A stretch of 64,000 nucleotides of DNA, taken from contig JAYRRF010000024.1 in NCBI GenBank assembly GCA_041910335.1, forward strand, positions 18,529-82,528. Direction: 5' to 3'. The notes under the pieces were generated by a model. It was given only the letters and a program-made list of their open reading frames with translations. It ran no database searches and was not told where the DNA came from. Below are positions 1-64,000 of the stretch, one piece after another. Every line of letters starts with the position of its first letter. Positions within the stretch are counted from its first letter, which is position 1. Made by a program: the position numbers and the translations under genes. This stretch comes from Candidatus Moraniibacteriota bacterium (GTDB lineage Bacteria; Patescibacteriota; Minisyncoccia; Moranbacterales; UBA1568).

Positions 1-2
1 CT

Positions 3-866
3 CGCTACGAGCAGAGGGAGACGCGTCAGGCTAATCGTGAACAAAGAATGGAGGACAGGCAGCAGAATCGTGAGGCGCGAATGGAGAACCGTCAGGAGGA
101 ACGAGAAGCTAAACATGAAGAAAATCAAGCCAATCGTCAGGAAAAGTTTTGCGAACGTTTTACAGAAAATGCCAGTAACATTAGTAGCCGTCTTGAAGAG
201 CGAAAAGGTAAGTTTGCAGAACGCAAAGAAAACCGCATGACTCGCTCTGAGGATAATCGTACCAAGCGTGATGAGAACCTTGCCACTAAGCGTGCAGAGG
301 CGAAGACTCGTCGTGAAGCTATGTACGCTCGTTTGCTTGAAAAGGCGGACACAGACACAGAAAAGGCAGCAGTAGAAAAATTCAAGACTACAACTGAAGC
401 AGCAGTACTTGCTCGTCAAACCGCTGTTGATAAGGCTATCGCTGATTTTCGATCCAGTGTAGACTCTCTTATTGCAAGCCGAAAAGACAGCATGACCAAT
501 ACGGGAGATACCTTTAAGGCAGCGGTGGATGCTGCTATCAGTCAGGCCAAAAGCGACTGCGCTGCTGGCAAAGATGTAAAGACAGTGCGCTCTAACTTCA
601 TGAGTGCTATGGCTACTGCCCGTGAAGGAGTACAAGCCAAACGTCAGTCAACTGACAAAATTGGTGATGACATCAAGGCACTTGCAGCGACACGAAATGC
701 TGCTCTCAAGGCTGCCAAAGAAACCTTTCACACTGCTATGGTAGCTGCCCGTAAAGAGCTCAAAGCCGCTTTCGGAGAATCAACAACAGATGGTACCGCA
801 GGAGCAGAGATGCCCGAACCAGCACCAGCTTCAGGGGTGACGACCCAGCCGAGCGCTGGCGAATAG
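3..866 (+). CDS. Charged low-complexity coiled-coil-like protein (repetitive N/R/Q/E/K), 5'-truncated at window edge
   Basis: The frame of ORF 48..866 stays open back to nt 3 (RYEQRETRQANREQR...). Composition is K/E/A/R-rich and repetitive. A stem-loop terminator follows. Confidence 0.5.
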   Translation, partial: RYEQRETRQANREQRMEDRQQNREARMENRQEEREAKHEENQANRQEKFCERFTENASNISSRLEERKGKFAERKENRMTRSEDNRTKRDENLATKRAEAKTRREAMYARLLEKADTDTEKAAVEKFKTTTEAAVLARQTAVDKAIADFRSSVDSLIASRKDSMTNTGDTFKAAVDAAISQAKSDCAAGKDVKTVRSNFMSAMATAREGVQAKRQSTDKIGDDIKALAATRNAALKAAKETFHTAMVAARKELKAAFGESTTDGTAGAEMPEPAPASGVTTQPSAGE

Positions 867-882
867 TGATATTTCTTCTCAA

Positions 883-924
883 AGAGCCCTTTCTCAGTGC
901 GTGAAAAAGGGCTCTTCATTTTTC
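883..924 (+). terminator. Rho-independent terminator
   Basis: AGAGCCCTTT (883-892) pairs with AAAGGGCTCT (906-915) and is followed by TCATTTTTC. Confidence 0.7.
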
Positions 925-927
925 ATA

Positions 928-956
928 TTGAATGACGTGTTGTTTTGTGCTAGAGT
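928..956 (+). promoter_or_regulatory. sigma70-like promoter of uvrA paralog 1 (TTGAAT-17-TAGAGT); the transcript would be near-leaderless
   Basis: TTGAAT at 928-933, a 17-nt spacer, TAGAGT at 951-956. The ATG is at 965, 9 nt after the -10 box, and no SD sequence is visible. Confidence 0.5.
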
Positions 957-964
957 GAACCACT

Positions 965-3553
965 ATGAGCAAGTCAACCAAAAGAGTCAACAAAGATCAG
1001 AACATCAATCCAAGCGAAGAGATTGTGGTTTGTGGTGCCCGGACGCATAACCTCAAAAACATCACTGTTGCTATGCCTCGCAACAAGATGGTGGTGTTCA
1101 CGGGTCTATCTGGTTCTGGTAAGTCATCACTTGCTTTTGATACTATTTTTGCGGAGGGGCAGCGTCGTTACGTCGAGTCTCTCTCAGCTTATGCGAGGCA
1201 GTTTTTGAATACGATGCAGAAGCCTGAGGTGGATGAGATACGCGGCCTCTCTCCAGCGATCTCCATTGACCAAAAGTCAGCGAGTCGCAATCCTCGCTCG
1301 ACAGTGGCGACGGTGACAGAAATTTATGACTACCTACGTGTACTTTTTGCTCGTGTCGGAAAACCACATTGTCTTGAATGTGGTCGAGAGATTGAGAAGC
1401 TCTCAACGGAGGAGATGCTTAACATTGTCCGTGAGAAGATTGCTAAGGCACAAAAGAAGAAAGGGAACGATAAGGTAGGTCTCATTATCACTGCTCCAGT
1501 AGTACGTGGACGCAAGGGAGAATATTATCAGTTACTCTACAATGCTCTTGGAAAAGGATTCAGTGAAATATTTCTTGACGGAGTTCGTAAGAGTTTACGT
1601 GAGCAGGTGTTGTTGTCTAAGAACAAAAAGCATGATATCGACTTTATTGTTGATGAGTTGCCACTCATTGAATTTGAGAAGTTTCCCGAGACATCGGGAG
1701 AGCGTCTTTCTGAGGCAGTGGAGCGAGCATTGGAAGAGAGCGAGGGTTTGGTGCGTATTCATCTTGGCAAAGAAGTGTTCCTTCTTTCTTCAAAGTTTTC
1801 TTGTCCATATGATGGCTTCTCCTATCCAGAAGTAGAGCCTCGACTCTTTTCCTTCAACTCTCCGTACGGAGCTTGTCCTGACTGTAATGGTCTTGGGACC
1901 AAGCATTTCTTTGGTAATGAAGCATGTGACACATGTCACGGATCACGTCTTCGTGAAGAAGCACTTCATATCAAAGTAGGGGGCAAGAACATCGTTGAAC
2001 TGACCGCGATGATGATTGATGCTACGTATGAGTACTTTCAGACACTCGCTCTCTCAGAGAGAGATGTACAGATAGCTTCAGTAGTGCTTCGAGAAATAGA
2101 GAGTCGCTTGAAGTTTTTGTTAAATGTGGGACTTAACTACCTCACTCTTGATCGACGTGCCAATACGCTCTCAGGAGGGGAGGCACAGCGTATTCGTCTA
2201 GCAAGTCAGTTGGGCTCACAGTTAGTGGGGGCTCTTTATGTTCTCGATGAACCGACTATTGGTCTGCATCAGCGTGATAATGAACGCTTGATTGAGACGT
2301 TACAGGCACTTCGCAACCTCGGTAACACCATCATTATTGTTGAGCATGATGAAGATACTATTTATGCTTCCGACTACATTGTTGATATTGGTCCCGGTGC
2401 TGGTGTCCATGGTGGCCAGGTAGTTGTCTCTGGTTATCTTGATGAACTTCTTCTGGCGCCGAAGAATAAGTCAGGCTCTTTGACGCTTGGTTATCTCCGT
2501 AATGAAGAAAGTGTACCGGTACCAAAAGAACGTCGTACCAAGGAAAAGGGTGAATTGAAGATTCGTGGCGGCAAGCTCTTCAATATCAAAAACATGAATG
2601 TAGATGTGCCACTCGGACGCTTCAATGTTATCACGGGTGTCTCTGGTTCAGGGAAGTCGACTCTCATGTATGAGATTATTTATGAAAACTTGAAAAACCG
2701 CTTTGATCGACGCTACAAGTCCAATCGAGTGATGAATTGTACGTCATTCACTGGGACAGAGTACCTTTCTCGAGTAGTGATGATTGATCAGAGTCCTATC
2801 GGGCGGACGCCACGTTCCAATCCAGCGACATACACGGGTATGTGGACACATGTGAGAGATATGTTTGCTTCGACTGAAGAGGCTCGAGTGCGAGGTTGGA
2901 AAGCTGGTCGCTTTTCTTTCAACCGGCCAGGCGGTCGTTGTGAGACATGTGAGGGCAATGGTTTCATAGCAGTTGAGATGCACTTCTTGCCGACTGTGTA
3001 TGTCCCTTGTGATGTTTGTGATGGGAAGCGTTTCACCAAGGAGACGCTCGAAGTGCGCTATAAACATAAGAATATTTACGAAGTACTCGAGATGACCGTC
3101 GAGGAAGCTTTTTCATTTTTTGCCGACATTCCAGCTATTGCTGATCGTTTGAAGACATTGAATGAAGTGGGTCTTGGCTATCTCAAGCTTGGCCAGTCTG
3201 CCACCACTCTTTCTGGTGGTGAGGCTCAGCGAGTCAAAATTTCTTCGGAACTTTACCGTCAGCACGTGGAGCGAACCATTTACCTTCTCGATGAACCAAC
3301 TATCGGACTGCACTATGAGGACGTTAAGAAGTTGATTGAGATTCTCGATCGTCTTGTAGCTAAGGGGAATACACTCTTAGTCATTGAACACAATATGGAT
3401 TTGATCAAATCAGCCGACTATATCATCGATATTGGCCCTGAAGGAGGAGTTGGTGGAGGAGAAGTGGTGGCTACAGGTACTCCAGAAGAAGTAGCGCGGA
3501 AGACCTTTTCGCATACCGGTAAGTACCTCAAGAAAGTGCTTGCAAAGAAGTAG
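965..3553 (+). CDS. uvrA: Excinuclease ABC subunit A paralog (UvrA-like, 862 aa) lacking the insertion domain
   Basis: Tandem ABC ATPase modules: [48 protein letters not shown], a second Walker [11 protein letters not shown] and a second LSGGEAQR. Zn-finger cysteines are present. Only about 10 aa separate CPDCNGLG and CDTCHGSRL, where canonical UvrA has an insertion domain of about 110 aa. The second copy at 44621 has the full insertion domain. Confidence 0.9.
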
Positions 3554-3573
3554 GTGATAAAATACGAAAAATG

Positions 3574-3600
3574 AGAGCTCCAAAAGGGAGCTCTTTGTCT
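3574..3600 (+). terminator. Rho-independent terminator
   Basis: AGAGCTCC-aaaag-GGAGCTCT hairpin followed by TTGTCTTCT. Confidence 0.6.
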
Positions 3601-3706
3601 TCTGGGTAGGAGACAAATAATAGGAGTAAACTCCTTGACAAACTCTATAGACAGTGTATGATTTGAAGGTTTTGGGGAAGGCCTCAGAACATTGGGAGGG
3701 TACTTT

Positions 3707-4132
3707 ATGAATACCAGGAAAGCTCAGTCGCAACAGCGACTGCTCATCGGCTTCAGCCTGCTCCTCATCATGATCTGTGCATCTTGCACGGCTTCCATGG
3801 TGAAAGCTGAGCCGGTGCGATCAGCAACTTTTTTGCCTTACTATGCCGCTGAGGTACACAATGCTTCGGGGCAGGCACGCGAGCTCGTTCTGCGTGTCAC
3901 CGATGGGCAAGAAGTTGTCCAGATGCATCTCGATGCCTATGAGGCCAAGCCGCTCTATGTCCACCGGACGAAGGTGCCTTGCTCATCAGCACTCGAAGTG
4001 TCGCTTGATGGGGGGCGTACCTATCAGCGACTTCGGGGCAATCTCTGTCTCAGGAATGAGGCAGGCGATCCCCAAGTGCTCTACATCGATGGAAGAGGCG
4101 GTATCATGCTTCTTCATGTAGACGTCGACTAA
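3707..4132 (+). CDS. Small secreted hypothetical protein (signal peptide) on a high-GC islet
   Basis: GGGAGG RBS lies 7 nt before the ATG at 3707. N-terminus is hydrophobic (LLIGFSLLLIMICASCTASMVKA). Local GC is clearly above the flanks. Confidence 0.55.
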   Translation: MNTRKAQSQQRLLIGFSLLLIMICASCTASMVKAEPVRSATFLPYYAAEVHNASGQARELVLRVTDGQEVVQMHLDAYEAKPLYVHRTKVPCSSALEVSLDGGRTYQRLRGNLCLRNEAGDPQVLYIDGRGGIMLLHVDVD

Positions 4133-4166
4133 GAACGACGCTACGACAATATAGTTGACTTACAGT

Positions 4167-4207
4167 CCCGGTGCTACCAACGTGTGGTGCCGGGATCAGT
4201 TTTTTTC
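4167..4207. terminator. Bidirectional terminator between convergent genes
   Basis: CCCGGTGC/GTGCCGGG stem with two G-U pairs and a 12-nt loop, followed by a T7 run. On the other strand it sits at the 3' end of the minus gene 4196..4708. Confidence 0.55.
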
Positions 4208-4708
4208 TTTGATGGATTTGATTTCTGTTAGGAGTTCGGCTAGCATGCTCTCAATTCTATCAATACGCTCAACTTCTTCAGCGTGTTCTTTAGCATCTTC
4301 TTGGTCATCCTCTTCGATTTCTTCGGAGAGCTCCTCGACATCATCAGCCAACTCTTCAACATCATCAGAAATTTCCTCCACGTCTTCATGGAGCTCATCA
4401 ATATCTTTAGAAATTTCCTCCATTTCCTCAGAAATATCTTCGACATCCTCACTCACCTCAGCAATGATCTCACCCTGTTTATTGACGGTCATTTGGATAA
4501 AGATAGAGAGGTAGATAGCTTCTAGAGAAACGACGGTGGTTAAGATGAGAAGGATATTTTCGAAGCTGAAGCCGATAAGATACAGAGCAAAAATACCCAC
4601 AAAGAAGACTGTGTGGAAAATAAGTGACGGGATAGAGCCAATAGTACGCGTCGCACCAAAAGCGAGCTTTTCCGCCGTAGGGGCCGATAGAGTGGATTTT
4701 TTACCCAT
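4196..4708 (-). CDS. DUF1003-like membrane protein with a C-terminal acidic repeat tail
   Basis: Two TM segments, with FENILLILTTVVSLEAIYLSIFIQMTVNKQ resembling the DUF1003 core. The tail carries 8 or more repeats of (D/E)VEEIS-like units. Confidence 0.6.
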   Translation of the reverse strand: MGKKSTLSAPTAEKLAFGATRTIGSIPSLIFHTVFFVGIFALYLIGFSFENILLILTTVVSLEAIYLSIFIQMTVNKQGEIIAEVSEDVEDISEEMEEISKDIDELHEDVEEISDDVEELADDVEELSEEIEEDDQEDAKEHAEEVERIDRIESMLAELLTEIKSIKEKN

Positions 4709-4756
4709 ATAGACCTATTGTACCTGAGTTTGAGACAGAGAACAAAGGGGTGTGGT

Positions 4757-5374
4757 ATGCTGTGGGATATCACTATGTTTGGTACCAAGAAGGCAAAACT
4801 CATAATCGACAAAGAGGTATGGCAACCGACTGGCAGTAAGGAGGATTTAGGTGTGACGTTTCGAAGAAGTAATCAGTCACGTCATATCAAGATATCTATC
4901 GGTGGGGATGGAGACATACTCGTCTCAGCTCCTTTACGGACAGCGAAGTCATTGCTTCGGAAAGTTCTCTTAGAGAAAGAAATCTGGATTATGAGAAGTC
5001 TCAGTCAGTTGCGCGCAACAGGTAAAGTAAGAAATAAAAAAGACGAAGAAGTATCATATCAACGACATAAAGAGCGAGCAAGGAAACTGGTAGAGCAAAA
5101 GCTTGTCTATTGGAACCAGTTCTATAAATATACATACGGTCGGGTCAGTATTCGTAATCAACGGACTCGGTGGGGGAGTTGCTCGCGTAAAGGTAATCTC
5201 AACTTCCACTACAAGATACTGTTTTTACCAGAAGAACTCGTCGATTATCTGATAGTTCATGAACTCTGTCATCTACGCGCTTTCGACCACAGTCAGCGTT
5301 TTTGGGGCTTAGTCTCAAAGACAATCCCTGACTACCAGAAGCGCCGCCGAGCCCTCAAGCAGAGTAGTCTCTGA
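4757..5374 (+). CDS. YgjP/DUF45-family metal-dependent hydrolase (SprT-like, HExxH)
   Basis: RWGSCSRKGNLNFHYKILFLPEELVDYLIVHELCHL motif. ATG at 4757 is preceded by AAAGGGG. Confidence 0.8.
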   Translation: MLWDITMFGTKKAKLIIDKEVWQPTGSKEDLGVTFRRSNQSRHIKISIGGDGDILVSAPLRTAKSLLRKVLLEKEIWIMRSLSQLRATGKVRNKKDEEVSYQRHKERARKLVEQKLVYWNQFYKYTYGRVSIRNQRTRWGSCSRKGNLNFHYKILFLPEELVDYLIVHELCHLRAFDHSQRFWGLVSKTIPDYQKRRRALKQSSL

Positions 5375-5414
5375 AAAGTGGTATAATGAATGTAGAATCA
5401 TTAACCATAATCCT

Positions 5415-5909
5415 ATGAGCGAAGAAGCACAGTCAGTAGAGGAAACCAAACATGAAGTCAAGAAGCGAAACCCTACAGCGCCATCGGGCGACATTGCGGA
5501 TTGGCGTAAGAGCAAGAAGGTGCGTCTTGGTATTATCATCGGACTAATTGTCTTGGTCGGTATCATCGCTATCTTTTTTACGAAGCTTCGTGTCTGGATG
5601 ATTGGCATCATGCTCGTACTTTTCGTTGGTTTGGGATTGGAGGTATCCAATACTGACTATGACCTGGGTAAGATGTGGGAGACCAAGTCCGTCTCTCAGT
5701 CTAAGGTACTACGTGACAAAGATGGTAATGTCGTGACCGATAGCACTCAAGGTAAGGCTACCGATGAGTATAATTGTGAAGATTTCGATACACAGCCACA
5801 AGCACAGCGCTTCTTTGATAAGGCTGGTGGATCTTCTAATGACACCAATCGCCTTGATGGTAATAAGGATGGTATTGCCTGCCAGAGTTTACCGGCTGGT
5901 GCAAAGTAA
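5415..5909 (+). CDS. Membrane-anchored Excalibur (extracellular Ca-binding) domain protein
   Basis: One TM helix, then C-terminal CEDFDTQPQAQRFFDKAGG...RLDGNKDGIACQSL, which matches the Excalibur signature. Confidence 0.7.
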   Translation: MSEEAQSVEETKHEVKKRNPTAPSGDIADWRKSKKVRLGIIIGLIVLVGIIAIFFTKLRVWMIGIMLVLFVGLGLEVSNTDYDLGKMWETKSVSQSKVLRDKDGNVVTDSTQGKATDEYNCEDFDTQPQAQRFFDKAGGSSNDTNRLDGNKDGIACQSLPAGAK

Positions 5910-5920
5910 GGGAAGCTTTC

Positions 5921-6544
5921 ATGGTCAAGAGATACGATGTTGTTATTATTCCAACACCGGAGGTCGCGCGAGCTGCTTGTGAGTTGAGCCAGCTCGTCGC
6001 TTCTCGATACGACACATGTTTTATTTTGAATGATGCTAATCAGGTACCACATCTGTCCCTGTATCACTTTGTTGCTCACGAAGAGAAGTTATCTGATATT
6101 ATAGAAGCTCTTAGTGAAAGATCTGCTTCTCAAGAAGCTTTTATGTTACAAGCAGTTGGCTATGATAGAGATAACATGCCATGGTTGCAGGCCCTCTACG
6201 AGAGAAGTGACCATCTTTCTAACCTTCATGAGAGCGTCTTAGAAGCAGTAGCTCCATTTCACGAAAAAAGAAAAAACTACAACCAGACAGAAGAATGGTC
6301 TACTGAGTCCCTCGTTCGCAAGGAAAATCTTGAGCGTTATGGTTGGTCGGAGGCAGGATCTCTCTATAAGCCACACATTACCCTTACTCGTTTTGATGAG
6401 GCTATCGATCAAGATAATATACCACCTTTCCCAGCGTCAATGACTTCTTTTATGGCGACGAAGCTTGGCTTGTATGAGCTTGGTGATTATGGTACATGTC
6501 ATAATTTGCTTGCTCAATTCAACCTCAACACACCTATCGTATGA
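5921..6544 (+). CDS. 2H phosphoesterase superfamily protein (LigT/2'-5' RNA ligase-like)
   Basis: Two H-x-[TS]-x motifs: HLSLYH and HITLTR. Confidence 0.65.
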   Translation: MVKRYDVVIIPTPEVARAACELSQLVASRYDTCFILNDANQVPHLSLYHFVAHEEKLSDIIEALSERSASQEAFMLQAVGYDRDNMPWLQALYERSDHLSNLHESVLEAVAPFHEKRKNYNQTEEWSTESLVRKENLERYGWSEAGSLYKPHITLTRFDEAIDQDNIPPFPASMTSFMATKLGLYELGDYGTCHNLLAQFNLNTPIV

Positions 6545-6978
6545 AAATACATGAACTCGGACACGTCGTCCTGTTTGTCACCAATCTGACCAAAATGGCT
6601 GACTTTTATCGAGACACTCTTGGCTTTCATGAAATTGCTCGTGATAGTCAGACGGCACTCTTCGGAGCTGGGCGTACTCACCATGAGATGCTTTTGATTG
6701 AGATAGGAGGACACGTAGAGCCTCGTGCTCATGCCAAGCCAGGCTTGTACCATATCGGCTTCAAGATAGGGGAGACGACGGATGATATCCGAAATGCTTT
6801 GGAGGAGCTCCAGTCAAAGGGAGTGACTATTGTTGGCACCGCTGATCATCATGTGACTCATAGTCTCTATATTCTCGATCCAGAAGGTAATGAGCTTGAG
6901 CTCTATGCCGATGTCTCTGATGAGTGGAAGACTGACCCGAAGGCAGTTCTACGACCAACCAGGCATCTCTACTTGTAA
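6541..6978 (+). CDS. VOC-family (glyoxalase/bleomycin-resistance/dioxygenase fold) protein
   Basis: HVVLFVTNLTKMADFYRDTLGF ... HIGFKI ... ILDPEGNELEL pattern. Confidence 0.75.
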   Translation: MKIHELGHVVLFVTNLTKMADFYRDTLGFHEIARDSQTALFGAGRTHHEMLLIEIGGHVEPRAHAKPGLYHIGFKIGETTDDIRNALEELQSKGVTIVGTADHHVTHSLYILDPEGNELELYADVSDEWKTDPKAVLRPTRHLYL

Positions 6979-7024
6979 GCAAAAGAAGAGTATACTAAAG
7001 ATGTAATTCATAACACTCAAAACT

Positions 7025-7393
7025 ATGAAAGGTTATGTTGGTAACATCGAAAAAAAGACAGAAGAAAACGAGAACTATCGAGAAGTGGTTTTCACTGGTC
7101 AGCACATGCAGCTCGTCGTTATGACTCTTCAGGTAGGCGAAGAGATTGGTCTTGAAGTGCATGATACACATGACCAGTTTTTTCGAGTAGAGGTTGGCCA
7201 AGCCAAGATAGTGATGAATGGAGAAGAGAGTATCATCGGTGCCGGTAGTGCTGCTATCGTGACCGCTGGCACAGAGCACAACGTGGTCAATACCGGAACT
7301 GAACCACTCAAGCTCTACACCATCTACGCTCCTCCACAGCATCCAGATGGTACTATCCATAAGACCAAAGCTGATGAACCAGAACATCACTAA
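7025..7393 (+). CDS. Cupin-domain protein
   Basis: Cupin beta-barrel motifs G(X)5HxH-like: LEVHDTHDQFFRVEVGQAKIVMNGEE ... GTEHNVVNTG. Confidence 0.65.
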   Translation: MKGYVGNIEKKTEENENYREVVFTGQHMQLVVMTLQVGEEIGLEVHDTHDQFFRVEVGQAKIVMNGEESIIGAGSAAIVTAGTEHNVVNTGTEPLKLYTIYAPPQHPDGTIHKTKADEPEHH

Positions 7394-7557
7394 AAACATT
7401 GAAGCCAACGTCAATGAGAAGAATGTGACGGGAATTTTAGGATTTCTCTTTGGCAAGAAAGTGACGAAGGATAAGAGATTACTTTTTCTTTTGCCATTTA
7501 TCATCGCTTTTATTCAAAGAATCCTTACCAAAAAAACAACAGGTAAGTAATAAACTT

Positions 7558-7977
7558 ATGGTCAAGCAAATATTCATCAATCTAGCCGTCAAGAACCTCG
7601 AGCGATCGGTAGAGTTTTTTGCGGCGCTTGGGTTCAGTTTCAATCCAGATTTTACCGATGAGAAAGCTACTTGCATGATCATGGGAGAGAATATCTTCGC
7701 GATGCTTCTCACAGAAGAGTTCTTTGATACTTTCATCCCGACGACTGAGAGGGTAGATTCCTTGCGTATGACTGAGGTACTTACTGCTATCACTCTCGAG
7801 AGCCGTGAGGCAGTCGATAAAATGGTTGATGTAGCGCTGTCCTTGGGCGCGACTGAGCCACGGCCACCACAAGACTATGGGTGGATGTACTCTCGCTCCT
7901 TTCAGGACTTAGACGGTCATATCTGGGAGCCATTCTACGGGGACGAAGAAGTGAGACAACAACAAGGCGACGAATAA
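7558..7977 (+). CDS. VOC/glyoxalase-family protein
   Basis: FINLAVKNLERSVEFFAALGF ... DLDGHIWEP pattern. Confidence 0.7.
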   Translation: MVKQIFINLAVKNLERSVEFFAALGFSFNPDFTDEKATCMIMGENIFAMLLTEEFFDTFIPTTERVDSLRMTEVLTAITLESREAVDKMVDVALSLGATEPRPPQDYGWMYSRSFQDLDGHIWEPFYGDEEVRQQQGDE

Positions 7978-7980
7978 CCA

Positions 7981-8004
7981 AAAACCGAGGGAAACCTCGG
8001 TTTT
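7981..8004. terminator. Bidirectional intrinsic terminator
   Basis: AAAACCGAGG-gaaa-CCTCGGTTTT, with A/T runs on both sides between convergent genes. Confidence 0.75.
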
Positions 8005-8025
8005 GAATAGGCTTTGCTAGAAGAG

Positions 8026-8238
8026 TTATTTCTTCAAGATTTTTGCCATTAGGATAGCGCCAGGGCAGTAACCAGTTAGCGCAAAGATGCATAACATACC
8101 ACCCACAAAGATATCACCCCAGAGGAACCGAACATCGAGAGTGAGAGTGAGAATAGCAAAAGCTATCACGAGCAATCCGCCGACAAGGTACATAGCACGC
8201 TCTACTGACCAAGTATCAGTATTCATTTTGTAAATCAT
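8026..8238 (-). CDS. DUF2892 (YgaP-like, rhodanese-associated) small membrane protein
   Basis: 70 aa, two TM segments, C-terminal GYCPG motif typical of DUF2892. Confidence 0.6.
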   Translation of the reverse strand: MIYKMNTDTWSVERAMYLVGGLLVIAFAILTLTLDVRFLWGDIFVGGMLCIFALTGYCPGAILMAKILKK

Positions 8239-8254
8239 ACGTCTTTTTTATGAG

Positions 8255-11200
8255 TTATTTTTTATTATCCCACTTCTTTCTCTCAAAAACAAAATAAACA
8301 AGAGGAAAGACAATGAGCGTGAGAAGTGTAGAAGCGGTGAGTCCAAGGATGATAGACCAGGCCAATCCCTCCCAGACAGGGTCACTAACGATAGTGAGTG
8401 ATCCAAGAATGGCCGCGAGTGATGTCAGAACTATAGGGAGAAGACGAATACGTCCAGCTTCTACCAAAGCCTGAACGAGAGGCAAGCCTTTTTGTTTGAG
8501 AGGTTCGAGATACTCCAGATAGATGACCGCGTTCTTGACAGCGAGTCCTGCAAGAGCGATGACACCAATCATAGAAGTGGCATTGAAGTAAGTACCTTTC
8601 AATGCATAGAGAATTGCAAAGCCAGGAAGAACACCGATGAGTGAGAGGGGAATGCTGACCATGATAAGGAGTGGTGTGAAGAGGGACTTTGCTTTAGCAG
8701 CCAATACGAAGTAGATGAGGAATATAGCAAAACCCATAGCAATACCAAGGTCACGAAAAACCTCGAGCGTGAGCTTCCATTCGCCGTCTATTTCGATAGA
8801 GTAGGGTTCACCCGTAGCAGGTACTTGATAGTTAGTACCAAAGAGTGACCAATGATGAAGCTCTGCTTCTCCATTTGGAAAATGATAATTGAGCAAAAGA
8901 GGAAAGAGATCAAGTACAGCATAGATTATGCTACGATTCTCCATTTCCCCAGAAACATAGACAGTCTCTTCACGACCATCGGTAAGGATGGTAGTAGAGG
9001 CGGGGGAGTTATCTTTCGTAAGAATCTCACTAAGAGGTACTTTCGTTCCATCTTGAGCAGAGAGCAGAATCAGAGAAAGGTCGCTTTCTTCGTTGCGAGA
9101 GTTTTGGTCGTATCGAACGATGATGAACTCTTGTTCTTCTTTGGTGATTCCTTCGTGAAGAGTTTGATGATAGAGACCGGCTGATGTACCCGAGAGAGCT
9201 GTTTTGAGAGCGCTGACAGCGTCATGAGGAGTAATTCCAAGGAGTTGAGCCTTTTCTCTGTCTAAATGATATAGGTAATCATAGCCTCGTTCAGGCACAG
9301 AAGTCTTGAGATCGACTATACCGGGAATACTTTGAGATTTGATAGCAAGATCCTGAGCAATTGCTTCAAGAGTTTTGGTATCGGACCCTTTTATCTTGAG
9401 CAGATAGGTAGATTTGACAGGTGGTCCTGGCGGATCTTCCATGAGACGAACATGAGCATCAGGAAAGAGAGTTTGGTACTCTGGCAGAGCATGACGTGTC
9501 TCAGTGGCTATTGCCTCCGAGGTTATAGAACGTTCTTCATGTGGAGTTAGGCGAACCTTGAGAGTAGCTTGCTCAGTACCTTGACGCATGCTGCTACCTT
9601 TGAAGAGGCCGTTGAAGTCAATGATTTGAGAAGTACCAATGAAACTCTCGACACCAGATACCTCAGGCTGTTTCAGTAGCAAATCCTCGAGGCCCTGAGT
9701 AGCAAGAGTTGTTTTGGAAAGAGCGGTACCCTTAGGGAGGTCAAGATAGATATAGAACTGATCCTTATTCGCCTTCGGTAGCATACGAAATGGTACCAAT
9801 GGAGTGAGGGGAAGGATGAGAGAAATAAGTAACACAAAACCAATACCAAGGAGAAATCGTCGACGTTGTCGGTGTACAGCTAGAAGATTGCTGAGGAACT
9901 GTGCATAGCGAGTCTCTATCTTTTGCATGAGACGATAAAAGAAGCCTTGCTCATAGTCGTGATGATTCTGGTTGTCTCCCTTTGCAAGAAAGAGGTGAGC
10001 AAGGTAAGGATTGATTGTTACCGATAGTAAGAGTGACACCAGGAGAGCGGCTGGCACAAAGAAGGGGATCGGTCCCATGTAAGGCCCCATCATACCCGTT
10101 ACGAAAGCCATTGGCAGGAACGCGAGAGCCATAGTGAGAGTGGAGAGAGAAAGTGCGCCACCTACTTCGTTGACCGCTTGGACGATGAGGTGAATTTTAT
10201 TTGGCTCATTTGGATGAAGGCGAAAGTATCGGGCAATGTTTTCTACCACAACGATAGCATCATCTACGAGCAGCCCAAGAGAGAGGATGAGTGCGAAGAG
10301 AGTAATACGATTGACGGTCTGATCAGCCATAAGTCCAAGTCCAAAGACTGCCAAGAGTACAAGTGGGATAGAGATAGAGGCGACAAGAGAGTTGCGGAAA
10401 CCGAGAAAAATATACAACAGTATCCCGACAATGAGGATGGATTTGATAAGGTCAAAAGTCAGCTTGAAGATTTCAGCTCGAGCCGTCTCACCTTCATTAT
10501 TAAGGACATCTAAGTAAGTATTTTGTGGAAGGGTAGATGTGCGAATTTCTTCGAGCTGTTGCTCTACCGCGTCAGTGACAGTAGTGGAGTTAATGCCAGC
10601 GTGTTTTGCGAGGGCGATATGTACAATTTCTTCGCGAGGAGTATCCTTTTCGTGCAACCATACAGAATGAGTAATTTCACCAGGGCCGGCCGTAATCGTA
10701 GCGATATCACCGAGACGAGTAAGGCTTTGTCCTTGGCTTCGGACAATAAGACGAGATAGATCATCAGGATTGGTAATGTTTCCTTCTACAGAGACAAGAG
10801 GGTTGCGGTCTTCCCCGCTGAGGCTGTCGAAAGTATAGATAGTATTGGTGCTCTGAATAGCACGGAGTACTTCGTCAAGGCTGATACCAGTCGCTTTGAG
10901 TTTCTCTCCATTGAGACTGACCTGTAGGTGATTGACAGTGCCACCCTTGATTTCATATGTAGATACACCGGAGACACGTTTGAGTTTCTCAGCTATATCT
11001 TGAGCGAGTTTACGTAGGGAGCTTTGCGAAAGTTCACTAGAACGAACGCCAATATCTATAACAGGTACGTCATCAGGATTGACGGATTGTATCAGCGGAG
11101 TAAGAGCACCCGCTGGTTTGAGATAGCTCTTATCGAGTATTTTTTGGTTGAGTGAAATCTTAGCATCTTCTTGATTCGATCCGACCAAGAACTGTACAGT

Positions 11201-11518
11201 GACTTGGCTGGCACCACCTGGGCTACTAGTCGAAGAAATCTTATCGACGGCAGGTATCTCAGCTACAGTATCTTCGAGTGGTCGCGTCACAAGGTCGTAC
11301 ACCTCTTCAGCTGAGGCGCCAGGAAATTCAGTAGTGATAACAAAGGCCGGCGCTACGATTTCTGGATTGTATTGTTTGGGCATGAGAACAAAAGAAATGA
11401 GTCCCCAGAAACCAAGGATAAGAATACTCAAGAAAGATATTTCTCGATTGGTGAGAAAAAAATGAGTCAGTTTGCCAGCAATGCCAAGAGAGGATTTGGG
11501 AAGAGTAGACATAAGCAC
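8255..11518 (-). CDS. RND-family efflux transporter permease (AcrB/HAE1-like, 1087 aa)
   Basis: 12-TM RND architecture with two large periplasmic loops. The stretch around VFVTGMMGPYMGPIPFFVPAALLVSLLLSVTINPYLA is typical of the family. Confidence 0.9.
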   Translation of the reverse strand: MLMSTLPKSSLGIAGKLTHFFLTNREISFLSILILGFWGLISFVLMPKQYNPEIVAPAFVITTEFPGASAEEVYDLVTRPLEDTVAEIPAVDKISSTSSPGGASQVTVQFLVGSNQEDAKISLNQKILDKSYLKPAGALTPLIQSVNPDDVPVIDIGVRSSELSQSSLRKLAQDIAEKLKRVSGVSTYEIKGGTVNHLQVSLNGEKLKATGISLDEVLRAIQSTNTIYTFDSLSGEDRNPLVSVEGNITNPDDLSRLIVRSQGQSLTRLGDIATITAGPGEITHSVWLHEKDTPREEIVHIALAKHAGINSTTVTDAVEQQLEEIRTSTLPQNTYLDVLNNEGETARAEIFKLTFDLIKSILIVGILLYIFLGFRNSLVASISIPLVLLAVFGLGLMADQTVNRITLFALILSLGLLVDDAIVVVENIARYFRLHPNEPNKIHLIVQAVNEVGGALSLSTLTMALAFLPMAFVTGMMGPYMGPIPFFVPAALLVSLLLSVTINPYLAHLFLAKGDNQNHHDYEQGFFYRLMQKIETRYAQFLSNLLAVHRQRRRFLLGIGFVLLISLILPLTPLVPFRMLPKANKDQFYIYLDLPKGTALSKTTLATQGLEDLLLKQPEVSGVESFIGTSQIIDFNGLFKGSSMRQGTEQATLKVRLTPHEERSITSEAIATETRHALPEYQTLFPDAHVRLMEDPPGPPVKSTYLLKIKGSDTKTLEAIAQDLAIKSQSIPGIVDLKTSVPERGYDYLYHLDREKAQLLGITPHDAVSALKTALSGTSAGLYHQTLHEGITKEEQEFIIVRYDQNSRNEESDLSLILLSAQDGTKVPLSEILTKDNSPASTTILTDGREETVYVSGEMENRSIIYAVLDLFPLLLNYHFPNGEAELHHWSLFGTNYQVPATGEPYSIEIDGEWKLTLEVFRDLGIAMGFAIFLIYFVLAAKAKSLFTPLLIMVSIPLSLIGVLPGFAILYALKGTYFNATSMIGVIALAGLAVKNAVIYLEYLEPLKQKGLPLVQALVEAGRIRLLPIVLTSLAAILGSLTIVSDPVWEGLAWSIILGLTASTLLTLIVFPLVYFVFERKKWDNKK

Positions 11519-12657
11519 TATTCGATATGGACGGAAGCATTGTCATGAAGAGAGTGTTGTCCTTCGATAACGACAATGTCATTAGTAGTAAGGCCATCGA
11601 GTACTTCTCGTTGGTTGCCAATACTTTGGCCAAGAGTAACTTTTTGCATGTGAGCATGATTGTCTTTGACTACGTACACATAGGTGTCATCGTAGACCCA
11701 GAGCAATGCCTTTTCCGGTATCAGAATGTGTTCATCAGCAGTAGGTTCTGTCAGAGTGAGGAGAGCCTGAACGTGGTCACCAATATGCACGTGTTGTCTC
11801 GCTTCTTTTCCGAGAGCAATGCGAATGCCCATTTCTTCAGAGCGCTCCCCGAGAGATTCTGCGATAGATATGATATGCGCAGGCACAGCGTCACCAGCCT
11901 CAGTCTCTAGCGTGATAGTGGTGTCTGAAGTAATAGCAGATCGATAGCTGCGAGGAACAGAGACAAATACCTCTAGCTCTTCGGGTGTGGCGAGTGTATA
12001 CAGGGGAGTGCTTGGTGAAACAAGGTTACCAAGGGAAGCTTGTCTTTCTAAGATGACACCACTGAAAGGAGCCCGCACGATAGTGTTGGCGAGCATAGCA
12101 TTAGCTATCAGTGATTGACTTTGAGTAGCAGCTTCACTAGTGAGTGCCTTTGCGATTTCGGCATCACGTAGACGCTTAGCGCTTATGACGCTTTCTTGGG
12201 CGACATCTACATCATGACTTGTGGCATCACCATTGCGCTTGGAAGCCTTCACTTGGTCAAGTGAAGCCTCTGCCTCAGCTACTTTTTGCTTGAAATAGCG
12301 AGCGGCTTCTTCGGTAGCAGCAGAGTTTTGTTCTGAGACCTGGTCGGCACCTGATGCACCTGCACGGAGTTCGCTTGCTTCAAGGACAGCAAGAACTTCT
12401 CCTTTGTGTACGAAGTCACCCTCGAGCTTAGTAAGACGGACTGTGTAGCCAGCGATACGCGGATAGACCACAGTATGGTTTTTACCTCTGGCAAATCCAG
12501 AAAATGCAATCTTTCGAGAGGCATGGGTGTCGGTAAGAGTAACGGTTTTGACTGGCGTTTCAGATGAAACGGTCATAACCCCTTCTTTTGCTTGAGCATA
12601 GTAATACCCAGCGCTTACGACCAAAAAGAAGATGATCCAAAAAATAGATTTTTTCAT
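11518..12657 (-). CDS. RND efflux membrane-fusion (periplasmic adaptor, HlyD-like) protein
   Basis: N-terminal signal anchor, coiled-coil hairpin (A/E/K-rich) and beta-barrel regions. Its stop overlaps the RND gene start at 11518. Confidence 0.85.
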   Translation of the reverse strand: MKKSIFWIIFFLVVSAGYYYAQAKEGVMTVSSETPVKTVTLTDTHASRKIAFSGFARGKNHTVVYPRIAGYTVRLTKLEGDFVHKGEVLAVLEASELRAGASGADQVSEQNSAATEEAARYFKQKVAEAEASLDQVKASKRNGDATSHDVDVAQESVISAKRLRDAEIAKALTSEAATQSQSLIANAMLANTIVRAPFSGVILERQASLGNLVSPSTPLYTLATPEELEVFVSVPRSYRSAITSDTTITLETEAGDAVPAHIISIAESLGERSEEMGIRIALGKEARQHVHIGDHVQALLTLTEPTADEHILIPEKALLWVYDDTYVYVVKDNHAHMQKVTLGQSIGNQREVLDGLTTNDIVVIEGQHSLHDNASVHIE

Positions 12658-12668
12658 AGAAAATTTTC

Positions 12669-13733
12669 TTAACGATTATGATTTCTCCCCATGCCATTAC
12701 CAGTTTCTTGAGGGGTGTTAAGGATGGCGGTTAGTTCTTCAGCACTTATGTACTGTGCTGCGTATGTCGTACCAGTTTTTTGTTCAAGCTGACGATTGAA
12801 AGCACGGAGATGGTTGCGTGATCCGCGAGTAAGGTTTTCGTACACATTTTGGATATCAGTTTTCTGAGTGCGTCCTAGAGCAGTGTTGATATCACGAATA
12901 TCTAGATCTTCAATAGTAGCACCCACGAGAAGAGCTTGTTCAAGAGATAGTACACCTTGTTTTGTGAGACTTATGTACAGTGCTTGGAGTTCTTGATTCT
13001 GAAAAGTCCCCGGAGTATCTGTAGCGACCGGATCTGGCAGACCGTACTTTTCGAGAAGTGCACCAACGGTGGCCATGTGAGTAGTTTCACTTTGGGAAAT
13101 ATTTTGAAAAATAGGAAGCTTCCACTGGTTGTACAGAGCTCTATACACATCTCTTGCGAGCTTTTCTTCTTCGCGGGTGAAGATAAGATCAGCCTTCTCT
13201 TCTGAAGAAAGGGTATCAGACGTCATAGCTGGTCCGCTTACAATATCAGCAGGAACGAGCATATCAGACTCATTTACGATGTATGTAGATGGATGTAGCC
13301 ACAGAAACCAGGCGAGTCCAGCGATAAAAGCTATTCCTAGCAGAAAGAAGGCAATAGTTTTTTTTGATACGTAAGGAAGAGCCATAGAGTAATGATTATT
13401 AGGAGAAGAAAGTTCACGAAGAGAATCTTGCATTGCTTGCCAGGCGATGAGACCACCAGAGACGTTGATGAGCTCACCGTTGACCCCAAGAGCATGAAGA
13501 GTCTCGATGGCCTTTTCAGAGCGTCTACCGCTCCGGCAATGGACATAGATAGTCTTTTTGTTGCGTAGCTCATCGACATGACCGAAGAGTGCATCGAGGG
13601 GTACATTGCGGACACCAGCAATATGGTGTTCCGCATATTCTTCGGGAGTACAGACATTGATGAAGTCGACCTCGGGAGAGGTGTTACCTTCGTGGAGTGC
13701 CTTCTGGAATTCTTCGACAGTGATGTGTTTCAT
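12669..13733 (-). CDS. Rhodanese-domain protein fused to a TM segment and a DUF2202 (ferritin-like) domain
   Basis: Rhodanese active-site loop IYVHCRSGRRSEKA, then a TM helix, then a C-terminal EEKLARDVYRALYNQW ferritin-like motif. Confidence 0.7.
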   Translation of the reverse strand: MKHITVEEFQKALHEGNTSPEVDFINVCTPEEYAEHHIAGVRNVPLDALFGHVDELRNKKTIYVHCRSGRRSEKAIETLHALGVNGELINVSGGLIAWQAMQDSLRELSSPNNHYSMALPYVSKKTIAFFLLGIAFIAGLAWFLWLHPSTYIVNESDMLVPADIVSGPAMTSDTLSSEEKADLIFTREEEKLARDVYRALYNQWKLPIFQNISQSETTHMATVGALLEKYGLPDPVATDTPGTFQNQELQALYISLTKQGVLSLEQALLVGATIEDLDIRDINTALGRTQKTDIQNVYENLTRGSRNHLRAFNRQLEQKTGTTYAAQYISAEELTAILNTPQETGNGMGRNHNR

Positions 13734-13744
13734 AGGGGAGAGTC

Positions 13745-13999
13745 CTAACCCTTGATGAGAGCGATGAGTTTACTGAACATCTCTTTCTCTTTGCTCGTAG
13801 TAGGTGAAGCAAAATGACGTAAGAGAAATGATTCAGTGAATTTTTGACGGAGCCCCGCAAAAGAACGTGAGGCAGAGAGAAGGGTCTCGCTCGCACGAAT
13901 ACAATTAGGTTCAGGGAGGAGGAGTTCCTTTTTGACAGCGAGAAGCTGGCCCTCGAGACGGCTAATATGGTCGATGATTGCTTTTTGTTCTTTGGTCAT
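13745..13999 (-). CDS. CsoR/CstR/RcnR-family (DUF156) metal- or persulfide-sensing repressor
   Basis: 84 aa with an all-helical pattern and a conserved Cys in LPEPNCIRASETLLSASRSF. It sits directly upstream of a palindromic operator. Confidence 0.7.
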   Translation of the reverse strand: MTKEQKAIIDHISRLEGQLLAVKKELLLPEPNCIRASETLLSASRSFAGLRQKFTESFLLRHFASPTTSKEKEMFSKLIALIKG

Positions 14000-14028
14000 A
14001 GGTGCTTGGTTATTTGGCTACTCTTCTT

Positions 14029-14048
14029 GTATACCATAGGGGGTATAC
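14029..14048. promoter_or_regulatory. Candidate CsoR-type operator: inverted repeat GTATACC-ATAGG-GGTATAC
   Basis: Perfect 7-bp arms around a G-tract, located 30 nt upstream of the repressor start. It resembles the B. subtilis CsoR operator ATACCnnnnGGGGTAT. Half-site-like GGGTATATAC and AGTATAC recur at 14062-14075 and 14099-14106. Confidence 0.6.
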
Positions 14049-14296
14049 TATAGTCAAGAGGAGAGGTAAAAAGGGTATATACTAAAAAGGTAAACAAATA
14101 GTATACAAATCTATGCATCAAGAAGACGAAATGAGTGAAGGCTACCCAGAGCAAGACCATCCAGAGCCTGGCGTTGTCTCAGTCAATGATGAGAGCTTTT
14201 CGGAAGGCGAGCTCCATATTCGCTACGAAGAGAAGCAGGCCGATATGGGTATTGATGAAGAGCGTCTTGCTGAGGAGTTCAGTGAACTTTAGAGCT

Positions 14297-14698
14297 ATGG
14301 ATACAAAAATGTGGTACATGCAGTTAGTCAAACCCGCCTGGGCACCGCCGAGCTATCTTTTCGGTCCCGTCTGGACGATTCTCTATGCTGTCATTGTTGT
14401 GACGTATGGGACTGTTCTCTACAAAGTCATCAAAGGAGAATGGCCGGCAGTTATCTTGATACCATTTGGACTCAACCTATTTTTCAACCTTATTTTTTCA
14501 CCCATACAGTTCGGCCTTCAGAATAACGTGCTTGCAAGTATCGATATTCTTCTGGTGCTCATGACTCTCATCTGGATGATTGTCACTATCTTTCCATACG
14601 CAAGATGGATTGCCTTTGCCAATGTTCCGTATCTTCTTTGGGTCGCTTTTGCTACTGTGCTTCAGTTAACGATTACGTATCTTAATTGGGGAAAGTAA
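14297..14698 (+). CDS. tspO: TspO/MBR-family tryptophan-rich sensory protein
   Basis: MWYMQLVKPAWAPPSYLFGPVWTILY signature plus 5 TM segments. Start is placed at the ATG at 14297; the ORF-track start at 14135 adds a non-homologous extension. Confidence 0.75.
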   Translation: MDTKMWYMQLVKPAWAPPSYLFGPVWTILYAVIVVTYGTVLYKVIKGEWPAVILIPFGLNLFFNLIFSPIQFGLQNNVLASIDILLVLMTLIWMIVTIFPYARWIAFANVPYLLWVAFATVLQLTITYLNWGK

Positions 14699-14756
14699 GT
14701 TGTATTTTTTCCAGGGGTTGCTATCATAGAGACATCTAAAATTTTTTATAAAAGTT

Positions 14757-17700
14757 ATGCAAAAGACTTTTGTTGGGGCAGTAGTTGTCTTGATGGGAGT
14801 CTTTTGTCTTTTTTCTTCGGCGGAGGCAGCAACGATTGTGAACGGAGCTCTGCCGGCAAGTACTACTTGGACAAAAGCGGGGAGTCCATACATAGCTACT
14901 GGTGTGACGGTGCCAGCTGGCATGATGCTTACTATTGAGCCAGGAGTTATCGTGAAGTTAAGAGGAACACAAGCTCTTTATTCAGCTGGTACTCTCAATA
15001 TAGGCGGGGATGGTGAGCCTGTGATCATCACGACTCAGAAAGATGATAGTTATGGTGGCGATACCAATAATGACGGATCAGCTACAGCGCCCTCTAAGTC
15101 AGACTGGTGTTATATTGGAGTACATACCAATGCTACTCTGATAGTCAAGAATACTCACATCTACTATGGAGGTTGCACTCCTACCTATGGTCAGTTGTAC
15201 AACTTCGGAGGAGTAATGGTGGTAGAGAATTCGCTTCTTACCAAGAGTGGACAGTTCGGTCTTTTAGCTGCCAGCGGTAACACCACTTTCCGCAACAACG
15301 AAGTGACGGGCAATGTTATCGGAGTGCGCTATCATAGTGGTACTCTGACTATGGAGGGAAATAGCATCCATGACAATCTCGAGTATGGTATGACCAATAC
15401 GTCGCTCGCTCATACAGTAGTAGACGCGCGCAATACCTGGTGGGGTGACACGACCGGACCACTCCATGTCACCACCAATCCGAATGGTCTCGGTAACAAG
15501 GTGTCGGACTATATTCTCTACACGCCCTGGAAAGACTGCTTCAATAACTGTGTATCGAATGTGATGTTTTTACCAGGCATCATGGGGACGAGACTGTACG
15601 GCACCGGTGACGAAGAGCTCTGGGTCTCGAGTAGTGATAGTAAGCAGGAGCGGATGGAGATGAACTCAGACGGTATCAGCAAACATGATATCTATACCAA
15701 GGATGACACGATGAGGGGGAACGAAATAGATGAGACAGGTATCGTTGATGATATCTATGGAGCTAACTTGTACCAGTCATTTCTTAATGACTTGCGTGAC
15801 TGGAAGACAGAAGGGGTGTATAGCGACTATGCTTTTATTCCCTATGACTGGCGTTTATCACTTGATGATATCGTCATGAATGGTCGAGTAGATGTATCAG
15901 GTAATCTCCGCTATACAGAGAACAATACAGACTTGACCCAGAGTTATCTTTACCAGAAGGCCAAAGCCTTACAGCTAAGCTCCAAGTCAGGTAAGATCAC
16001 TCTCATTGGACATTCCAATGGAGGGCTCGTCATCAAGGCCTTCGTCCAGAAATTGAAAGATGTGAATGATCCACTCTACCACACTATCGATAAAATCATC
16101 CTCGTCGGTGTACCGCAGACCGGGACACCTGACAGTATCGTGAGTATGCTCTACGGATCCAAGATCGGTATTGCTTGGCTCGGAGTCTCTGATAGACGCA
16201 CTCGCTCCCTCATCCATGATATGCCGACGATGTACAATCTTCTTCCGAGCGAGAGACTGTTTGATACTATCAACCCACCCATTGAATTCGTTGGAAGCAA
16301 TATCGACCCGAGTTGGACGAGTCGCTATGGTGAAAAAATTAATACCTATGGAGAGCTCCAAGATTTCCTCGGAGGCAGTGAAGGGAGAAGTCGACCAGAG
16401 TTTGCGGATACCTATGCACCAGAGGTGCTCAACCATAACATGCTCAGTCAAGCAGAGGGAGTTCATCAAGTGCTTGATAATTGGACGCCAGCTCCAGAAA
16501 CAGAAGTAGTGCAGATAGCTGGCTGGGGAATGTACACTGTGGCAGGGCTAAAAGTGACTGATGATAAGAAGTGTATCTTCAATAGCAACCAACTCATCGG
16601 CGGCAGACCGGTCTGTGTAGAGATCAGAGGAAGTGTCACAGTTGAGGATAAAATGACGCTCAATGGTGATGCAACAGTGCTCGTACAGAGCGCACATAAT
16701 ATTCCGGAGAGCGGGAATGTGAAGAAGTATTGGATTGATTTAGGTCGTTATAATACCAGAGCTTTCGTGCAGCGATTTATACCAGACACAAAACATAAAG
16801 ACGTTCTTGAAATGAATTCTATCCGTCCTTTCATAAAATCTCTCATTAATAAAAGTATCAGTACAGATTTTGACTATATTAGTTCTTTTGAGCCAGAACC
16901 CATTAATGATCCATACATTAAATATGACATCCACTCACCATTACATCTGACCGTCACTGATGCTAATGGACGAGTGGTCGGCTGGGACGCATCAAGCGGT
17001 GAGATAGTCGAGCACGTCAAGGGGGCGCAGTACTTCGAGATAGGAGAGAATAAGACTGTATTGATACCGAAAGCCACTCTGCACACTGTCCGACTCACTG
17101 CCTATGAAGAGGGGTCATTCACGCTCGGAGTGAGTGAGCTTTCTGGTGAGAGTGTCACGAGTGAGACGAAGTTCACCGCTATCCCGACTCTCGCTCACTC
17201 AGTAGTAGAGGTGACTCCAGCGACAGAGACAGTACCTCTCGGTATGCAGGTAGACTTCGATGCCGATGGTACAGTAGAGACGACGCTCGAGGCAGTGCCA
17301 GGAGAAGTGACAGAGTACGAAAATCCAGTCCCTCTTGATACGACGCCACCAGAGACGACACTCAGTCTTGATGGACCTGTAGGGATGAATGGTTGGTATA
17401 GAGGCGATGTACGCATCACTCTTACGACGGAAGAAGGTGCTACGACAGAATATTCACTTGATGGTGGTAGCTGGCAGACATATACTGAGCCGTTCACGGT
17501 TACTCGAGAGGGGATTACAGAGCTTCATTACCGCTCTATCGATGTGGCGAGGAATATAGAAGAGACTCAGTCAAGTGAGATCAAGATAGACATACTGCCA
17601 CCAGAGGCCAAGATAGGTTTCGATGTAGCCACTGGTACACTCAAGGTGGTTGGTCTACAGGAAGGTATTCAGGTGGAGTCTACTAGCATGACGTATCTTT

Positions 17701-18089
17701 TGACTGACCAGGCGGGCAATACTACAAGACTGATGTTCGGTAAGATCAAAGAAAAAGAAAAGAAAGAACAAGGGGAGTATATATTGCGAGCGCTCCAGTA
17801 TGACCAAGAGCCGGTGATCAACCTCAAAGATACGAACCTCAAGTATTTCTACAAAGGGGAGAAAAAGCGAGATGATGCTAAGGCATTCACTTCATCTCTA
17901 CGAACTCATACTCAGAGGCTTATCGCACACTATGTGAAGAAACGCAACCAGACATATATCATGGACAAAACAGAGAGTGAAGATGATGACCCGGAGACAT
18001 GCGAAAAGCGAAAGATAAAGAAGGTTTTATCAGGCCTCGTGGTACCATATATGGAGACAGAGAAGGGGAAAATAAATATTAAATATTAA
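14757..18089 (+). CDS. Large secreted multidomain protein (1110 aa): signal peptide, parallel beta-helix repeats, GxSxG lipase/esterase domain, C-terminal Ig-like domains
   Basis: Signal peptide MQKTFVGAVVVLMGVFCLFSSAEA. PbH1-like repeats (NNEVTGNVIGVRY, GNSIHDNLEYG). Lipase-type nucleophile elbow LIGHSNGGLVIKAF (PGAP1/DUF676-like). Chitobiase/Big-like C-terminal modules (YSLDGGSWQTYTEPFTVTREGITELHYRSIDVARN). Confidence 0.8.
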   Translation: MQKTFVGAVVVLMGVFCLFSSAEAATIVNGALPASTTWTKAGSPYIATGVTVPAGMMLTIEPGVIVKLRGTQALYSAGTLNIGGDGEPVIITTQKDDSYGGDTNNDGSATAPSKSDWCYIGVHTNATLIVKNTHIYYGGCTPTYGQLYNFGGVMVVENSLLTKSGQFGLLAASGNTTFRNNEVTGNVIGVRYHSGTLTMEGNSIHDNLEYGMTNTSLAHTVVDARNTWWGDTTGPLHVTTNPNGLGNKVSDYILYTPWKDCFNNCVSNVMFLPGIMGTRLYGTGDEELWVSSSDSKQERMEMNSDGISKHDIYTKDDTMRGNEIDETGIVDDIYGANLYQSFLNDLRDWKTEGVYSDYAFIPYDWRLSLDDIVMNGRVDVSGNLRYTENNTDLTQSYLYQKAKALQLSSKSGKITLIGHSNGGLVIKAFVQKLKDVNDPLYHTIDKIILVGVPQTGTPDSIVSMLYGSKIGIAWLGVSDRRTRSLIHDMPTMYNLLPSERLFDTINPPIEFVGSNIDPSWTSRYGEKINTYGELQDFLGGSEGRSRPEFADTYAPEVLNHNMLSQAEGVHQVLDNWTPAPETEVVQIAGWGMYTVAGLKVTDDKKCIFNSNQLIGGRPVCVEIRGSVTVEDKMTLNGDATVLVQSAHNIPESGNVKKYWIDLGRYNTRAFVQRFIPDTKHKDVLEMNSIRPFIKSLINKSISTDFDYISSFEPEPINDPYIKYDIHSPLHLTVTDANGRVVGWDASSGEIVEHVKGAQYFEIGENKTVLIPKATLHTVRLTAYEEGSFTLGVSELSGESVTSETKFTAIPTLAHSVVEVTPATETVPLGMQVDFDADGTVETTLEAVPGEVTEYENPVPLDTTPPETTLSLDGPVGMNGWYRGDVRITLTTEEGATTEYSLDGGSWQTYTEPFTVTREGITELHYRSIDVARNIEETQSSEIKIDILPPEAKIGFDVATGTLKVVGLQEGIQVESTSMTYLLTDQAGNTTRLMFGKIKEKEKKEQGEYILRALQYDQEPVINLKDTNLKYFYKGEKKRDDAKAFTSSLRTHTQRLIAHYVKKRNQTYIMDKTESEDDDPETCEKRKIKKVLSGLVVPYMETEKGKINIKY

Positions 18090-18095
18090 AATTGT

Positions 18096-18503
18096 ATGAC
18101 AAGAAAATCATCTTTACGTGGGAGTGTTTTGTTGACTGTTATTTTTGTAGCACTCCTTTTTTTAGAGGAGTCAGTAAAATCAAATTTTTGTGGATCACGC
18201 GACTTGTCTTGTTGGAGAAATTACAACTTAATATTAACAATATTATTACTAAGTCCTACTCTTCTCATCTCTTCCCTTGCATCACTAAAAGCCTCAGATG
18301 AAGCGTTCAGCAAATGGAAGAGTATGACACTGTACTTCATCCCAGCCTATCTCCTCATTGTTATTCTGACTCCGTGGGATATGGGCAATGCTATGGCGGG
18401 ACCAAGTCTTTCCAAGGGTATGGTCGCTTTGGCACTGTGTGTCATCTATCTTGTTTTCTCGGTATTCTACCTTCTCACCAAATCCAGCAGAAAAATCTCT
18501 TAG
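18096..18503 (+). CDS. Hypothetical small membrane protein
   Basis: ORF with 3-4 predicted TM helices in an AT-rich region. No recognisable motif. Confidence 0.35.
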   Translation: MTRKSSLRGSVLLTVIFVALLFLEESVKSNFCGSRDLSCWRNYNLILTILLLSPTLLISSLASLKASDEAFSKWKSMTLYFIPAYLLIVILTPWDMGNAMAGPSLSKGMVALALCVIYLVFSVFYLLTKSSRKIS

Positions 18504-18635
18504 CTTCTTAATAACAAAAAACAGTCCTTCTTTCGAGGGTTGTTTTTTTATCTTGATAACGCTATACTGATCAGTTCCTTAATAACTGCATAAAATCAGA
18601 TTGATTGAGAGAAATCCAGCAAAAGGACCGAAATC

Positions 18636-19397
18636 ATGGAACAGACACCAATTGAGGAAGCTGGCTCACCTCAAGCGGTGAGACCATGGACAGTAATGGG
18701 AATTCAGAAGTTAGTCGCCACATATTTCGGGGTAGAAGTCCTCGATCTCAAATCAAAGGCTCGAAGGAGAGCCGTCTCTCATCCCAGGCAGGTAGCTGTC
18801 TATCTCATCAAAAAGTTCTTTGGTGAGCGCTATAGCTATCCATGGATCGGGGGTAGGTTTGGCGGACGGGACCACTCGACGATGATTCATGCTTACCGAT
18901 GCATTGAAGAAGGGATCGGCAAGAATCCCACTTTGCATCATGACGTCATGACTTTGTGGCACCGCATCACTTTGCAAGGTCCGCCACAAGATGGTGTGGA
19001 TTTCGTGATAGAGCCGAAGGTCAGGCAAGAAAAGAGAGAACCTGATTTTCCTCAAGTAGTGGCAGTGAAAGTACCTGAATTACCAAGGCCAAAGCCCGTC
19101 TTGGCAAGCGCGGAGGTTCGCAGGGTAGTAGCTGATCACTACAGCGTAGAGATACGCTATCTTGAGGACATTCATGATGACGAATACTATCGGTTTTGTC
19201 GAGAAGTGCTGATATTCTTGCTCCAGTACCTCGAGCGACAAGGAGTTGTCATCGGGCATGACCAGTTCTGTGGCACAGAAGAAGAAAGGAGAAAGACCTA
19301 CCGGTACATCCACGGAGTATCGAGAGGAGACAGAGAAATTCGATCCGATATTGAAAGTATCTTGGCGACGCTGGACAAGCTCTCCATCATCCCATGA
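18636..19397 (+). CDS. Standalone DnaA C-terminal (domain IV, DnaA-box-binding HTH) protein with no AAA+ domain; second half looks like a degenerate repeat of the same domain
   Basis: Residues about 20-95 (IQKLVATYFGVEVLDLKSKARRRAVSHPRQVAVYLIKKF...IGGRFGGRDHSTMIHAYRCIEEG) match DnaA domain IV closely. The C-terminal stretch VRRVVADHYSVEIRYLEDI reiterates the start of that domain. GC is elevated. Confidence 0.7.
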   Translation: MEQTPIEEAGSPQAVRPWTVMGIQKLVATYFGVEVLDLKSKARRRAVSHPRQVAVYLIKKFFGERYSYPWIGGRFGGRDHSTMIHAYRCIEEGIGKNPTLHHDVMTLWHRITLQGPPQDGVDFVIEPKVRQEKREPDFPQVVAVKVPELPRPKPVLASAEVRRVVADHYSVEIRYLEDIHDDEYYRFCREVLIFLLQYLERQGVVIGHDQFCGTEEERRKTYRYIHGVSRGDREIRSDIESILATLDKLSIIP

Positions 19398-19422
19398 TAT
19401 TTCAGGTGCTTCAGTGAAGCGA

Positions 19423-19453
19423 TGGCAGCCCACCTCAAGAGGCTGCCTTTTTG
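19423..19453 (+). terminator. Rho-independent terminator
   Basis: GGCAGCC-cacctcaaga-GGCTGCC followed by TTTTT. Confidence 0.75.
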
Positions 19454-19471
19454 TTTCCCAAAATCAGAGTT

Positions 19472-19502
19472 TTCTACTTGGAGATCGAATCTCCAAGTAG
19501 AA
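19472..19502. repeat. Perfect 14-bp inverted repeat with 3-nt spacer (TTCTACTTGGAGAT-cga-ATCTCCAAGTAGAA)
   Basis: Verified by reading: the two arms are exact reverse complements and no T-run follows. It lies in the intergenic DNA after the DnaA-domain gene. Confidence 0.7.
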
Positions 19503-19614
19503 GTGAAGAGATGGCTGGAGATTGACGGGAGAAGGATTTTGCTTTAGGGTGAAGGCAAGAAGGAGGAGGGTGACACCCTCCTTTGCTGTTTAACAAAAGA
19601 AAGGACGCCTTGTC

Positions 19615-20517
19615 ATGGACATGATAGCGCATGCATCAACTGGTGCTTCCTCGCATGACCCTGACCAGGTCATCATCAAGCTCCAATATGAACAGGATGC
19701 CAAGTTGTATTGGCGACCAGAAGACTTGATTTATCACTTCGAGTATGACCTTCGAGATTTGTTTCATCGAGCTGGCCTTCGGGGAGTTCTCGAAGTCAAG
19801 CGTATCGGTCGTCGTGAACGTGGTATCGGCCAAGAGGGCATCGCCCTTGGTCACCCGCAGGATTTCGTCATCGAAATCAATGCCGAGTACGGTCAGCAGA
19901 ATAAGGGAAGGGCTGACGTTTGGTTCATCAAGGTGGACGCCAAGGATACGACTCCGATTCGGGAGCGTCTGACGCGCGCTTTGGCAGGAGAAAAACTTCC
20001 ATCAATACTCGAACCACCAGAAAAGCCTGAGTCGCAGCCGACTATTCCCGAAGAACCAGACGTGTCTACGGCTGATGTGCCGTGGCCTACGTTACCAGGG
20101 CAGGAAAGTTCTGTGAAGGAAGCTCTTTTTCGGCGAGATCCTCTGGGAATGACCTATTGCCTCGTGTTTTTGTGGGGTAGCGCTAACGCTGACAACCAGG
20201 TAGAAAGGGGCGTACTGACCAATATCGCCATGGAGTACTATCCAGAATTTCAGGATAAGCGCAAAACAACACCCATCCACAAGTCGTTTGGTCAAGAAGG
20301 CTTCCTCAGTCGCCTAGAAAGTGGCAACTACCAGCTTTTCCTTGAGCCCATCAAAGCCTTTGTATCAGAACATCACGATGCACTCATAGCATCACCGATG
20401 TTCTGGAAGAAAATCAAAAAGGTTGAAGGGCTTTCCCAGGGTAACCAAGGGAGGATGGCAACGCAGGAGGCGCTACGGGCAATTGAGCGCATCTATGATT
20501 TGATTTTGGAGAAATAA
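19615..20517 (+). CDS. Hypothetical protein (300 aa), high-GC island
   Basis: Long ORF with protein-like composition and no recognisable motif. A strong terminator follows. Confidence 0.5.
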   Translation: MDMIAHASTGASSHDPDQVIIKLQYEQDAKLYWRPEDLIYHFEYDLRDLFHRAGLRGVLEVKRIGRRERGIGQEGIALGHPQDFVIEINAEYGQQNKGRADVWFIKVDAKDTTPIRERLTRALAGEKLPSILEPPEKPESQPTIPEEPDVSTADVPWPTLPGQESSVKEALFRRDPLGMTYCLVFLWGSANADNQVERGVLTNIAMEYYPEFQDKRKTTPIHKSFGQEGFLSRLESGNYQLFLEPIKAFVSEHHDALIASPMFWKKIKKVEGLSQGNQGRMATQEALRAIERIYDLILEK

Positions 20518-20546
20518 ATAACATCCCAAATGGGATAAGGGCTGGA

Positions 20547-20582
20547 GGGCGGGACATCGAACCACGATGACCCGCCCTTTTT
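20547..20582 (+). terminator. Strong Rho-independent terminator (13-bp stem with one mismatch)
   Basis: GGGCGGGACATCG-aacca-CGATGACCCGCCC followed by TTTTT. Confidence 0.8.
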
Positions 20583-20672
20583 GCTTTTGTAAAAATATAT
20601 ACCAAAAGAGAAGAGCCGCTATCCGAATAGGACAGCGGCTCATTCTGTGGATCATTGATCCTGTTGGCTGGT

Positions 20673-21146
20673 TTAGCCCGAACATTCGTAGGACTTGCCA
20701 TCGTGTTCGGCAGCGGCCTCGTAACCGCGCCAGAGGTAGACGATCTGCGGTGAGCAGTCGTTACGCAGGCGATGGTCGCCAAGAGCCTTGCGGCGCTCAG
20801 CGAAGTCCTTGTGGTCGCGGGCGCTCTGTTCGAACGTGCCCCAGTCGTTATCGACCGTGAGTCTGTCGAAGACCTCCGGCCAGGCAGCTTTCACCACTCT
20901 TCGCCGTTCGGCAAAGATGGCCGCCTTTTCGTTCTCTGGGCAGAAAGTACCGCAAGCCACGAACTTGCGGAAGTTCCTTTCCACAGCCGGGTCTCGGCGT
21001 ACCAGCTCGCTGGCTAGGCTGCCGATGCGATCATCCATTATTCCCAAGCGGCTTCCGGGATAAACCCAGCTGCAGCCATTGGGCAGGATGATCAGGGTGA
21101 ATAGCAACAAGGCCGCTATTCCCAGGCTCAAGAGTACTTTCTTCAC
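20673..21146 (-). CDS. Secreted/membrane-anchored Cys-containing hypothetical protein, paralog of 40217..40762
   Basis: GTG start at 21146 with an AGGAGA RBS 7 nt upstream. Signal-peptide-like MKKVLLSLGIAALLLFTLIIL. Shares WP(E/L)VFDRL and RLRN(D/H)C blocks with the protein at 40217..40762. High GC. Confidence 0.55.
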   Translation of the reverse strand: MKKVLLSLGIAALLLFTLIILPNGCSWVYPGSRLGIMDDRIGSLASELVRRDPAVERNFRKFVACGTFCPENEKAAIFAERRRVVKAAWPEVFDRLTVDNDWGTFEQSARDHKDFAERRKALGDHRLRNDCSPQIVYLWRGYEAAAEHDGKSYECSG

Positions 21147-21201
21147 GCGCAATCTCCTCTGAAATGGCGTGAATAGTGTAGCACTCTTTTGAAAAAAGTC
21201 A

Positions 21202-21780
21202 ATGGACACCAAGAAGCACATTAAGAAGCAGTCGTCTCTCAAGAGGCAGCTTCAGCAGCTTGGCAAGTCAGTCGATGGTGTGGAGGAGGCTTACCGCCAA
21301 ATCCGCGAAGTGGCTGATCTTCACCATCATGCCAAGTCTGGTGGCTACGAAAAAGCACTGGGCCGAGCAGGTACCGCTATCCGCAGTGCCCGTGAGGTGG
21401 TGGAACATGAAGATGCTGGTGTCAACGCTCGAGGTATGATCACTCGGGCAAACAATGCCAAGACCGACGCCGTCAGCATGGCGCATCAGCCGAAGCCTGA
21501 CTGGATCGGTGCCATGATGACGCTTGATGCAGTAAGCGAGCTTGCTCGCCAAGCACAGGCCGAGGCAGAGCGTGATATCGGTTCAGCCGAAGAAGCTCGT
21601 CAAAGAGCAGCTCGCCGTCGTCGCGATGAAGAAGATCGTCGTCGCCGACAACGGGACGATGATTCTTCCGATGACGGATACGGTGGAGGCAGATCTTCGT
21701 CGTCCAATTCTTCAGGAGGCGTTTTTGGCGGTTTCGGCGGGGGCAACTCTGGTGGTGGTGGCGCTACCGGTAGCTGGTAG
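21202..21780 (+). CDS. Hypothetical protein with Arg/Asp-rich and Gly/Ser-rich C-terminal tail
   Basis: ORF in the high-GC island. C-terminus reads RRRRDEEDRRRRQRDDDSSDDGYGGGRSSSSNSSGGVFGGFGGGNSGGGGATGSW. A long hairpin terminator follows. Confidence 0.45.
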   Translation: MDTKKHIKKQSSLKRQLQQLGKSVDGVEEAYRQIREVADLHHHAKSGGYEKALGRAGTAIRSAREVVEHEDAGVNARGMITRANNAKTDAVSMAHQPKPDWIGAMMTLDAVSELARQAQAEAERDIGSAEEARQRAARRRRDEEDRRRRQRDDDSSDDGYGGGRSSSSNSSGGVFGGFGGGNSGGGGATGSW

Positions 21781-21815
21781 GCTCGACCCTCTAGTCGAGT
21801 AAATGTGTGTACCTT

Positions 21816-21856
21816 GGGGAGGTGGCTTCAGCTGAAGCTACCTCCCTCTCTTTTTA
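21816..21856 (+). terminator. Rho-independent terminator (long palindromic stem)
   Basis: GGGAGGTGGCTTCAG/CTGAAGCTACCTCCC followed by TCTCTTTTT. Confidence 0.75.
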
Positions 21857-21866
21857 TCCGGAGGCA

Positions 21867-21901
21867 TACTTTTTGCTTTTGTAGAGGGGAAAGAGTAGAA
21901 T
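21867..21901 (+). promoter_or_regulatory. Copy 1 of a 35-nt duplicated promoter element (TTGCTT-17-TAGAAT) upstream of the DUF3800 gene
   Basis: TACTTTTTGCTTTTGTAGAGGGGAAAGAGTAGAAT. -35 TTGCTT at 21873-21878 and -10 TAGAAT at 21896-21901. ATG at 21909, so the transcript would be near-leaderless. Confidence 0.6.
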
Positions 21902-21908
21902 TTTAGGT

Positions 21909-22553
21909 ATGAATACACCACAATCAACAAAACAATTAGTATTTATTGATGATTCGGGTGATCCTGGCTTTAAGTTGGAACAGGGTTCTACGAGCCACTT
22001 TGTAATAGCATGCGTGATTTTTGATGATACTTTAGATGCTGAGGAAGCAGCCTTGATAATAAAAAAGTATAGGCGCGAGCTTGGCTGGTCTGACCAGCGA
22101 GAGTTTAAGTTTAACAAAACAAATAAAAAGCTGATCAAAGAGCTTTTAGAAAGATTGCAAGGCGTAGGTTTTCGGGTGAGGGCAATTTGTATTGATAAAA
22201 AAAGAATCTATAGTCATGAGCTCAAAAATAAGCAAGACTCTTTCTATAACTACGCTATCAAGGAAGTTTTGGAAAAAACAAAAACTCTCAGTCATGCTAG
22301 CGTAAAGCTCGATGGGCATTCTGGACGTACCTACAAAAAATCAGCCATCACTTATTTGCGGAGAGAGGTAAATAAAAAATCATCAAAAATAGCGAAGGTA
22401 AAGTTTGTCCATTCTCATTCAGATGTGCTTATTCAGCTCGCTGACCTAGTAGCAGGAGCTATACTGAGATCTACTCAAGAGACTAAAACTGACCATAAAG
22501 ACTACCTTCAAATTATCCAAAAAAAAGTAGAAGATGTTTGGTATTTTGGATAA
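21909..22553 (+). CDS. DUF3800-family protein
   Basis: N-terminal LVFIDDSGDPGF motif characteristic of DUF3800. Low GC. Confidence 0.6.
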   Translation: MNTPQSTKQLVFIDDSGDPGFKLEQGSTSHFVIACVIFDDTLDAEEAALIIKKYRRELGWSDQREFKFNKTNKKLIKELLERLQGVGFRVRAICIDKKRIYSHELKNKQDSFYNYAIKEVLEKTKTLSHASVKLDGHSGRTYKKSAITYLRREVNKKSSKIAKVKFVHSHSDVLIQLADLVAGAILRSTQETKTDHKDYLQIIQKKVEDVWYFG

Positions 22554-22679
22554 AATCAAAACCGACTCCTATCCTAGATGTCCTAGGCACGCACACCATA
22601 CGGTGACAGTTCAGAGCCGGTTTCATTTGTACTGGAATTATAGCATCTGAAGGGTTTTTGTCAAGGTACCAAGAAACGG

Positions 22680-22714
22680 TACTTTTTGCTTTTGTAGAGG
22701 GGAAAGGGTAGAAT
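22680..22714 (+). promoter_or_regulatory. Copy 2 of the 35-nt duplicated promoter element (TTGCTT-17-TAGAAT) upstream of the PLD-SNF2 gene
   Basis: TACTTTTTGCTTTTGTAGAGGGGAAAGGGTAGAAT, 34/35 identical to copy 1. -35 at 22686-22691, -10 at 22709-22714. ATG at 22743. Confidence 0.6.
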
Positions 22715-22742
22715 AGGGGTATATTTTCCTAATTTTAGACTC

Positions 22743-25700
22743 ATGTCTTACTCTAAGATTATTGACAATAAAAGGGTGTCCTTGAAGGATGTTCTTTTAG
22801 ACGTATCGAAAAACTTTTCTGAACTCTCAATTGCCACTGGTTATTGGGATATTGAGGGCATGAGGTTGGTTCTGAATTCAATAAAGGAGTATAAAAAAGT
22901 CCGTATCCTTATAGGAAGAGAGCCTTTACTGAAGAGAGATAATAAGACCGGTATCGATCAACCTGAACCAGACTATCCAGATCAGGATTTTTTTGAAGAT
23001 CTTCAAAGAATCAGCCCTTCTTCGGAATTAAAGCAAGTTGTTATAGCGTTGAAAAAACTGATCGACAACGGTCAGTTAGAGGTAAAAGTATATCGCAGGT
23101 CATTTTTACATGCAAAATGCTACATTTTTGGAAATTATGAGTCAACGGAAGCAGTAGGAATCATTGGTTCTTCGAATTTTACTAGAAATGGCATGACCTC
23201 TAACTCTGAATTAAATTCACTCGAATCAGATCATCGAGTAGTTGCATTTAGACCACAGACTGAACAGCAAGAAGTTGGACATTTATATTGGTTCGATAAT
23301 CTTTGGGATGATGCACTGACGGAGGATTGGACAGGAAAATTTATCGAATTAGTACGTACCTCACCACATGGTGATCTTTTGAATAGTCCTCGTGATATGT
23401 ATTTACGTACACTCTATGAGCTTTATCGTCATGAAATTGAACAGGAAGAGGAGGACATTATTAATCCTACCTCGAAAAAACTTTTTGAATTTCAAGAAAA
23501 AAATGTCAAAAATTTAAAGAGAATTTTAGATACTTACGGAGTTGCCATGCTAGCTGATTCGGTAGGGCTTGGTAAAACTATTTCTGCAATGGGCGTGATT
23601 AAACAATATAAAAATCAACGCGTAGTTGTTATTGCACCAAAAACGCTTGGTCAACAATGGGAGCAAGAGTTAGCTCAAGAGGATCTTCATAATGTCCGGG
23701 TTGTTTCTTTACAAAACAGACAAGAGATTGAAGAGCAGATAAATATTGATCAGTACAGCTCACCAGCACTCTTTGTGATTGATGAATCTCATAACCTCCG
23801 ATCCAACAATGGAACACGTTATGAATTGATTTCAGATTGGATTTCGAGCTCGTACAATGAAGAATCACATGTGCTGCTTTGTACAGCTACCCCAATCAAT
23901 AACTCGCTTACTGATCTTACGAGTCAAATTCTTCTTGGCGCACGTGGAGATCAGGATATTTTTACTTTGGCCGTTAAGACATACGGAGGACAAGTGGTGA
24001 CGAGGTCTTTTTATGAAGCCATTGATAATATAAGAAAACGTATTCAGCAAGATATTGCTCAGGGAGGAGAGAACTTAGAAGAAATTTATTTGGAGGCTCG
24101 TATTACCTTGGAGCCTATTATTCGTAATTTTGTAGTACGCAATACTCGTCAAAGTATCGGTTCATTGATTTCAGAGAATGGTGATGTACAAAATTTCCCA
24201 GAAGTAAAGATCAACAACACTAAATATCAGCCAGTACAGGTGCCACTTACCATCAGTGAACGACATCAGAAAATAACAAGTCATTCTATTGAGCAATTAG
24301 CTGATACGATGGATCGACTTAAGCATCCTATGCGTCAGATTGATGATCTTGATGTTGAGGGTGTTGCTCCCGAAAATGCAAACTCAATTTATCGTATATA
24401 CCAGCTGATTCTTGGGCTCTCGTTTGTGCCGTATCGGTGGTATATGTATGACTTTAGGCTTTATGATAAGACGAGAGATGAGTTGAGAAATATGCGCTTG
24501 TCTGGCTCCGACCTGATGAAAATCAATATGCAATTGAGCCTTTATGGAATCATGAGAACGCTTTTCTTGAAGCGCTTAGAATCATCAGCGTATGCTCTGG
24601 AAGTTTCATTGAAACGATACTTAAATCGATTGCAAGTATTTGAGCAGATTCTTCGTGATGAAAATATAATTATCAACCTCTCCGAAGTTGCCGATATCTT
24701 AGATGAGTATTCTCCAGATGACGGAGACCAGATTACTTATTCGACAGAGGAATTGTTGGAAAAGGCTCGCAAAAATCCAGAAGAAGTAGATAAGAATTTT
24801 AATAAGACAGTGCTACTTGAAGATATCCATATAGAGAAAGATCTTATCTCTGAAATCATTGGTCTTGTGGCTACCATAAAATCTACAGATCCAAAAATTA
24901 AAGATTTAAAGAGAAAATTAAAGGATTCGTATAGAGAAGATCCAGCCAAAAAGATACTCATCTTTACTTTTTTTGCTGACACTATAGATTACATTGAAAA
25001 AGAATTAGGGACTGATCCTGATATGAAGGAAGTTTTTAATCAGTCAGCTTTTGTTTCAGGAAGGGACAGAAGGCATGCTCTGCACTGTGCAAATCGTTTT
25101 GCTCCAGAAGCCAAGGGCGCGCAAAGTCTCGTAGCAGAAGAAGGTGAAATTACTTATCTTTTTGCTACAGATGTTCTTTCGGAAGGTCAAAACTTGCAAG
25201 ATTGTGGAGAGATTATCAATTATGATCTTCACTGGAATCCGGTGCGCATGGTACAGCGCAATGGTCGTATCAATCGATTGGGTACCAAACATGAAACAGT
25301 GTGGGTTGATAATTTTGTGCCAGGTGATGATCTGGAGCTCTTTTTGGGTATCATGGATCGATTAAACAAAAAGATTGAATTGATTAAACATGCTATAGGA
25401 AATGACTCTTCTATTTTTGGAGAAACTATAGATGCACGTAGCTACACAGATCTTTATAGTGATGATGCAAATAGAGCCTCGATTGCTTATGATCAACTTG
25501 AGACAAGTATAGACGCCTTTTCTGACGATATCTTTTTGAAAGATCTTAAGCACTTTCTAAAAAAAGCTACAGATGAAGAAATTCGTCAAATGAAGCGTAT
25601 CCCGTATGGATCATGGGGGATTGTACCTCAAGGTCTTACTGATCCCAATGATGTGATTCTGTTTTCCAAATTAGCGTATACAAACGGGATTACAAAAAAT

Positions 25701-26168
25701 ATTTTCTTTGGAAATGATAGAGAGGCTTTTGGAATAGGAATTATTCAAAATACCTTAGCATTGCAAATGCTTCGTTCTAGTTTGGAAGATAAGCCGTTGG
25801 ATACAATTTTGTTAGACAAAGAAAAGCAAATTCAAACCATGTTTCGCAGGGGACCCCAAATTGCCAGAGATACGAATGTAGATAGTTCACTGACTCCTAC
25901 CAAGGAAAGAGTATTGAACGAATCAAGGGTATACGGATGGAGTGCCGAAGAAATAGACAAATTACGTTCCACTCTTTCTACACGCAATGTAAATCTTGGA
26001 CGAAAAGTTAGTCGTATTGTTCGACTTATCAATGCAGCTATCAAAGAAAATATTTCAACAGAAAGTTATTATAGAGATCTCAAGAAGCTTTTAGTGGAAC
26101 CTTCTGAATCAGCGATGGTGACGGATGTACAGTTTTTGCTTGGGTATACTGATCATTACTCACGATAA
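22743..26168 (+). CDS. Phospholipase-D-family (HKD) nuclease fused to an SNF2-family SF2 helicase (1141 aa); restriction/defense-type
   Basis: N-terminal single HKD motif: FLHAKCYIFGN...GIIGSSNFTRNG. Helicase motifs: I LADSVGLGKT, II VIDESHNLRS, III LLCTATP. A long insert follows, then C-terminal motifs V LFATDVLSEGQNLQ and VI HWNPVRMVQRNGRINRLG. Confidence 0.85.
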   Translation: MSYSKIIDNKRVSLKDVLLDVSKNFSELSIATGYWDIEGMRLVLNSIKEYKKVRILIGREPLLKRDNKTGIDQPEPDYPDQDFFEDLQRISPSSELKQVVIALKKLIDNGQLEVKVYRRSFLHAKCYIFGNYESTEAVGIIGSSNFTRNGMTSNSELNSLESDHRVVAFRPQTEQQEVGHLYWFDNLWDDALTEDWTGKFIELVRTSPHGDLLNSPRDMYLRTLYELYRHEIEQEEEDIINPTSKKLFEFQEKNVKNLKRILDTYGVAMLADSVGLGKTISAMGVIKQYKNQRVVVIAPKTLGQQWEQELAQEDLHNVRVVSLQNRQEIEEQINIDQYSSPALFVIDESHNLRSNNGTRYELISDWISSSYNEESHVLLCTATPINNSLTDLTSQILLGARGDQDIFTLAVKTYGGQVVTRSFYEAIDNIRKRIQQDIAQGGENLEEIYLEARITLEPIIRNFVVRNTRQSIGSLISENGDVQNFPEVKINNTKYQPVQVPLTISERHQKITSHSIEQLADTMDRLKHPMRQIDDLDVEGVAPENANSIYRIYQLILGLSFVPYRWYMYDFRLYDKTRDELRNMRLSGSDLMKINMQLSLYGIMRTLFLKRLESSAYALEVSLKRYLNRLQVFEQILRDENIIINLSEVADILDEYSPDDGDQITYSTEELLEKARKNPEEVDKNFNKTVLLEDIHIEKDLISEIIGLVATIKSTDPKIKDLKRKLKDSYREDPAKKILIFTFFADTIDYIEKELGTDPDMKEVFNQSAFVSGRDRRHALHCANRFAPEAKGAQSLVAEEGEITYLFATDVLSEGQNLQDCGEIINYDLHWNPVRMVQRNGRINRLGTKHETVWVDNFVPGDDLELFLGIMDRLNKKIELIKHAIGNDSSIFGETIDARSYTDLYSDDANRASIAYDQLETSIDAFSDDIFLKDLKHFLKKATDEEIRQMKRIPYGSWGIVPQGLTDPNDVILFSKLAYTNGITKNIFFGNDREAFGIGIIQNTLALQMLRSSLEDKPLDTILLDKEKQIQTMFRRGPQIARDTNVDSSLTPTKERVLNESRVYGWSAEEIDKLRSTLSTRNVNLGRKVSRIVRLINAAIKENISTESYYRDLKKLLVEPSESAMVTDVQFLLGYTDHYSR

Positions 26169-29100
26169 TGAATTACGATCAAATCAATCAACAATTAGAG
26201 ACAATACGCAAAACTAAAAACATTGAAGATGTGCAGTCTTTGGTGTGTCTTTTGCTTGAGCCGCTAGGTATTGTAGGATGCAAGCCTGAAGAATTACTTA
26301 ATCATAGCTCGGTACAACGTGAATTTTCTCGTTTCATGCCCGCACAAGGGTTCAGAGATCGAGCTGCTGCTTATACCATCAAACATACGTCGGATTTGCC
26401 GGTAGATATCAAACTCTACTGGATCAAAAAAACCACCAAAGCCAATCTTTCATGGCTCATGGCTCTTACTCCTAATTACGAAGACAACCCAGAGATTAAT
26501 ACCTCTATGAATCTGGGCATCGATATTATAGTTTCAGAGAATTGTGAAAGTATCTATCTGGTACTTTCAAGTATGCTCAAAGTTCGAGTATTGGAGTTAA
26601 ATGGGGTTCTCTCTCATACTCAGAGAGAAATACTTGAGAACTGGCAGAAAATAGGTTCTACTACAGATTCTCAATCAGAGAACTTCAAGCAAGAATTGCA
26701 TAAACTTCTTTGGAAGAGTTTTGACTTTGAGCCGATCAACCGTAAATTCTATCAAGAACTTGTCACACAGTTTGATCATCTAGTCCTTCATCTCAAGCCT
26801 ATAGTTGGGGAGGCATCGGCCAAGATGTTTGCAGTGAGGTTTATCGGAAGAACACTCTTTTTGTGGTTTCTCCGCAAAAAGGATTTTATCAATCCAGAGA
26901 AAGAATACTTCAATGTTTCAGGAAGTGATGATCAGAGTCTTTACTACCATTCCAAGTTAGAATCATTGTTTTTTGAGGTGCTCAACACTGAGGTAAAATC
27001 ACGTAGTTTTGATGATTTTGTGACTCCATTTCTTAATGGAGGGCTATTTGAGCCAATAGAAACAGATTTTTATAGGGATGAGAAGCTGACTTTTCCAGAA
27101 GGATTCTTCACTCAGTTCTTTGATGTCCTTAATCGCTATAATTTCACCGTAGATGAGGGTACTTCTGAGTATGAGCAAGTGGCGGTGGATCCAGAAATGT
27201 TGGGACGAGTATTTGAGAATCTCCTCGCTTCTATCAATGATGAGACAGGCGGGCAGGCCCGTAAGTCTAAAGGAGCTTTTTATACACCTCGTGAGATTGT
27301 GGACTATATGTGCAAGCAGTCTCTCATAGAGTATTTAAAAACAAAGCTTCCAGATACCGCTAATCGAGATCGTCGTATAGAAGAACTTGTCACTATGGAC
27401 GAGGCCACATTTCGTGATCAGGATCACAACAAGCGTCGTGACTGGAAGAAAGATCTTGGTCAAGAGACTGTACTAAAAGCCCTTGATGAATTACGTATCC
27501 TTGATCCGGCAGTTGGGTCGGGCGCTTTTCCTATGGGTATGCTGAATCTCTTGGTCAAGGTCTATACACGTATTGATACTAGCAGAGAGAAAGATCTTGC
27601 TACGCTCAAAAGAGAAATTCTTTCTCGATCGCTCTATGGTGTAGATATAGATCAGATGGCTATACAGATTAGTCGTCTCCGAGCCTGGCTTTCTATTTTG
27701 GTAGATATGGAGAGTCTCAAAAAAATTGATCCGCTGCCAAACCTAGACTTCAAGTTTGTTTGTGCTAATACGTTGATAGCCCTTGATGAAGGGCCAAATA
27801 GTTTATTTGATACTGATATAGAACTCAAAAAACATTTGATAGATCTTAGGGATAAGTACTACGCTGCTACACGTAAGGTAGACAAAGGGAAAATTAGAAA
27901 AGAATATCTATTTTCTATTCAAAAGGGAGGCGAATTATTCGCTTCCAAAAGAGAATTGCAGTTGAGGGATTATAATCCTTTTAATCCTCTTAATTCTACC
28001 AATTTCTATGATCCTGAACTCATGCACGGAGTGGAGAGTTTTGATGTCGTGATAGGTAATCCGCCATACGTGCAGCTTCAAAAGTTTGCCCGTACTCAAA
28101 TTCAGAAAGATTTAGAGAATGAAAAATACCAAACCTTTGCAAAAACAGGAGATTTATACGCTCTCTTTTACGAAAAAGGATTGAATCTTACCAGTCTAGA
28201 TTCAGGTTTGCTCTGTTACATTACGAGCAACAAGTGGATGAGGGCGGGGTATGGCGAAAGTCTTCGTAGATATTTTGTGCAACACAATCCGCTTCTTTTG
28301 CTAGATTTAGGAAGTGGTGTGTTTGAGAGTGCTACGGTAGATAGTAATATTTTATTGATTCAGAATACCTTAAATAAAGGAGAAACAAAGGCAGTCACGA
28401 TTAAGGATAATAAGAAAAGTTTTTCTACTCAGTTGCAAGAACATGGATCAGTGGTAAATTTTGATTCAAGTGGTCCGTGGTTTATTGGTACTCAAGTAGA
28501 GATTAATCTAAAAAATAAAATTGAGACAAATGGAAAACCTCTTAAAGATTGGGATGTTTCAATTAACTATGGTATAAAGACCGGCCTTAATGAAGCTTTT
28601 ATTATTAATCAGGAAAAACGAGATGAGTTGATTGCTCAGGATCTAAAAAGTGAAGAAATTATTAAGCCTATTTTGCGAGGAAGGGATATAAAGAGATATT
28701 CCTACAATTTTTCAGGTCTATATTTGTTAATGACAGGTTTTGATTTTGACATTCCAGTGGAATACCCTGTCGTTTTTAATCATCTGAAGCAGTTTGAAGA
28801 AAAGGCAAAGAAAAGAGATGATCAGGGTAAAAATTGGTGGAATTTGAGAGCATGCGTTTATTATGATGAGTTTGAAAAAGAAAAAATAGTATGGGGAAAT
28901 ATAGCATACAATTCCACTTTTTCAGTGCTAGGTAGTAGCTATTACTTAAATGCTCCTGGAAACCTTATAACTTCTAATTCCACTAGTTTAAAGTTTTTGT
29001 TAGGTTGTTTAAATTCGAAAATATTCAATTGGGAATTCAAAAAAGAAGGTATATTTTTAGGGAATGCTTATGAATGGAAGAAGCAGTATGTAGAACAGAT

Positions 29101-29287
29101 TCACTTGCCATTGAAACAAGATTCACAAAGTATTAAAAAAATTGAGAGTATTGTTGAAAAAATCATATACTTAAAAAAAATAAATCTTGATGCAGACACC
29201 AAAGATCTAGAAGCTCAAATTGATCAGCTTGTTTATCACCTTTATGACCTAACAGAAGATGAAATTAAGATAATTGAAGAATCTTAA
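26168..29287 (+). CDS. Gamma-class N6-adenine DNA methyltransferase with Eco57I/TaqI-like C-terminal target-recognition domain (Type IIG/ISP/PglX-like architecture, no recognisable nuclease domain; 1039 aa)
   Basis: FLNGGLFEP and KGAFYTPREIVDYM N-terminal motifs, motif I ILDPAVGSGAFPMG, motif IV VIGNPPYVQ. TaqI_C-like GIKTGLNEAFII and ILRGRDIKRY. C-terminal LYDLTEDEIKIIE. The start overlaps the upstream stop (TAATG), consistent with translational coupling. Confidence 0.85.
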   Translation: MNYDQINQQLETIRKTKNIEDVQSLVCLLLEPLGIVGCKPEELLNHSSVQREFSRFMPAQGFRDRAAAYTIKHTSDLPVDIKLYWIKKTTKANLSWLMALTPNYEDNPEINTSMNLGIDIIVSENCESIYLVLSSMLKVRVLELNGVLSHTQREILENWQKIGSTTDSQSENFKQELHKLLWKSFDFEPINRKFYQELVTQFDHLVLHLKPIVGEASAKMFAVRFIGRTLFLWFLRKKDFINPEKEYFNVSGSDDQSLYYHSKLESLFFEVLNTEVKSRSFDDFVTPFLNGGLFEPIETDFYRDEKLTFPEGFFTQFFDVLNRYNFTVDEGTSEYEQVAVDPEMLGRVFENLLASINDETGGQARKSKGAFYTPREIVDYMCKQSLIEYLKTKLPDTANRDRRIEELVTMDEATFRDQDHNKRRDWKKDLGQETVLKALDELRILDPAVGSGAFPMGMLNLLVKVYTRIDTSREKDLATLKREILSRSLYGVDIDQMAIQISRLRAWLSILVDMESLKKIDPLPNLDFKFVCANTLIALDEGPNSLFDTDIELKKHLIDLRDKYYAATRKVDKGKIRKEYLFSIQKGGELFASKRELQLRDYNPFNPLNSTNFYDPELMHGVESFDVVIGNPPYVQLQKFARTQIQKDLENEKYQTFAKTGDLYALFYEKGLNLTSLDSGLLCYITSNKWMRAGYGESLRRYFVQHNPLLLLDLGSGVFESATVDSNILLIQNTLNKGETKAVTIKDNKKSFSTQLQEHGSVVNFDSSGPWFIGTQVEINLKNKIETNGKPLKDWDVSINYGIKTGLNEAFIINQEKRDELIAQDLKSEEIIKPILRGRDIKRYSYNFSGLYLLMTGFDFDIPVEYPVVFNHLKQFEEKAKKRDDQGKNWWNLRACVYYDEFEKEKIVWGNIAYNSTFSVLGSSYYLNAPGNLITSNSTSLKFLLGCLNSKIFNWEFKKEGIFLGNAYEWKKQYVEQIHLPLKQDSQSIKKIESIVEKIIYLKKINLDADTKDLEAQIDQLVYHLYDLTEDEIKIIEES

Positions 29288-29291
29288 TGTC

Positions 29292-29846
29292 ATGAGTCAA
29301 TCTTACAAAAACTTCTGGAGTCTGAATACTGACGAGGCTGTAGTAACGGGAATTCTAAAGAGTGAGACCGAAAAACAAGTAGAGGTCCTGATGCCGCTCA
29401 ATGCCCAGATGAAAGGAATAGATCTTTTCTTGATGAACGTAAAAAATAAAAAGATTGTCTCAGTTCAGGTAAAAGGGAGTCGTGCGTACGAACCGAAGCC
29501 TACAGAAGTAAAAAAGTATGGAGCGGGTTCTACGGGCTGGTTCTTTCTTTCACAAGATGTATTTGATAAGTCTTCTGCAGACTTTTTTCTTTTTCTGGTG
29601 TATGTAATCTGTGATTCTAGTAAGACGGGTAAAAGAAGCATCGAAACACATACTATCACTATCCCTACCAAAAAAATTAAGGAACTATGTAAAAAATACA
29701 AAAAACCTCATCCAGATAGATATAGCTTTTATTTTTGGGTAAATCCAGAAGAGAAAAAAGCTTTTGACTTTAGAGATCAGTATTATGATGTGAGTCAGTA
29801 TCTAGACAAGAAAGGTTTTGAAGTCTTAAACAAAATTCTAAAATAG
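29292..29846 (+). CDS. Hypothetical protein, possible PD-(D/E)xK-like fold (weak)
   Basis: ATG lies 4 nt after the methyltransferase stop. GIDLFLMNV...KIVSVQVKGS resembles a D...(E/Q)xK core. No firm family assignment. Confidence 0.45.
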   Translation: MSQSYKNFWSLNTDEAVVTGILKSETEKQVEVLMPLNAQMKGIDLFLMNVKNKKIVSVQVKGSRAYEPKPTEVKKYGAGSTGWFFLSQDVFDKSSADFFLFLVYVICDSSKTGKRSIETHTITIPTKKIKELCKKYKKPHPDRYSFYFWVNPEEKKAFDFRDQYYDVSQYLDKKGFEVLNKILK

Positions 29847-29887
29847 GGACAGGGGGGTATTGTTAAAATTGATGGTCTTAAAAATAT

Positions 29888-30355
29888 ATGTCTAATATAA
29901 AATTTGCGCGGAATTTAGTGAAAGGAAAAATTGCTGAGACAGTATTTGCTCAGATGCTTCGTGATACTAAGGAGTTTACTGTGTTGGAGTTTGGCTATGA
30001 GAAAATTATCCCAGAGCTCGTGCAGCGTGGCGCCAAAGAGGGAGATAAGGAGCTGGAAACCTTGCGCACAGCACCAGACTTTGCAGTAATCAATAAGACG
30101 ACAAATAAAGTGCATCTTATCGAAGTAAAGTATCGTAAAACAAAAAAGAAAAGCGATATCTTGGCTATCGCCACGCGTATGACAAAATCTTGGAATCCAT
30201 CATATCTTTTCTTGGCTACTCAAGACGGATTCTATTTTGATGAAGTCCAAGAAATCATAAAAAATTGTGGCAATATAAAACCATTGGCGCATGAACACAT
30301 ACCACAAGAGTTACAAAAAGATTATTTAGAAATACTTAATGCTTTTGAAAAATAA
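29888..30355 (+). CDS. PD-(D/E)xK nuclease-fold protein (YraN/Hjc-like motif arrangement)
   Basis: GKIAETVFAQML (Gly-x-x-A-E helix), then APDFAV, then VHLIEVKYRK (D...E-x-K). Confidence 0.5.
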   Translation: MSNIKFARNLVKGKIAETVFAQMLRDTKEFTVLEFGYEKIIPELVQRGAKEGDKELETLRTAPDFAVINKTTNKVHLIEVKYRKTKKKSDILAIATRMTKSWNPSYLFLATQDGFYFDEVQEIIKNCGNIKPLAHEHIPQELQKDYLEILNAFEK

Positions 30356-30661
30356 ACTAATTTGACTTTTGCTTTGATTCGATCAAAGATCAAAGCATAA
30401 ATGAAGAAATACAAAATTTTCCAAAGCACGCGTGCCAGTTTTGTGGCAGTGAACGAAAGTGGGCAGAGACCCTTATCGATGATGAGTTTTTTTTGGAATA
30501 AAGATACTAGCCAGTATGAGCCAAATAAATTTACTGATGATTTCGAGCATACAGGCAACGATAGATGTTCTCAGTGTAAGAGGAAGTGGACTGGGTTTTA
30601 AGGACTGATTTTTGTTTTCTTTACTCAGAAAGAGTAAAATAAAGAGGTAATCATAAGTGCT

Positions 30662-30925
30662 ATGCGTATGGCAGAATCTCAGAAAAAACGTCACAATTGC
30701 GCGAGTTGCTTCATGCCTTTCAAGGAGGATCCGGGAGTGCGAGAGCATCCTGACTACTGTAGCTATTGCTATCGGAACGGTCAGCATAATGCTGATGGGT
30801 CTACTCTCAAGCATTTTCAGGAGATGTGCTATACCAATATGGTGAAAAATGGCTTACCTCAATGGAAAGCAAAATTCTTTGCTTGGACTATCCAGTTCGC
30901 TCCATACTGGAAAGGAAGAAAATAG
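30662..30925 (+). CDS. Putative zinc-ribbon domain protein (Zn_ribbon_2-like)
   Basis: CASCFMPF ... HPDYCSYCYRNG pattern of two CxxC knuckles, then a C-terminal MCYTNM region. About 87 aa. Confidence 0.5.
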   Translation: MRMAESQKKRHNCASCFMPFKEDPGVREHPDYCSYCYRNGQHNADGSTLKHFQEMCYTNMVKNGLPQWKAKFFAWTIQFAPYWKGRK

Positions 30926-30954
30926 CAAGTTTGTTTCAGTCATATAAAATCGAA

Positions 30955-30990
30955 GGCCCGGGTCACTGCAGTTGCAGGCCCGGGCTTTTC
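30955..30990. terminator. Bidirectional GC-rich hairpin terminator between convergent genes
   Basis: GCCCGGG-TCACTGCAGTTGCAG-GCCCGGGC palindromic stem followed by TTTTC. Confidence 0.6.
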
Positions 30991-30995
30991 GGTTC

Positions 30996-31268
30996 TCATT
31001 GACCAAAGCGTTCCTCGCTTCGGTAGTGACTGGCATAGGTCGACCTGAGGCCGTTTTTGCCTCGCTTCTGGAAGCGTTGCTCCCAGATGTCGAGTTCTTC
31101 TTGGCTCATCTGGTAGAAGATGAGGATGTTGTCAGGCGTGACAATGCCATCATGGATGGCACGGAGGATGACGGCTTTGCGCTCATACGTCATCCGTGCA
31201 TCAGGGGCGGGCAGACGACCATCCCTGACGAGTTCGTCGGGGGCGACCATGGATGCGAGACAGTTCAT
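30996..31268 (-). CDS. DUF1153-family small protein (alphaproteobacterial type, often IS-associated), high GC
   Basis: ERKAVILRAIHDGIVTPDNILIFYQMSQEELDIWEQRFQKRGKNGLRST matches the DUF1153 pattern (LSxEEf.xWq..fxxhG..gLR.T). AAGGAG RBS lies 5 nt upstream of the ATG. Confidence 0.6.
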   Translation of the reverse strand: MNCLASMVAPDELVRDGRLPAPDARMTYERKAVILRAIHDGIVTPDNILIFYQMSQEELDIWEQRFQKRGKNGLRSTYASHYRSEERFGQ

Positions 31269-31339
31269 GTGAGCTCCTTCTCTTGAGAACAGGAATTCAT
31301 TAAAGCATGAGAAGGGGCGTCTGTCTAGAGAGTGAGAGG

Positions 31340-32548
31340 TCAGGCTTTTTTCTTGAAGAAAAGCATGTACCAGGAAGCGAGAGCGAAGCAGCTTCCAGTG
31401 ATGAATGGCATAGCAATGCCAAAGAAGCCAGAACCGAAGCCAGCAAGAAGAGGGATAGTACCTTGGGCAAGGGCCATGAGGGAGCCATTGATACCGAGGG
31501 CGACGCCTTGCTTACTCGGGCCGACGCTTTTACTCACCAGGGCGCTCATGTTGGCCATGGTGAGACCATTGGGGATAGCGAGAAGTGGGATGATGCTATA
31601 AATCCAGATGAGTGATGGCACGAATGGGTAGAGGGAGAGCGCGAAGGCCATGACGAGGATGGTGATGCGGAGAATCTGACGCTCTCGGTAGCGACGACTG
31701 ATGATGCGGAGGATGACTGCCTGAGTGATGATAATCCAAAAACCGACCGCACCGAAGAAAGTACCGATAGCACTCTCAGAGAGACCGAAGCGAGAGACGA
31801 GGAGTATGCCGATGAAAGAGGTGAAAAAAGCAAAGCCAGACGTGTAGAAAAAGCTCGCGATGTAGACTGGTCGAGCATCATGATCGCGCCACGCGGCCTG
31901 GATATTGTGGATGCCTTTCCAGAGGTGGAAGTTCTTTTCTTCTTTTCTGTTATGATGGGTCTCGGTGAGAAAGAGTGAGATGAAGACGACGTTGATGATA
32001 CCGAGAGCTGAGGCGAACCAAAAAGGTGCTGCGGCATTGCCACTGACTGAGACGATGAAGCCACCAAGCATCGGTCCGAGGATGAAGCCAATACCGACCG
32101 CCACACCGATGAGACCGAAGTTGCGGGCACGAAATTCAGGGAGAGTGATATCAGCGATACTGGCCTGAGCGACTGAGAAGTTGCCACCAGCAATACCAGC
32201 GATGATACGACTGATGAAGAGAATGAGGAGGGATCCAGTCTCTATCCCGAAGCCGAAGAGGAGTTGGGAGATGGCTAAGACGCCGACACCGAATGTGATA
32301 ATCTTCTTGCGACCATAGACATCTGAGAGTTCACCGAAAAGTGGGGCGGAGATGAACTGCATGAGCCCGAAGAGTGCCGTAAGAAGCCCAGCCATGGTGT
32401 ACTGTAGGCCAGTAGAATAGCCTTGAAGTATGAAGTCGGGTGAGCTCGGGTCGGTGAAGATGACTGGGATAATCGGGATGAGCATCCCGATACCGATCAT
32501 ATCGAGGAGGATAGTAGCGAAGAGAACGGGGAAAACTTTACGTGCCAT
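31340..32548 (-). CDS. MFS-family transporter (12 TM; drug/H+ antiporter-like)
   Basis: 12 hydrophobic segments. MFS motif A-like [11 protein letters not shown] between TM2 and TM3. Confidence 0.8.
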
Positions 32549-32709
32549 AGCGTTTTATGAATGGATGGATTGGAAGTAAATAAGAATGAGCGTGACAATG
32601 ACAAAACTCGCTACAACAGGTAGGAGAAAGAGAAGTGATTTCATAATAGTTTGGTATGGCCTCATTATACCATCTTTCGGAAGTGCTTGGAGAGGAGTAT
32701 ACTAGAAGC

Positions 32710-33006
32710 ATGACTATCGAAATCCATCCACTCCTTCTCATTCTCTTCGCACTCATCAACGGAGTGGCTTTTGTCGTTATGTTGTGGGATAAGGCTCAGT
32801 CGATGCAGCAAGGCGCAGAACGCATCTCTGAGGGGATGTTGTTTTTCTTGGCGACCATTTTCGGAAGTGTCGGTATCTACGCTGGGATGATGCTCATCCG
32901 TCACAAGAGTCGTAAGTGGTACTTTCTGATCGGTATTCCGCTTCTCATCGCCGAAAACCTCGCCACTCTCTACGTCATCAATCTCTCTCTCAATAACGCA
33001 CTCTAA
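32710..33006 (+). CDS. DUF1294-family membrane protein
   Basis: WDKAQSMQQGAERISEGMLFFLATIFGSVGIYAGMMLIRHKSRKWYF matches DUF1294. The ATG at 32710 has a GAGAGGAG RBS; the ORF-track start at 32656 is an alternative. Confidence 0.55.
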   Translation: MTIEIHPLLLILFALINGVAFVVMLWDKAQSMQQGAERISEGMLFFLATIFGSVGIYAGMMLIRHKSRKWYFLIGIPLLIAENLATLYVINLSLNNAL

Positions 33007-33031
33007 AATAATTCATTAATATAATAAGAGT

Positions 33032-33454
33032 ATGAATTTCTTAGTCATCCTCGGTTGTGGTGTGCTTGCCATGATTATCGGAGCACTATGGTACGGGCCA
33101 GTTCTTTTCGGGAAGGCATTCCTTCGGGCCAATGATTGGCCAGAATGGGAGTCTATGAGTGATGCAGAAAAGGAAGTCAAAATGAAAGAAATGAAATGGA
33201 TGTACCTCATCCAATTCGTCTTTGTCTTGCTCCAGGTCTTCATCCTTTCTAACATGATTCACTACTGGGCGGGTGCGTCTGGCGTGATCATCGCTTTCTT
33301 TATGTGGCTCGGCTTCATCATGCCGACTATTGCAGGCGGTGTCATTTGGAACATGAGTACACCGAAGAAGCGTATCACCTTATTCTGTATCATGAGTGGC
33401 TACCAGCTCGTCTGTATGCTCCTCTTCGGATACATCTTGAGTCACGTCGGCTAA
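33032..33454 (+). CDS. DUF1761-family membrane protein
   Basis: N-terminal AMIIGALWYGPVLFGKAFL motif and 4 TM helices. Confidence 0.55.
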   Translation: MNFLVILGCGVLAMIIGALWYGPVLFGKAFLRANDWPEWESMSDAEKEVKMKEMKWMYLIQFVFVLLQVFILSNMIHYWAGASGVIIAFFMWLGFIMPTIAGGVIWNMSTPKKRITLFCIMSGYQLVCMLLFGYILSHVG

Positions 33455-33470
33455 ATCCCAGTAATTCTTT

Positions 33471-33779
33471 ATGGAGAGAAAAGAAAAAGTACCACACTAC
33501 TGGTTTCGACCAGTGCGGTTTTGGAAAATATGTGCCTGCTACTATCCGAGCTCGAGAGAGGGTGTCGGAGTGACGCTTTTTCTTGTCTTTTTGCTCGGAG
33601 CACTCTTTTACTTTATTGATATGGAGTCGCACTCAGTATCTGATACGTTGATACGTTTCGTACCCTGGCTCTTGGTCGGACTGCTGTTGTTTGACTTGTT
33701 CTGCTTTCGTTTTGGGGAGTACCCAGCCTGGTGGCGGGAGCACAAAAAACGACATCCTTTCTCAAAACACACCAAGTAA
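33471..33779 (+). CDS. Hypothetical small membrane protein
   Basis: ORF with 2-3 TM helices and no motif. It overlaps the next gene's alternative N-terminus. Confidence 0.35.
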   Translation: MERKEKVPHYWFRPVRFWKICACYYPSSREGVGVTLFLVFLLGALFYFIDMESHSVSDTLIRFVPWLLVGLLLFDLFCFRFGEYPAWWREHKKRHPFSKHTK

Positions 33780-33793
33780 CAATAACTAGAGAC

Positions 33794-34573
33794 ATGAAAA
33801 GATACATACTTATTATCATAGGGCTCGTGGTACTCGGAGGAGGCTGGTTTTGGTTGCATGGAGATAAGCAAAAACAAGCTACCACAGTAGAAGCTCCAAA
33901 GATAAATCAGGAAGAACAGCAAGCTAAGGCAAGCGAGCTGCTGGTAGGTATGTACACGGGTACATACAAGAAAAACGATGCCGAGACAGAAGTCATACTC
34001 GTCTTAGGTCAAGATAAGACGGCTACTTTGACGATAGCTACCACGTCAGTAGAGAAGGGTGGCTGGCAGTTTGGCGAAGCAGAGAAAATAGTAGTTGATA
34101 TCCCAGCATCGACGAAGTCATCGGAAGCCAAGAAGCTCGTGTTTGACTATGATACGACGGCAGGAACACTTGAGCTCGATGATTATGATAAAGATGTTTG
34201 GGGGAAAGGTGGACTTGATCTCTCAAAGACACTTGACTTGGTAGGGACGACGTGGGTATGGCTGGAGACCACCTTGGCCGATGGGACAGAAGTACAAGCC
34301 GATGATAAACGGTCGTTTCGCATCACTTTCGGAGAGAAAAACAAGCTTGAGCTTACCACTGACTGTAATCGAGTCTCCGCTAGCTATAAGACGAATAATC
34401 GAGACGAGCTGACTATCGCTCTGGGGGCGATGACAGAGATGGCTTGCGAGGGTTCACATGAAGGAGATTTCTTGAAGGAACTTGGGAGTGTCGAGATGTT
34501 TACTTTGGAAGGAAGTTCGTTGTGGCTTACTCTCAAAGACGAAACAGGGACAATGACATTCACTCGTCAGTAA
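33794..34573 (+). CDS. Membrane-anchored META-domain (HslJ-like/DUF306) protein
   Basis: TM anchor MKRYILIIIGLVVLGGGWFW. C-terminal META pattern TTDCNRVSASYKT...LTIALGAMTEMACEG...GSSLWLTLKDETGTMTF. Confidence 0.65.
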   Translation: MKRYILIIIGLVVLGGGWFWLHGDKQKQATTVEAPKINQEEQQAKASELLVGMYTGTYKKNDAETEVILVLGQDKTATLTIATTSVEKGGWQFGEAEKIVVDIPASTKSSEAKKLVFDYDTTAGTLELDDYDKDVWGKGGLDLSKTLDLVGTTWVWLETTLADGTEVQADDKRSFRITFGEKNKLELTTDCNRVSASYKTNNRDELTIALGAMTEMACEGSHEGDFLKELGSVEMFTLEGSSLWLTLKDETGTMTFTRQ

Positions 34574-34726
34574 CCGCTGATGACTAAAGTGAATCGATGA
34601 AGGGCTGGAGAGGGCTTTGTTTTGGGGTAGATGAATTCTTGTGTTTAGTTGGAAAAAGCCACAAGACTGTGATGAGGAAAAGGAGGCTAACGAGAAGCAA
34701 AGCGATGAGATTCTTGGGCATGAGGT

Positions 34727-35026
34727 TTACTTACCAGTTGGACCAAGATCTGCCCAAGCATCATCGACACGGTCGATCTCTCTGAGACGATCAATTTCTT
34801 TGTCTGGATCAAGAATAGCAGCACGTACTTCATCATCAGTACGTCCGTGGAAACGATGTTTGCCTACTCTCTCGAAGTAGAGTTTCTCTAGGGCCTCACG
34901 ATCAAGGCTAGCCAAATCCAGCTCCGCCGTCTGTTCATCCACAGCATCCTCTTTTTTGGGAAGATTTAAATCGAGTTGCTCCTCAGGGGTTTCCATGAAG
35001 GAGAAATGAAATTGTTGTTCACCCAT
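34727..35026 (-). CDS. Small acidic hypothetical protein
   Basis: Start at the internal ATG (MGEQQFHFSFMETPEEQ...). The ORF-track start at 35128 would overlap the divergent exonuclease gene and add an implausible N-terminus. Confidence 0.4.
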   Translation of the reverse strand: MGEQQFHFSFMETPEEQLDLNLPKKEDAVDEQTAELDLASLDREALEKLYFERVGKHRFHGRTDDEVRAAILDPDKEIDRLREIDRVDDAWADLGPTGK

Positions 35027-35060
35027 AGCAGTAGTTATTAGGCGTATTGATACGGTCATT

Positions 35061-35082
35061 ATAGCATGGTTTGGCATGCTAT
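35061..35082. promoter_or_regulatory. 8-bp perfect inverted repeat (ATAGCATG-gtttgg-CATGCTAT) in a divergent promoter region
   Basis: Seen directly in the sequence between divergent genes 34727..35026 (-) and 35109..35846 (+). Confidence 0.4.
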
Positions 35083-35108
35083 ACTTAAGGGTATTATAGA
35101 ACAAAAAT

Positions 35109-35846
35109 ATGACCAAAAATAACCTCATTTTCCTGGATACTGAGACGACCGGACTGACCCCAGAAGACCGTCTCTGTCAGCTTGCCTATACTTTTCAAGG
35201 AAAGGAATTCGAAGCTCTATTCAAGCCACCACTGCCAATTTCTATCGAAGCAATGTCGGTCACTCATATCACCAATCGCATGGTGGCTGATAAAGAGGTG
35301 TTTGCTGATTCCCGGGCGAAGTCAGAGCTCATCCATCTGTTAGGAGAGGGGAATATACTAGTCGCTCACAATGCACGATTTGATATCGATATGCTCAAGC
35401 GAGAAGGGGTAGAAGTAGGTAAGTATATCGACACCTTCAAGGTCGCCTATGCCTTGGATGAGCAAGGTGAGATCCCACGTTACGCATTGCAGTACCTTCG
35501 TTACTATTTCGACCTCGATGTATCGGAAGCGACAGCGCACAGTGCACTTGGCGATGTACGCGTACTAGTAGCAGTGTTTGACTTTCTGTTTGCCAAGATG
35601 ATGGTGGTGCACCAGGATGAAGACCGGGTCATCGAAGAGATGAGCGCCCTTTCTGATAAGCCTCTTCTCTTCCGCACTTTCACCTTCGGGAAGTATAGTG
35701 GGCAGTCTATCAAAGAAGTCGCTGCTAACGATCAGGGCTATATCGCCTGGCTCCTCAATCAAAAAATCATGAATCGTGAGAATGGTGGTGAAGATGATGA
35801 GAACTGGATTTATACACTCGACTATTATCTCGAAAAAACATCATGA
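35109..35846 (+). CDS. DEDDh 3'-5' exonuclease (DnaQ/ExoX-like) with C-terminal DUF3820-like domain
   Basis: Exo I FLDTETTGL, Exo II VAHNARFDIDML, Exo III HSALGDV. C-terminal FGKYSGQSIKEV...YIAWLL. Confidence 0.8.
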   Translation: MTKNNLIFLDTETTGLTPEDRLCQLAYTFQGKEFEALFKPPLPISIEAMSVTHITNRMVADKEVFADSRAKSELIHLLGEGNILVAHNARFDIDMLKREGVEVGKYIDTFKVAYALDEQGEIPRYALQYLRYYFDLDVSEATAHSALGDVRVLVAVFDFLFAKMMVVHQDEDRVIEEMSALSDKPLLFRTFTFGKYSGQSIKEVAANDQGYIAWLLNQKIMNRENGGEDDENWIYTLDYYLEKTS

Positions 35847-37324
35847 TTCTCACCAAAACTGATTTCAAAGAACATCTCCTGTGTCACAAAAGTTTGTGGC
35901 TCAAAAAGAACAAGCCGGAGCTCTACACGCCAGGAGAGTTTTCTTTGTTTCTGCAAAAAATCTTGAAGGATGGTGATGAAGTAGAGTCATATGTACAGAG
36001 GCTTTTTCCTGAAGGGAAGATGATCCATGGTTCCAATCCAGTTTTGGTTGAGCGAACCAAGGAGCTTCTTCCAGATCAGGGGACGCTCTTTCAGGCAACG
36101 TTTGAGACGGTGGAAGAACTTTTTGCGAAGATAGATATTCTTCAGTGGAACCAAGAGACGGAGAAGTGGGATATCTATGAGGTGAAGGCAAGCACTGAGA
36201 TCAAGAGTGACCTCAAGCACAACCATCTCAAAGACATCACCTTCCAGACACTCGTCGTACGAGAGGTGCTCGGTCGAGAGATGGTAGGTGAAAGCACGCT
36301 CATCTATATCAATAAAGACTATCGCCGTGGTGAAGAACTGAATCTCGAAGAACTTTTCATTTTCGAAAACGTGACCGCGGCAGTCAATGAACAAGCTGGG
36401 GTGGTCTCTAGTGAGATGAACGAAGCACTCCAGCACCTTGGGCAAGAAGAGATCAATTATCAGACCTGCCCGTGTCTGTATCGGACCAATGGTCAGCGTT
36501 GTGATGCGTTCTTTTTCTTCAATCCTGATGTTCCTGCTTATTCAGTGCATCACATAGTGAGCGGAAAAAAACTTGAGGCACTACTCGATATGGGAGTGCT
36601 CAGTATCGAGTCGATTCCAGAAGATTTCAAGTTGACCGCTATTCAGCAGAGTAAGGTAGACTTGGTCAAAAATGGCCAGCCAAGAATTGATCTTGCTGGT
36701 ATCAAGGATGAGTTAGACGGACTGGTCTTCCCACTCTACTTTCTTGACTATGAGACCTATGGATCACCAATTCCGCTCTTACCTGGGTATAAGGCTAATC
36801 AGGCAGTGGTCTTTCAGGTGTCAGTCCACAAGCTTTCAGAAGACGGAGCACTCGAACATTTCGAATATCTTGCTGATGATTTTGTCTCTGCGACCGAAGG
36901 GCTGGTCGCCATGCTTCGTCAGACCATTGGTGAGACAGGGAGTATCATTGTGTGGTATGAGAGTTTTGAGAAGGGGCGTAATAAGGAGCTATCCGAGCTT
37001 CATCCAGAAGCGAGCGGGTTTTTTCTCCAGATGAATGAGCGCATCTTTGATCTGATGAAAGTGTTCACTCAATACTATGCTGATCCGAAGTTTGGTGGGA
37101 GTTTTTCTATCAAGAATGTGTTGCCAGTGTTGTTGCCAGCATTGTCGTATAAGAGTCTCGAAATCCAAAACGGTACCATGGCTCTTTCTGAGTGGGAGAA
37201 GATGGTGCGAGGCAATATGACACCAGAGTACCGGGCACAGGTACGAGAAAATCTTCTTCGTTACTGTGAGCTTGATACTCGTGCGATGGTAGAACTCTAT
37301 CAAGCATTGCAGAAAATGATCTAG
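35843..37324 (+). CDS. Cas4/RecB-like PD-(D/E)xK nuclease (4-Cys cluster) fused to a DUF2779/RNase-H-like C-terminal domain
   Basis: Overlaps the upstream stop (ATGA). Cys14 plus CPCLYRTNGQRC gives four Cys in total. AKIDILQW...DIYEVKAST carries the D and ExK nuclease motifs. C-terminal FLDYET...IVWYESFEK is RNase-H/DEDD-like. Confidence 0.6.
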   Translation: MILTKTDFKEHLLCHKSLWLKKNKPELYTPGEFSLFLQKILKDGDEVESYVQRLFPEGKMIHGSNPVLVERTKELLPDQGTLFQATFETVEELFAKIDILQWNQETEKWDIYEVKASTEIKSDLKHNHLKDITFQTLVVREVLGREMVGESTLIYINKDYRRGEELNLEELFIFENVTAAVNEQAGVVSSEMNEALQHLGQEEINYQTCPCLYRTNGQRCDAFFFFNPDVPAYSVHHIVSGKKLEALLDMGVLSIESIPEDFKLTAIQQSKVDLVKNGQPRIDLAGIKDELDGLVFPLYFLDYETYGSPIPLLPGYKANQAVVFQVSVHKLSEDGALEHFEYLADDFVSATEGLVAMLRQTIGETGSIIVWYESFEKGRNKELSELHPEASGFFLQMNERIFDLMKVFTQYYADPKFGGSFSIKNVLPVLLPALSYKSLEIQNGTMALSEWEKMVRGNMTPEYRAQVRENLLRYCELDTRAMVELYQALQKMI

Positions 37325-37327
37325 TAT

Positions 37328-37570
37328 ATGCGAGTAGCAGTCACAGTCAAAACCAATGCGAGAGAAGAAAAAGTCACAGAATCACGTGGGGGTTCGGCCT
37401 CCAAGTATGGGCGAGAGTTAGTGGTGAGTGTGAAGGCAGTGCCGGTAGAAGGTAAAGCGAATGAGGCTCTGCGCAAAATACTCGCCAAGCACTTCAAGAC
37501 CAGTCCATCATGCATCACGTTGGTACGTGGCACAAGAAGTAAAGAAAAAGTTTTTGATATCCTTTTATGA
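37328..37570 (+). CDS. DUF167 (YggU/UPF0235) family protein
   Basis: VKAVPVEGKANEALRKILAKHFKTSPSCITLVRGTRSKEKVFDI matches DUF167. Confidence 0.65.
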   Translation: MRVAVTVKTNAREEKVTESRGGSASKYGRELVVSVKAVPVEGKANEALRKILAKHFKTSPSCITLVRGTRSKEKVFDILL

Positions 37571-37860
37571 CCAAAGAGTATAAAATCAAGGCCAAAGTCT
37601 TCGTCTATAGCGTTGAGCCAGCGAGCTGGTATTTCGTCAGTATTGATAAAAAAATAACAGAAGAAATAAAAGCAAAAGCGAAGAAGAAAGTGGGGTTTAG
37701 TTTTGTACCAGTCGAGGTGACAGTAGGGAGGACGACTTGGCGGACAACCCTCTTCCCGACCAAGGAAGGTCCATATATACTGGCTCTCAAAAAGATAGTG
37801 CGACAAAAAGAAGATATCCGAGAAGGGGACATAGTGACTGTAAGATTTCATCTGGTTTAG
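37567..37860 (+). CDS. DUF1905-family protein
   Basis: WYFVSI...GFSFVPVEVTVGRTTWRTTLFPTKEGPYILALKKIVRQKEDIREGDIVTV pattern. Confidence 0.55.
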   Translation: MTKEYKIKAKVFVYSVEPASWYFVSIDKKITEEIKAKAKKKVGFSFVPVEVTVGRTTWRTTLFPTKEGPYILALKKIVRQKEDIREGDIVTVRFHLV

Positions 37861-37881
37861 CTAGCTGTTATACTGAAAAAT

Positions 37882-38682
37882 ATGCAAAAAATCGAAATCC
37901 AAAACCGTAAAGGTCAGAAAATAGTCGGACTCCTTAATTTACCAGAAGGTGTGACCAGAGGAACGGCAGTGATTCAGCATGGGTATGGTGGACTCAAAAG
38001 TCAGGCTCATATTCTTAAAATGGAACAAGCATTTCATGATAATGGTTTTGTGACGTTTAATTTTGATACAACGAATTCTTTCGGAGAAAGTGATGGTACA
38101 TACTGGGAGGCGAGACTCGGACTGCATGCCGAAGATCTTGAAGACGTCGTCAAATGGGTAGAGCAACAAGAGTGGTTCGTGAAACCTCTCGCGCTCACCG
38201 GGCATAGCATGGGTGGCTATGCAGTAGCACGGTATGCAGAACACTATCCAGAAGAGGTAGATATACTCGTACCAGTTGCACCAGTTGTCTCCGGTGAGCT
38301 TTCATGGGAAACTCATCAAGAACTTGAACCTGAGGCATTCAGGATTTTTCAAGAAAAAGGGTATAAGGAATCAGTCAGTCAGACTACAGGAATTGTGAAG
38401 AAATCTCCTTGGGCAGAAATGGAAGAGAGACTCGATCATGATCTTCTGCCGTTGGCTAAAAATCTCACTATGCCCACACTTCTAGTAGTAGGCTCACAAG
38501 ATGAAAGTTGCCGTCCTCAGGACATCAAGCTTCTTTACGATGCATTACCTATAAGCACGAAGAAAAATTATGTAGAGATAGAAGGTGCGCCGCATACTTA
38601 TCGTACAGAAGAACATCTACAGTCTCTTTACGATATAATAAACGATTGGCTGAAAGAAGTGGTTTTCAATAATGCCCAATAA
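37882..38682 (+). CDS. Alpha/beta-hydrolase fold protein
   Basis: Nucleophile elbow LTGHSMGGYAV. Acid/His region LLVVGSQDE ... APHTY. Confidence 0.75.
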   Translation: MQKIEIQNRKGQKIVGLLNLPEGVTRGTAVIQHGYGGLKSQAHILKMEQAFHDNGFVTFNFDTTNSFGESDGTYWEARLGLHAEDLEDVVKWVEQQEWFVKPLALTGHSMGGYAVARYAEHYPEEVDILVPVAPVVSGELSWETHQELEPEAFRIFQEKGYKESVSQTTGIVKKSPWAEMEERLDHDLLPLAKNLTMPTLLVVGSQDESCRPQDIKLLYDALPISTKKNYVEIEGAPHTYRTEEHLQSLYDIINDWLKEVVFNNAQ

Positions 38683-38685
38683 ATC

Positions 38686-40011
38686 ATGACCCAAAAGACA
38701 GCACTTGCATTGTTACGAGCTGGCCACAGTATCTTTCTCACGGGGGAAGCTGGCGCTGGTAAGACACATACTATCAATGAGTATGTGCGTTTTTTGCGTG
38801 AGCACAAAATAGCCTACGCAGTCACTGCTTCGACTGGTATCGCCGCGACTCATATCAGTGGGATGACTATCCATTCATGGAGTGGCATAGGGACAGCGCG
38901 AGAGCTTAGTGAAGCAGAAATCAAAAATATTGCTAAGACGGCACATGTTGCTAAACGAATCAGAAAGGCTAAGGTGCTCATCATTGATGAAATCTCTATG
39001 TTGGACGGCCGCACGCTCTCTTTGGTGGAGACGGTTTGTCGAGTGGTTCGGAAGACGAGCCTGCCTTTCGGAGGAATGCAAGTCATTCTTGTCGGGGATT
39101 TTTTTCAGTTGCCACCAGTGACGGGTCGAGGTGAGGCGCCGCAGTATGCTTTTGAGAGTGAGGCGTGGTCACGCTTGATGCCAGTCATTTGTTATCTCGA
39201 GGAGCAGTATCGCCAGGAGGATGAAGTATACCTACGTCTCCTCAAAGCCATTCGCCACAATACACTTGAAGAAACAGATTATGAGACTTTTCGTGCTCAG
39301 ATGGTTTCAGAGGATGAGGCGCCACTTGGAGTGACGCGACTGTACGCTCACAATATTGATGTGGACAGAGTCAACCAAGAAGAGCTCAGACAACTTCCAG
39401 GAAAAGTGATGGCCTATCAAATGAGAGGAGAAGGAAAAGAACAGCTTGTAGAAGCATTGAAGCGCAATTGTCTTTCCCCAGAACGTCTTGAGCTCAAAGT
39501 AGGTGCACTGGTCATGTTCACGAAGAACAATCAGCTCGATGGCTATGTCAACGGTACGCAAGGAGTGGTGCTTTCATTTCACCCAGACACCAAGCTCCCG
39601 ATTGTGAAAACCAAGAGTGGGAATATCATTGAGGTGGGACCAGCCGAATGGTCACTTTTTGAAGGTGATGAGGAGTTAGCAAGTGTGACCCAGTTGCCTC
39701 TCCGTCTAGCGTGGGCACTCACCATCCATAAGAGTCAAGGGACGAGCCTTGATGCGGCGGTCATTGACCTCTCCAAAGCTTTTGAATATGGGCAAGGTTA
39801 TGTAGCATTGTCACGTGTCCGCACTCTCCGCGGACTACATCTTATCGGCATGAATCAGAAGGCCACAGCTATCCATCCATATATCCGCACAATGGACGAA
39901 GAATTTCGTCAGGCTTCTCATGAAGCCAAACAAAAACACGCTTCTTTGTCAGATGAAGCGCGTCAAGAACTTGAGCACACTTTCCTCCTTTTTGTTGGCG
40001 GAAAGAAGTAG
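38686..40011 (+). CDS. PIF1/RecD-family SF1 DNA helicase
   Basis: Walker A FLTGEAGAGKTH, Walker B LIIDEISML, VGDFFQLPPV motif, C-terminal ALTIHKSQG. Confidence 0.8.
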   Translation: MTQKTALALLRAGHSIFLTGEAGAGKTHTINEYVRFLREHKIAYAVTASTGIAATHISGMTIHSWSGIGTARELSEAEIKNIAKTAHVAKRIRKAKVLIIDEISMLDGRTLSLVETVCRVVRKTSLPFGGMQVILVGDFFQLPPVTGRGEAPQYAFESEAWSRLMPVICYLEEQYRQEDEVYLRLLKAIRHNTLEETDYETFRAQMVSEDEAPLGVTRLYAHNIDVDRVNQEELRQLPGKVMAYQMRGEGKEQLVEALKRNCLSPERLELKVGALVMFTKNNQLDGYVNGTQGVVLSFHPDTKLPIVKTKSGNIIEVGPAEWSLFEGDEELASVTQLPLRLAWALTIHKSQGTSLDAAVIDLSKAFEYGQGYVALSRVRTLRGLHLIGMNQKATAIHPYIRTMDEEFRQASHEAKQKHASLSDEARQELEHTFLLFVGGKK

Positions 40012-40177
40012 TCTGGGTATAACAAAAGCCCTCAATGCGGGCAAGTGGGTCTGGGTCCCTGAAAATAAGCATCGGAAAAAATAATTTTTTCCCTAGAAAT
40101 CTAGGTGGGTCCCAATTAGGAGTAGAAACTCCGTCACGTACCTTTCTGAAGGCTTTCAACTATAGTATAGCACAGGT

Positions 40178-40218
40178 GAAAAGGCGCCCACTTCCATCGA
40201 TGGGAAGGGGCGCCTTTC
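40178..40218. terminator. Bidirectional hairpin terminator between convergent genes
   Basis: AAAGGCGCCC-ACTTCCATCGATGGGAAG-GGGCGCCTTT with a nested inner hairpin. It abuts the stop codon of the minus-strand gene. Confidence 0.65.
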
Positions 40219-40762
40219 AGTTGCAGCGATAGCCCTGCTCGCGGTTGAGGCGATAGTAGGGCATATGGCTTTGGGGGTCGGTATAGAACTCGATGATCGG
40301 AACGCAGTGATTGCGCAGTCGGTCGGCACCAAGATGCCGAATGGAGCGAAAAAATCGATCATGAGCATCCTGAGCCTTGAGCTCTCGTTTGCTTGGGTCA
40401 CTTGATGGCTTGAGCCAGTCTTGACCACCGTCATTGACGAGACGGTCGAAAACAAGTGGCCACTCCTTACGAATTGTTTCATCACGATGTTTCATGATGA
40501 GCCTGAGTCGTTCAGAGTCTTCGCAAATCGGTGAAGCCATGCAGCGCTTGAAATCTTCGAAAGAAGCTGAGAGGCTTGGTGAGCGGCGCATGAATTCGCC
40601 GCTGACCGCCTCGATACTTTCTTCGTAGAGTCCAAGTTTGCTCCAGGGGTTGAGCGCCCGCGGGTTGCCCCCAGCGAGCTGGAAGAGGAAAAGACTGACA
40701 TAGTATACAGCCACTAGTAGCGAGACGCCCCACAGGAGGCGCTTGAGATGATTGTGAGTCAC
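40217..40762 (-). CDS. Membrane-anchored/secreted Cys-containing hypothetical protein, paralog of 20673..21146
   Basis: N-terminal anchor LLWGVSLLVAVYYVSLFLF. Shares KEWPLVFDRLVND and ADRLRNHC blocks with the 20.7-kb copy. High GC. Confidence 0.6.
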   Translation of the reverse strand: MTHNHLKRLLWGVSLLVAVYYVSLFLFQLAGGNPRALNPWSKLGLYEESIEAVSGEFMRRSPSLSASFEDFKRCMASPICEDSERLRLIMKHRDETIRKEWPLVFDRLVNDGGQDWLKPSSDPSKRELKAQDAHDRFFRSIRHLGADRLRNHCVPIIEFYTDPQSHMPYYRLNREQGYRCN

Positions 40763-40815
40763 CGTAGGTCTCCTTTAGACGGAAAAGAACAGATGTCTAG
40801 GATACAAGATGACAA

Positions 40816-41325
40816 ATGAAAAATCAAGAACCGTGGCTTGACGGAAGGATATCTCTAGGTATAGGATGTCTGAGCATACCAAGAGTATGCTTTTGTGTGG
40901 AAGGATATTTGATGTCGAAATCAGTTTCAGTACGAGGTGATCATGCTTCTCGGCGATGCAAAAGGGGGCCAGCAAGTAAGCCTCAGGGCAGGGCGGAAGG
41001 TGTCCCCGAACATGATATCCTTGTTCTGGCACGGGGTACGCCAGCTCGCAGGGTCATTGAGGGCGTATTGTCTGGCGCAACCGCTTCCAAGAGTGGTCAC
41101 AGGGCATCAACCGTCATTCTGATGGAGGCTCGCGGTGAAGAAATTCGCCCAGCGGCCCGCAGGGTATTTCCGATTTCGTTTGCCGATGCTGCGCGTATGC
41201 TCAGTCACGAGAAGAATCTCTCGGGCGGAGCGGATGACTTCGGCTTCTTCGAAATCGTGGATGCCAAGGCGGGTCTAATTCGCCAGGTTCCTTCGGAACA
41301 GGTCGTCGAGCTGGTTCGTGCCTAG
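40816..41325 (+). CDS. Hypothetical protein, high-GC islet
   Basis: ORF in a high-GC segment with no motif. The true start may be the internal ATG at about 40912. Confidence 0.4.
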   Translation: MKNQEPWLDGRISLGIGCLSIPRVCFCVEGYLMSKSVSVRGDHASRRCKRGPASKPQGRAEGVPEHDILVLARGTPARRVIEGVLSGATASKSGHRASTVILMEARGEEIRPAARRVFPISFADAARMLSHEKNLSGGADDFGFFEIVDAKAGLIRQVPSEQVVELVRA

Positions 41326-41410
41326 ATAAGGCACTACCCGATCAGAGACAATGATGATGTGGGGCGGATTCGAGATTCTCGGGTCCGCCTCAAACACTTT
41401 TTATAAAGAA

Positions 41411-41449
41411 TTTTCGTCACTTGACGAAAATAAAAAGACGTGTTAATAT
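41411..41449 (+). promoter_or_regulatory. Consensus-like sigma70 promoter (TTGACG-17-TAATAT) with a 9-bp-arm palindrome (TTTTCGTCA-ct-TGACGAAAA) overlapping the -35
   Basis: -35 at 41421-41426, -10 at 41444-41449. Palindrome at 41411-41430. GAAGGGGA RBS lies before the ATG at 41508. Confidence 0.65.
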
Positions 41450-41507
41450 GTAGGCGCCTGAATTTCTTGGGCAACTGTTTTTGATAGATAGAAGGGGACC
41501 GCATCAA

Positions 41508-41915
41508 ATGAGTCATGGAAAACCGTCCGCGCAGGTCTTGCGGGCACAGACGGTCCGGGTCGCCCTCGACGAAGTCGAGGATGATCGTCAGGAAAGGATG
41601 AGATGGTGGCGGCAGGATGGCAAACATCGTGACGTGCCAGCTCTGCTCAACCACGGATTCCCGTTCGGATTGACCGAAGCGGATCGAGGGCTGATTTTGC
41701 CCAATGAGGTGGAGATGGCACAGGCCACGCTCCGCCAAATGTTGGATCAAGGTCCACGTGAACATTTAGGTGTTCGCTACGAAGATGTTGATATCCACCC
41801 GGAAAGCCGCTTGATCAATCCGGATCATAACCAGGCAAGCCTGTTCCTCTTTTGCGAGCGTGAAGGATGGTACCAGGTTACGTCGGATTCACCTATTTTC
41901 GATCGGGCCGCCTAA
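41508..41915 (+). CDS. Hypothetical protein (135 aa), high GC, with its own strong promoter and terminator
   Basis: RBS and ATG at 41508. The promoter above and a hairpin+T5 terminator at 41955-41991 bracket it. Confidence 0.55.
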   Translation: MSHGKPSAQVLRAQTVRVALDEVEDDRQERMRWWRQDGKHRDVPALLNHGFPFGLTEADRGLILPNEVEMAQATLRQMLDQGPREHLGVRYEDVDIHPESRLINPDHNQASLFLFCEREGWYQVTSDSPIFDRAA

Positions 41916-41954
41916 GGGCGCCTGATTTACCCGATAATACGGGAACAGTAAAGA

Positions 41955-41991
41955 GCGGCAGATCACCGAACCTGGAGATCCGCCGCTTTTT
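41955..41991 (+). terminator. Rho-independent terminator
   Basis: GCGGCAGATC...GAGATCCGCCGC stem followed by TTTTT. Confidence 0.7.
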
Positions 41992-42006
41992 CGCATCCAA
42001 AGAAAA

Positions 42007-42038
42007 GATGACCGAAGGTGCATGGAGCTTCGGTCATC
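42007..42038 (-). terminator. Perfect 11-bp hairpin at the 3' end of the minus-strand gene 42037..42420
   Basis: GATGACCGAAG-gtgcatggag-CTTCGGTCATC. Confidence 0.5.
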
Positions 42039-42420
42039 AGTCGGATGGTGGCGCATCAAGAAAAGGAGTGGAAACAGAAAAGTGTTGGTAGCCAATATTG
42101 TCAGTAAAGGCCAACATACTCTCAATTTCATTCTCTGGTAGATTGCCGACAAGAGCATCTCTTTCAGTGAGCGCCTGGATTATCTCAGCTTCTTCCTTTT
42201 GTTTGTTGCGCATAGCGCGTCGGAGGAGGCCATTATTTCGCTCACTGACTCGACTACGAACAAGGGCAAATGTTTCATTGTAGTGACGGGCATTTATATG
42301 ATGCCAGATATCACGACGATGAGCTGCCCAGGAGAAAGCTCGTCGGAAGTCAACGCCTTTTTCTTCGATGTCATGTATTACTTCATCAGCCATCAGGCTG
42401 ATCATGTCACCCTTTGGCAT
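42037..42420 (-). CDS. Hypothetical protein (127 aa)
   Basis: ATG at 42420 with a GGGAGA RBS. MPKGDMISLMADEVIHDIEEKGVDFRRAF... Confidence 0.45.
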   Translation of the reverse strand: MPKGDMISLMADEVIHDIEEKGVDFRRAFSWAAHRRDIWHHINARHYNETFALVRSRVSERNNGLLRRAMRNKQKEEAEIIQALTERDALVGNLPENEIESMLAFTDNIGYQHFSVSTPFLDAPPSD

Positions 42421-42529
42421 GGGAATTCTCCCGTATGAAGTGGAGGAAAAGGTGCTTATTTTTATTACACACCTAAGGGTATAAAGAGTCAAACTAGCAA
42501 AGAAAGAAAGAGAATGCTTCAATAGAACT

Positions 42530-43807
42530 ATGACCGACAAAGAAAAGCTCTGGGAAGAGCTCATCTCTATCACAGATTTTCAGAACAAAAATACGCTGCC
42601 AGAGTATCCGGGAGTATACTTTTTTCTTGATGACAAAAAAGAAGTGCTCTATGTCGGTAAAGCTACCTCACTTCGTGATCGAGTGAAAAGCTATTTCGTC
42701 CAAGATATGCTGGAGACGCGAGGGCCAAAGATAGAGCTGATGATGCCGAAGATTGGCTTCATTGGGTACCGCAAGACGGATTCGGTTCTCGAGGCACTTC
42801 TCTTGGAGTCAGAATTGATCAAAAGTCTGCAGCCGCCTCACAACACTGATGCCAAAGATGACAAAAGTTATAACCAAGTCGTCATTACCAAGGAACTCTT
42901 TCCGCGCGTACTAGTTGTCCGTAGTCGGGATATCGCTCAAGGGAAATTCAGTGATCCTATCAAGTATTCTTTCGGACCATTCCCTGATGGAGGGAGTCTG
43001 CGAGAAGCGATGAAAATCATTCGTCGTCTTTTCCCATTTCGTGATAAATGTGTGCCCTATGAGTCTCTGACAGATACACAGAAGAAAAAAGCACGAGCTT
43101 GTTTTTCTGCTCAGATTGGGCTCTGTCCGGGGGTGTGTACAGGAGCTGTCACAGCTGCAGAATATCAAGAAGGTCTCAAGCACCTCAAGCTTTTCTTTCA
43201 AGGGAAAAAAGGTAGGCTGGTAAAGACTCTCGAAAAAAAGATGATGACATTTGCTCATGAACTTCGTTTCGAAGAAGCAGGAGAGGTAAAGAAACTCTTA
43301 TTTGGACTGCAGCACATACAAGATATTGCTCTCGTCAGACAAGACATTGGTGAGGGTGAGCGGCACCGCATCGAAGCCTATGATGTGGCTCATCTTCAGG
43401 GGAGTGCTTCGGTCGGAGTGATGACGGTTGTTCAGAAGAGTCGAGTTCAACCGAGTGAATATCGACAATTCAAGCTGCGAGCTAAGCACAATGGCAATGA
43501 TCTTTCGGCTTTGGAGGAAATTTTGCGACGACGCTTCACTCATCCTGAGTGGCCCTTTCCCGAACTGATTGTCATTGATGGAGGCGAGACGCATCGCAGA
43601 CAGGCAGAGAAAATTTTACAAGAAATAGACGTGAGTATCCCTGTGCTATCGGTCGTCAAAGATGAGCGTCATCGTCCGAGAGAGGTGCTGGGTCTTATTG
43701 CACTAGCAGAACGTTTCAAGAAAGAAGCTTTGCTTGCCAACAATGAAGCTCATCGTTTTGCTATCACCTTTCACCGCAAACGTAAGCGTCAGGATTTCCT
43801 CTCGTAA
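42530..43807 (+). CDS. uvrC: Excinuclease ABC subunit C, short form (GIY-YIG + UvrBC-interaction + RNase-H-like endonuclease domains; lacks C-terminal HhH)
   Basis: GIY-YIG: YPGVYFFLDDKKEVLYVGKATSLRDRVKSY. UVR domain: LRFEEAGEVKKLLFGLQHI. Length is 425 aa against about 600 for canonical UvrC. Confidence 0.75.
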   Translation: MTDKEKLWEELISITDFQNKNTLPEYPGVYFFLDDKKEVLYVGKATSLRDRVKSYFVQDMLETRGPKIELMMPKIGFIGYRKTDSVLEALLLESELIKSLQPPHNTDAKDDKSYNQVVITKELFPRVLVVRSRDIAQGKFSDPIKYSFGPFPDGGSLREAMKIIRRLFPFRDKCVPYESLTDTQKKKARACFSAQIGLCPGVCTGAVTAAEYQEGLKHLKLFFQGKKGRLVKTLEKKMMTFAHELRFEEAGEVKKLLFGLQHIQDIALVRQDIGEGERHRIEAYDVAHLQGSASVGVMTVVQKSRVQPSEYRQFKLRAKHNGNDLSALEEILRRRFTHPEWPFPELIVIDGGETHRRQAEKILQEIDVSIPVLSVVKDERHRPREVLGLIALAERFKKEALLANNEAHRFAITFHRKRKRQDFLS

Positions 43808-43911
43808 CGGTAGACAAGGGAGTATTGACAAAGGTGCGCTAGAGGAGTAGACCTATAGAGCAACTTCAAAATGAGGGTATTTCGATGTCAGTTTTGCCAT
43901 ACGAACTTACC

Positions 43912-44424
43912 ATGATTGCTGCCTACATGGGTGCGCGGCGCATCATTGGTTACCAGGGAGAAATGCCTTGGAGTATTGAAACGGAGACGCAGTTTTTTCG
44001 CGAAACGACGCGAGGTTCTATCGTCATTATGGGACGTGTGACGTGGGAGTCTATCCTACGGCGGAATGGTCACCGGCTTCTTGGTCGCACCAATCTTGTT
44101 CTCAGTCGAAATGATCAGGACGGCGGCGGCTATGTTCCAGTTTTTTCGGTCGAAGATGCTCTTCGAGTGGTCGAACAACTTCGGCATGAAAATCAGAAGG
44201 TTTTCGTCATTGGTGGCGAACAGGTCTATAAGGCTTTTCTGCCATACGCCTCTCGACTGCTTATTTCAAGAATCGTGCATCGACGAGGAACTTTGCCTCA
44301 ACATGCTGATGCATTCTTTCCTTGCTTCAACAAGAAGGAGTTCCCGATTCACCGAAGAATTCGTTCCGGACAGGATGGGAGATACAGAATCGTTTTTGAA
44401 GAGCGAAAGCGGGTCAGTCGCTAA
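43912..44424 (+). CDS. folA: Dihydrofolate reductase
   Basis: MIAAYMGARRIIGYQGEMPW...VIMGRVTWESI...VFVIGGEQVYKAFLPYASRLLISRI aligns with the E. coli FolA pattern. Confidence 0.8.
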   Translation: MIAAYMGARRIIGYQGEMPWSIETETQFFRETTRGSIVIMGRVTWESILRRNGHRLLGRTNLVLSRNDQDGGGYVPVFSVEDALRVVEQLRHENQKVFVIGGEQVYKAFLPYASRLLISRIVHRRGTLPQHADAFFPCFNKKEFPIHRRIRSGQDGRYRIVFEERKRVSR

Positions 44425-44451
44425 GTCACCAAAAGTGGAGATATAAGCGAG

Positions 44452-44494
44452 GAGGGGTCTATCGTGCAGTGTCACGGTGGACCCCTCTCTCTTT
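44452..44494 (+). terminator. Hairpin terminator
   Basis: GAGGGGTC-(20 nt)-GACCCCTC followed by TCTCTTT. Confidence 0.5.
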
Positions 44495-44620
44495 ACAGCA
44501 TGTGAAAAATCATGTATCCTGAGAGACATCTTATTTAAGTGAAAAGTAAAAATGCAAAGCTAAAAATGACTTGCCTTTATACTCTTTCCATTTTGATGTT
44601 TTCATTTTGAATTTCAGAAT

Positions 44621-47416
44621 ATGGCAGATAAAAAAACAGTCATTGAAGTGCGAGGCGCACGAGTGAATAACCTGAAGAATATCGATGTTGATATTCCGCG
44701 CGACGCATTGGTGGTCGTCACCGGTCTTTCTGGTTCGGGCAAATCATCACTGGCTTTTGATACTCTTTTTGCGGAAGCGAATCGACGCTATGTCGAGTCG
44801 CTTTCTTCATATGCACGTAATTTTCTTGATGGTTTTGAGAAACCGGATGTAGACACTATTCACAATCTTTCTCCAGCTATCTCTATTGATCAGAAGAGTG
44901 TTTCTCGTAGTCCGCGTTCTACTGTAGGCACGATGACGGAAGTCTATGATTACCTTCGTGTACTCTACGCCAAACTCGGTGAGCCACATTGTCCAAATTG
45001 TAGTGCGAAATTGAGTCGTCGAAGTGTTCGAGAGATTCTTGAGGAGATTCTGTTGTTACCGAATGACACCGCTCTAGTGTTTACTACGGAGAGTTTTGCT
45101 TTGCGTGGCAAGAATGAAAAAGATGCTCTGCAGATGATTCAGACCTGGGGGTATCCTCGAGTGATGAAGGACGGTGAAGTTCTTGGAATTGCTGAAGCAG
45201 CGATGACTGCCAAGGGAGATCAAGAACACCGCTATGAGCTCGTGATTGATCGTATGACACTCAACACGGCTCGTCCTGATAAGGAGCGTATCATCGACAA
45301 CCTTCAGACAGGTTTTCAGTTAGGTCATGGGACGCAAGCGGTAATCATTGGAGAAGACGGTGAGAAGCGTCACTACAATGAAGAATATCGTTGTGACAGT
45401 TGTGATATCTATCTCCCAGAGTTTTCACCGAGCCATTTTTCTTTCAATAATCCAGAAGGGGCTTGTCAGAAGTGTTCGGGTCTTGGCGTGACCCTTGCCT
45501 TTGATCCAGAACTGATTATTCCTAATAAGAATCTTTCTTTTCTTGAAGGAGCTGTACGGCCATGGAGCAAGATGAATAGTGGTCGTGAGAACGGACATGG
45601 GCCTCTCGCTCAGCTTTTGGATGCCTTGAAGCGTCTTCGTATTGGAGCAAGCACTCCAGTCAAAAAACTCTCCAAGAAACAGCTTGATATTATTTTCTTC
45701 GGTGAGGAGAAAGAGGGTGGCTTTGAGGGAATTATTTCTCTTTTGGAGCGTAAGTACAAAGAGACGAAATCAGAACATCTGCGAGGCGATATCGAAGCTT
45801 ACATGCATACGCAGGTATGTGATAGTTGTCAGGGTAAGCGACTCAAGAAGGAGTCTCTCTCAGTGTTGCTTCAGGGGCTGTCAATCGATGATATTGCTTG
45901 TCAAAGTATCGATAAGTTATTGATCACATTACCTACACTGGAAAAGAAGCTTGTCACCAACAAGGAAAACAAGGCATTCGTAGAGCCCCTTTTTCGTGAG
46001 ATGTTCACTCGTTTACGTGCAGTAGAGAAGGTCGGCCTAGGTTACTTGGAGATACGTCGTGGAGCTCACACGCTTTCTGGTGGAGAGGCTCAGCGTATCC
46101 GTCTTTCTGTGCAAATGAAGTCAGGTCTCTCAGGTATCATCTATGTCCTGGACGAACCCTCAGTTGGGCTTCATAGTCGTGATACTGAGAAACTCTTAGG
46201 GGCTCTCGAGGATTTACGTGGTGCCAATAACTCTCTGGTAGTCGTAGAGCATGATGTAGCTATCATGAAACGAGCTGATTATATTATCGATATGGGGCCT
46301 GGAGCAGGGAGTGAGGGAGGCGAAGTCATTTTTGCTGGGACACCTTCTGCACTCCTCAAATCAAAGATGCTCACTGCGGAGTACCTCAATGGTAAACGCA
46401 GCGTCTCCGAGAAGAAGAAGCTTCGCAAGGGGACTGGTAAGAGTCTTTCTATTATCGGTGCGAAAGAACACAATCTTCAGAACGTTGATGTGAGCATTCC
46501 TCTCGGTATGTTGGTCTCAGTAGTAGGAGTGTCTGGATCGGGTAAGTCATCCCTTGTCCACAGTATTCTTTCAAAAGCTCTCTCGAAACACTTCTACCAT
46601 GCCAAGGCAGAGCCAGGCGCTCACAAGAAAATCACCGGCTTAGAGAACATCGATAAAGTCATCACTGTCAATCAAGATCCAATTGGACGAACACCTCGCA
46701 GTAACGCAGCGACCTACACAGGAGTCTTTGGTCTTATTCGCGATGTTTTTGCAGCGACGCCTGATGCAGAGAAAGAGAAATTCAGCGCTAGTCACTTCAG
46801 TTTCAATATGCGTGGTGGACGCTGTGAAGAGTGTCAGGGAGGGGGAATGAAGAAAATAGAGATGTATCTCTTACCCGATGTATATGTACCTTGTGAGTAT
46901 TGCCAGGGCACTCGCTACAACCAGAAAACGCTTTCCATTGAGTACCGAGGGGTAAACATTTCTCAAATTCTCCAAATGACCGTGACAGAAGCGAGAAGAT
47001 TTTTCCTTGATCAACCAATGATTGAGGAGAAGCTCCGCGTGCTTGAAGAGGTGGGCCTTGGCTATCTTGTCTTGGGTCAGAGCGCTACCAATCTCTCCGG
47101 AGGTGAAGCTCAGCGTATCAAGCTCGCTACTGAATTGGCGCGTAAGTCTACTGGAAAGACTCTTTATATTCTCGATGAGCCGACTATCGGACTGCACTTC
47201 GAAGATGTGAGAAGACTCCTTGAAGTATTAGATGTTCTTGTAGACAAGGGGAATAGCGTCTTGGTAGTAGAGCATAATATCGATGTCGTCAAAGCATCAG
47301 ACTGGGTGATAGAGCTTGGGCCAGACGGTGGACAGGCTGGAGGAGAGCTGGTGTTTTCTGGTACACCTACGAAACTGAAGGCTGTTAAGAAAAGCTTCAC
47401 CGCTAAATACCTCTAG
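44621..47416 (+). CDS. uvrA: Excinuclease ABC subunit A (canonical, 931 aa, with insertion domain)
   Basis: [34 protein letters not shown], two LSGGEAQRI signatures, and a full insertion domain of about 110 aa between CQKCSGLG and CDSCQGKRL. Confidence 0.95.
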
Positions 47417-47433
47417 CCAACACAGTCAAAACT

Positions 47434-48351
47434 ATGGTAACGAATTTGTACAAGAATATCATCGCCACTGTTACCTACTACGATGTCTTAGAGTATCCAC
47501 TGACAGCGTATGAGCTTTGGGCATATTTGATCTCATACGATGGGGAAAATTCGACAGACTGCTGTACACTTCGCGATGTGGTACTTGCTCTCGAAACTCC
47601 CGAAATGAAAAAGCAACTTGCCTTTCTTGGAGGATTTATCTTCCTTCCAGGACGCGGCCTTTTGGTGACAGAGAGAATTGCTCGGGAGAAACTCTCAGCA
47701 CATAAACTGAAGGGTATGGAGCAATTGGTACGCATCATTCGTTATCTGCCCTTTGTGCGTATGGTAGGAGCAACCGGAAGTCTCTCACTCAAGCATGGTA
47801 CAAAGGCGAGTGATTGGGACATGCTCGTCGTTTTCGAAGAGGGCCATATCTGGATAGGAAGGTTCATCTTGACCACTTTCTTACATCTCATTGGTAAGCG
47901 ACGTCACGGAGATAAGATAACCAATCGTGCTTGTCTCAATTATTTTATTACGACGAAGCGTCTCGAGATTCTTAATCAAGATCTCTACGCTGCCCATGAG
48001 TATCAAACTATGCGCCTTTTGTATGGTGTTCAAACGCATGAAAAGTTCCTGCAGGCTAATCGCTGGATCAAACGTTATAAACCAAATTATGACGGACAGG
48101 CTCTAAATGAGCGTTTCGTGACTAAGGACACGTTTTTTTCTTTGGGTGTCCAAAAACTCCTCGAACAACTAGTGGGTTGGCTACCTCTCCAGTCAAGATT
48201 GATAGAGTGGCAGAAAGAGAAGATTGCTATGAACCCAAACACCCATCTTCCCGGGAGTTATATTGAAGCGACTGATGAAGCGTTGGTATTCCTACCGAAG
48301 CCACGTGGGCCAAGAGTTTTCGAAGCTTTCAAAAAGAGACTCGTTTTCTGA
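47434..48351 (+). CDS. Hypothetical protein with nucleotidyltransferase-like GS...DxD motif
   Basis: MVGATGSLSLKHGTKASDWDMLVV resembles the Pol-beta-superfamily NTase core. No further assignment. Confidence 0.45.
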   Translation: MVTNLYKNIIATVTYYDVLEYPLTAYELWAYLISYDGENSTDCCTLRDVVLALETPEMKKQLAFLGGFIFLPGRGLLVTERIAREKLSAHKLKGMEQLVRIIRYLPFVRMVGATGSLSLKHGTKASDWDMLVVFEEGHIWIGRFILTTFLHLIGKRRHGDKITNRACLNYFITTKRLEILNQDLYAAHEYQTMRLLYGVQTHEKFLQANRWIKRYKPNYDGQALNERFVTKDTFFSLGVQKLLEQLVGWLPLQSRLIEWQKEKIAMNPNTHLPGSYIEATDEALVFLPKPRGPRVFEAFKKRLVF

Positions 48352-48400
48352 TTTCGTGATACAATAGAAAGTAGAAATACAAAAAAGCAACACCAAAAGT

Positions 48401-49621
48401 ATGCCGAAGTTTTTGTATACGGCAAAATCTATTGAAACCGGTCAAGCCAGTTCTGGTGAGACAGTCGCTAAAGACGAAAAAGAACTTGCTCAAGACTTAC
48501 GTAGTCGAGGGTTATTGTTGACGTCTCATCGTGAAGTAGGTGAGAATAAAAAATTGGAAATCAAGTTCCTTGACGGGCTTCGCTCAGTGCCACTCAAGGA
48601 GAAAATGGTCTTTACCCGTAACCTCGCCGTGATGGTTTCTTCCGGATTGACTCTCTCGAGAGGTATTCATAACCTGAGTCTTCAGACTACCCATAAGGGC
48701 TTCAAAAAAATCCTTGAGGATGTTTTCAATGAAGTCCAAGGAGGGAAGTCTCTCTCTGAGGGGTTGGCTAAGTATCCGAAGGTCTTTAGTGAGCTTTTTA
48801 CCAATATGATAGCAGTGGGAGAGGTATCGGGTAACCTCGAAGAAGTCTTGGATATCCTCGCTACTCAGCTCGAGAAAGAAAATGATCTTTTGAGTAAGGT
48901 ACGAGGGGCTCTTATCTACCCGATGGTCATCCTTGTTGCGATGTTTGGCATCGGTGTTTTGATGTTGGTCTATATCTTACCAAGAATCACTGGAGTCTTC
49001 AAAGATATGAATGTCACTCTGCCGGCGTCAACAAGAGCTATCATGGCCTTCAGTGATTTTTTGCGCAATCATTACATTCTTTCTTTTGGCGGACTTTTCC
49101 TCTTCATCTTTGCTGTCAAAACTTTTGCGGGTACGACCACAGGAAGAAATTTTTTCCATTGGCTCTATATTCGCCTTCCTATCGTCGGTAACATTGTCAT
49201 CAAGGTGAACTGCGCACGTTTTGCTCGTATCCATAGCTCACTTTTGAAAAGCGGCGTCTCAGTAGTGACTTCGCTTGGCATCGTGTCCAAGACTTTGGGG
49301 AATGTGTACTACAAGAGAGCTGTAGAGAGTGCTATTGATGGCATTCAAAAGGGAACAGATCTCTCGAAAATCATCGAAGGCTATCCGAAACTGTTTCCTA
49401 TCTTGGTACCGCAGATTATCCAAGTAGGTGAAGAAACAGGAAAGACGGAGCTAGTATTGCAACGTCTCGCTGAGTTTTATGAAGAAGAGGTCTCGCAGAT
49501 TACCAAAAACATGTCTTCTATTATTGAGCCAGTTTTGATGCTACTTATTGGTGGTGGTGTGGGATTTTTTGCAGTGGCGATGTTGCAGCCGATGTATAGT
49601 GTCCTCGAAAATATCAAATAG
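48401..49621 (+). CDS. pilC: Type IV pilus/T2SS platform protein (PilC/GspF family)
   Basis: Two GspF repeats and 3 TM segments. Typical LTLSRGIHNLS...FTNMIAVGEVSGNLEEVL and SGVSVVTSL...IIQVGEETGKTELVL blocks. Confidence 0.85.
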   Translation: MPKFLYTAKSIETGQASSGETVAKDEKELAQDLRSRGLLLTSHREVGENKKLEIKFLDGLRSVPLKEKMVFTRNLAVMVSSGLTLSRGIHNLSLQTTHKGFKKILEDVFNEVQGGKSLSEGLAKYPKVFSELFTNMIAVGEVSGNLEEVLDILATQLEKENDLLSKVRGALIYPMVILVAMFGIGVLMLVYILPRITGVFKDMNVTLPASTRAIMAFSDFLRNHYILSFGGLFLFIFAVKTFAGTTTGRNFFHWLYIRLPIVGNIVIKVNCARFARIHSSLLKSGVSVVTSLGIVSKTLGNVYYKRAVESAIDGIQKGTDLSKIIEGYPKLFPILVPQIIQVGEETGKTELVLQRLAEFYEEEVSQITKNMSSIIEPVLMLLIGGGVGFFAVAMLQPMYSVLENIK

Positions 49622-49817
49622 CGGATTCAAATTATTTTTTGGAGAATTTCATTGTTGCAAGTTCCAGTACTTGCTCAAGGTACTGGTAAGTACCTCTCGC
49701 TCCGTGCTTCACTTGTGCCTCGAACTTCTCTCAAAAAATACTTTGAATACAAAGTAGCTTTGACGAATTTGTCTGTTATACGTTCTGGTGCTCGGTCTTG
49801 TACCGTGAAAAGGTAAA

Positions 49818-51200
49818 ATGAAAAAAGAAAATACACAAAAGAAGAGAAGAGGATTCACATTGATTGAGTCGATGATTTTTTTGCTGTTGTTCGCGCTTAT
49901 CTCCACGACTTTTTTTCAGGCGTATATAGTGACAACTCGGACTATTATTGAGTCAAGAAATCGTCTCGGAGGAACTGCTCTCGCCAACCAACGCATGGAG
50001 ATCATCCGGAGTATTGAATATACAACGATTGGTACGAAGCACTGGAATGGGAGCGCTTGGGTATACGGTATTCCAGCGGGAGACCTCATTGAGGAAGAGG
50101 ATGTAAGTGTCAGTGGAGCTCAGTATCATGTCGACACGTTTGTACAGTACGTGGATGATGCTTTTGATGGTGTTACACCGGCAGATACTATACCGACGGA
50201 CTATAAACGTGTGCGTATTACGGTCAGTTGGGGGAGTCGAGGAGCTGATCAGCAAGTGGCACTTTTCGGGAGTTTTTCACCTAATGGGGTGGAGAGTTCG
50301 AGTGGCGGAGGTGTGCTTTCGGTGAATGTGCTTGATGCTGGTGGTAACGGTGTGAGTGGGGCTGATGTTCGGATTCAGAATAGTAGCGCCAGTATTGATA
50401 CAACAGCAACGACAGACGCAACAGGTAATATCACCTTGCCGGGTGCACCAGCAGGCACCCAGAAGTATATTCTTACGGTTTCTAAGTCAGGTTACTTCGG
50501 AGCCAATACGTATGCGCCATATCCTACGACCGCGTACAATCCTGTAGATGTGCATGCTACAGTGGTAGCCAATGTACTCAATCAGAAGTCTATAGTGATG
50601 GATAGGGCAGTGAATATCAAACTCTCCACAGAAGATCCATTCGGGAGCGACGTAGCTAGCGTGCCATTTACTCTGGCAGGTGGGAGGCTGCTTGGTACTA
50701 ATCCGAGTACTTCGGCTGCTGTCTATAACTTCTCTAACTCTTCAACTACCGATGGCAGTGGAGAAAAAACATACTCGAGTCAGAGCTATGGACAATACAC
50801 ATTGACTGTTCCGGATACGGCCACGCATACTTTTTGGAAAATTACACCAGAAACGACAGCGACCAATCTTCTAGATGTTCTTCCAGGAGCTAATGCTGAC
50901 ATCAAGGTAGTGATGGTACCGAAAAACACAGCGGGTCTTTGGGTTACAGTAGTGAATGATGCCAATGGCTTACCAGTGAGTGGAGCTACTGTGAAATTAA
51001 GCAACGCAACACTGCCGTATGATGTAACCCGGACGACTGATGCCTTCGGCAAGGTCTACTTTCCGGAATCAACCTCGGCGCCACTATCAGCAGCTGACTA
51101 CAGCATAGAAATTTCTGCTACTGGCTACACCACCAAGACTGATACGGTCACCGTTGGCACAGCTCTTCTTCAGAAAAGCTATAATCTTGTTGCTAATTAG
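49818..51200 (+). CDS. Prepilin-type N-terminal cleavage/methylation domain protein (large pseudopilin/minor pilin, 460 aa)
   Basis: Class III signal RRGFTLIESMIFLLLFALIS, then a long beta-rich extracellular region. Confidence 0.8.
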   Translation: MKKENTQKKRRGFTLIESMIFLLLFALISTTFFQAYIVTTRTIIESRNRLGGTALANQRMEIIRSIEYTTIGTKHWNGSAWVYGIPAGDLIEEEDVSVSGAQYHVDTFVQYVDDAFDGVTPADTIPTDYKRVRITVSWGSRGADQQVALFGSFSPNGVESSSGGGVLSVNVLDAGGNGVSGADVRIQNSSASIDTTATTDATGNITLPGAPAGTQKYILTVSKSGYFGANTYAPYPTTAYNPVDVHATVVANVLNQKSIVMDRAVNIKLSTEDPFGSDVASVPFTLAGGRLLGTNPSTSAAVYNFSNSSTTDGSGEKTYSSQSYGQYTLTVPDTATHTFWKITPETTATNLLDVLPGANADIKVVMVPKNTAGLWVTVVNDANGLPVSGATVKLSNATLPYDVTRTTDAFGKVYFPESTSAPLSAADYSIEISATGYTTKTDTVTVGTALLQKSYNLVAN

Positions 51201-51202
51201 GT

Positions 51203-51841
51203 ATGGTATTCTCATTCTCCTCAAAAAAGAAAGGCATGACGTTAATTGAGATGCTCGTAGCTATCTCCATTATGATCATTGCGATGGAGGGATTCACGTA
51301 TGTTTTTGTCAGGTCTTGGGAGAATAATCGCTTCACTATTGAGATGGGACTGGCTTCTACCACAGCTTCGAGAGCAGTGAATCAGACAATTATTCAGCTA
51401 CGCGCTATCAAACAAGCTGACAATGGTGATTTTCCAATTGAGGAAGCTGATGATTTTGACTTGACTATCTATACAGATATTGATGATGATGGTGTAACGG
51501 AGCGAGTGCACTATTATCTTGATTTAGCTACAGATGAATTTAAAAGAGGAGTAACTGATCCTAATACGGCAACTATACCAGTCACGTATCCAAGTGGTGA
51601 CACGACCACCACAGTCATGGCAAAATACATTACGAACAGTAGTACGGAGCCAATTTTTCACTACTACAATGGAGATTATCCTGGAGATACAGTAAATAAC
51701 CCACTTGCTACTCCTGCGAGTGTTGGTAATATTCAGCTTGTGAAAGTGAAAATCAAGGTCAATATTAACCCAGCTAGGGCACCAGAAAACATCAATCTTG
51801 AATCATTTGTTGATTTACGTAATATGCACAACTATGAGTAG
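51203..51841 (+). CDS. Prepilin-type pseudopilin
   Basis: KKGMTLIEMLVAISIMIIAM prepilin leader/TM. Confidence 0.8.
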   Translation: MVFSFSSKKKGMTLIEMLVAISIMIIAMEGFTYVFVRSWENNRFTIEMGLASTTASRAVNQTIIQLRAIKQADNGDFPIEEADDFDLTIYTDIDDDGVTERVHYYLDLATDEFKRGVTDPNTATIPVTYPSGDTTTTVMAKYITNSSTEPIFHYYNGDYPGDTVNNPLATPASVGNIQLVKVKIKVNINPARAPENINLESFVDLRNMHNYE

Positions 51842-53252
51842 GAAATCCTTTTCTTCAGCAAAAAGAAAGGGTACGGCCCTTGTGTACGGTCTTATCATTA
51901 TGACAGTAGTGTCTATTGTTTTGACGTCTATTATTACCTTTGTGGCCAACTACACTAAGTATTCATTGCAGATTCACGCGCGTGAGCAAGCATTTCAGGT
52001 AGCTGAATCAGGTATCCATTTCTATCGCTGGTATCTTGCTCATCAGGTGGAGGGAAGGACTGCTTCGCAGATAGCTGCTTTTTGGGCAGGCACTCCGTAT
52101 GGAGTAGCTACACCATATGAGGTCGAATACAAAGATCCATCAGGGAGTGCTATAGGTAAATATAAGCTTGAAGTGGTACCACCCTCAGGTACATCTACTA
52201 TTGTGACAGTCAAGTCAACAGGTTGGACGTACCGTTACCCGAATGACAAACGTGTTATTGAAGTACGTTTTCGTAAGCCAGCCTGGAGTGAGGATATCGT
52301 GCTCGCGAACGATGTGTTGCGTTTCGGAGCTGGAACAGAAGTGTTTGGCAAAATCCATTCAAATGAGGGAATTCGCTTCGATGGCGTAGCTCATAATCTT
52401 ATCTCAAGCTCAGTATCTACTTATGATGACCCGGATCATACTGGAGGAAACGAATTCGGAGTACATACGCATGACAGTCCAGTAGATCCATTACCACCAG
52501 CAGCAGTACCGACACGCGCGGATGTTTTTGAAGGCGGAAGAAAATTCCCCGTTACAGCCACTGACTTTAATGGAGTTTTGGGGGATTTAGCTTATATGAA
52601 AAGTGAAGCTCAGGCGGGTACGAATGGGAGTAGGTACTTCAATAATACTGGACAAGGGAGACATATTATTCTCAATACGAACGATACTTTCACTATTCGT
52701 ACGGTGCAGAGTTTCAACGCTGCCACGAACCAGATTATCAATTATTCAGGTGGATGGTCCACCTACAATCTTCCAGAAGACGGTGTTATTTTTGTAGAAA
52801 ATAATGTTTGGATCTCTGGCGCAATTGATTCGCGACATGTCACGGTAGTAGCTGCTAATCTTACCTCTGCCTCACAGAAATCTATCTATATTGGTAATGA
52901 TATTCGTTATACCAATTATACGAACTGTACCGATATTCTCGGGATTATTGGACAGAATGATGTTGAAATATTTCGAGCCAGTGAAGACGACCTTCGTATC
53001 GATGCTTCCTTGATTGCGCAAAACGGTCGTGTAGGAAGGGCACATTATAGTGGTGGCGGAGGCGATTTGGTGAAGTCGGTGATTACAGTGTACGGTGCTA
53101 TAGCAACTAATCAGCGCTACGGTTTTGCTTGGACTGATGGTACGGGCTATACCACGAGGAATCTCTACTACGATAATAATCTCTTGTATTGTCCTCCGCC
53201 ATACTTTCCAACAGGTACGCAGTATGAAATGGATTTATGGAAAGAGTACTAA
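51834..53252 (+). CDS. PilX-like minor pilin/pilus-assembly protein (N-terminal TM, large extracellular domain)
   Basis: ATG at 51834 overlaps the upstream stop by 8 nt. RKGTALVYGLIIMTVVSIVLTSIITFVA anchor. The ORF-track start at 51798 is a TTG. Confidence 0.65.
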   Translation: MSRKSFSSAKRKGTALVYGLIIMTVVSIVLTSIITFVANYTKYSLQIHAREQAFQVAESGIHFYRWYLAHQVEGRTASQIAAFWAGTPYGVATPYEVEYKDPSGSAIGKYKLEVVPPSGTSTIVTVKSTGWTYRYPNDKRVIEVRFRKPAWSEDIVLANDVLRFGAGTEVFGKIHSNEGIRFDGVAHNLISSSVSTYDDPDHTGGNEFGVHTHDSPVDPLPPAAVPTRADVFEGGRKFPVTATDFNGVLGDLAYMKSEAQAGTNGSRYFNNTGQGRHIILNTNDTFTIRTVQSFNAATNQIINYSGGWSTYNLPEDGVIFVENNVWISGAIDSRHVTVVAANLTSASQKSIYIGNDIRYTNYTNCTDILGIIGQNDVEIFRASEDDLRIDASLIAQNGRVGRAHYSGGGGDLVKSVITVYGAIATNQRYGFAWTDGTGYTTRNLYYDNNLLYCPPPYFPTGTQYEMDLWKEY

Positions 53253-53293
53253 AAATCTGTTAAAATAGACACAAAAGAAAAATCAAAAGTAGA

Positions 53294-54388
53294 ATGAGTA
53301 TTTTGCAGAAAAAAATTATCAACCTTTTCCCTACCTCGTTTGGGCTTGATCTTTCTGATCTCTCAGTGAAAGCTGTTTGGCTTGAGCGAAATGGCAGTCG
53401 AGAATCCATTGCGAGCTTTGGCTCCGTACCTATTCCGGCGGGGGCTATTTCTGATGGAGAAATCATAGATGCTGAAGCCGTTAAGGTAGCGATTAAGAAT
53501 CTTCTGGAAAAAGCAGGTCCGAAAAAGATTAAGACCAAGAAAGTCATTTGTTCTTTACCAGAAACAAAGGCTTTTTTGCGTATCATTACACTGCCTCGCA
53601 TGCAACCAGATGAAGTCCGTGAAGCCATCAAATGGGAGATAGAAGCTAATATTCCATTAACACTTGATCAAGTATATTACGACTGGCAGATGCTCGACCT
53701 GAATGTGACCAATGAAAAAGATAAAATGAGCGTTCTGGTTATTGCAGTATCTCGAACGAACGTAGATCAGTTTCAAGAGGTGCTTGAAGGAGCAGGCTTG
53801 GAGCCGCTTGGCCTTGAGACGGAATCTGTTGCAGAAGCCAGGAGTTTACTCCTTGAGAGTGATGAAAAAAGAACAACACTCATCGTAGATATAGGTGATC
53901 GTCGCTCGAGTTTCTTAGTAGCTATTGGTAATAGCCCATGTTTTACTTCGAGTGTACCACTTTCATCACAGATGATGACAGATGCTATTTCTAAGTCGCT
54001 TCAGATTTCTTTCGATGATGCTGAAACAATGAAGATTAAGCATGGTCTTGGGTCACTTGCTGAGAAAAGTCCAGCATTTCTGGCCTGTGAACCAATTCTT
54101 GAAAGTATTGCTGTAGAAATTGAGAAGTCAGTAGACTTTTTTCTGACCAACTTCACTCTTGTTGAGAAAATTGACCATATCGTTTTTTGTGGTGGAGGAT
54201 CCAATATGCATGGATTATTGCCATATATGGCTAAGCGTCTTGGCAGACCAGTGGAGAATGGTAATCCTTGGATCAATCTTCGACTAGGTAAAAGGCTGCC
54301 ATTGATTGATCGAGAGCATTCAGTTCAGTATTCAACCGCTATTGGTCTAGCATTGCGAGGCCTTGATGAATATGAAGATTTTACTTAA
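53294..54388 (+). CDS. pilM: Type IV pilus assembly protein PilM (actin-like ATPase fold)
   Basis: FGLDLSDLSVKAV N-terminus, IVDIGDRRSSF and IVFCGGGSNMHGL actin-fold motifs. It precedes the PilN/PilO-like genes. Confidence 0.8.
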   Translation: MSILQKKIINLFPTSFGLDLSDLSVKAVWLERNGSRESIASFGSVPIPAGAISDGEIIDAEAVKVAIKNLLEKAGPKKIKTKKVICSLPETKAFLRIITLPRMQPDEVREAIKWEIEANIPLTLDQVYYDWQMLDLNVTNEKDKMSVLVIAVSRTNVDQFQEVLEGAGLEPLGLETESVAEARSLLLESDEKRTTLIVDIGDRRSSFLVAIGNSPCFTSSVPLSSQMMTDAISKSLQISFDDAETMKIKHGLGSLAEKSPAFLACEPILESIAVEIEKSVDFFLTNFTLVEKIDHIVFCGGGSNMHGLLPYMAKRLGRPVENGNPWINLRLGKRLPLIDREHSVQYSTAIGLALRGLDEYEDFT

Positions 54389-54938
54389 CCTCCTCCCAGA
54401 AGAAAAAAAGTCTGCAATTGAGCGCGGTCTGCACGCTCGAATTTTGTTGTGGCAATTTTTTCTTCTCTTTTTTCTTGAAATCTTTTTCATAGGTCTTTTG
54501 GTGACCATTATTGTGCTGTTACGCGTGGAGTTTGAAAGTGTCAAACTTTCTGCTCAGAATGCTGATCAGGCGGTGCAGGGTGACAAAAAAGATCTCGCTC
54601 GTTATGAAGAGAAATTCGCGGGCACTAACGAGGCTATCGGTACGATTGGTAAAATTCAGATGAGTCATTTTCATTTCACACAACTCTTCCGTATTCTTGA
54701 TATGACACAGCCAAAAGAGGTGTTGTTGCGTCAGATGGTTACCAAAGATAGAGTAGTGTCCCTTACGGGAGTAGCAAAAACTCGAGAAGATCTTCTTGCC
54801 TTTGAAGAGCAGCTGAAAGGATCTGTTTGTGTAGAGAATGTCAACGTGCCTCTGTCAAACCTCTTTTCTCAGAAAGACTTGGAGTTCCAAATGGATTTCA
54901 CTATTACGCTAGACTGTTTACGGAAAAATAGCTTATGA
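54363..54938 (+). CDS. pilN: PilN-like bitopic pilus assembly protein
   Basis: Short cytoplasmic N-terminus, one TM helix, periplasmic coiled-coil. Overlaps the pilM end. Confidence 0.6.
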   Translation: MMNMKILLNLLPEEKKSAIERGLHARILLWQFFLLFFLEIFFIGLLVTIIVLLRVEFESVKLSAQNADQAVQGDKKDLARYEEKFAGTNEAIGTIGKIQMSHFHFTQLFRILDMTQPKEVLLRQMVTKDRVVSLTGVAKTREDLLAFEEQLKGSVCVENVNVPLSNLFSQKDLEFQMDFTITLDCLRKNSL

Positions 54939-55708
54939 AAGACTTCTTCAAAAAGTATCAATTGACGATAGGCACTGTTGCGCTCATACTCCTCATGGGA
55001 TTGACGGGCTGGTTTGGTATTTTACCGCTGTATCAGCAGATATTTTCATTACGTGACGAAATTCAGAAAGAAATAGTGCGTCAACAAAATCAAGAAAAGC
55101 AACTGAAGTATCTTCCAGAGTTGAAGAAACAGTATGATGCAGTGTTGGTGGATGAAGGATATTTCGATATTCTTCTTACGGAAGAAAAAGTAGTTAGTTT
55201 TATCCGTACTGTGGAAGGCGTGGCAAGTGAGAGTGACGTGGAAATTAAAATTCAGTCAAATGATGCTGCTCTTGATACACCGACGAAGAAGAAAGGTGCT
55301 AGCAATAATGATGAGACTACAGCCAATAATCCAGCGAGCGATGGCGATCAAAAAAAGTCGAAACTCTTAGCAGAACTTCTTCCTTTTGGGAACTCTCTAC
55401 GATTGACCCTGACCCTCAAGGGAGACTACGCAGCTTTGGTTAAGTTTCTTTCTCGACTCGAGTCATTACCAGTAGCGCTGGATGTTGTATCTGTGGAAGT
55501 ACGACAACCGATACAAAACGACAATTCCACAGAAGGTGATGTGCGTTCTGTGAACCCATTTACAGGTACTGGTGATGCAGGACAGACTAATAAAACATCT
55601 CCAGATATATCTAAGGATGGCGGGTTGCCAGCAGAAATTACTCAGCCAATTTCACCAAAACTCGAGATGGTGGTAGATTTACTAGTCTATGTCGATAAGC
55701 AGAAATAA
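54935..55708 (+). CDS. pilO: PilO-like bitopic pilus assembly protein
   Basis: N-terminal TM helix, coiled-coil, C-terminal periplasmic domain. Translationally coupled (ATGA). Confidence 0.55.
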   Translation: MKDFFKKYQLTIGTVALILLMGLTGWFGILPLYQQIFSLRDEIQKEIVRQQNQEKQLKYLPELKKQYDAVLVDEGYFDILLTEEKVVSFIRTVEGVASESDVEIKIQSNDAALDTPTKKKGASNNDETTANNPASDGDQKKSKLLAELLPFGNSLRLTLTLKGDYAALVKFLSRLESLPVALDVVSVEVRQPIQNDNSTEGDVRSVNPFTGTGDAGQTNKTSPDISKDGGLPAEITQPISPKLEMVVDLLVYVDKQK

Positions 55709-56051
55709 CGGTATGGATATACAGTCAATACATATAGCAGATATTCAAAAACACTTCTCGTTTCGACGAGTGACGCTTTTTTGGTATCGTCACTTCAAGC
55801 TTATGTTTATATTGTTATTCTTTCTGATGCTCGGATTTGCAGCCTTTCTTTGGTATAGCAGTGTTTATCACTACGAATGGGATGAAAGCCAGAAAAAGGC
55901 ATATATAGAACAAACGTTTACAGAGACGAACCTGAAAGAAAAAGAGTTTCAGAAACTTTTGGAAAGTCTAAGACAAAGAAAAATAGAGTATGAAAATCCA
56001 TTTGAGATAAACAGAAACCTTTTTACTGGCGAACCTCTAGTCAAGAATTAG
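55689..56051 (+). CDS. Small membrane protein at the end of the pilMNO cluster (PilP-like position)
   Basis: One TM helix (MFILLFFLMLGFAAFLWY). Overlaps the upstream gene. A strong terminator follows. Confidence 0.45.
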   Translation: MSISRNNGMDIQSIHIADIQKHFSFRRVTLFWYRHFKLMFILLFFLMLGFAAFLWYSSVYHYEWDESQKKAYIEQTFTETNLKEKEFQKLLESLRQRKIEYENPFEINRNLFTGEPLVKN

Positions 56052-56069
56052 CAAAAAAAGAAAAGAAAA

Positions 56070-56093
56070 AACCCTCGCTAACGAGGGTTTTTC
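56070..56093 (+). terminator. Rho-independent terminator
   Basis: AACCCTCG-ctaa-CGAGGGTT followed by TTTT. Confidence 0.8.
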
Positions 56094-56147
56094 AATAAGA
56101 ATAGGGTGTGTTGACGAAGAGGATAAAAAGTGGCAGAATAAAGAGCT

Positions 56148-57197
56148 ATGTTTATAGAAGATCGCCTTACATTTTTTAAAGAAACCTTCCCGAGTAGTCC
56201 GGCGTATCGTCAGGAGCAGTTTGTGCGCGCTTTTTTTACACCAGGGTTTCGTTCTATTGAAGATATCACGACTTTGAGTAAAGTTGATAGAGAAGCTCTA
56301 GCACAGGTGTCTTGGCAGGCATTTGCCGACGTTCTTATTTTAGAAAGCAAGAAGGGTGATACTTACAAAGCACTCATCACTCTCCATGATGGTAAAAAAA
56401 TAGAAACTGTTCTCATGCAAAATGCTCGTGGACACTGGACGGTCTGTGTTTCTTCTCAGGTAGGTTGTGCCATGGCGTGTACGTTTTGTGCCACAGGTAC
56501 AATGGGCTTTACACGTAACTTAACGGTAGATGAAATAGTCGATCAGTATCGTGTATGGATGATGTATCTCGAGGACCATCCAGAATTGACTGGGCAGATC
56601 ACTAATATCGTCTTTATGGGGATGGGGGAACCACTCGCTAATTATCAGAACGTCAAGCAAACAATAGAAACGATTCTTCGGTATACCGAAATAGGACCGA
56701 CACGTATCACGGTATCTACAGTGGGTCTTATTCCCATGCTCCACAAGCTTTTGGATGATGAGACATGGCCACCGGTACGCCTTGCCGTTTCGCTTCATAG
56801 TGCAGATGCTAAGACTCGGACCAATATTATGCCGAGCTCGTATCCGCAGTTTCTTGATAAACTTCTCGAATGGACAGAGAAATACTTTGCTAAATTTTCT
56901 AGTCGTAGACGACACCTGACTTTCGAGTATGTTATGCTGTCTAAAGTAAATGACACAAGCATGCATGCTAAGGCTTTGATACAGTTCGCTCGTCGAGTAG
57001 GGAAGGTGCGTATCAATCTTATCCCATATAATTTCACAGGAGAAGTGTATCGAGATAGTCTTCCAGCTGACTTTGCGCGTTTTGAAGCGGAACTTCGTGA
57101 AGCAGGAGTATTAGTCACCCGCAGAAGAACGATGGGGGACGATATTGCAGCTGCTTGCGGGCAATTAGTAGTAGAAAAAAATAATACAAATATATGA
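56148..57197 (+). CDS. rlmN: 23S rRNA (A2503-C2)/tRNA methyltransferase RlmN (radical SAM)
   Basis: VSSQVGCAMACTFCATG radical-SAM CxxxCxxC. The conserved GMGEPLANY block is present. Confidence 0.9.
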   Translation: MFIEDRLTFFKETFPSSPAYRQEQFVRAFFTPGFRSIEDITTLSKVDREALAQVSWQAFADVLILESKKGDTYKALITLHDGKKIETVLMQNARGHWTVCVSSQVGCAMACTFCATGTMGFTRNLTVDEIVDQYRVWMMYLEDHPELTGQITNIVFMGMGEPLANYQNVKQTIETILRYTEIGPTRITVSTVGLIPMLHKLLDDETWPPVRLAVSLHSADAKTRTNIMPSSYPQFLDKLLEWTEKYFAKFSSRRRHLTFEYVMLSKVNDTSMHAKALIQFARRVGKVRINLIPYNFTGEVYRDSLPADFARFEAELREAGVLVTRRRTMGDDIAAACGQLVVEKNNTNI

Positions 57198-57745
57198 TCA
57201 ATCGGTATGTCATTGGAATAGTAGGTGGGCCAGGAACTGGCAAAGACACGATAGCAAGACTCTTACCGGAAGTGGTAGGTGAGTCAGTCGAGGTGTTATC
57301 TTTTAGTCGTCTCATTATTGATGAGTACTGTAAGCCGCTTGGTATTGAGCCAACTCATACCAATCTCCAGTTTATCGGTAATGCTATCCGTCCGGAGTGG
57401 ATTCATGAGCGTATCTATCAGAAGATAGAGCAGTCGAATGCTAAATACTTTGTCATTCCTTCCATTCGTCGAGAGGGGGATTTTCTTTTTGTACGGAGTT
57501 TTCCAAAGCATCTTCTTATCGCTGTAGAGACTGAGGGGCGGATAGCTTATGAGCGCATGAAACAGCGTAATGAGAAGCCTAATGAAGATAAATTGACCTG
57601 GGAAGAATACTTAGTGCTTTGCAATGCTCCAATTGACCAGGAAGTGCCGAAACTGAGGAAACAAGCAGACGCAACCTTAGAGAATAATGGCACGGTAGAG
57701 GAGCTCAAAGAAAAACTTAAGCAGATATTTAGTGAAGTTGCATGA
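57194..57745 (+). CDS. P-loop kinase-like protein (dNMP/adenylate/dephospho-CoA kinase-like fold)
   Basis: Walker A IGIVGGPGTGKDT. Small size, about 180 aa. Confidence 0.5.
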   Translation: MINRYVIGIVGGPGTGKDTIARLLPEVVGESVEVLSFSRLIIDEYCKPLGIEPTHTNLQFIGNAIRPEWIHERIYQKIEQSNAKYFVIPSIRREGDFLFVRSFPKHLLIAVETEGRIAYERMKQRNEKPNEDKLTWEEYLVLCNAPIDQEVPKLRKQADATLENNGTVEELKEKLKQIFSEVA

Positions 57746-58890
57746 GTAAGTATTTCATCAAAACTTTTGGCTGTCAGCAGAATGTGGCTGATAGTGAGCG
57801 ACTTGCGAGTTACTATGAGGCTCGAGGCATGACTCCAGGTACAGGCCAGGAAGACTGTGATGTTCTTATCTTGAATACCTGTGTGATTCGAGATAAAGCC
57901 GAAGAGCGAGTCTATGGTCAAATGAAGAGTCTTAAAGAGAAGCTCGGAGATAAAATGCCACATGTGGTAGTGACTGGGTGTTTGGTGGGGAGTGCAGCAC
58001 GAGTACCTGGCGGCAAGATGATGAAGCGACTCAAGCACCGTCTACCTGACGCTGAGATTCTCCCACTCGAAGATATTGGTTTTGAACATGCACCGAAACG
58101 CAAGAGTGGCAAGGAAGCGAGTATTGTCATCTCCAATGGCTGTAATAACTTTTGTGCCTTTTGTATTGTACCTTTTGCGCGGGGCAAAGAAATATCACGT
58201 CCATATGCAGAAATCTTAGAAGAGGTGCAAGAGAGTATTAATAATGGATTTACTGAGATCATGCTCTTGGGTCAGAATGTTAACTCCTATGGGGCAGATC
58301 TCCTGATGGGCGCACTGAAGGACAAAGAAAAATATGAGCTACCGAGCGGTGAGCTCGTTGATCCTGTGATGGTGAAGCATCTGGGGCGTCACCGTATCCC
58401 AACATTGTTCACCTACCTCCTTCGTGATGTAGCAGAAATACCTGGGGTAGAGAAAGTCACTTTCCTCTCATCAAATCCTTGGGACTTCTCTGATGAGCTT
58501 ATTGAAGTGATGGCTACTCATAAGAACATCAATCGGGTTCTTCATCTACCGGTGCAGGCAGGGAGTAATACTGTTATCAAACGGATGAATCGTTGGTATA
58601 CCCGAGAAGAGTACCTTGATCTTGTCGCGAAGTTACGAAAAGCGATGCCAGATATCAAGATCACCACCGACATCATCGTTGGTTTTCCGGGGGAGACTAT
58701 CTCAGACTTTGAAGAAACCAAGAAGCTGGTCGAAGAGGTAGGATTTGTCCAGACCTTCATTGCCTGGTATTCACCGCGTCCTGGGACAGCAGCTACGAAA
58801 GGTATGGAAGATGATATACCAATAGAAGAGAAACAACGTCGTTTTCATGAGTTGGACGAGCTCGCGTATAAAGGTGAGAGCTATTATTAG
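57742..58890 (+). CDS. MiaB/RimO-family radical-SAM methylthiotransferase (short, no obvious TRAM domain)
   Basis: MTTase N-domain FIKTFGCQQNVADSERL. Radical SAM SNGCNNFCAFCIVPFARG. Confidence 0.8.
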   Translation: MSKYFIKTFGCQQNVADSERLASYYEARGMTPGTGQEDCDVLILNTCVIRDKAEERVYGQMKSLKEKLGDKMPHVVVTGCLVGSAARVPGGKMMKRLKHRLPDAEILPLEDIGFEHAPKRKSGKEASIVISNGCNNFCAFCIVPFARGKEISRPYAEILEEVQESINNGFTEIMLLGQNVNSYGADLLMGALKDKEKYELPSGELVDPVMVKHLGRHRIPTLFTYLLRDVAEIPGVEKVTFLSSNPWDFSDELIEVMATHKNINRVLHLPVQAGSNTVIKRMNRWYTREEYLDLVAKLRKAMPDIKITTDIIVGFPGETISDFEETKKLVEEVGFVQTFIAWYSPRPGTAATKGMEDDIPIEEKQRRFHELDELAYKGESYY

Positions 58891-58983
58891 ATTTTCCTAT
58901 TTTTGGAAATAAAAAACAGCCTTTCGGCTCAGTATTTTTGGTGGGTAGGAGGGAGTGCTGTTGCACACCCTCCTCCCAAGTTG

Positions 58984-59541
58984 TCAGTGGGCTGTCTCGA
59001 GACCCTTCCATTCCCGTTCTTCCCAGTTCCGGAACAAGCGTTCCAGGGGCGGGAGAGGATTCAGAGTGTATTCATCGCCGTCGATGATCACCTCGAGTCC
59101 TCCTCGGTCGCGAATGCCCACGACACCCGACCAGTAGCCATCACCGACCCTGGAGTGATCGATCATCATCTGGAACTTCCGGGGCACCAGCTTCGAAACG
59201 AAGTTGGATGCCCGACGATAGATGCCGCTCTCCCAACGATAGACACCGTATTCCCAGGAAGGAGGCTTCTTGTTCAGGCCGAGCATATTCGCCAGGCCCA
59301 GAGTGGACCAGCTGATCCATTTCCAGCGACGCATGCGCCGCGCGTAGAGCAGCTCGTACCGCCGGTGGTACTTCTGGTGCAGCTTGCGCCGGACCAGTTC
59401 TTCTTCATGGTAAGCAGTGTGCGCTTCCGTAAGGAAGGTATTGAGGTCCTGGCTCGACAGCGGCCAGGAGTAGCCGTGCTCGTGGGTCATGGCATGCAGG
59501 ATGCCAGCCATGATTTCGTTTTCGTAGCGGCCAAGGTGCAT
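58984..59541 (-). CDS. Hypothetical Trp/Tyr-rich protein on a high-GC islet
   Basis: ATG at 59541 with a GGAGAGAG RBS. A consensus promoter lies upstream. The opposite-strand ORF 58903..59607 is P/A/V-rich, typical of an antisense ORF in high-GC DNA. Confidence 0.5.
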   Translation of the reverse strand: MHLGRYENEIMAGILHAMTHEHGYSWPLSSQDLNTFLTEAHTAYHEEELVRRKLHQKYHRRYELLYARRMRRWKWISWSTLGLANMLGLNKKPPSWEYGVYRWESGIYRRASNFVSKLVPRKFQMMIDHSRVGDGYWSGVVGIRDRGGLEVIIDGDEYTLNPLPPLERLFRNWEEREWKGLETAH

Positions 59542-59622
59542 GACTCTCTCCGTATCGTGGGGGAGTGTGAGCTCCCAGTTAAACAACTTGTATCCAGTGC
59601 AGCTTAGCACCTTCAACTTTAC

Positions 59623-59651
59623 ATTATACACCTAAAACAATAAAAAGTCAA
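59623..59651 (-). promoter_or_regulatory. Consensus sigma70 promoter on the minus strand (TTGACT-17-TATAAT)
   Basis: Reverse complement of 59623-59651 reads TTGACTTTTTATTGTTTTAGGTGTATAAT. Confidence 0.6.
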
Positions 59652-59736
59652 TAGTGCGAGAGTGGTCTAAAAATGCGATAATGCAAGTGCATTTTTTGCT
59701 TAATACTTACTTCTCACTATTTAATACTTTGTACTC

Positions 59737-60531
59737 ATGAAGATCATCTCTTGGAACGTCAACGGTATACGAGCCGTAGAGCGGAAAGGGCTTTTCCAGC
59801 CGTTTTTGGTTGAGTATGCTCCGGATATTCTCTGTCTTCAGGAGACCAAGGCGAATAGAGAGCAGGTAGAGATAGACCTCCCTGGCTATATCGAGTACTG
59901 GCATAGCGCAGAACGTAAGGGCTACAGTGGGACAGCTATCTTCACCAAAGTTGAGCCGCTTTCTATCAGAAATGGGTTTCTTCCTAAGGTATCCAAAAAG
60001 TTCGCACCCCTTGAAGATAAGTTTGGTGATCCTGAGACCGAAGGGCGAGTGCTCACGGCTGAGTACGAAGGCTTTTATCTTGTCACTTGCTATACCCCGA
60101 ATGCCAAAGATAAGCTCGAACGTATACCGCTGCGACTCAAGTGGGATGCTGCGTTTCTTATGCACTGCAAGGAGCTTGAGAAAGATAAGCCGGTCGTCTT
60201 CTGTGGTGACCTCAATGTCGCTCATACTGAAGATGACCTGGCGCGGCCGAAGGAAAATATTGGGAACAAGGGCTTTACTGATGAAGAGCGGCAGGGATTC
60301 GAGAATTTCATCAAGGCTGGATTCATCGATACCTTGAGAATATTCAAACAGGGGAATGGACTGTATACCTGGTGGACCAACTGGGGTGGAGCGAGAGAAC
60401 GAAACGTTGGGTGGAGGATTGATTATTTCCTTGTTAGTAAGAGTCTCAAAAGCAAAGTAAAAGATGCTTTTATTCTTCCCGAGGTACTAGGCTCTGATCA
60501 TTGTCCTGTGGGGATAGAGCTCAATTTTTAA
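59737..60531 (+). CDS. xth: Exodeoxyribonuclease III (AP endonuclease, Xth family)
   Basis: MKIISWNVNGIRA...LCLQETK...GDLNVAH...SDHCPV EEP-family motifs. Confidence 0.9.
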   Translation: MKIISWNVNGIRAVERKGLFQPFLVEYAPDILCLQETKANREQVEIDLPGYIEYWHSAERKGYSGTAIFTKVEPLSIRNGFLPKVSKKFAPLEDKFGDPETEGRVLTAEYEGFYLVTCYTPNAKDKLERIPLRLKWDAAFLMHCKELEKDKPVVFCGDLNVAHTEDDLARPKENIGNKGFTDEERQGFENFIKAGFIDTLRIFKQGNGLYTWWTNWGGARERNVGWRIDYFLVSKSLKSKVKDAFILPEVLGSDHCPVGIELNF

Positions 60532-60669
60532 TAATTTGATAGCTCACAAATAATAGTTTTTTGCTACCGCCAAAATCCAGCGTATTTTGGCTACCAAGTC
60601 ACTCGAAACCACTCGATGAACTCGTGGACCATGCTTTCTTGCTCCTAGCCGCGCAACAAAACTATTATC

Positions 60670-61968
60670 TTGCTCACTTTTATGATGAATAAACATATAC
60701 CACTCGCAGAACGGATGCGACCAAAGACTTTGGAGGAGTTTTTGGGTCAAGAAAAAATATTTGGTGCAGGGAGTTTTCTGCGTCGCGCCATAGATGAAGA
60801 CAAAGTTCCTTCACTTATTCTCTGGGGGCCGCCTGGAAGTGGTAAGACCACGCTCGCTCTTCTTATTGCTCAGTCAACACAGGCAGAGTTTTTTCAGTTG
60901 TCTGCTGTGGGAAGCGGAGTGAAGGATCTACGAAAAATTATAGAAGTAGCTGAGAAAAATAAAGAGGGGGGCAAAAAAACACTTCTTTTCATTGATGAGA
61001 TTCATCGTTGGAACAAGTCTCAGCAGGATAGTCTGCTTCCGTATGTGGAGCGAGGGGTACTCACGCTCATCGGAGCCACTACTGAGAATCCGAGCTTTGA
61101 AGTTAATGGCGCTCTTCTTTCGCGTTCGCGAGTCGTAGTACTAGAAAAGCATTCTGTGACCTCACTAGTGCATTTATTGAGACAGACTCTGATGAAGTCA
61201 CAAGAATATTTTGGAAGAAAGGTAGACGCAAACAATGAGACGCTTGGGTTCATCGCAGAGGTTTCGGGAGGAGATGCGAGGCAGGCCCTTGGAATACTTG
61301 AAGCTTGTGTAGTCATGCTTGGCAAAAAGAAAATACTGGATAGTACTTTAGTGGAGTCAGTAGTAAAACGCTCCCATGTTCTTTATGACAAAGGTGGTGA
61401 AGAACATTACAATATCATTTCAGCTTTGCATAAGTCACTGCGTGGTGGTGATGCCAATGCTGCGCTTTATTGGTTGGCGCGGATGCTTGAGGCAGGCGAA
61501 GACCCTCTTTATGTAGCCAGACGCTTGGTACGGTTTGCCTCGGAAGATATCGGGTTAGCAAATTCTTTTGCATTGCCGCAGGCCACCGCAGTCTATCAAG
61601 CATGTCAGTATCTCGGGATGCCAGAATGTGAAGTGCATCTCGCACAGCTGGTGGTATACTTAGCAGCTTCTAAGAAAAGCAACACTCTCTATGTTGCTTA
61701 CAATAAAGCCAAAGAAGATGTCCATCGCTTTCCGAATGAGCCAGTACCTCTTTATCTCAGAAATGCTCCGACAAAACTGCTGAAAGATATAGGCTACGGT
61801 AAAGGATACAAATACACTCCCGCACACAATACTTTGCATAATGAGGCGGGCAGGCCAGACAATGGTGGTAGAGGTGGTTATACTCGTGACGAAGACCTAG
61901 GGGTACAGCAAGAGTATCTTCCTGAGAAATTGAAGGGGAAAAAATATATAGATATTAAAGAAAAATAG
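60670..61968 (+). CDS. rarA: Replication-associated recombination protein A (RarA/MgsA, AAA+ ATPase)
   Basis: Walker [16 protein letters not shown], Walker [17 protein letters not shown]. MgsA C-terminal helical domain ([27 protein letters not shown]). Confidence 0.9.
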
Positions 61969-61969
61969 T

Positions 61970-62413
61970 ATGTTTGAAATAAATAAGTTCGATCAGTTCG
62001 GAAATAGAGAGAATCAAAGGTTGAAATCAGCATTTGAAGTGTACCAGAGTCTTTCTGCGGAAAAAAAGAGAAGACTCGAAATAAAATTTTTTGGTGTTGG
62101 TATTGGTAGTGAAGAGGGTATAAAGGCGAATTTTGAATTTTGGGAAAAGGAACATCCAAAAGATGAATCTCTCGCAGCTCTTATGAAAGAATTTTATGAT
62201 ACAGTGGACGATTCAGAAGCTGGTTGCTATGTCGGAAAATATAAGGATTTTGATGGGTTTGATTTTTATCCTGTTAGAAAAATTGATAAAACAGTATTTG
62301 ATAGCTATGTTCAGCAAGATGAATTGGAAATGGTTTATGAGGTTTTTGAGGGTGGCGGTAACTCAAGAGTCATTCAGTTAGCTGATGATATCTTAGAGAA
62401 AATAGTCCGATAA
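61970..62413 (+). CDS. Hypothetical protein
   Basis: ORF starting 2 nt after the rarA stop. No motif recognised. Confidence 0.4.
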   Translation: MFEINKFDQFGNRENQRLKSAFEVYQSLSAEKKRRLEIKFFGVGIGSEEGIKANFEFWEKEHPKDESLAALMKEFYDTVDDSEAGCYVGKYKDFDGFDFYPVRKIDKTVFDSYVQQDELEMVYEVFEGGGNSRVIQLADDILEKIVR

Positions 62414-62611
62414 TTAGTATCTTGACTTCGATAGTTTTTATCATGTTATGATTATCTCAACCGCTGCGTCTGGAAGTTTCAGTAAGGGTTCATCTGGTGG
62501 CGGAAGCGGAGCAATAGGAGGTGTTCTTTTGGAAACTGTAGGAGTGTGCTCCTAAGAAAGTGAAACAGAGAAATATGTTACTATATAGCTATTAAGTATT
62601 AATCTAATTGT

Positions 62612-62938
62612 ATGGGTTTTGGAGAACCGCGATTTGCTGCACAGGTACCTTTGCATGAGACTCCTCAGAAAAAAGAAGAGCTGGAAGAAGGGGAATTTGG
62701 TTTAGATAAAAAGCGTCTCGATCGCTTCGGCTGGATACTTAACAATCATGGCATCATTGGTCTCGATATACTCCGTAATCGTCTTGAGGATGCAGAAGAA
62801 TTTCCAGAAGATTATCCCGAATATGATAAGGCAAGATATGAGAGACTTATTGGTAGTCTAAAAAACTTTGATGTCAAAAGTCCGGAGTTTGCAGAAACAG
62901 CTGAAAAAATTGCTGGCATGTTGCAAAGTAGTCTCTAA
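62612..62938 (+). CDS. Hypothetical acidic protein
   Basis: ORF with no motif recognised. Confidence 0.35.
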   Translation: MGFGEPRFAAQVPLHETPQKKEELEEGEFGLDKKRLDRFGWILNNHGIIGLDILRNRLEDAEEFPEDYPEYDKARYERLIGSLKNFDVKSPEFAETAEKIAGMLQSSL

Positions 62939-62943
62939 AGAGC

Positions 62944-64000
62944 ATGTACAAAGTCTTCTTTTTTCTTTGTTTATCATTCGTTTTTCTGCCAGGATCTCTT
63001 TTGGCTGTGACACCTTTGACTGATGAGCATATAGAATCCTTTAATGTCGACATCATCGTTAATACAGATGGTTCGATCGCTGTCACTGAGAAAATTTTGT
63101 ATAACTCAGGTGGTTTGGAAAAACACGGTATCTATAGGGATATTAGGACTCTCTCATCACAGGGAAAGAAGATGAGTATTGAGAATATTTCTGTGCGAGA
63201 TGAGCAGGGTAGGGAATATGCTTTTGAGAAAAAAGAGCAAGGAAATACATTGCAGCTCAAGATAGGTGATTCGAGAAGCACTTTTTCAGGAGTGAAGACG
63301 TACGTCATTGCTTATCGGGCTACTCATGCTGTGTCTTACTTTGATAATTTTGATGAGATTTACTGGAATACTACGGGTAACAATTGGCCATTTCCCATTC
63401 TCTCCGCTACAGCAGAAGTGATACTGCCGAGCGGAGCTACTCTGAAGCAAAAGAGTTGTTACGAGGGTGTGGCGGGTAGTCAAGAACCCTGTCAGTTCTC
63501 AGAAGAAAAGTTTATCTCAAGCAGAATATTGAGCCAAGGTGAGGGTATGACGATAGCAACGGGTTTTGATAAAGGACTAGTAGTAGAGCACTTTACTTTT
63601 TGGGAAAGGATTCTTGTCTTCATTCATTCTATAAGCATAGTCATTGGTGGAGGTATTGCGTTTTGGGGTTTGTGGAGTGCTTATCGTCGTTGGTATCGAG
63701 AGGGGCGTGACCCGAAAGAGCGTGATGTAGTGGTACCAGAGTACGATGTGCCTGACCACTTGACACCCCTTGAGGTCTCAGGGCTGTTCTCTGAGGCTCA
63801 GGTGAGTATGACTGCGTTCAGCGCTCAGATTATTAGCTTAGCAACGCGTGGCTATATCCGTATTCACCAAAATCAAGATAAATACGTCTTTGGCCTGATC
63901 ACGACTAATGATTATGAGCTCGAGCGTCTTCCAAAAAATGATGGACTCAAAGTATTCGATGTATTGTTTCTAGAAGAGCTCTTTGGTAGCCAGTCAACAG
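62944..64000 (+). CDS. DUF2207-family membrane protein, 3'-truncated at window edge
   Basis: The frame stays open from the ATG at 62944 to the window end; it is absent from the ORF track because it has no stop. Signal peptide MYKVFFFLCLSFVFLPGSLLA. DUF2207-like N-terminal NVDIIVNTDGSIAVTEKILYNSGGLEKHGIYRDI, then TM helices. Confidence 0.6.
   Translation, partial: MYKVFFFLCLSFVFLPGSLLAVTPLTDEHIESFNVDIIVNTDGSIAVTEKILYNSGGLEKHGIYRDIRTLSSQGKKMSIENISVRDEQGREYAFEKKEQGNTLQLKIGDSRSTFSGVKTYVIAYRATHAVSYFDNFDEIYWNTTGNNWPFPILSATAEVILPSGATLKQKSCYEGVAGSQEPCQFSEEKFISSRILSQGEGMTIATGFDKGLVVEHFTFWERILVFIHSISIVIGGGIAFWGLWSAYRRWYREGRDPKERDVVVPEYDVPDHLTPLEVSGLFSEAQVSMTAFSAQIISLATRGYIRIHQNQDKYVFGLITTNDYELERLPKNDGLKVFDVLFLEELFGSQST

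Follow-up and report, generated by a model that had tools for sequence, protein, structure and literature searches.

The window analysed here, a 64-kb stretch of bacterial DNA, contains a low-GC island that begins at a 35-nt promoter-like element and extends to just beyond the gene behind a third, diverged copy of it. Upstream of the island, gene 19615-20517 ends at an intrinsic terminator (20547-20591, forward strand; stem GGGCGGG...CCCGCCC, then a T-tract), and a truncated TPM_phosphatase remnant (21202-21780), homologous to the C-terminus of a 676-aa TPM gene in the syntenic relative L002, precedes a second terminator (21816-21856, forward strand; a hairpin of 14 pairs, 8 of them GC, with a T-tail, found by a terminator scan). 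Copy 1 of the element follows just downstream (21867-21901, forward strand) and consists of a T-tract, a candidate -35 hexamer TTGCTT (21873-21878), a 17-nt spacer and a candidate -10 hexamer TAGAAT (21896-21901). A weak hairpin (22663-22685) lies ahead of copy 2 (22680-22714, forward strand; -35 at 22686-22691, -10 at 22709-22714), and the T-tract of this hairpin forms the beginning of the repeat. As left and right direct repeats, the two 35-mers enclose a 778-bp cassette (21902-22679), which holds a DUF3800 gene and a convergent small RNA gene and no DUF3800 promoter of its own. The earlier note on this DNA had overlooked this bracketing.

The genes behind copy 2 form a restriction-type operon on the forward strand: a PLD(HKD)-SNF2 helicase-nuclease gene (22743-26168; Pfam PLDc_2, SNF2-rel_dom and Helicase_C), whose product matches PADLOC HKD+Snf2 (C3a139, 7.8e-50) and DrmD-like entries, then a Type IIG-like restriction/methyltransferase fusion (26168-29287; Pfam Eco57I, N6_Mtase, TaqI_C and MmeI_Mtase; PADLOC REase_MTase_IIG, 692 bits). 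Two low-GC cargo ORFs of 190 and 155 aa come next (29274-30355, forward strand); they belong to no confident family and give one weak match, to REase-ARP (E 0.004). Beyond them lies the diverged third member of the promoter family with a ribosome-binding site, AAAGAGGTAA (30606-30651, forward strand; TTGTTT-17 nt-TAAAAT). This third copy (30606-30640) matches copy 1 at 23/35 positions and precedes a Zn-ribbon gene (30662-30925).

The enclosed cassette and its repeats

The DUF3800 gene (21909-22553, forward strand) encodes a 214-aa protein of an RNase H-fold nuclease family (Pfam PF12686, E 2e-16, 61.4 bits against a cut-off of 21). The protein also matches the PADLOC candidate PDC-M04A (E 2.9e-14, 51 bits), only the PDC-M04A component being considered. 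Residues D14, D15, E65, D135, Q176 and D179 are invariant among 36 relatives, and these conserved acidic and QxxD residues are the DUF3800 motif described in PMC7736814. The small RNA gene (22555-22623, reverse strand) is of the DUF3800-IX type: it covers positions 1-67 of the 67 in Rfam model RF02968, with 65.2 bits against a gathering score of 36.8, and its 3' end reaches to within 1 nt of the DUF3800 stop codon. It is 66/69 identical in L002, and nhmmer finds a match in the same position and orientation at nearly all of 80 related loci, many of the weaker ones with E > 0.01. Its predicted promoter (TTGACA-16 nt-TGcTATAAT, 22637-22664, reverse strand) scores 12/12 with an extended -10 and is the sole 12/12 site that the promoter scan returned in 18-32 kb. 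As in a type I toxin-antitoxin module, two convergent genes abut at their 3' ends; here, however, the protein is a 214-aa member of a nuclease family rather than a short hydrophobic peptide toxin, and its RNA partner is conserved and structured, not a simple antisense.

The earlier note had reported the 35-mer twice in the window, and this stands: the copies are identical at 34/35 positions, the only mismatch (A/G) being at position 28, and none of 100 dinucleotide shuffles produced a match. Both copies contain TTGCTT-17-TAGAAT, also as claimed. That a -10 box lies upstream of both ORFs is likewise correct, while the distances need adjustment, the gap to the ATG being 7 nt for DUF3800 (21909) and 28 nt for PLD-SNF2 (22743); the figures of 8 and 29 nt given previously count the offset from the -10 box to the ATG. 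Taking as sigma-70-type a pair of -35 and -10 hexamers spaced by 16-18 nt, the 35-mer agrees with the E. coli consensus at 3/6 positions in TTGCTT and 5/6 in TAGAAT (8/12 in total) at a spacing of 17 nt, and neither copy is listed by the consensus promoter scan, whose threshold is 9/12. By the E. coli consensus, both copies are thus modest as putative promoters. The hexamers and spacing are nevertheless conserved: TTGYTT-17-TARAMT is kept in 6/6 copies of two genomes (the window and L002), the -10 box being TARAAT in 5/6 and TAAACT in L002 copy 3. The conserved spacer reads GAGGGGAAAG. A -10-like box lies 4-10 nt before the ATG in 38/70 DUF3800 family members, against 17% of random positions. 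With hexamers and 17-nt spacing conserved and the distance from -10 to ATG typical of the family, the view that the 35-mers behave as a promoter family is supported by sequence. A leaderless DUF3800 mRNA would start from copy 1, and the PLD-SNF2/methyltransferase operon would have copy 2 as its promoter.

The earlier note had allowed that the 35-mer might prove widespread upstream of unrelated genes. It did not: TTGNTT-N17-TANAAT occurs only at the three island sites within 64 kb, and a generic promoter consensus of the organism is therefore rejected. An exact search for the 21-mer core, which diverged copies would escape, found none among 185,579 species genomes and none in JGI metagenomes, and the degenerate family pattern has no match in IMG/VR.

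A third, partial promoter copy had also been proposed, a 15-mer at 20577-20591. The recurrence itself is real: the 15-mer CTTTTTGCTTTTGTA occurs exactly three times in the window (20577, 21869 and 22682), where chance would give 0.27 matches with up to 2 mismatches and 0 shuffles reached 3. Its reading as a promoter copy does not hold, the sequence at 20577 being the T-tract of the terminator of gene 19615-20517; the genuine third family member is 30606-30640. This terminator is identical in the near-identical strains L084 and L085, and its orthologue in L002 has a different tail, CCCTTTTCATTTTTAATAC, so that the 15-mer is not conserved there. We rejected the 15-mer as an island boundary because it is a terminator T-tail, is flanked by conserved convergent core genes and is absent from the L002 terminator; the terminator at 20547-20591 is probably not part of the cassette system. 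As a side observation, the 15-mer matches L002 copy 1 over 19-20 nt.

Comparison with the syntenic relative L002

L002 shows the same layout with a different restriction-modification (R-M) operon behind copy 2. Conservation with the window begins sharply at copy 1, which in L002 (9959-9995) keeps hexamers and spacing and has a different spacer sequence, and homology stops about 10-13 nt past the -10 box of copy 2. Copy 2 itself is 35/37 identical to L002 10774-10810, with unrelated genes downstream. Copy 3 belongs to a block of about 50 nt common to L002 (17316-17365) and about 80% identical, on both sides of which, the gene behind included, the two genomes are unrelated. Since copies 2 and 3 (95% and about 80%) exceed the 38-66% identity of the flanking core proteins, the elements are either constrained or recently exchanged. 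The earlier suggestion that the repeats mark junctions is borne out insofar as copies 2 and 3 are kept in L002 while the genes behind them differ; the portable-module reading attached to it is weighed below as a rival. The two genomes differ in one further respect: copies 1 and 2 are 76% identical and differ in the spacer in L002, against 97% in the window, where copy 1 carries a spacer of the copy-2 type.

Within this lineage no cassette-free relative was found among L002, L001 and L085, all of which carry the cassette. A search of 5.8 billion proteins with a flank protein gave only 2 homologs, from the same organism and from L002, and a metagenome scan with this protein gave one 1.4-kb strain fragment. 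Over window positions 10527-22914 the Logan assembly L085, made independently, matches at 100% identity and contains both copies and the 15-mer, and a fragment of a second strain, L001, has copy 1 with a few SNPs; an assembly artefact is therefore excluded.

DUF3800-IX cassettes in other genomes

Homology between unrelated genomes is limited to the cassette: it sets in at about -7 to -21 relative to the ATG and extends through the RNA promoter. Flanking direct repeats border 14/56 DUF3800-IX cassettes from other phyla, against 14/239 neighbouring genes (6%; odds ratio 5.4, p 8.6e-5), three quarters of the related cassettes having none. The repeats are unrelated local sequence from locus to locus, 16-126 nt long and in many cases only 81-93% identical, and the right repeat always begins 129-216 nt after the DUF3800 stop codon. 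At L049 and L081 the relic copy retains the reading frame. Such imperfect, length-variable repeats with in-frame relics fit homologous-copy recombination as well as duplication by a staggered cut. Promoter-type repeats recur in L075, L077 and L060, ending at the -10 box in L077 and L060; in L075 they flank a cassette ahead of a Type III R-M operon.

The clearest case of insertion is L081, where alaS is followed by a 28-nt repeat, the cassette, the repeat again and a 125-aa gene. In four relatives of L081 (L095-L098) alaS is directly joined to the 125-aa gene, and by this comparison the L081 cassette is shown to be an insertion. At L025 the repeat is the 3' end of a tRNA-Gly (21/21). Targeting of tRNA genes as a rule was rejected, about 5 of about 65 loci having a tRNA within 250 nt. 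Neither transposase, integrase nor terminal inverted repeats were recognised, the insert encoding only DUF3800 and the RNA, and comparison of the junctions by eye found no shared end motifs. Guidance of the insertion by the RNA was also rejected: in 14 loci the RNA (taken as the region from stop codon to right repeat) has no complementarity to the repeats, the one match being a terminator hairpin. Carriage by phages or plasmids was rejected too, as IMG/VR and INPHARED gave no relatives and PLSDB gave only two 25%-identical matches. Copy counts are at contig level: the fetched cassettes are nearly all on separate contigs, with the exceptions of L023/L024 (one contig) and L099 (two DUF3800 genes). 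In all, there are roughly 1,700 DUF3800-IX homologs.

The DUF3800 genes of the closest relatives are found between hsdM and hsdS or inside or adjoining R-M operons, and the cassettes occur in or directly ahead of R-M operons of three types. Such placement makes it plausible that DUF3800 and restriction-modification are functionally linked. An association across all phyla was rejected, R-M neighbours being found at 6/69 loci in a crude tblastn with ten R-M proteins, and it is only in the closest clade that the association stands out clearly. Arrays of repeat-separated cassettes were seen near DUF3800 cassettes in L055, L037, L053 and L082.

Possible origin of the duplicated putative promoter and comparison with known systems

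We propose, with a probability of about one half, that insertion or recombination of the cassette duplicated a promoter, so that copy 1 would now drive DUF3800 and copy 2 the restriction operon. A sigma-70-type promoter (T-tract, TTGCTT, 17 nt, TAGAAT) would first have served the downstream restriction-modification-type operon. The cassette, to judge from its relatives, would then have settled directly behind the -10 box, and the promoter would have been doubled in the process, either by target duplication at insertion or by recombination between cassette-borne promoter copies. Copy 1 would start a leaderless DUF3800 mRNA, copy 2 would still start the PLD-SNF2/Type IIG operon, and the small RNA would be transcribed from the opposite strand toward the DUF3800 3' end. 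Recombination between the repeats would leave an excised or empty allele consisting of GGAGGCA, one 35-mer and AGGGGTATATTTTCC, and a circle with the junction CAAGAAACGG, one 35-mer and TTTAGGTATGAAT. On this view the element at 30606 belongs to the same promoter family and is older. Set against the 76% of L002, the 34/35 identity in the window points to what may have been a recent re-insertion or gene conversion. Simple target duplication does not account for copy 3, nor for cargo that differs exactly behind copies 2 and 3.

It is possible, if somewhat doubtful, that the 35-45-nt element is instead a portable promoter or junction at which island cassettes are exchanged, by homologous or site-specific recombination including circular intermediates with one copy, and that the duplication is part of a promoter-led array in which DUF3800, the R-M cargo and the Zn-ribbon gene are each led by an element. 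That the window and L002 alike have three family members per island would be expected of such an array, as would the varying cargo behind well conserved copies 2 and 3, the stretch of conservation from copy 1 to about 10 nt past copy 2 between more diverged flanking proteins, the coincidence of the low-GC island with the span between copy 1 and a point shortly beyond the copy-3 gene, and the repeat-separated arrays in other genomes. The family has, however, been found in two genomes only, and neither its exact 21-mer core nor its degenerate pattern turned up in the genome, metagenome and viral collections scanned; none of the island genes scanned was recognised as a recombinase, the element has no attC-like fold (z -0.3 to -0.6), and selection for expression alone could place foreign genes behind an existing promoter.

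That two long-standing paralogous promoters have lately been made alike by gene conversion, perhaps because selection favoured equal regulation of DUF3800 and the R-M operon, and with no connection to the arrival of the cassette, appears improbable. Such a history would suit the contrast between 76% identity in L002 and 97% in the window, as well as the copy-2-type spacer of window copy 1, but it leaves the enrichment of flanking repeats in unrelated genomes and the empty-site case unexplained; gene conversion fits the proposed promoter duplication better as a later step than as an alternative origin. Chance similarity or an assembly artefact can be given hardly any weight: a T-rich promoter-like element is expected to show some intergenic resemblance, yet none of the 100 shuffles matched, the independent assembly is identical, and L002 and L001 have the same arrangement. 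A more radical version of the insertion scenario, which we consider speculative and rather unlikely, holds that DUF3800 and the DUF3800-IX RNA are by themselves enough for mobility, as a minimal cassette in which an RNase H-fold enzyme, with a structured RNA as cofactor, inserts itself without a classical transposase or integrase. It would target terminator/promoter junctions, gene ends and tRNA ends and leave long target duplications and, if this were true, the 35-mer pair of the window would be its footprint.

Integrated mobile elements may be bracketed by direct repeats of host sequence, the target-site duplications or att-type repeats. The cassettes resemble them in that repeats of local sequence directly flank the insert (in the window and in the 14/56 cassettes), and also in the empty sites of the four L081 relatives and the tRNA 3' end matched in L025. 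They differ in that the DUF3800-IX repeats are long and variable in length, often imperfect and present at only about a quarter of the cassettes, and in that the cassettes are without a recognised integrase, transposase or terminal inverted repeats.

In integrons, gene cassettes are promoterless ORFs that lie behind a platform promoter and are separated by attC sites. A promoterless ORF of cassette size directly behind a promoter is likewise found in the window, repeated elements border variable cargo, and some relatives lie in arrays of repeat-separated cassettes; in the window, however, the repeated element is itself the putative promoter. The 35-mer has no GTTRRRY/RYYYAAC core pair, an attC-like structure was rejected because it folds no better than its shuffles, and the 20 ORFs scanned (11.5-37.3 kb) include no IntI-type integrase domain. 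The EcoprrI Type I R-M operon contains an embedded gene for the anticodon nuclease PrrC, and the position of DUF3800 between hsdM and hsdS in relatives is similar in that a stand-alone nuclease gene lies in or beside R-M operons; DUF3800 differs in belonging to an unrelated protein family and in having a dedicated small RNA.

The DUF3800-associated RNA motifs, DUF3800-I to -XI, were described in 2017 by Weinberg et al. (PMC5737381), and the window RNA is likewise structured, lies beside a DUF3800 gene and matches RF02968 over its full length. The available text of that paper offers no function for these motifs and does not describe flanking repeats, insertion polymorphism or placement in R-M operons, which, within the limited sampling here, come from the present analysis of DUF3800-IX cassettes. 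As far as this text goes, eleven motifs have been without a functional hypothesis since 2017 (PMC5737381), and the window locus and its relatives now give three handles. The DUF3800-IX cassette, about 0.8 kb long and sharply delimited, unites a putatively leaderless nuclease gene and a convergent small RNA. Its presence in or ahead of three types of R-M operon suggests an accessory or back-up role for restriction. It behaves as a discrete insertion, often with target duplication, and in the window the duplicated target is a putative promoter. With both copies as promoters, the nuclease and the restriction system would share one promoter sequence, the duplication wiring them to the same control sequence.

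DUF3800 has also been reported as an effector or accessory protein in retron type VII and in Cas12a2/Cas13 loci (PMC7736814, PMC10910872, PMC12669027). These loci resemble ours in combining a DUF3800 domain, with conserved DE...QxxD residues, with an RNA component in a defence context. Neither a reverse transcriptase nor CRISPR-Cas was found among the island genes scanned for families; the partners in the window are instead the DUF3800-IX RNA and the restriction operon.

A DUF3800 and RNA cassette between two copies of a 35-mer

The 35-mer TACTTTTTGCTTTTGTAGAGGGGAAAG[A/G]GTAGAAT is present at 21867-21901 (copy 1) and 22680-22714 (copy 2) with 34 of 35 positions identical, as the earlier note had it, and its first part, the 15-mer CTTTTTGCTTTTGTA, does recur at 20577-20591. 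The repeat is real: 100 dinucleotide-preserving shuffles gave 0 matches to the 35-mer, in a Logan assembly from a different sequencing run (L085) the stretch 10527-22914 is 100% identical, all three sites included, and copy 1 plus the DUF3800 gene recur, with a few SNPs, on an 883-bp contig of a second sample (L001). A repeat finder returned a third, diverged copy at 30606-30640 (copy 3, 23/35), and within the 64 kb the pattern TTGNTT-N17-TANAAT matches copies 1, 2 and 3 only.

While the observation of a duplicated promoter-like element stands, the cassette that it brackets had been missed. The 778 bases between the copies (21902-22679) hold the DUF3800 gene (21909-22553; Pfam 2e-16; PADLOC candidate PDC-M04A) and, on the opposite strand, a DUF3800-IX RNA gene (22555-22623; Rfam RF02968, full-length match, 65.2 bits vs a gathering score of 36.8), whose 3' end is one base away from the DUF3800 stop codon. 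The RNA gene has a predicted promoter of its own on the minus strand (22664 to 22637; TTGACA, 16 nt, TGcTATAAT), the sole 12/12 sigma-70 promoter in the region. Because no promoter for DUF3800 was found within 21902-22679, and the segment starts 7 nt ahead of the ATG, immediately past the copy-1 TAGAAT, what the repeats enclose is a compact cassette of gene plus RNA. GC-rich hairpins of differing sequence directly precede the T-tract of the right repeat in the window (22663-22685), in the syntenic relative L002 (10757-10773) and at the right junctions of two other loci (L077 and L075), so the start of the right repeat serves at the same time as terminator tail for the DUF3800 transcript. The DUF3800 RNAs have been known since 2017 and were reported without a hypothesis on function (PMC5737381). 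DUF3800 itself is considered a nuclease of RNase H fold and occurs as an effector of type VII retrons and as an accessory of Cas12a2/Cas13 (PMC7736814, PMC10910872, PMC12669027), and its acidic and QxxD residues are invariant among 36 relatives.

Outside the species, the DUF3800 protein most similar to that of the window (85% identical) is encoded on GCA_018499985.2 (L002), where the gene order is that of the window: TspO, LCAT-like, a 297-aa gene, TPM_phosphatase, the island, DUF1153, MFS and META. L002 has three elements as well, upstream of DUF3800 (9959-9995), after the RNA gene (10774-10810) and at 17316-17352, and TTGYTT, a 17-nt spacer and TARAAT are kept in 6/6 copies of the two genomes (one reads TAAACT). 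Copy 2 is 35/37 identical between them, and this homology ends about 10-13 nt past the -10 box. The operons that follow are unrelated: a PLD(HKD)-SNF2 protein, a Type IIG-like restriction/methyltransferase fusion (PADLOC 692 bits) and two ORFs without assigned function in the window, a Type III-like methyltransferase and a helicase in L002. Copy 3 forms a conserved block of about 50 nt (putative promoter and ribosome-binding site) with both flanks unrelated and different genes following, in the window a small Zn-ribbon gene; in L002 a RhuM/Fic gene directly precedes it. In both genomes the elements are conserved while the cargo that they border varies. Copies 1 and 2 of L002 are 76% alike and differ in the spacer, and copy 1 of the window has a spacer of the copy-2 type. 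Since the flanking core proteins are 38-66% identical vs 85% for DUF3800 and 66/69 for the RNA, the elements are either under selection or recently exchanged.

Flanking repeats and neighbours of the DUF3800-IX family

A further 80 loci of the DUF3800-IX type were taken from species-representative genomes. Almost all gave an nhmmer match to the RNA directly downstream of and convergent to the gene, although many of the weaker matches lie above E 0.01. Between unrelated genomes only the cassette is homologous at the nucleotide level, starting at about -7 to -21 ahead of the ATG and ending with the RNA promoter. The flanks were compared by blastn (600 nt upstream vs 800 nt downstream, E < 1e-3, deduplicated): flanking direct repeats are enriched in the family, with 14/56 cassettes vs 14/239 similar-sized neighbouring genes (odds ratio 5.4, p 8.6e-5), and earlier versions of the test pointed in the same direction. 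The distance from the stop codon to the start of the right repeat is always 129-216 nt, which places the repeat just past the RNA promoter. The repeats of different cassettes are mutually unrelated, being local sequence of varied kinds: terminator tails with promoters (L077, L060, where the repeat ends at the -10 box; L075, whose cassette precedes a Type III R-M operon), the 5' end of the following gene's coding sequence (L043), the 3' end of the preceding gene's coding sequence (L005, L049, L081) or the 3' end of a tRNA-Gly (L025, 21/21). The L025 cassette directly follows tRNA-Gly(GCC), with the perfect 21-nt tRNA 3'-end repeat on its far side (9804-9888, 10831-10851), and the L013 cassette abuts a tRNA-Thr 3' end, the tRNA being on the other strand (3535-3610); tRNA adjacency is only occasional in the family.

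One clean insertion polymorphism was found. In L081 the cassette separates alaS from a convergent gene of 125 aa. The 28-nt repeat on either side of the cassette consists of the final seven codons of alaS, its stop codon and AAAAA. In four relatives (L095-L098, AlaRS 85-88% identical) alaS is followed within about 20 nt by the 125-aa gene, then ftsA, without a cassette; in this family member at least, the cassette is a discrete insertion with target duplication.

In the closest relatives of the window's DUF3800 (71-85% identical; eight look-ups), the gene is within or beside a restriction-modification (R-M) operon: between hsdM and hsdS of Type I operons (L086, L087-90, L091, L099, L100-102), directly upstream of hsdM (L005) or upstream of Type III genes (L002). 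A more distant relative (L075, about 48% identical) is directly upstream of a Type III operon, and a crude tblastn search gave R-M neighbours at 6/69 more distant loci. The association is firm for the window's clade only. The Type I operon of L099 (7001-9503) reads hsdM, DUF3800, RhuM/Fic, DUF3800, hsdS.

The fetched cassettes are nearly all on different contigs, the exceptions being L099, with its two DUF3800 genes, and L023/L024 (CALCZR010000058.1, 14 kb apart), whose copies share 94% identity across about 1.24 kb. In L023/L024 the duplicated block takes in the end of a large gene for a secreted protein and the start, encoding the signal peptide, of the gene after it, which suggests that paralogous neighbours underwent a segmental duplication rather than that the cassette transposed cleanly. 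The L079 and L083 cassettes, from MAGs labelled Gammaproteobacteria and Falkowbacteria (different phyla), are 95.7% identical over 885 bp (about -117 to +767 from the gene start) between unrelated flanks, reflecting either recent transfer or a binning error; their common block begins exactly at the T-tract after two differing terminator hairpins. Arrays of short genes with repeated 35-150-nt spacers adjoin or include a DUF3800 cassette in Patescibacteria, Nitrospirota and Gammaproteobacteria MAGs (L055, 2500-11000; L037, 13000-16000; L053, 1-4200; L082, 7500-9700). They resemble integron-type cassette arrays, and some spacer elements have hairpins such as GTTAGAT-N9-ATCTAAC.

Putative promoter function and origin of the duplication

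Three points favour promoter function of the 35-mer copies: (i) hexamers and spacing are conserved, the spacer being free in copies 1 and 3, (ii) every copy precedes a transcription unit, and (iii) 38/70 non-redundant DUF3800-IX loci have, vs 17% at random positions, a -10-like hexamer whose end is 4-10 nt ahead of the start codon, frequently TATAAT at 6 nt. The arrangement TAGAAT, 7 nt, ATG is compatible with a leaderless mRNA. However, the -35 hexamer (TTGCTT) matches at 3/6 positions, the extended -10 is absent and a consensus scan listed neither site. As promoters, copy 1 would drive a leaderless DUF3800 mRNA and copy 2 the restriction operon, a co-regulation that, like the promoter activity and the insertion mechanism, we infer.

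We give a probability of about 0.5 to a promoter duplication linked to insertion, in which the 35-mer would have been duplicated when the cassette arrived, or when a unit bearing one promoter copy recombined. More tentative is a broader reading, in which the 35-mer would be a portable promoter or junction element in an array of cassettes. The two are not exclusive, as serial insertion at one promoter-bearing site, duplicating the promoter each time, would generate exactly such an array. The 35-mer shows neither folded structure nor attC core sites, and no complementarity was found between the RNA region and the repeats. Plain staggered-cut duplication does not account for copy 3, for the exchanged cargo behind copies 2 and 3, for the variable, often imperfect repeats or for the in-frame relic copies (L049, L081). 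Recombination between homologous copies, such as Campbell-type integration of a circle with one copy, fits all of these at least as well. The boldest reading, in which DUF3800 and its RNA would be a self-mobilising unit, draws direct support from the repeats and the single empty-site case only. The ORFs scanned included no integrase or transposase, viral and phage collections held no relatives and plasmids distant ones only. The finding is of more interest than a duplicated promoter alone.

Surroundings of the island

GC content is 0.53 at 20-22 kb and 0.34-0.40 at about 21.9-31 kb, against a background of about 0.45. The 15-mer had been taken as a third partial copy. It starts at the final C of the stem GGGCGGG...CCCGCCC and makes up the T-tract in the terminator behind gene 19615-20517; we treat it as a terminator tail and not as an island boundary, since the next two genes are conserved core genes and the orthologous terminator of L002 has another tail. 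It is kept in the near-identical strain L084, is exactly identical to the start of the 35-mer and matches copy 1 of L002 over 19-20 nt.

The 192-aa ORF at 21202-21780 is the truncated remnant of a 676-aa TPM_phosphatase gene (cf. L002 7850-9880). L084 departs from the window at about 21205 and retains the upstream promoter region as in L002, so the remnant marks a strain-level deletion polymorphism. Between the last cargo ORF and copy 3 (30356-30605), a short ORF (MKKYKIFQST...) seems continued in another frame to a Cys-rich end (...CSQCKRKWTGF) and may be a frameshifted small gene. Finally, repeated motifs at 1109-3312 and 44729-47196, in two sets (25-87 nt, 62-88% identical), resemble Walker and signature motifs from a pair of double-ABC ATPase genes, which may be UvrA-like paralogs.

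Follow-up and report, generated by a model that had tools for sequence, protein, structure and literature searches.

Two paralogous genes from a rare and unnamed family of small four-cysteine proteins with a probable membrane anchor

The two genes described here, copy 1 and copy 2, belong to an unnamed and rare protein family whose members are small, probably anchored in the membrane, and carry four conserved cysteines. Both genes are located in the window, that is, the whole stretch of 64,000 nucleotides that was analysed. The explanation that best accounts for the results as a whole, to which we assign a probability of about 0.7, is that they are real, old and vertically inherited paralogs encoding an anchored, disulfide-stapled exposed domain with a putative ligand-binding surface. 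The original prediction had located both ORFs correctly (Table 1). Its estimate of about 19 kb for their separation agrees with the measured 19.07 kb, and the divergently transcribed ORF that it described beside each copy lies upstream in both cases.

Table 1. Features of the two loci (positions in the window)
Feature	Position	Strand	Details
300-aa hypothetical gene, convergent with copy 1	19615..20517	+	conserved neighbour of copy-1-type genes
Copy 1, intrinsic-terminator hairpin and T-rich tail	20613..20641	-	terminator scan; RNA fold -25.7 kcal/mol, z=-8.3
Copy 1, CDS	20673..21146	-	157 aa, GTG start; from ORF list
Copy 1, ribosome-binding site GAGGAG	21154..21159	-	7 nt 5' of GTG; sequence reading
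Copy 1, sigma-70-like promoter match	21175..21202	-	TTGACT, 16 nt spacer, TG-TACACT; consensus scan
Divergent neighbour of copy 1	21202..21780	+	192-codon C-terminal remnant of a TPM-domain membrane protein
Copy 2, terminator-like hairpin, then UUUU	40179..40218	-	begins at stop codon; RNA fold -26.9 kcal/mol, z=-5.8
Copy 2, CDS	40217..40762	-	181 aa, GTG start; from ORF list
Copy 2, ribosome-binding site AAGGAG	40770..40775	-	7 nt 5' of GTG; sequence reading
Divergent neighbour of copy 2, hypothetical gene	40816..41325	+	ORF

The family and its genomic setting

The paralogy that had been predicted is borne out by BLASTP, which aligned the two proteins over 147 aa with 30% identity (61 bits, E=5e-17), and by a family HMM matching copy 1 with E=9.6e-45 and copy 2 with E=5.9e-47. 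A search with this HMM detected no third copy in the window. The HMM was derived from alignment A2, and the family was defined by a length of 150-220 aa and a hydrophobic N-terminal helix preceding the conserved domain; both copies have a length within this range and carry the helix. The blocks that had been quoted as shared by the two proteins (F-K/R..C..C, KEWP.VFDRL and RLRN.C.P.I) correspond to the conserved core of the family. Both copies contain the set of four cysteines (C74, C80, C153 and C180, here called C1 to C4) as well as W101 and W116 of the WPxVFDRL...DW core. The cysteines occupy positions 74, 80, 153 and 180 in copy 2, whose anchor is LLWGVSLLVAVYYVSLFLF, and positions 65, 69, 131 and 155 in copy 1, whose N-terminal anchor is MKKVLLSLGIAALLLFTLIILP; Cys25 of copy 1 is extra and falls outside the conserved set. 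C74, W101 and W116 are invariant in the family alignment, and C80, R93, F137, G145, C153, P155 and C180 are at least 90% conserved.

Exhaustive HMMER searches were needed to detect the family: word-indexed searches with each copy or with a 62-sequence profile returned only near-identical proteins or three matches, and scans of genome, viral and metagenome loci, with one exact peptide pattern each, gave none, or two and four loci. Among 1.84 billion representatives, HMMER identified 71 clusters at E<=1e-3, of which 51 also reach E<=1e-10. Their lengths are about 85-220 aa except for P0054, a 593-aa repeat protein that was left out as a spurious match. Neither copy matches Pfam-A, NCBIfam, PHROGs or PADLOC, none of the 62 family members matches Pfam, and screening of the PDB revealed no sequence-profile or structural similarity to the family above noise. 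Literature searches did not yield a description of the family either. On present evidence, it is so far a hypothetical-protein family and not a new biological system.

Lineage-specific hypotheticals aside, no functionally informative neighbour is conserved family-wide; the contigs of P0018 and P0008 are too short to show gene context. PHROGs and PADLOC provided no phage or defence link for the family or its small neighbours. Homologs of the 300-aa gene next to copy 1, which has no match in Pfam, NCBIfam, PHROGs or PADLOC, also adjoin a family gene in L010 (39%), L011 (38%) and L017 (97%). The divergent neighbour of copy 1 aligns with part of a 683-aa TPM_phosphatase protein from L011 (residues 493-628, E=8e-43). 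A TPM-domain (PF04536, YgcG-like) membrane protein with the same local GC excess as the family gene is the divergent partner at copy-1-type loci (L011, and probably L010 and strain L002), but the family protein itself lacks a TPM domain, and copy-2-type and other loci do not have the pairing. Only a remnant of the TPM gene is left in the window, next to an intact copy 1. The divergent neighbour of copy 2, whose true start is probably the internal Met33, evolves fast (97.7% identity in L001, and 31% to the 129-aa gene at the equivalent position in L018) and has no family match in Pfam, NCBIfam, PHROGs or PADLOC.

So far, the family is known solely from uncultured bacteria, the source environments being sewage, glacier-fed streams and groundwater, and the genomes around its members resemble those of Patescibacteria (Candidatus Moranbacteria and relatives). 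L011 carries the label Ca. Moraniibacteriota / Moranbacteria and P0073 the label Patescibacteria; Bdellovibrionales is the label of one MAG that contains a member. The contexts include pilus clusters without a secretin, and RNase Y is present. At L019-L021, a pilus cluster is located about 2 kb from the family gene, beyond the HU and RNase Y genes.

Membrane anchor, cysteines and predicted fold

The N-terminal signal/anchor segments noticed originally are evident from hydropathy: the Kyte-Doolittle maximum (19-residue window) is 2.68 for copy 1 (residues 4-22) and 2.18 for copy 2 (residues 9-27), and such a hydrophobic segment is present in 62 of 62 family members. One independent gene call starts copy 1 at an internal ATG at codon 37, giving a protein of 121 aa; this start is countered by the retention of the hydrophobic N-terminus in every family member. 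The uncharged N-terminal run has a median length of 19 residues, with h-regions of about 18-20, and in the family the helix is flanked by a mean net charge of +1.3 N-terminally and +0.2 C-terminally; in copy 2 there is no difference, the charge being +2 on each side. Judged by hydropathy and the positive-inside rule, the single N-terminal hydrophobic helix would tether the protein to the cytoplasmic membrane, with its N-terminus inside and its C-terminus outside. We also considered that the proteins might be bacterial lipoproteins and rejected this identity, since a canonical lipobox ([LVI][ASTVI][GAS]C) is missing in both copies: copy 1 has the non-canonical LPNGC, and copy 2 has no cysteine there. 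A loose lipobox pattern was found in two of the 62 members.

Alternatively, the helix may be a signal peptide that is cleaved, in which case a mature, disulfide-bonded protein of about 13-15 kDa would be released as a fast-evolving effector or adhesin through which an episymbiotic patescibacterium would act on its host or partner cell. We consider this unlikely, although several observations speak for it: all members have an n-h-c-like N-terminus, the family genes have diverged far more rapidly than the genes around them, the family is confined to genomes of a partner-dependent type, and cultivated Patescibacteria depend on partner cells. However, a run of about 19 hydrophobic residues is long for a signal peptide that is cleaved, the family lacks a conserved AxA-type cleavage site, and conservation extends to the segment just after the helix (SKLG...). 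By the criteria for signal peptidase I (h-region of 7-15 residues, small-x-small), copy 2 has a possible site at LAG|G and copy 1 has a proline at -3. Moreover, AlphaFold gives the N-terminal helix high confidence, and secretion and pilus genes are unlinked to the family genes across the family.

With the 62-sequence alignment, AlphaFold modelled copy 2 with a pLDDT of 96.0 and a pTM of 0.85, superseding an earlier run with the two paralogs alone (pLDDT 70.6). The PDB holds no fold match to the model. Beyond the anchor, the predicted exposed domain of about 130 residues would comprise four or five helices and, after them, a small beta-meander of four strands. Two disulfides probably staple this domain, as suggested by the conservation of the cysteines and by their co-loss: in P0052, P0058 and P0061, C3 and C4 are lost together and C1 and C2 are kept. 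The C1-C2 disulfide would close a variable-length loop that connects two helices (the C1-C2 spacing ranges from X3 to X10 across the family), and the C3-C4 disulfide would tie the first to the last beta-strand. The window itself revealed no disulfide-forming enzyme.

The arrangement of the conserved cysteines in two pairs and the neutral charge bias across the helix of copy 2 could also be reconciled with a cytoplasmic domain in which the four cysteines bind a metal (Zn or Fe-S), making the protein a tail-less, membrane-tethered regulatory or redox protein. This is very improbable, because the C1-C2 spacing of 3 to 10 residues is unlike that of metal knuckles, the three members without C3 and C4 retain the rest of the domain, the charge bias of the family favours the N-in/C-out orientation, and zinc-ribbon and Fe-S families are unmatched.

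Age of the duplication, base composition and coding status

The two copies are anciently diverged paralogs belonging to two subfamilies. Copy 2 shares 53% identity with P0003 and 47% with P0004, no member exceeds 38-44% identity with copy 1, and the copies fall into separate clades of a neighbour-joining tree without support values. In related metagenomic genomes, copy 2 has positional orthologs between Pif1 and UvrC (L006, L014 and L018), and copy 1 has them next to the 300-aa gene (L010, L011 and L017). In related genomes, the flanking proteins are 58-89% identical, compared with 44-53% for the family genes. The genes have been inherited vertically at fixed chromosomal positions, diverging faster than their neighbours.

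The original prediction had instead proposed repeated acquisition or duplication of a secreted-protein cassette. An account in which such a cassette was recently acquired twice through horizontal transfer, or recently duplicated, on foreign high-GC islets could draw on the GC-richness of both genes relative to the window and on the surroundings of copy 1. The block of about 25 kb that holds this copy (7.5-32.6 kb) adjoins a variable defence island and is missing in L006 between the cupin and DUF1294 genes, and synteny with the near-identical strain breaks right beside copy 1, the divergence from contig L002 beginning exactly at 21203. Nevertheless, this account is highly unlikely and is already largely refuted. 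Comparison of the flanks of the two copies revealed no DNA similarity and no shared boundaries, and comparison of the divergent neighbours ruled out their homology. The search for a tRNA, an integrase or repeat boundaries at the copies was negative, and phage and plasmid collections and viral contigs contained no family matches. An ancient duplication without a mobile cassette is therefore indicated by the different subfamilies among about 70 clusters, the positional orthologs in relatives, the dissimilar flanks and the unrelated neighbours. For these reasons, and because the copies are only 30% identical, their identification as a mobile cassette or genomic islet was rejected.

The high-GC segments that had been noticed are real: the GC content of the CDS is 0.589 for copy 1 (99.7th percentile of same-length windows) and 0.537 for copy 2 (97th percentile), against a window mean of 0.447. 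However, the GC excess is a family-wide trait and not the footprint of a recent import. GC3 is 0.52-0.71 in eight of ten family loci, and the excess persists in orthologs that are merely 44-53% identical, which argues against un-ameliorated foreign DNA. Translational codon bias was excluded as its source, because GC3 is not raised in HU, S15 and frr.

Both ORFs are functional, monocistronic genes. Between 98.5%-identical strains, copy 1 has six synonymous differences and one non-synonymous difference (versus strain contig L002) and copy 2 has five and two, respectively (versus L001). Thus, 11 of the 14 differences are synonymous (binomial p=1.5e-5), and 11 of 14 are at third codon positions, which identifies the ORFs as real genes rather than antisense artefacts. 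Although long ORFs occur here in several frames of GC-rich DNA, there is virtually no room for a non-coding or antisense origin, which is already refuted by this substitution pattern in exactly the annotated frame and by the conserved residues shared among about 70 homologous clusters, and which is further opposed by the confidently predicted fold and by the ribosome-binding sites and terminators at both genes. The copy 2 hairpin was not picked up by a simple terminator scan, and the copy 1 promoter is a consensus match only, Patescibacteria promoters having no characterised consensus.

Possible role of the family

The family falls into the same size class as CnrX and CpxP/Spy, which are small, N-terminally anchored, extracytoplasmic helical sensors or chaperones, and shares with them a predicted architecture in which an N-terminal membrane helix or signal precedes a compact extracytoplasmic domain of about 110-130 residues, most of it helical. 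It also resembles the small, cysteine-rich proteins that symbionts and pathogens secrete, a descriptive class and not a homologous family, in being small, putatively exported and disulfide-stabilised, fast-evolving, lineage-restricted and paralogous. Unlike that class, the family has only four cysteines and an N-terminal segment that looks like a permanent anchor, and its genes are chromosomal and syntenic and lie outside effector clusters.

The weakest step in the proposed mechanism is that a conserved polar/aromatic cluster (EFMRRSP, R93-D94, W101-P-x-V-F-D-R-L, D115-W116 and L-R-N-x-C-x-P) would form a surface binding an envelope or partner-cell ligand. This putative cluster is more likely a binding than a catalytic site, and the two paralogs would differ in specificity. 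The host- or partner-interaction function suggested by the original prediction is plausible as a surface role solely on the grounds that the organism seems to be a patescibacterium of the episymbiont type and that the proteins outpace their neighbours in evolution. We regard as improbable the more far-reaching proposal that this is a Patescibacteria-specific surface family with a previously unseen fold that mediates partner-cell recognition or attachment, with two ancient paralogs of differing specificity, and that the conserved, gene-local GC3 excess records unusually frequent recombination between alleles (GC-biased gene conversion) at a cell-surface locus that is diversifying.

A large part of bacterial diversity falls within the Patescibacteria, which apparently live attached to other cells. 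To our knowledge, almost nothing is known about their surface molecules beyond type IV pili. The family-wide GC3 excess, which is independent of genomic background and absent from highly expressed genes, is a small but real compositional puzzle that bears on the upkeep of local base composition in reduced genomes. The family itself, being lineage-restricted, confidently foldable, putatively disulfide-stapled and membrane-anchored, and represented here by two old paralogs, is a candidate for structural work and partner-binding tests.

Two genuine paralogous genes

The original prediction described two diverged paralogs with N-terminal signal or anchor segments. Pairwise alignment of the products of the two genes, named copy 1 and copy 2, supports their homology (30% identity over 147 residues, 61 bits, E=5e-17), and the HMM of the family matches both. 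A scan of all six frames with tblastn and this HMM detected exactly two copies in the window. Both genes start with GTG, have a ribosome-binding site 7 nt upstream (GAGGAG for copy 1, AAGGAG for copy 2), and carry a strong 3' hairpin (-25.7 kcal/mol, z=-8.3, and -26.9 kcal/mol, z=-5.8, respectively).

We then considered the possibility that these ORFs are antisense artefacts of GC-rich DNA. The loci were compared with L001 and L002, short contigs from metagenomes that are ~98.5% identical to them. Across both coding sequences, 11 of the 14 strain differences are synonymous, against about 23% expected by chance (binomial p=1.5e-5), and 11 of 14 fall at third codon positions. Together with the conservation of the family, this bias excludes an artefact and demonstrates that both ORFs are genuine genes. 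A public gene call on contig L022 (4059..4424, corresponding to 20673..21038 of the window) starts copy 1 at an internal ATG (codon 37), and the resulting 121-aa product omits the membrane anchor. The 157-aa form is backed by an ENA call and by the family alignment.

Coordinates of the two genes and of other features in the window
Feature	Position	Strand	Description
UvrA-like protein	965..3553		862 aa; only ~45% identical to UvrA of relatives; DnaJ-type CXXCXGXG match
Block between cupin and DUF1294 genes	about 7500..32650		~25 kb; AcrAB-like efflux, rhodanese/DUF2202, TspO, LCAT-like 1110-aa protein, copy-1 block, defence island, MFS transporter
Copy 1	20673..21146	-	157 aa; from ORF list; nested in longer ORF with TTG start
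192-codon ORF	21202..21780	+	divergent from copy 1
DUF3800 gene, then defence island	21909..30355		island of low GC (35-40%); HKD+SNF2 helicase (1141 aa), type IIG restriction-modification enzyme (1039 aa)
DUF3800-IX RNA motif (Rfam)	22555..22623	-	65 bits, E=5.6e-12; directly after DUF3800 gene, on the other strand
Copy 2	40217..40762	-	181 aa; from ORF list
Interval from copy 2 to UvrC	40816..42573		3-4 small GC-rich hypotheticals (169, 144 or 143, 178 aa)
UvrA-like protein	44621..47416		931 aa; paralog of 965..3553
Type IV pilus cluster	47434..55708		305-aa gene, PilC, large N-methyl/CarboxypepD_reg pilin-like protein, pilin, 484-aa gene, PilM, two small genes

A family of small four-cysteine proteins

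Word-indexed searches recovered no proteins other than the near-identical P0001 and P0002. An exhaustive HMMER search with a profile of the paralogs against 1.84 billion cluster representatives yielded 71 proteins at a threshold of E<=1e-3, of which 51 pass E<=1e-10. With the exception of a spurious 593-aa repeat protein, the matches are ~85-220 aa long, the shortest being probably partial. In an alignment of 62 sequences, C74, W101 and W116 (numbering of copy 2) are invariant, conservation is 90% or higher at C80, R93, F137, G145, C153, P155 and C180, and the motifs SKLG, EFMRRSP, WPxVFDRL, DW and LRNxCxP recur.

As predicted originally for the two copies, an N-terminal hydrophobic segment is present, and it is found in all members (median uncharged run of 19 residues). 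The mean net charge is +1.3 on its N-terminal and +0.2 on its C-terminal side, and a lipobox is not conserved among the members. These features are compatible with an anchor in N-in/C-out orientation, or else with a long signal peptide. The third and fourth conserved cysteines (C153, C180) are jointly absent in three members that retain the first two (C74, C80), and the spacing of the first two varies from 3 to 10 residues. Disulfides C74-C80 and C153-C180 would therefore fit better than a metal site.

Pfam gave no match for either copy or any of the 62 members, NCBIfam, PHROGs and PADLOC gave none for the two copies, and a profile search of PDB sequences was also negative. The AlphaFold2 model based on the 62-sequence alignment is very confident (pLDDT 96.0, pTM 0.85); it begins with an N-terminal helix, continues with helices at 53-60, 62-75, 84-108, 125-144 and 146-152, and ends in four short strands. 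Searching the PDB with this model using Foldseek gave no match below E 0.4, with TM below 0.25; the predicted fold would thus have no known counterpart in the PDB.

Ancestry, chromosomal position and GC content

Copy 2 is 53, 47, 42 and 41% identical to the members P0003, P0004, P0006 and P0005, respectively; for copy 1, identity does not exceed 38% with any representative and is 44% with genes on contigs L010 and L011. In a neighbour-joining tree without support values, the copies fall in separate clades. Both have positional orthologs. Like copy 2, the genes for P0003 (L006-L009) and P0004 (L018) and that of L014 are convergent with a Pif1 helicase gene and are followed, in identical order, by small hypotheticals, UvrC and UvrA. 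A homolog of the 300-aa gene that is convergent with copy 1 (19615..20517, + strand) is likewise convergent with a copy-1-type gene in L010, L011 and L017, and collinearity between L011 and the window extends from the glyoxalase gene to DUF3800. More remote members stand alone amid housekeeping genes (ClpB; holB, frr, rseP and proS; HU and RNase Y).

The original prediction also proposed repeated acquisition or duplication of a cassette, which these data do not support. Neither DNA similarity nor common boundaries were found between the flanks of the two copies, their divergent neighbours are unrelated to each other, no tRNA was found, and no relatives were found in phages, plasmids or viral contigs. 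The duplication is thus old, and the two genes have been inherited vertically at a fixed chromosome position rather than spread as a mobile cassette. At orthologous loci, flanking proteins are 58-89% identical whereas family proteins are 44-53% identical, so that the family genes and adjacent small hypotheticals evolve faster. The hypotheticals between copy 2 and UvrC are only 30-42% identical to their counterparts in L006 and L018, versus 73-89% for the flanking repair genes, which marks this interval as a fast-evolving pocket.

The 192-codon ORF divergent from copy 1 is the C-terminal third of a TPM_phosphatase-domain membrane protein, aligning to residues 493-628 of a 683-aa protein (L011 7703..9754, - strand; E=8e-43). 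The 98.5%-identical strain contig L002 (1..170) parts from the window exactly at 21203, and a divergent gene of L002 begins there (MRHFTLPLAALVL...). This points to a strain-specific deletion of ~1.5 kb whose junction created the ATG. The same truncation is seen in a Logan contig (run SRR26835473). In L011 (1761..7582), genes for DUF5655, an N6/N4 methyltransferase and a ResIII helicase come after an 85%-identical DUF3800 gene in place of the defence island of the window, and the site after the DUF3800 gene looks like a hot spot for exchange of defence systems. The cupin and DUF1294 genes adjoin in L006, and L011 has part of the ~25-kb block, without AcrAB and the DnaA_C-domain gene.

The elevated GC content noted originally at both copies was confirmed: 0.589 (GC3 0.715, 99.7th percentile) for copy 1 and 0.537 (GC3 0.588, 97th percentile) for copy 2, against a window mean of 0.447. 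It is a family-wide feature. Of 10 independent loci with flanks, 8 (all but L006 and L014) have a family gene that lies 3.5-13 GC points above its surroundings. GC3 is 0.52-0.71, versus ~0.29-0.48 in flanking genes, and this gene-local excess occurs in differing genomic backgrounds (L003, L010, L011, L015-L019 and both window copies). Adjacent lineage-specific genes share it (the 300-aa gene, the TPM gene, and the 122-aa and 129-aa genes of L018). Because the excess is kept between orthologs whose synonymous sites are necessarily saturated, it reflects neither un-ameliorated foreign DNA nor ordinary translational codon bias; the flanking genes for HU (0.35), S15 (0.45) and frr (0.34), which are not elevated, also speak against codon bias. 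The excess may stem from GC-biased gene conversion at recombination-prone loci.

Lineage and candidate function

The exonuclease III of the window clusters at 90% identity with an L011 protein annotated 'Candidatus Moranbacteria bacterium', and a further member of the family carries the label 'Patescibacteria group'; the Bdellovibrionales label of one 4-kb MAG contig with a member was judged less reliable. Type IV pilus clusters lacking a secretin are present in the window and related contigs (in the window, the cluster is followed by a 120-aa ORF and, after it, radical-SAM genes), and RNase Y occurs in one context, which fits a monoderm-like Patescibacterium.

The family protein would be held by its N-in/C-out anchor with the domain outside, stapled by two disulfides, and the conserved Arg/Asp/Trp cluster may serve an extracytoplasmic binding role. 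To our knowledge, type IV pili are the sole established attachment factor in cultivated relatives. A role in partner-cell interaction is conceivable in an episymbiont-type organism. The two genes represent an uncharacterised, lineage-restricted family of envelope proteins with a conserved GC3 excess.

What the first reader, a model, noticed from the sequence alone, without database searches (positions are those of the whole stretch)
21867..30355. Non-canonical restriction/defense operon: DUF3800, PLD::SNF2 helicase fusion, Type IIG-like N6A methyltransferase and two small nuclease-fold proteins
The operon is low-GC (about 35% in sampled 60-nt stretches against about 45% core). It encodes (1) a DUF3800 protein; (2) an 1141-aa fusion of an N-terminal single-HKD phospholipase-D-family nuclease to a complete SNF2-type SF2 helicase (DESH box, QRNGRINRLG motif VI); (3) a 1039-aa gamma-class N6-adenine methyltransferase with the NGGLF/GAFYTP/NPPY motif set and a TaqI/Eco57I-like C-terminal target-recognition domain, which is the architecture of Type IIG/ISP enzymes and BREX PglX but without any nuclease domain; and (4) two small proteins with D...(E/Q)xK-like cores at 29292..29846 and 29888..30355. 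Genes 2 to 4 are tightly coupled: stop and start overlap as TAATG at 26166-26170, there is a 4-nt gap at 29288-29291, and a 41-nt gap follows. The components resemble DISARM class 1 (DrmC PLD + DrmD SNF2 helicase + DrmMI adenine methyltransferase) but DrmC and DrmD are fused and no DrmA/DrmB (DUF1998) core genes are present in the window. It can equally be read as a Type ISP enzyme split into a nuclease-helicase subunit and a methyltransferase-TRD subunit, with a PLD nuclease replacing the Mrr/PD-(D/E)xK nuclease. I do not recognise this gene combination as a named system.
Basis: partly seen in the sequence, partly recalled or inferred. Interest (0 to 1): 0.9.

Follow-up and report, generated by a model that had tools for sequence, protein, structure and literature searches.

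The report
Two-gene helicase-nuclease and methylase restriction system

Summary
All five ORFs, their motifs, the TAATG overlap, the 4-nt and 41-nt gaps and the low GC (0.36-0.38 against 0.47) are present.

The "operon" is four modules, not one.

(1) Core: PLD::SNF2 (22743-26168) plus an Eco57I/MmeI-like N6A methyltransferase with a TaqI_C recognition domain (26168-29287). The two genes are adjacent and co-oriented in every close relative sampled. They co-vary in sequence, while the recognition domain diverges freely.

(2) DUF3800 has its own partner, a DUF3800-IX RNA (Rfam, 65 bits) on the opposite strand behind a perfect sigma-70 promoter. This cassette is bracketed by a duplicated 35-nt promoter-like repeat.

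(3, 4) The two small proteins are real PD-(D/E)xK nucleases. Neither accompanies the pair elsewhere, and they never accompany each other.

The system is not DISARM, MANTIS/Gao_RL, Type ISP or a proven Type IIG enzyme. The best reading is an ATP-dependent R-M system in which the methylase subunit finds sites and protects self DNA, and the PLD-motor subunit cuts.

The same pair was described from annotation in Lactococcus plasmid pLd8 in 2018 and noted again in 2023. I found no name and no experiments.

The parts
21816..21847 (+). Strong intrinsic-terminator-like hairpin ending the upstream, higher-GC gene. It marks the left edge of the low-GC island.
   Evidence: 14-bp stem with 8 GC pairs followed by a T run. 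GC drops from 0.53 to 0.38 here.
21867..21901 (+). Copy 1 of a 35-nt direct repeat that reads as a promoter (TTGCTT, 17 nt, TAGAAT), just upstream of DUF3800.
   Evidence: Only two matches in the window with 3 mismatches allowed; none expected by chance.
21909..22553 (+). DUF3800 protein (214 aa), a separate module. The N-terminal DDSGD and C-terminal QLAD motifs are intact.
   Evidence: Pfam PF12686, E 2e-16. PADLOC candidate PDC-M04A, 51 bits. The literature describes DUF3800 as RNase H-like and associated with non-coding RNAs.
22555..22623 (-). DUF3800-IX small RNA, convergent with DUF3800 and ending 2 nt beyond its stop codon.
   Evidence: Rfam RF02968, 65.2 bits against a gathering score of 36.8, E 1e-13, full-length match 1-67.
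22637..22664 (-). Perfect sigma-70 promoter (TTGACA, 16 nt, TATAAT, with an extended -10 TG) placed to drive the DUF3800-IX RNA.
   Evidence: 12 of 12 consensus matches, the only such site in 10.5 kb. It ends 14 nt upstream of the first RNA model position.
22680..22714 (+). Copy 2 of the 35-nt promoter-like repeat, upstream of PLD-SNF2. Copies 1 and 2 bracket an 813-bp DUF3800-plus-RNA cassette.
   Evidence: 97% identical to copy 1. The repeat is absent upstream of the close homologues in L005 and L173.
22743..26168 (+). Core gene 1: a 1141-aa restriction subunit. It has a single-HKD PLD nuclease (about aa 1-200), an SNF2-type SF2 motor (about aa 240-900) and a fast-evolving C-terminal region (aa 900-1141).
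   Evidence: Pfam hits. Invariant H123, K125, G142-S-S-N145, the Walker A stretch D272-T279, D347-E348-x-H350 and Q838-R845 across 13 homologues at 41-78% identity. PADLOC best hit C3a139 'HKD+Snf2', 168 bits. The closest PDB sequence relative is RapA.
26168..29287 (+). Core gene 2: a 1039-aa modification and specificity subunit. It has a conserved N-terminal alpha/beta domain (aa 1-165), an MmeI/HsdM-like helical spacer (166-430), a gamma-class N6A methyltransferase (431-800) and a TaqI_C recognition domain (801-1039).
29292..29846 (+). sp4: a 184-aa stand-alone PD-(D/E)xK nuclease (E15, D44, Q59-V-K61), probably co-transcribed with the pair. It is not a conserved partner of the pair.
29888..30355 (+). 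sp5: a 155-aa stand-alone PD-(D/E)xK nuclease (E17, P63-D64, E79-V-K81). It is not a conserved partner of the pair or of sp4.
   Evidence: Family motifs. 22 of 43 members weakly match Pfam TnsA-like N. It has no fixed neighbour in 80 metagenome loci and is never next to sp4.

Best explanation
The functional unit is the gene pair at 22743-29287. It is a two-subunit, ATP-dependent restriction-modification system.

The 1039-aa subunit recognises a short DNA sequence through its TaqI_C-type recognition domain. It methylates an adenine there with its gamma-class NPPY methyltransferase, which marks host DNA as self.

The 1141-aa subunit is the restriction arm. Its SNF2-type motor uses ATP to move along double-stranded DNA from unmodified sites. 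Its N-terminal PLD domain carries only one HKD half-site, so two copies must come together to form one active site and cut.

By analogy with Type ISP enzymes and MANTIS, cutting is expected to be most efficient between inverted (head-to-head) unmodified sites, and methylation may be on one strand only.

What is shown here: the domain identities, intact and conserved catalytic motifs, translational coupling, near-universal adjacency, and co-variation of the two genes with free divergence of the recognition domain. What is inferred: complex formation, ATP-driven translocation, dimerisation-dependent cleavage, site-orientation dependence, and hemimethylation.

The flanking genes are separate cargo of the same low-GC island. 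These are DUF3800 with its RNA, and the two small nucleases sp4 (29292-29846) and sp5 (29888-30355). sp4 occupies a variable 'third-gene slot' directly after the methylase. In other genomes that slot holds other nucleases or ATPases.
For: Domains and motifs.

Coupling: the stop and start codons overlap by one base.

Adjacency:
- PLD-SNF2 relatives have a large Eco57I-type methylase on the same strand in 73 of the PLD-SNF2 loci examined (L001-L085, L173-L176 and the window).
- This holds in every locus sampled at 33% identity or more that has downstream sequence: L001-L007, L010-L012, L015 and L173-L176, and the plasmid loci L179 and L180.
- The reverse test also holds. Two methylase homologues chosen from the methylase search each have a PLD-SNF2 gene directly upstream.

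Co-variation: the methylase spacer is 84% identical where the motor is 82%, 69% where it is 61% and 51% where it is 43%, while the recognition domain stays at 25-45%.

Mobility as a unit: on Lactococcus and Lactiplantibacillus plasmids the pair is the main cargo. On pJM1F it sits beside an inverted TaqI_C cassette and an Mpi invertase, which indicates switchable specificity.

Mechanistic precedent: the MANTIS subunit MtsD is a dimeric PLD-SF2 protein with one shared PLD site. MANTIS hemimethylates asymmetric sites and restricts best at inverted sites.

Same inference in print: PMC6098607 proposed for pLd8 that the PLD protein supplies restriction.

Variable third slot: PLD nuclease (L006), ABC-type ATPase (L007, L070), DUF1016/YhcG nuclease (L044, L066, L076), DUF3800 (L174) and unknowns.
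Against: There is no experiment on any member of this two-gene family in the searched literature.

The methylase keeps a conserved N-terminal alpha/beta domain with invariant K82 (in a conserved (D/E/Q)xK triplet), E105, D106, D119, R140 and E143. It might itself be a nuclease, which would change the division of labour.

The related MANTIS methylase needs a AAA+ loader and a co-factor, and both are absent here. Restriction by MANTIS could not be reconstituted in vitro, so the analogy is incomplete.

Interaction between the two proteins was not modelled.

Only 64 kb of an 86-kb contig was examined, and the rest of the genome was not available.
Confidence: 0.6

Rival explanations
1. The 1039-aa protein is a complete Type IIG/IIL enzyme that cuts with its own N-terminal nuclease domain. 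In this reading the PLD-SNF2 protein is an accessory that degrades or remodels DNA processively after the first cut, or widens the range of targets.
Against: No acidic residue sits in the canonical position before the (D/E/Q)xK triplet. None of the 120 closest homologues carries Pfam MmeI_N. Foldseek and a PDB profile search found nothing for the domain. The N-domain is among the fastest-evolving parts and fades in step with the helicase C-terminus, which fits an interface better than a catalytic site. The authors of PMC6098607 also found no restriction domain.
Confidence: 0.2
2. All five genes (DUF3800, PLD-SNF2, methylase, sp4 at 29292-29846 and sp5 at 29888-30355) form one multi-component defence system.
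For: All five lie on the same strand in one low-GC island. The gaps between the methylase, sp4 and sp5 are 4 nt and 41 nt. The same 35-nt promoter-like repeat precedes both DUF3800 and PLD-SNF2. DUF3800 recurs next to the pair in L174 and about 2 kb away in L175.
Against: sp4 and sp5 are absent from 85 other PLD-SNF2 loci. Each sits in many unrelated contexts, and they never occur together. DUF3800 has its own RNA partner and promoter, and the same gene-plus-RNA layout occurs in L175, separated from the pair by other genes. The slot after the methylase holds unrelated genes in other genomes.
Confidence: 0.07
3. The locus is a degenerate or minimal DISARM, BREX-related or MANTIS-type system whose missing core genes (DrmA/DrmB, or the DUF499 ATPase with its small partner) act from elsewhere in the genome.
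For: The helicase gives sub-threshold hits to DrmD, BrxHI/BrxHII, HmaA and the MANTIS-type PLD helicase. The methylase gives weak hits to PglX and DrmMI.
Against: Every NCBIfam score is far below its cut-off: DrmD 142 against 610, the PLD anti-phage protein 156 against 1100, PglX 105 against 500. No such core genes were found among the window ORFs scanned. The pair travels alone on 12-15 kb plasmids and alone in diverse genomes.
Confidence: 0.05
4. The PLD-SNF2 protein is a SauUSI-like Type IV enzyme that attacks modified DNA, and the methylase is an unrelated neighbour.
For: The PLD-plus-SF2-motor architecture is that of SauUSI.
Against: The protein has no DUF3427 or other modification-reading domain. 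The stop and start codons of the two genes overlap, and the genes are adjacent and co-vary across phyla. A Type IV enzyme permanently fused to an adenine methylase operon would risk cutting the host's own DNA.
Confidence: 0.04

Closest known systems
Unnamed PLD-SNF2 plus 'Type IIG-like' methylase pair on lactic-acid-bacteria plasmids (L. lactis FM03P pLd8 orf33/orf34; L. cremoris pJM1F; L. plantarum plas2)
   Same: Same two-gene order and domain content. The helicase is 35-37% identical over about 90% of its length. The methylase is 40% identical over aa 46-1038, including the N-domain invariants. The published reading is the same: PLD supplies restriction, with a DISARM-like domain set.
   Different: The window copy is chromosomal, in a low-GC island of an unidentified organism. 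It has no invertible recognition-domain cassette or invertase. It carries different downstream genes (sp4, sp5). None of these systems has been tested.
Type ISP restriction-modification enzymes (LlaGI, LlaBIII)
   Same: The same set of activities in the same order: nuclease, SF2 motor, gamma-class N6A methylase, recognition domain. Type ISP enzymes recognise asymmetric sites and cut after convergent translocation.
   Different: Here the chain is split into two proteins, the nuclease is a PLD/HKD domain rather than an Mrr-like PD-QxK domain, and the motor is SNF2-like. The behaviour is untested.
MANTIS (Gao_RL, BREX-related type 2)
   Same: An N-terminal PLD nuclease fused to an SF2 motor serves as effector, paired with an adenine methylase that defines self. 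MtsD dimerises to form one PLD site.
   Different: MANTIS needs a DUF499 AAA+ ATPase (MtsA) and a small partner (MtsB), both absent here. The window helicase scores 156 bits against the 1100-bit cut-off of the NCBIfam model. The window methylase is Eco57I/MmeI-like with a TaqI_C domain.
Class 1 DISARM
   Same: It contains an SNF2 helicase (DrmD), a PLD nuclease (DrmC) and a large adenine methylase (DrmMI).
   Different: DrmA and DrmB, the defining core, were not found among the window ORFs scanned. PLD and SNF2 are fused here. DrmD and DrmMI model scores are far below threshold.
Type IIG/IIL enzymes (MmeI, Eco57I, BpuSI, Cj0031)
   Same: The methylase, recognition domain and helical spacer are of this family.
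   Different: Those enzymes cut with an N-terminal PD-(D/E)xK domain and need no ATP or partner. Here the canonical motif is missing and a motor-nuclease gene is always attached.
SauUSI (Type IV) and NgoAVII/CglI
   Same: A PLD nuclease is combined with an SF2-type ATPase for ATP-dependent cleavage.
   Different: SauUSI targets modified DNA through its own reader domain and has no methylase. CglI and NgoAVII keep the nuclease and the ATPase on separate proteins and use a C5 methylase (this last point is from my own knowledge).

Membership tests
Class 1 DISARM | DrmA helicase and DrmB (DUF1998) core genes in the locus | tested here: not met
   No such Pfam or PADLOC assignment among the larger window ORFs scanned. 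The only DrmA hit is to the generic helicase C-lobe of the PLD-SNF2 protein. The rest of the genome could not be checked.
Class 1 DISARM | DrmD and DrmMI equivalogs; DrmC as a separate PLD protein | tested here: not met
   NCBIfam DrmD scores 142 bits against a cut-off of 610. PADLOC DrmMI scores 62 bits against 692 for Type IIG models. PLD is fused to the helicase.
Type ISP R-M | All activities in a single polypeptide with an N-terminal Mrr-like PD-(D/Q)xK nuclease | tested here: not met
   There are two ORFs that overlap by one base. The nuclease is PLDc_2/RE_NgoFVII.
Type ISP R-M | SF2 motor plus gamma-class N6A methylase plus C-terminal recognition domain | tested here: met
   SNF2-rel_dom, ResIII, Helicase_C, Eco57I, N6_Mtase and TaqI_C, but spread over two proteins.
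Type ISP R-M | ATP-dependent cleavage between head-to-head sites after collision | not testable with these tools
   This needs biochemistry.
Type IIG/IIL (MmeI/Eco57I family) | Eco57I-type gamma methylase with TaqI_C recognition domain and MmeI-like helical spacer | tested here: met
Type IIG/IIL (MmeI/Eco57I family) | Catalytic PD-(D/E)xK nuclease domain in the same chain | tested here: inconclusive
MANTIS / Gao_RL / BREX-related type 2 | DUF499 AAA+ ATPase (MtsA) and small partner (MtsB) in the operon | tested here: not met
   Absent from the island and from the larger window ORFs scanned.
MANTIS / Gao_RL / BREX-related type 2 | PLD-SF2 effector equivalent to MtsD | tested here: not met
   Same architecture, but NCBIfam NF042964 scores 156.5 bits against a cut-off of 1100, and PADLOC PLD_Helicase scores 92 bits against 168 for C3a139.
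SauUSI-type Type IV enzymes | PLD plus SF2 ATPase plus C-terminal DUF3427 reader of modified DNA, with no cognate methylase | tested here: not met
   No DUF3427 hit. The gene is translationally coupled to a methylase.
DUF3800 gene with associated RNA motif (Weinberg et al. 2017) | Pfam DUF3800 protein with a DUF3800-I..XI RNA next to it | tested here: met
   PF12686, E 2e-16. RF02968 scores 65.2 bits against a gathering score of 36.8, 2 nt beyond the stop codon on the opposite strand. The paper describes the association.
PD-(D/E)xK nuclease superfamily (sp4, sp5) | Alpha-beta-beta-beta-alpha-beta core with E, D and (D/E/Q)xK catalytic residues | tested here: met

The most novel reading that the evidence does not exclude
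The PLD-SNF2/methylase pair is a distinct, widespread and still unnamed class of ATP-dependent restriction-modification system. It is the minimal, loader-free counterpart of MANTIS and a split, HKD-armed counterpart of Type ISP. Cleavage would require two converging motor subunits to assemble one PLD active site. The position directly after the methylase gene would be a plug-in slot for back-up effectors, here an I-Ssp6803I-like nuclease.
Probability: 0.45. Interest if true: 0.6.

Novelty: new variant of a known kind. Interest (0 to 1): 0.45.

Why it matters
The pair is common. About 3,900 protein clusters match the helicase at E 1e-10 or better, although only the closest carry the full PLD-SNF2 architecture. 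At least 593 stretches encoding relatives were found in species-representative genomes, from CPR bacteria to Thaumarchaeota, and the pair also occurs on dairy-starter plasmids.

Annotation tools are likely to label the locus a 'Type IIG' enzyme plus an anonymous helicase. PADLOC's models do so for the two proteins, and REBASE does so for the pLd8 homologue. That would hide an ATP-dependent system inside Type II counts.

With only two genes, it is the simplest available setting for asking how a PLD-helicase effector is coupled to a site-specific methylase. MANTIS needs two further proteins for this, and its restriction has resisted reconstitution. A working minimal system could answer that question.

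It would also give a programmable specificity module, because the recognition domains swap freely and are invertible on pJM1F.

For dairy starter strains it is a likely but uncharacterised phage barrier.

Tried and rejected
- Profile searches of the methylase N-domain and of sp5 (the 155-aa ORF at 29888-30355) against PDB sequences gave only noise.
- Exact-sequence look-ups of the window's own helicase and methylase found no record. Cluster look-up gave no names. The source organism is therefore unidentified. The closest relatives are from CPR/Patescibacteria-type metagenome bins.
- A plain phmmer search for DUF3800, sp4 (the 184-aa ORF at 29292-29846) and sp5 in 85 PLD-SNF2 loci found none. 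A small DUF3800 HMM then recovered only L174 and L175/L176.
- I looked for phase-variation features in the window, namely homopolymer tracts, inverted recognition-domain cassettes and an invertase, and found none.
- I tested whether the 35-nt promoter-like repeat belongs to the PLD-SNF2 operon in close relatives. It is not conserved upstream in L005 or L173.
- Viral contigs hold only distant helicase relatives (33% identity or less, many without the PLD part) and a single sp4 locus. A phage origin is not supported.
- sp4 and sp5 are not specifically related to each other (hhalign probability 4%).
- No tRNA, integrase or transposase marks the island edges in the window.
- DISARM, BREX, MANTIS and SauUSI readings were considered and rejected on the membership tests.


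Full report

Yes. Six-frame ORF listing gives ORFs at 21909-22553 (214 aa), 22743-26168 (1141 aa), 26168-29287 (1039 aa), 29274/29292-29846 (190/184 aa) and 29888-30355 (155 aa), all on the + strand. I call the last two sp4 and sp5.

The second and third ORFs overlap by one base (TAATG). sp4 starts 4 nt after the methylase stop codon. Its homologues begin at the equivalent ATG, so 29292 is the start. sp5 follows after 41 nt.

The island from about 21.85 to 30.95 kb has GC 0.34-0.40, and the five genes have 0.36-0.38 against 0.47 in the flanks.

Pfam confirms DUF3800 for the first ORF. It confirms PLDc_2/RE_NgoFVII, SNF2-rel_dom, ResIII and Helicase_C for the second, and Eco57I, N6_Mtase, MmeI_Mtase and TaqI_C for the third.

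The public gene model for the helicase (1130 aa) starts 11 codons too late. Residues 7-9 are nearly invariant in homologues.

**2. The conserved unit is two genes.**

The PLD-SNF2 protein belongs to a large family. About 3,930 protein clusters match at E 1e-10 or better, and the closest are all about 1,140 aa with the same Pfam set.

I examined the neighbourhoods of homologues at 78%, 77%, 59%, 52% and 46% identity and of 80 loci from species-representative genomes.

- A large methylase related to the window's lies on the same strand in 73 of the PLD-SNF2 loci examined. It is usually directly downstream, with a gap between -62 and +30 nt.
- Most of the loci without one end at a contig edge or belong to the most distant branch.
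- The reverse test holds. Two methylase homologues picked from the methylase search (57% and 50% identical) each have a 1144- or 1164-aa PLD-SNF2 gene immediately upstream.

Domain-by-domain identities show that the two genes evolve together:

| Locus | Motor | Methylase spacer | Methylase N-domain | Recognition domain |
|---|---|---|---|---|
| L005 | 82% | 84% | 67% | 34% |
| L001 | 61% | 69% | 54% | 39% |
| L006 | 43% | 51% | 31% | 31% |

The recognition domain stays at 25-45% throughout, as expected if specificities are swapped. The helicase C-terminus and the methylase N-domain are the fastest-evolving parts, and both become undetectable at the same evolutionary depth. That fits a shared interface, but it is only suggestive.

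**3. The other genes are separate modules.**

*DUF3800.* Rfam places a full-length DUF3800-IX RNA (RF02968, 65.2 bits, gathering score 36.8) at 22555-22623 on the minus strand, ending 2 nt beyond the DUF3800 stop codon.

A perfect sigma-70 promoter (TTGACA, 16 nt, TATAAT, with TG) lies at 22664-22637 on the same strand, 14 nt upstream of the RNA.

Weinberg et al. described eleven unrelated RNA motifs that accompany DUF3800 genes, of unknown function (PMC5737381). DUF3800 is RNase H-like and serves as an effector in type VII retrons and next to Cas12a2.

The same layout, with the DUF3800 gene followed by an antisense DUF3800-V RNA, occurs in L175 about 2 kb from its PLD-SNF2 gene with other genes in between.

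In the window, a 35-nt promoter-like repeat (TTGCTT, 17 nt, TAGAAT) occurs exactly twice, before DUF3800 and before PLD-SNF2. The two copies bracket an 813-bp DUF3800-plus-RNA cassette. The repeat is not found upstream of close PLD-SNF2 homologues.

DUF3800 recurs near the pair in L174 (directly after the methylase) and in L175/L176, but not in the other loci.

*sp4.* No Pfam, NCBIfam, PADLOC or PHROG family matches it. Its family is strikingly conserved, at 57-86% identity among proteins from Parcubacteria, Falkowbacteria, Dysgonamonadaceae, Pacearchaeota, Woesearchaeota and Nanoarchaeota. E15, D44 and Q59-V-K61 are invariant.

Elsewhere sp4 sits in quite different settings:
- 1 nt after a Type III Mod-Res-DUF2779 operon;
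- after a DUF2726 gene in an island with DUF4365 and a ParB-methylase;
- near an MmeI-like enzyme;
- next to DUF4238 and a serine recombinase.

*sp5.* Its family conserves E17, P63-D64 and E79-V-K81, and half the members weakly match the TnsA-like nuclease domain. In 80 metagenome loci it has no recurrent neighbour and is never beside sp4. sp4 and sp5 are related only at superfamily level.

*The third-gene slot.* The position right after the methylase is variable. It holds a PLD nuclease in L006, ABC-type ATPases in L007 and L070, a DUF1016/YhcG nuclease in L044, L066 and L076, DUF3800 in L174, a roughly 1,100-aa unknown protein in L005 and L178, other unknowns in L173, L175 and L177, and nothing in L001.

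sp4 is the window's occupant of that slot. It is probably co-transcribed, but it is not a defining part of the system.

**4. The methylase N-terminus.**

An AF2 model of residues 1-440 (pLDDT 84) shows two parts.

Within that first domain the family conserves a (D/E/Q)xK triplet at 80-82, N-x-E-D at 103-106, G-I-D at 117-119, L-S at 133-134 and R-x-x-E-L at 140-144.

There is no acidic residue in the canonical place before the triplet. None of the 120 closest homologues has Pfam MmeI_N. Foldseek and a PDB profile search are silent.

I cannot tell whether this domain is an odd nuclease or a docking or regulatory domain. This is the main uncertainty for the mechanism.

**5. Most likely mechanism.**

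*Shown:*
- a single-HKD PLD domain with invariant H123, K125 and GSSN;
- a complete SF2 motor (Walker A D272-T279, DExH, motif VI) whose nearest solved sequence relative is the SNF2-family protein RapA;
- an intact gamma-class N6A methylase with a TaqI_C recognition domain;
- translational coupling, fixed adjacency and co-variation of the two genes.

*From established knowledge of the families:* single-HKD nucleases (Nuc, BfiI, SauUSI) form their active site across a dimer, and SNF2 motors translocate on double-stranded DNA.

*From the MANTIS preprint:* the PLD-SF2 effector MtsD is a dimer with one PLD site. The methylase hemimethylates asymmetric 6-bp sites, and inverted unmodified sites are restricted best.

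*Inferred for this locus:* the methylase subunit finds unmodified sites and recruits or licenses the PLD-SNF2 subunit. ATP-driven translocation brings two motor subunits together, the PLD halves pair, and the DNA is cut away from the sites. Methylation of host sites prevents this.

I put 0.6 on the two-subunit ATP-dependent R-M reading with PLD as the restriction nuclease. I put about 0.35 on the specific collision-and-dimerisation step.

**6. Comparison with known systems.**

- *DISARM class 1:* the DrmA/DrmB core was not found among the window ORFs scanned. DrmD scores 142 bits against a cut-off of 610, and DrmMI 62 bits against 692 for Type IIG models. Not a member.
- *MANTIS/Gao_RL:* there is no DUF499 ATPase or small partner, and the effector model scores 156 against 1100. 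Not a member, though the effector architecture is shared.
- *Type ISP:* same activities in the same order, but split into two chains with PLD in place of the Mrr-like nuclease. It may work like one but is not a member.
- *Type IIG:* the methylase, recognition and spacer parts qualify. The nuclease criterion is unresolved.
- *SauUSI:* there is no reader domain, and a methylase is attached.
- PADLOC's best model for the helicase is C3a139 'HKD+Snf2'. That cluster was first listed as a neighbour of type III CRISPR loci.

**7. Novelty.**

The pair is not new to print.

- Van Mastrigt et al. (2018) described orf33 (PLD + SNF2 + helicase) and orf34 on L. lactis plasmid pLd8. REBASE calls orf34 Type IIG, but the authors found no restriction domain in it. 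They proposed that the PLD supplies restriction and noted the resemblance to class 1 DISARM.
- Milman et al. (2023) listed Cj0031-like Type II R-M genes flanked by a PLD + SNF gene among targets of programmed inversion.
- I confirmed that the lactococcal pJM1F system belongs to the same family. The helicase is 35% identical and the methylase 40% identical over nearly its full length, with the N-domain invariants present. It carries an inverted TaqI_C cassette and an Mpi invertase.

Searches of the held literature found no name and no experiments for this two-gene family.

I therefore rate the system a variant of known kinds (Type ISP-like and MANTIS-like R-M). It is already noticed but uncharacterised. 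The window holds one more member, with an unusual set of neighbours.

**8. Limits.**

- The source organism is unknown.
- Only 64 kb of the genome was available.
- The sp5 fold rests on motifs and weak profile hits only.
- All biochemical steps are inferred.

Noticed in passing
window 22555-22664, minus strand: A DUF3800-IX small RNA (Rfam RF02968, 65 bits) lies convergent with the DUF3800 gene. It sits behind a perfect TTGACA-16-TATAAT promoter with an extended -10 TG. The function of DUF3800 gene-plus-RNA pairs is still unknown.
   Followed up: partly
window 21867-21901 and 22680-22714: A 35-nt promoter-like direct repeat (one mismatch between copies) brackets an 813-bp cassette of DUF3800 plus its RNA. 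This suggests the cassette was inserted in front of the PLD-SNF2 operon with duplication of the promoter. The repeat is absent upstream of the close homologues in L005 and L173.
   Followed up: partly
window 29292-29846; L086-L092, L181: The sp4 family (184 aa, similar in fold to the I-Ssp6803I homing endonuclease) is 57-86% identical between CPR bacteria, Bacteroidota and DPANN archaea. It sits a few nucleotides after the last gene of unrelated R-M or defence operons. Such conservation across domains points to recent horizontal spread of a selfish or accessory nuclease gene.
   Followed up: partly
window 35109-37324: An RNase T/ExoX-type exonuclease gene (35109-35846) overlaps the start of a DUF2779 (Cas4-like) gene (35843-37324), and a Pif1 helicase gene lies at 38686-40011. 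DUF2779 genes also sit next to sp4 homologues in L088 and L090.
   Followed up: no
L179 (Lactococcus cremoris plasmid pJM1F), locus 5425-10230: The orthologous methylase is followed by an inverted TaqI-like specificity cassette and an Mpi-family DNA invertase. This layout implies switchable recognition specificity for this two-gene system.
   Followed up: partly
L175 3220-4068: A DUF3800 gene is followed by an antisense DUF3800-V RNA (Rfam, 65 bits). This is the same layout as in the window but with a different RNA motif, about 2 kb upstream of that genome's PLD-SNF2/methylase pair.
   Followed up: partly
window 22743-22775: The public gene model for the PLD-SNF2 protein (P0001, 1130 aa) starts 11 codons downstream of the ATG at 22743. 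Residues 7-9 are nearly invariant in homologues, so the longer ORF is the better call.
   Followed up: yes
window 18636-21780: A higher-GC stretch (0.50-0.53) lies just left of the island. It encodes a protein with only the DnaA C-terminal DNA-binding domain (18636-19397) and two ORFs without family matches (19615-20517 and 21202-21780, the latter ending in a glycine-rich tail).
   Followed up: no
L001 2772-2885 and 17543-20660: In the locus of the 59%-identical homologue, a LOOT RNA (Rfam, 70 bits) lies near a large serine recombinase upstream. A Gabija-like AAA_15 ATPase plus UvrD helicase pair lies downstream. The pair there also sits in a defence island on a mobile element.
   Followed up: no
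window 965-3553 and 44621-47416: Two UvrA-like ABC ATPase paralogues lie in one 64-kb window, with UvrC-like (42530-43807) and MgsA (60670-61968) genes nearby.
   Followed up: no
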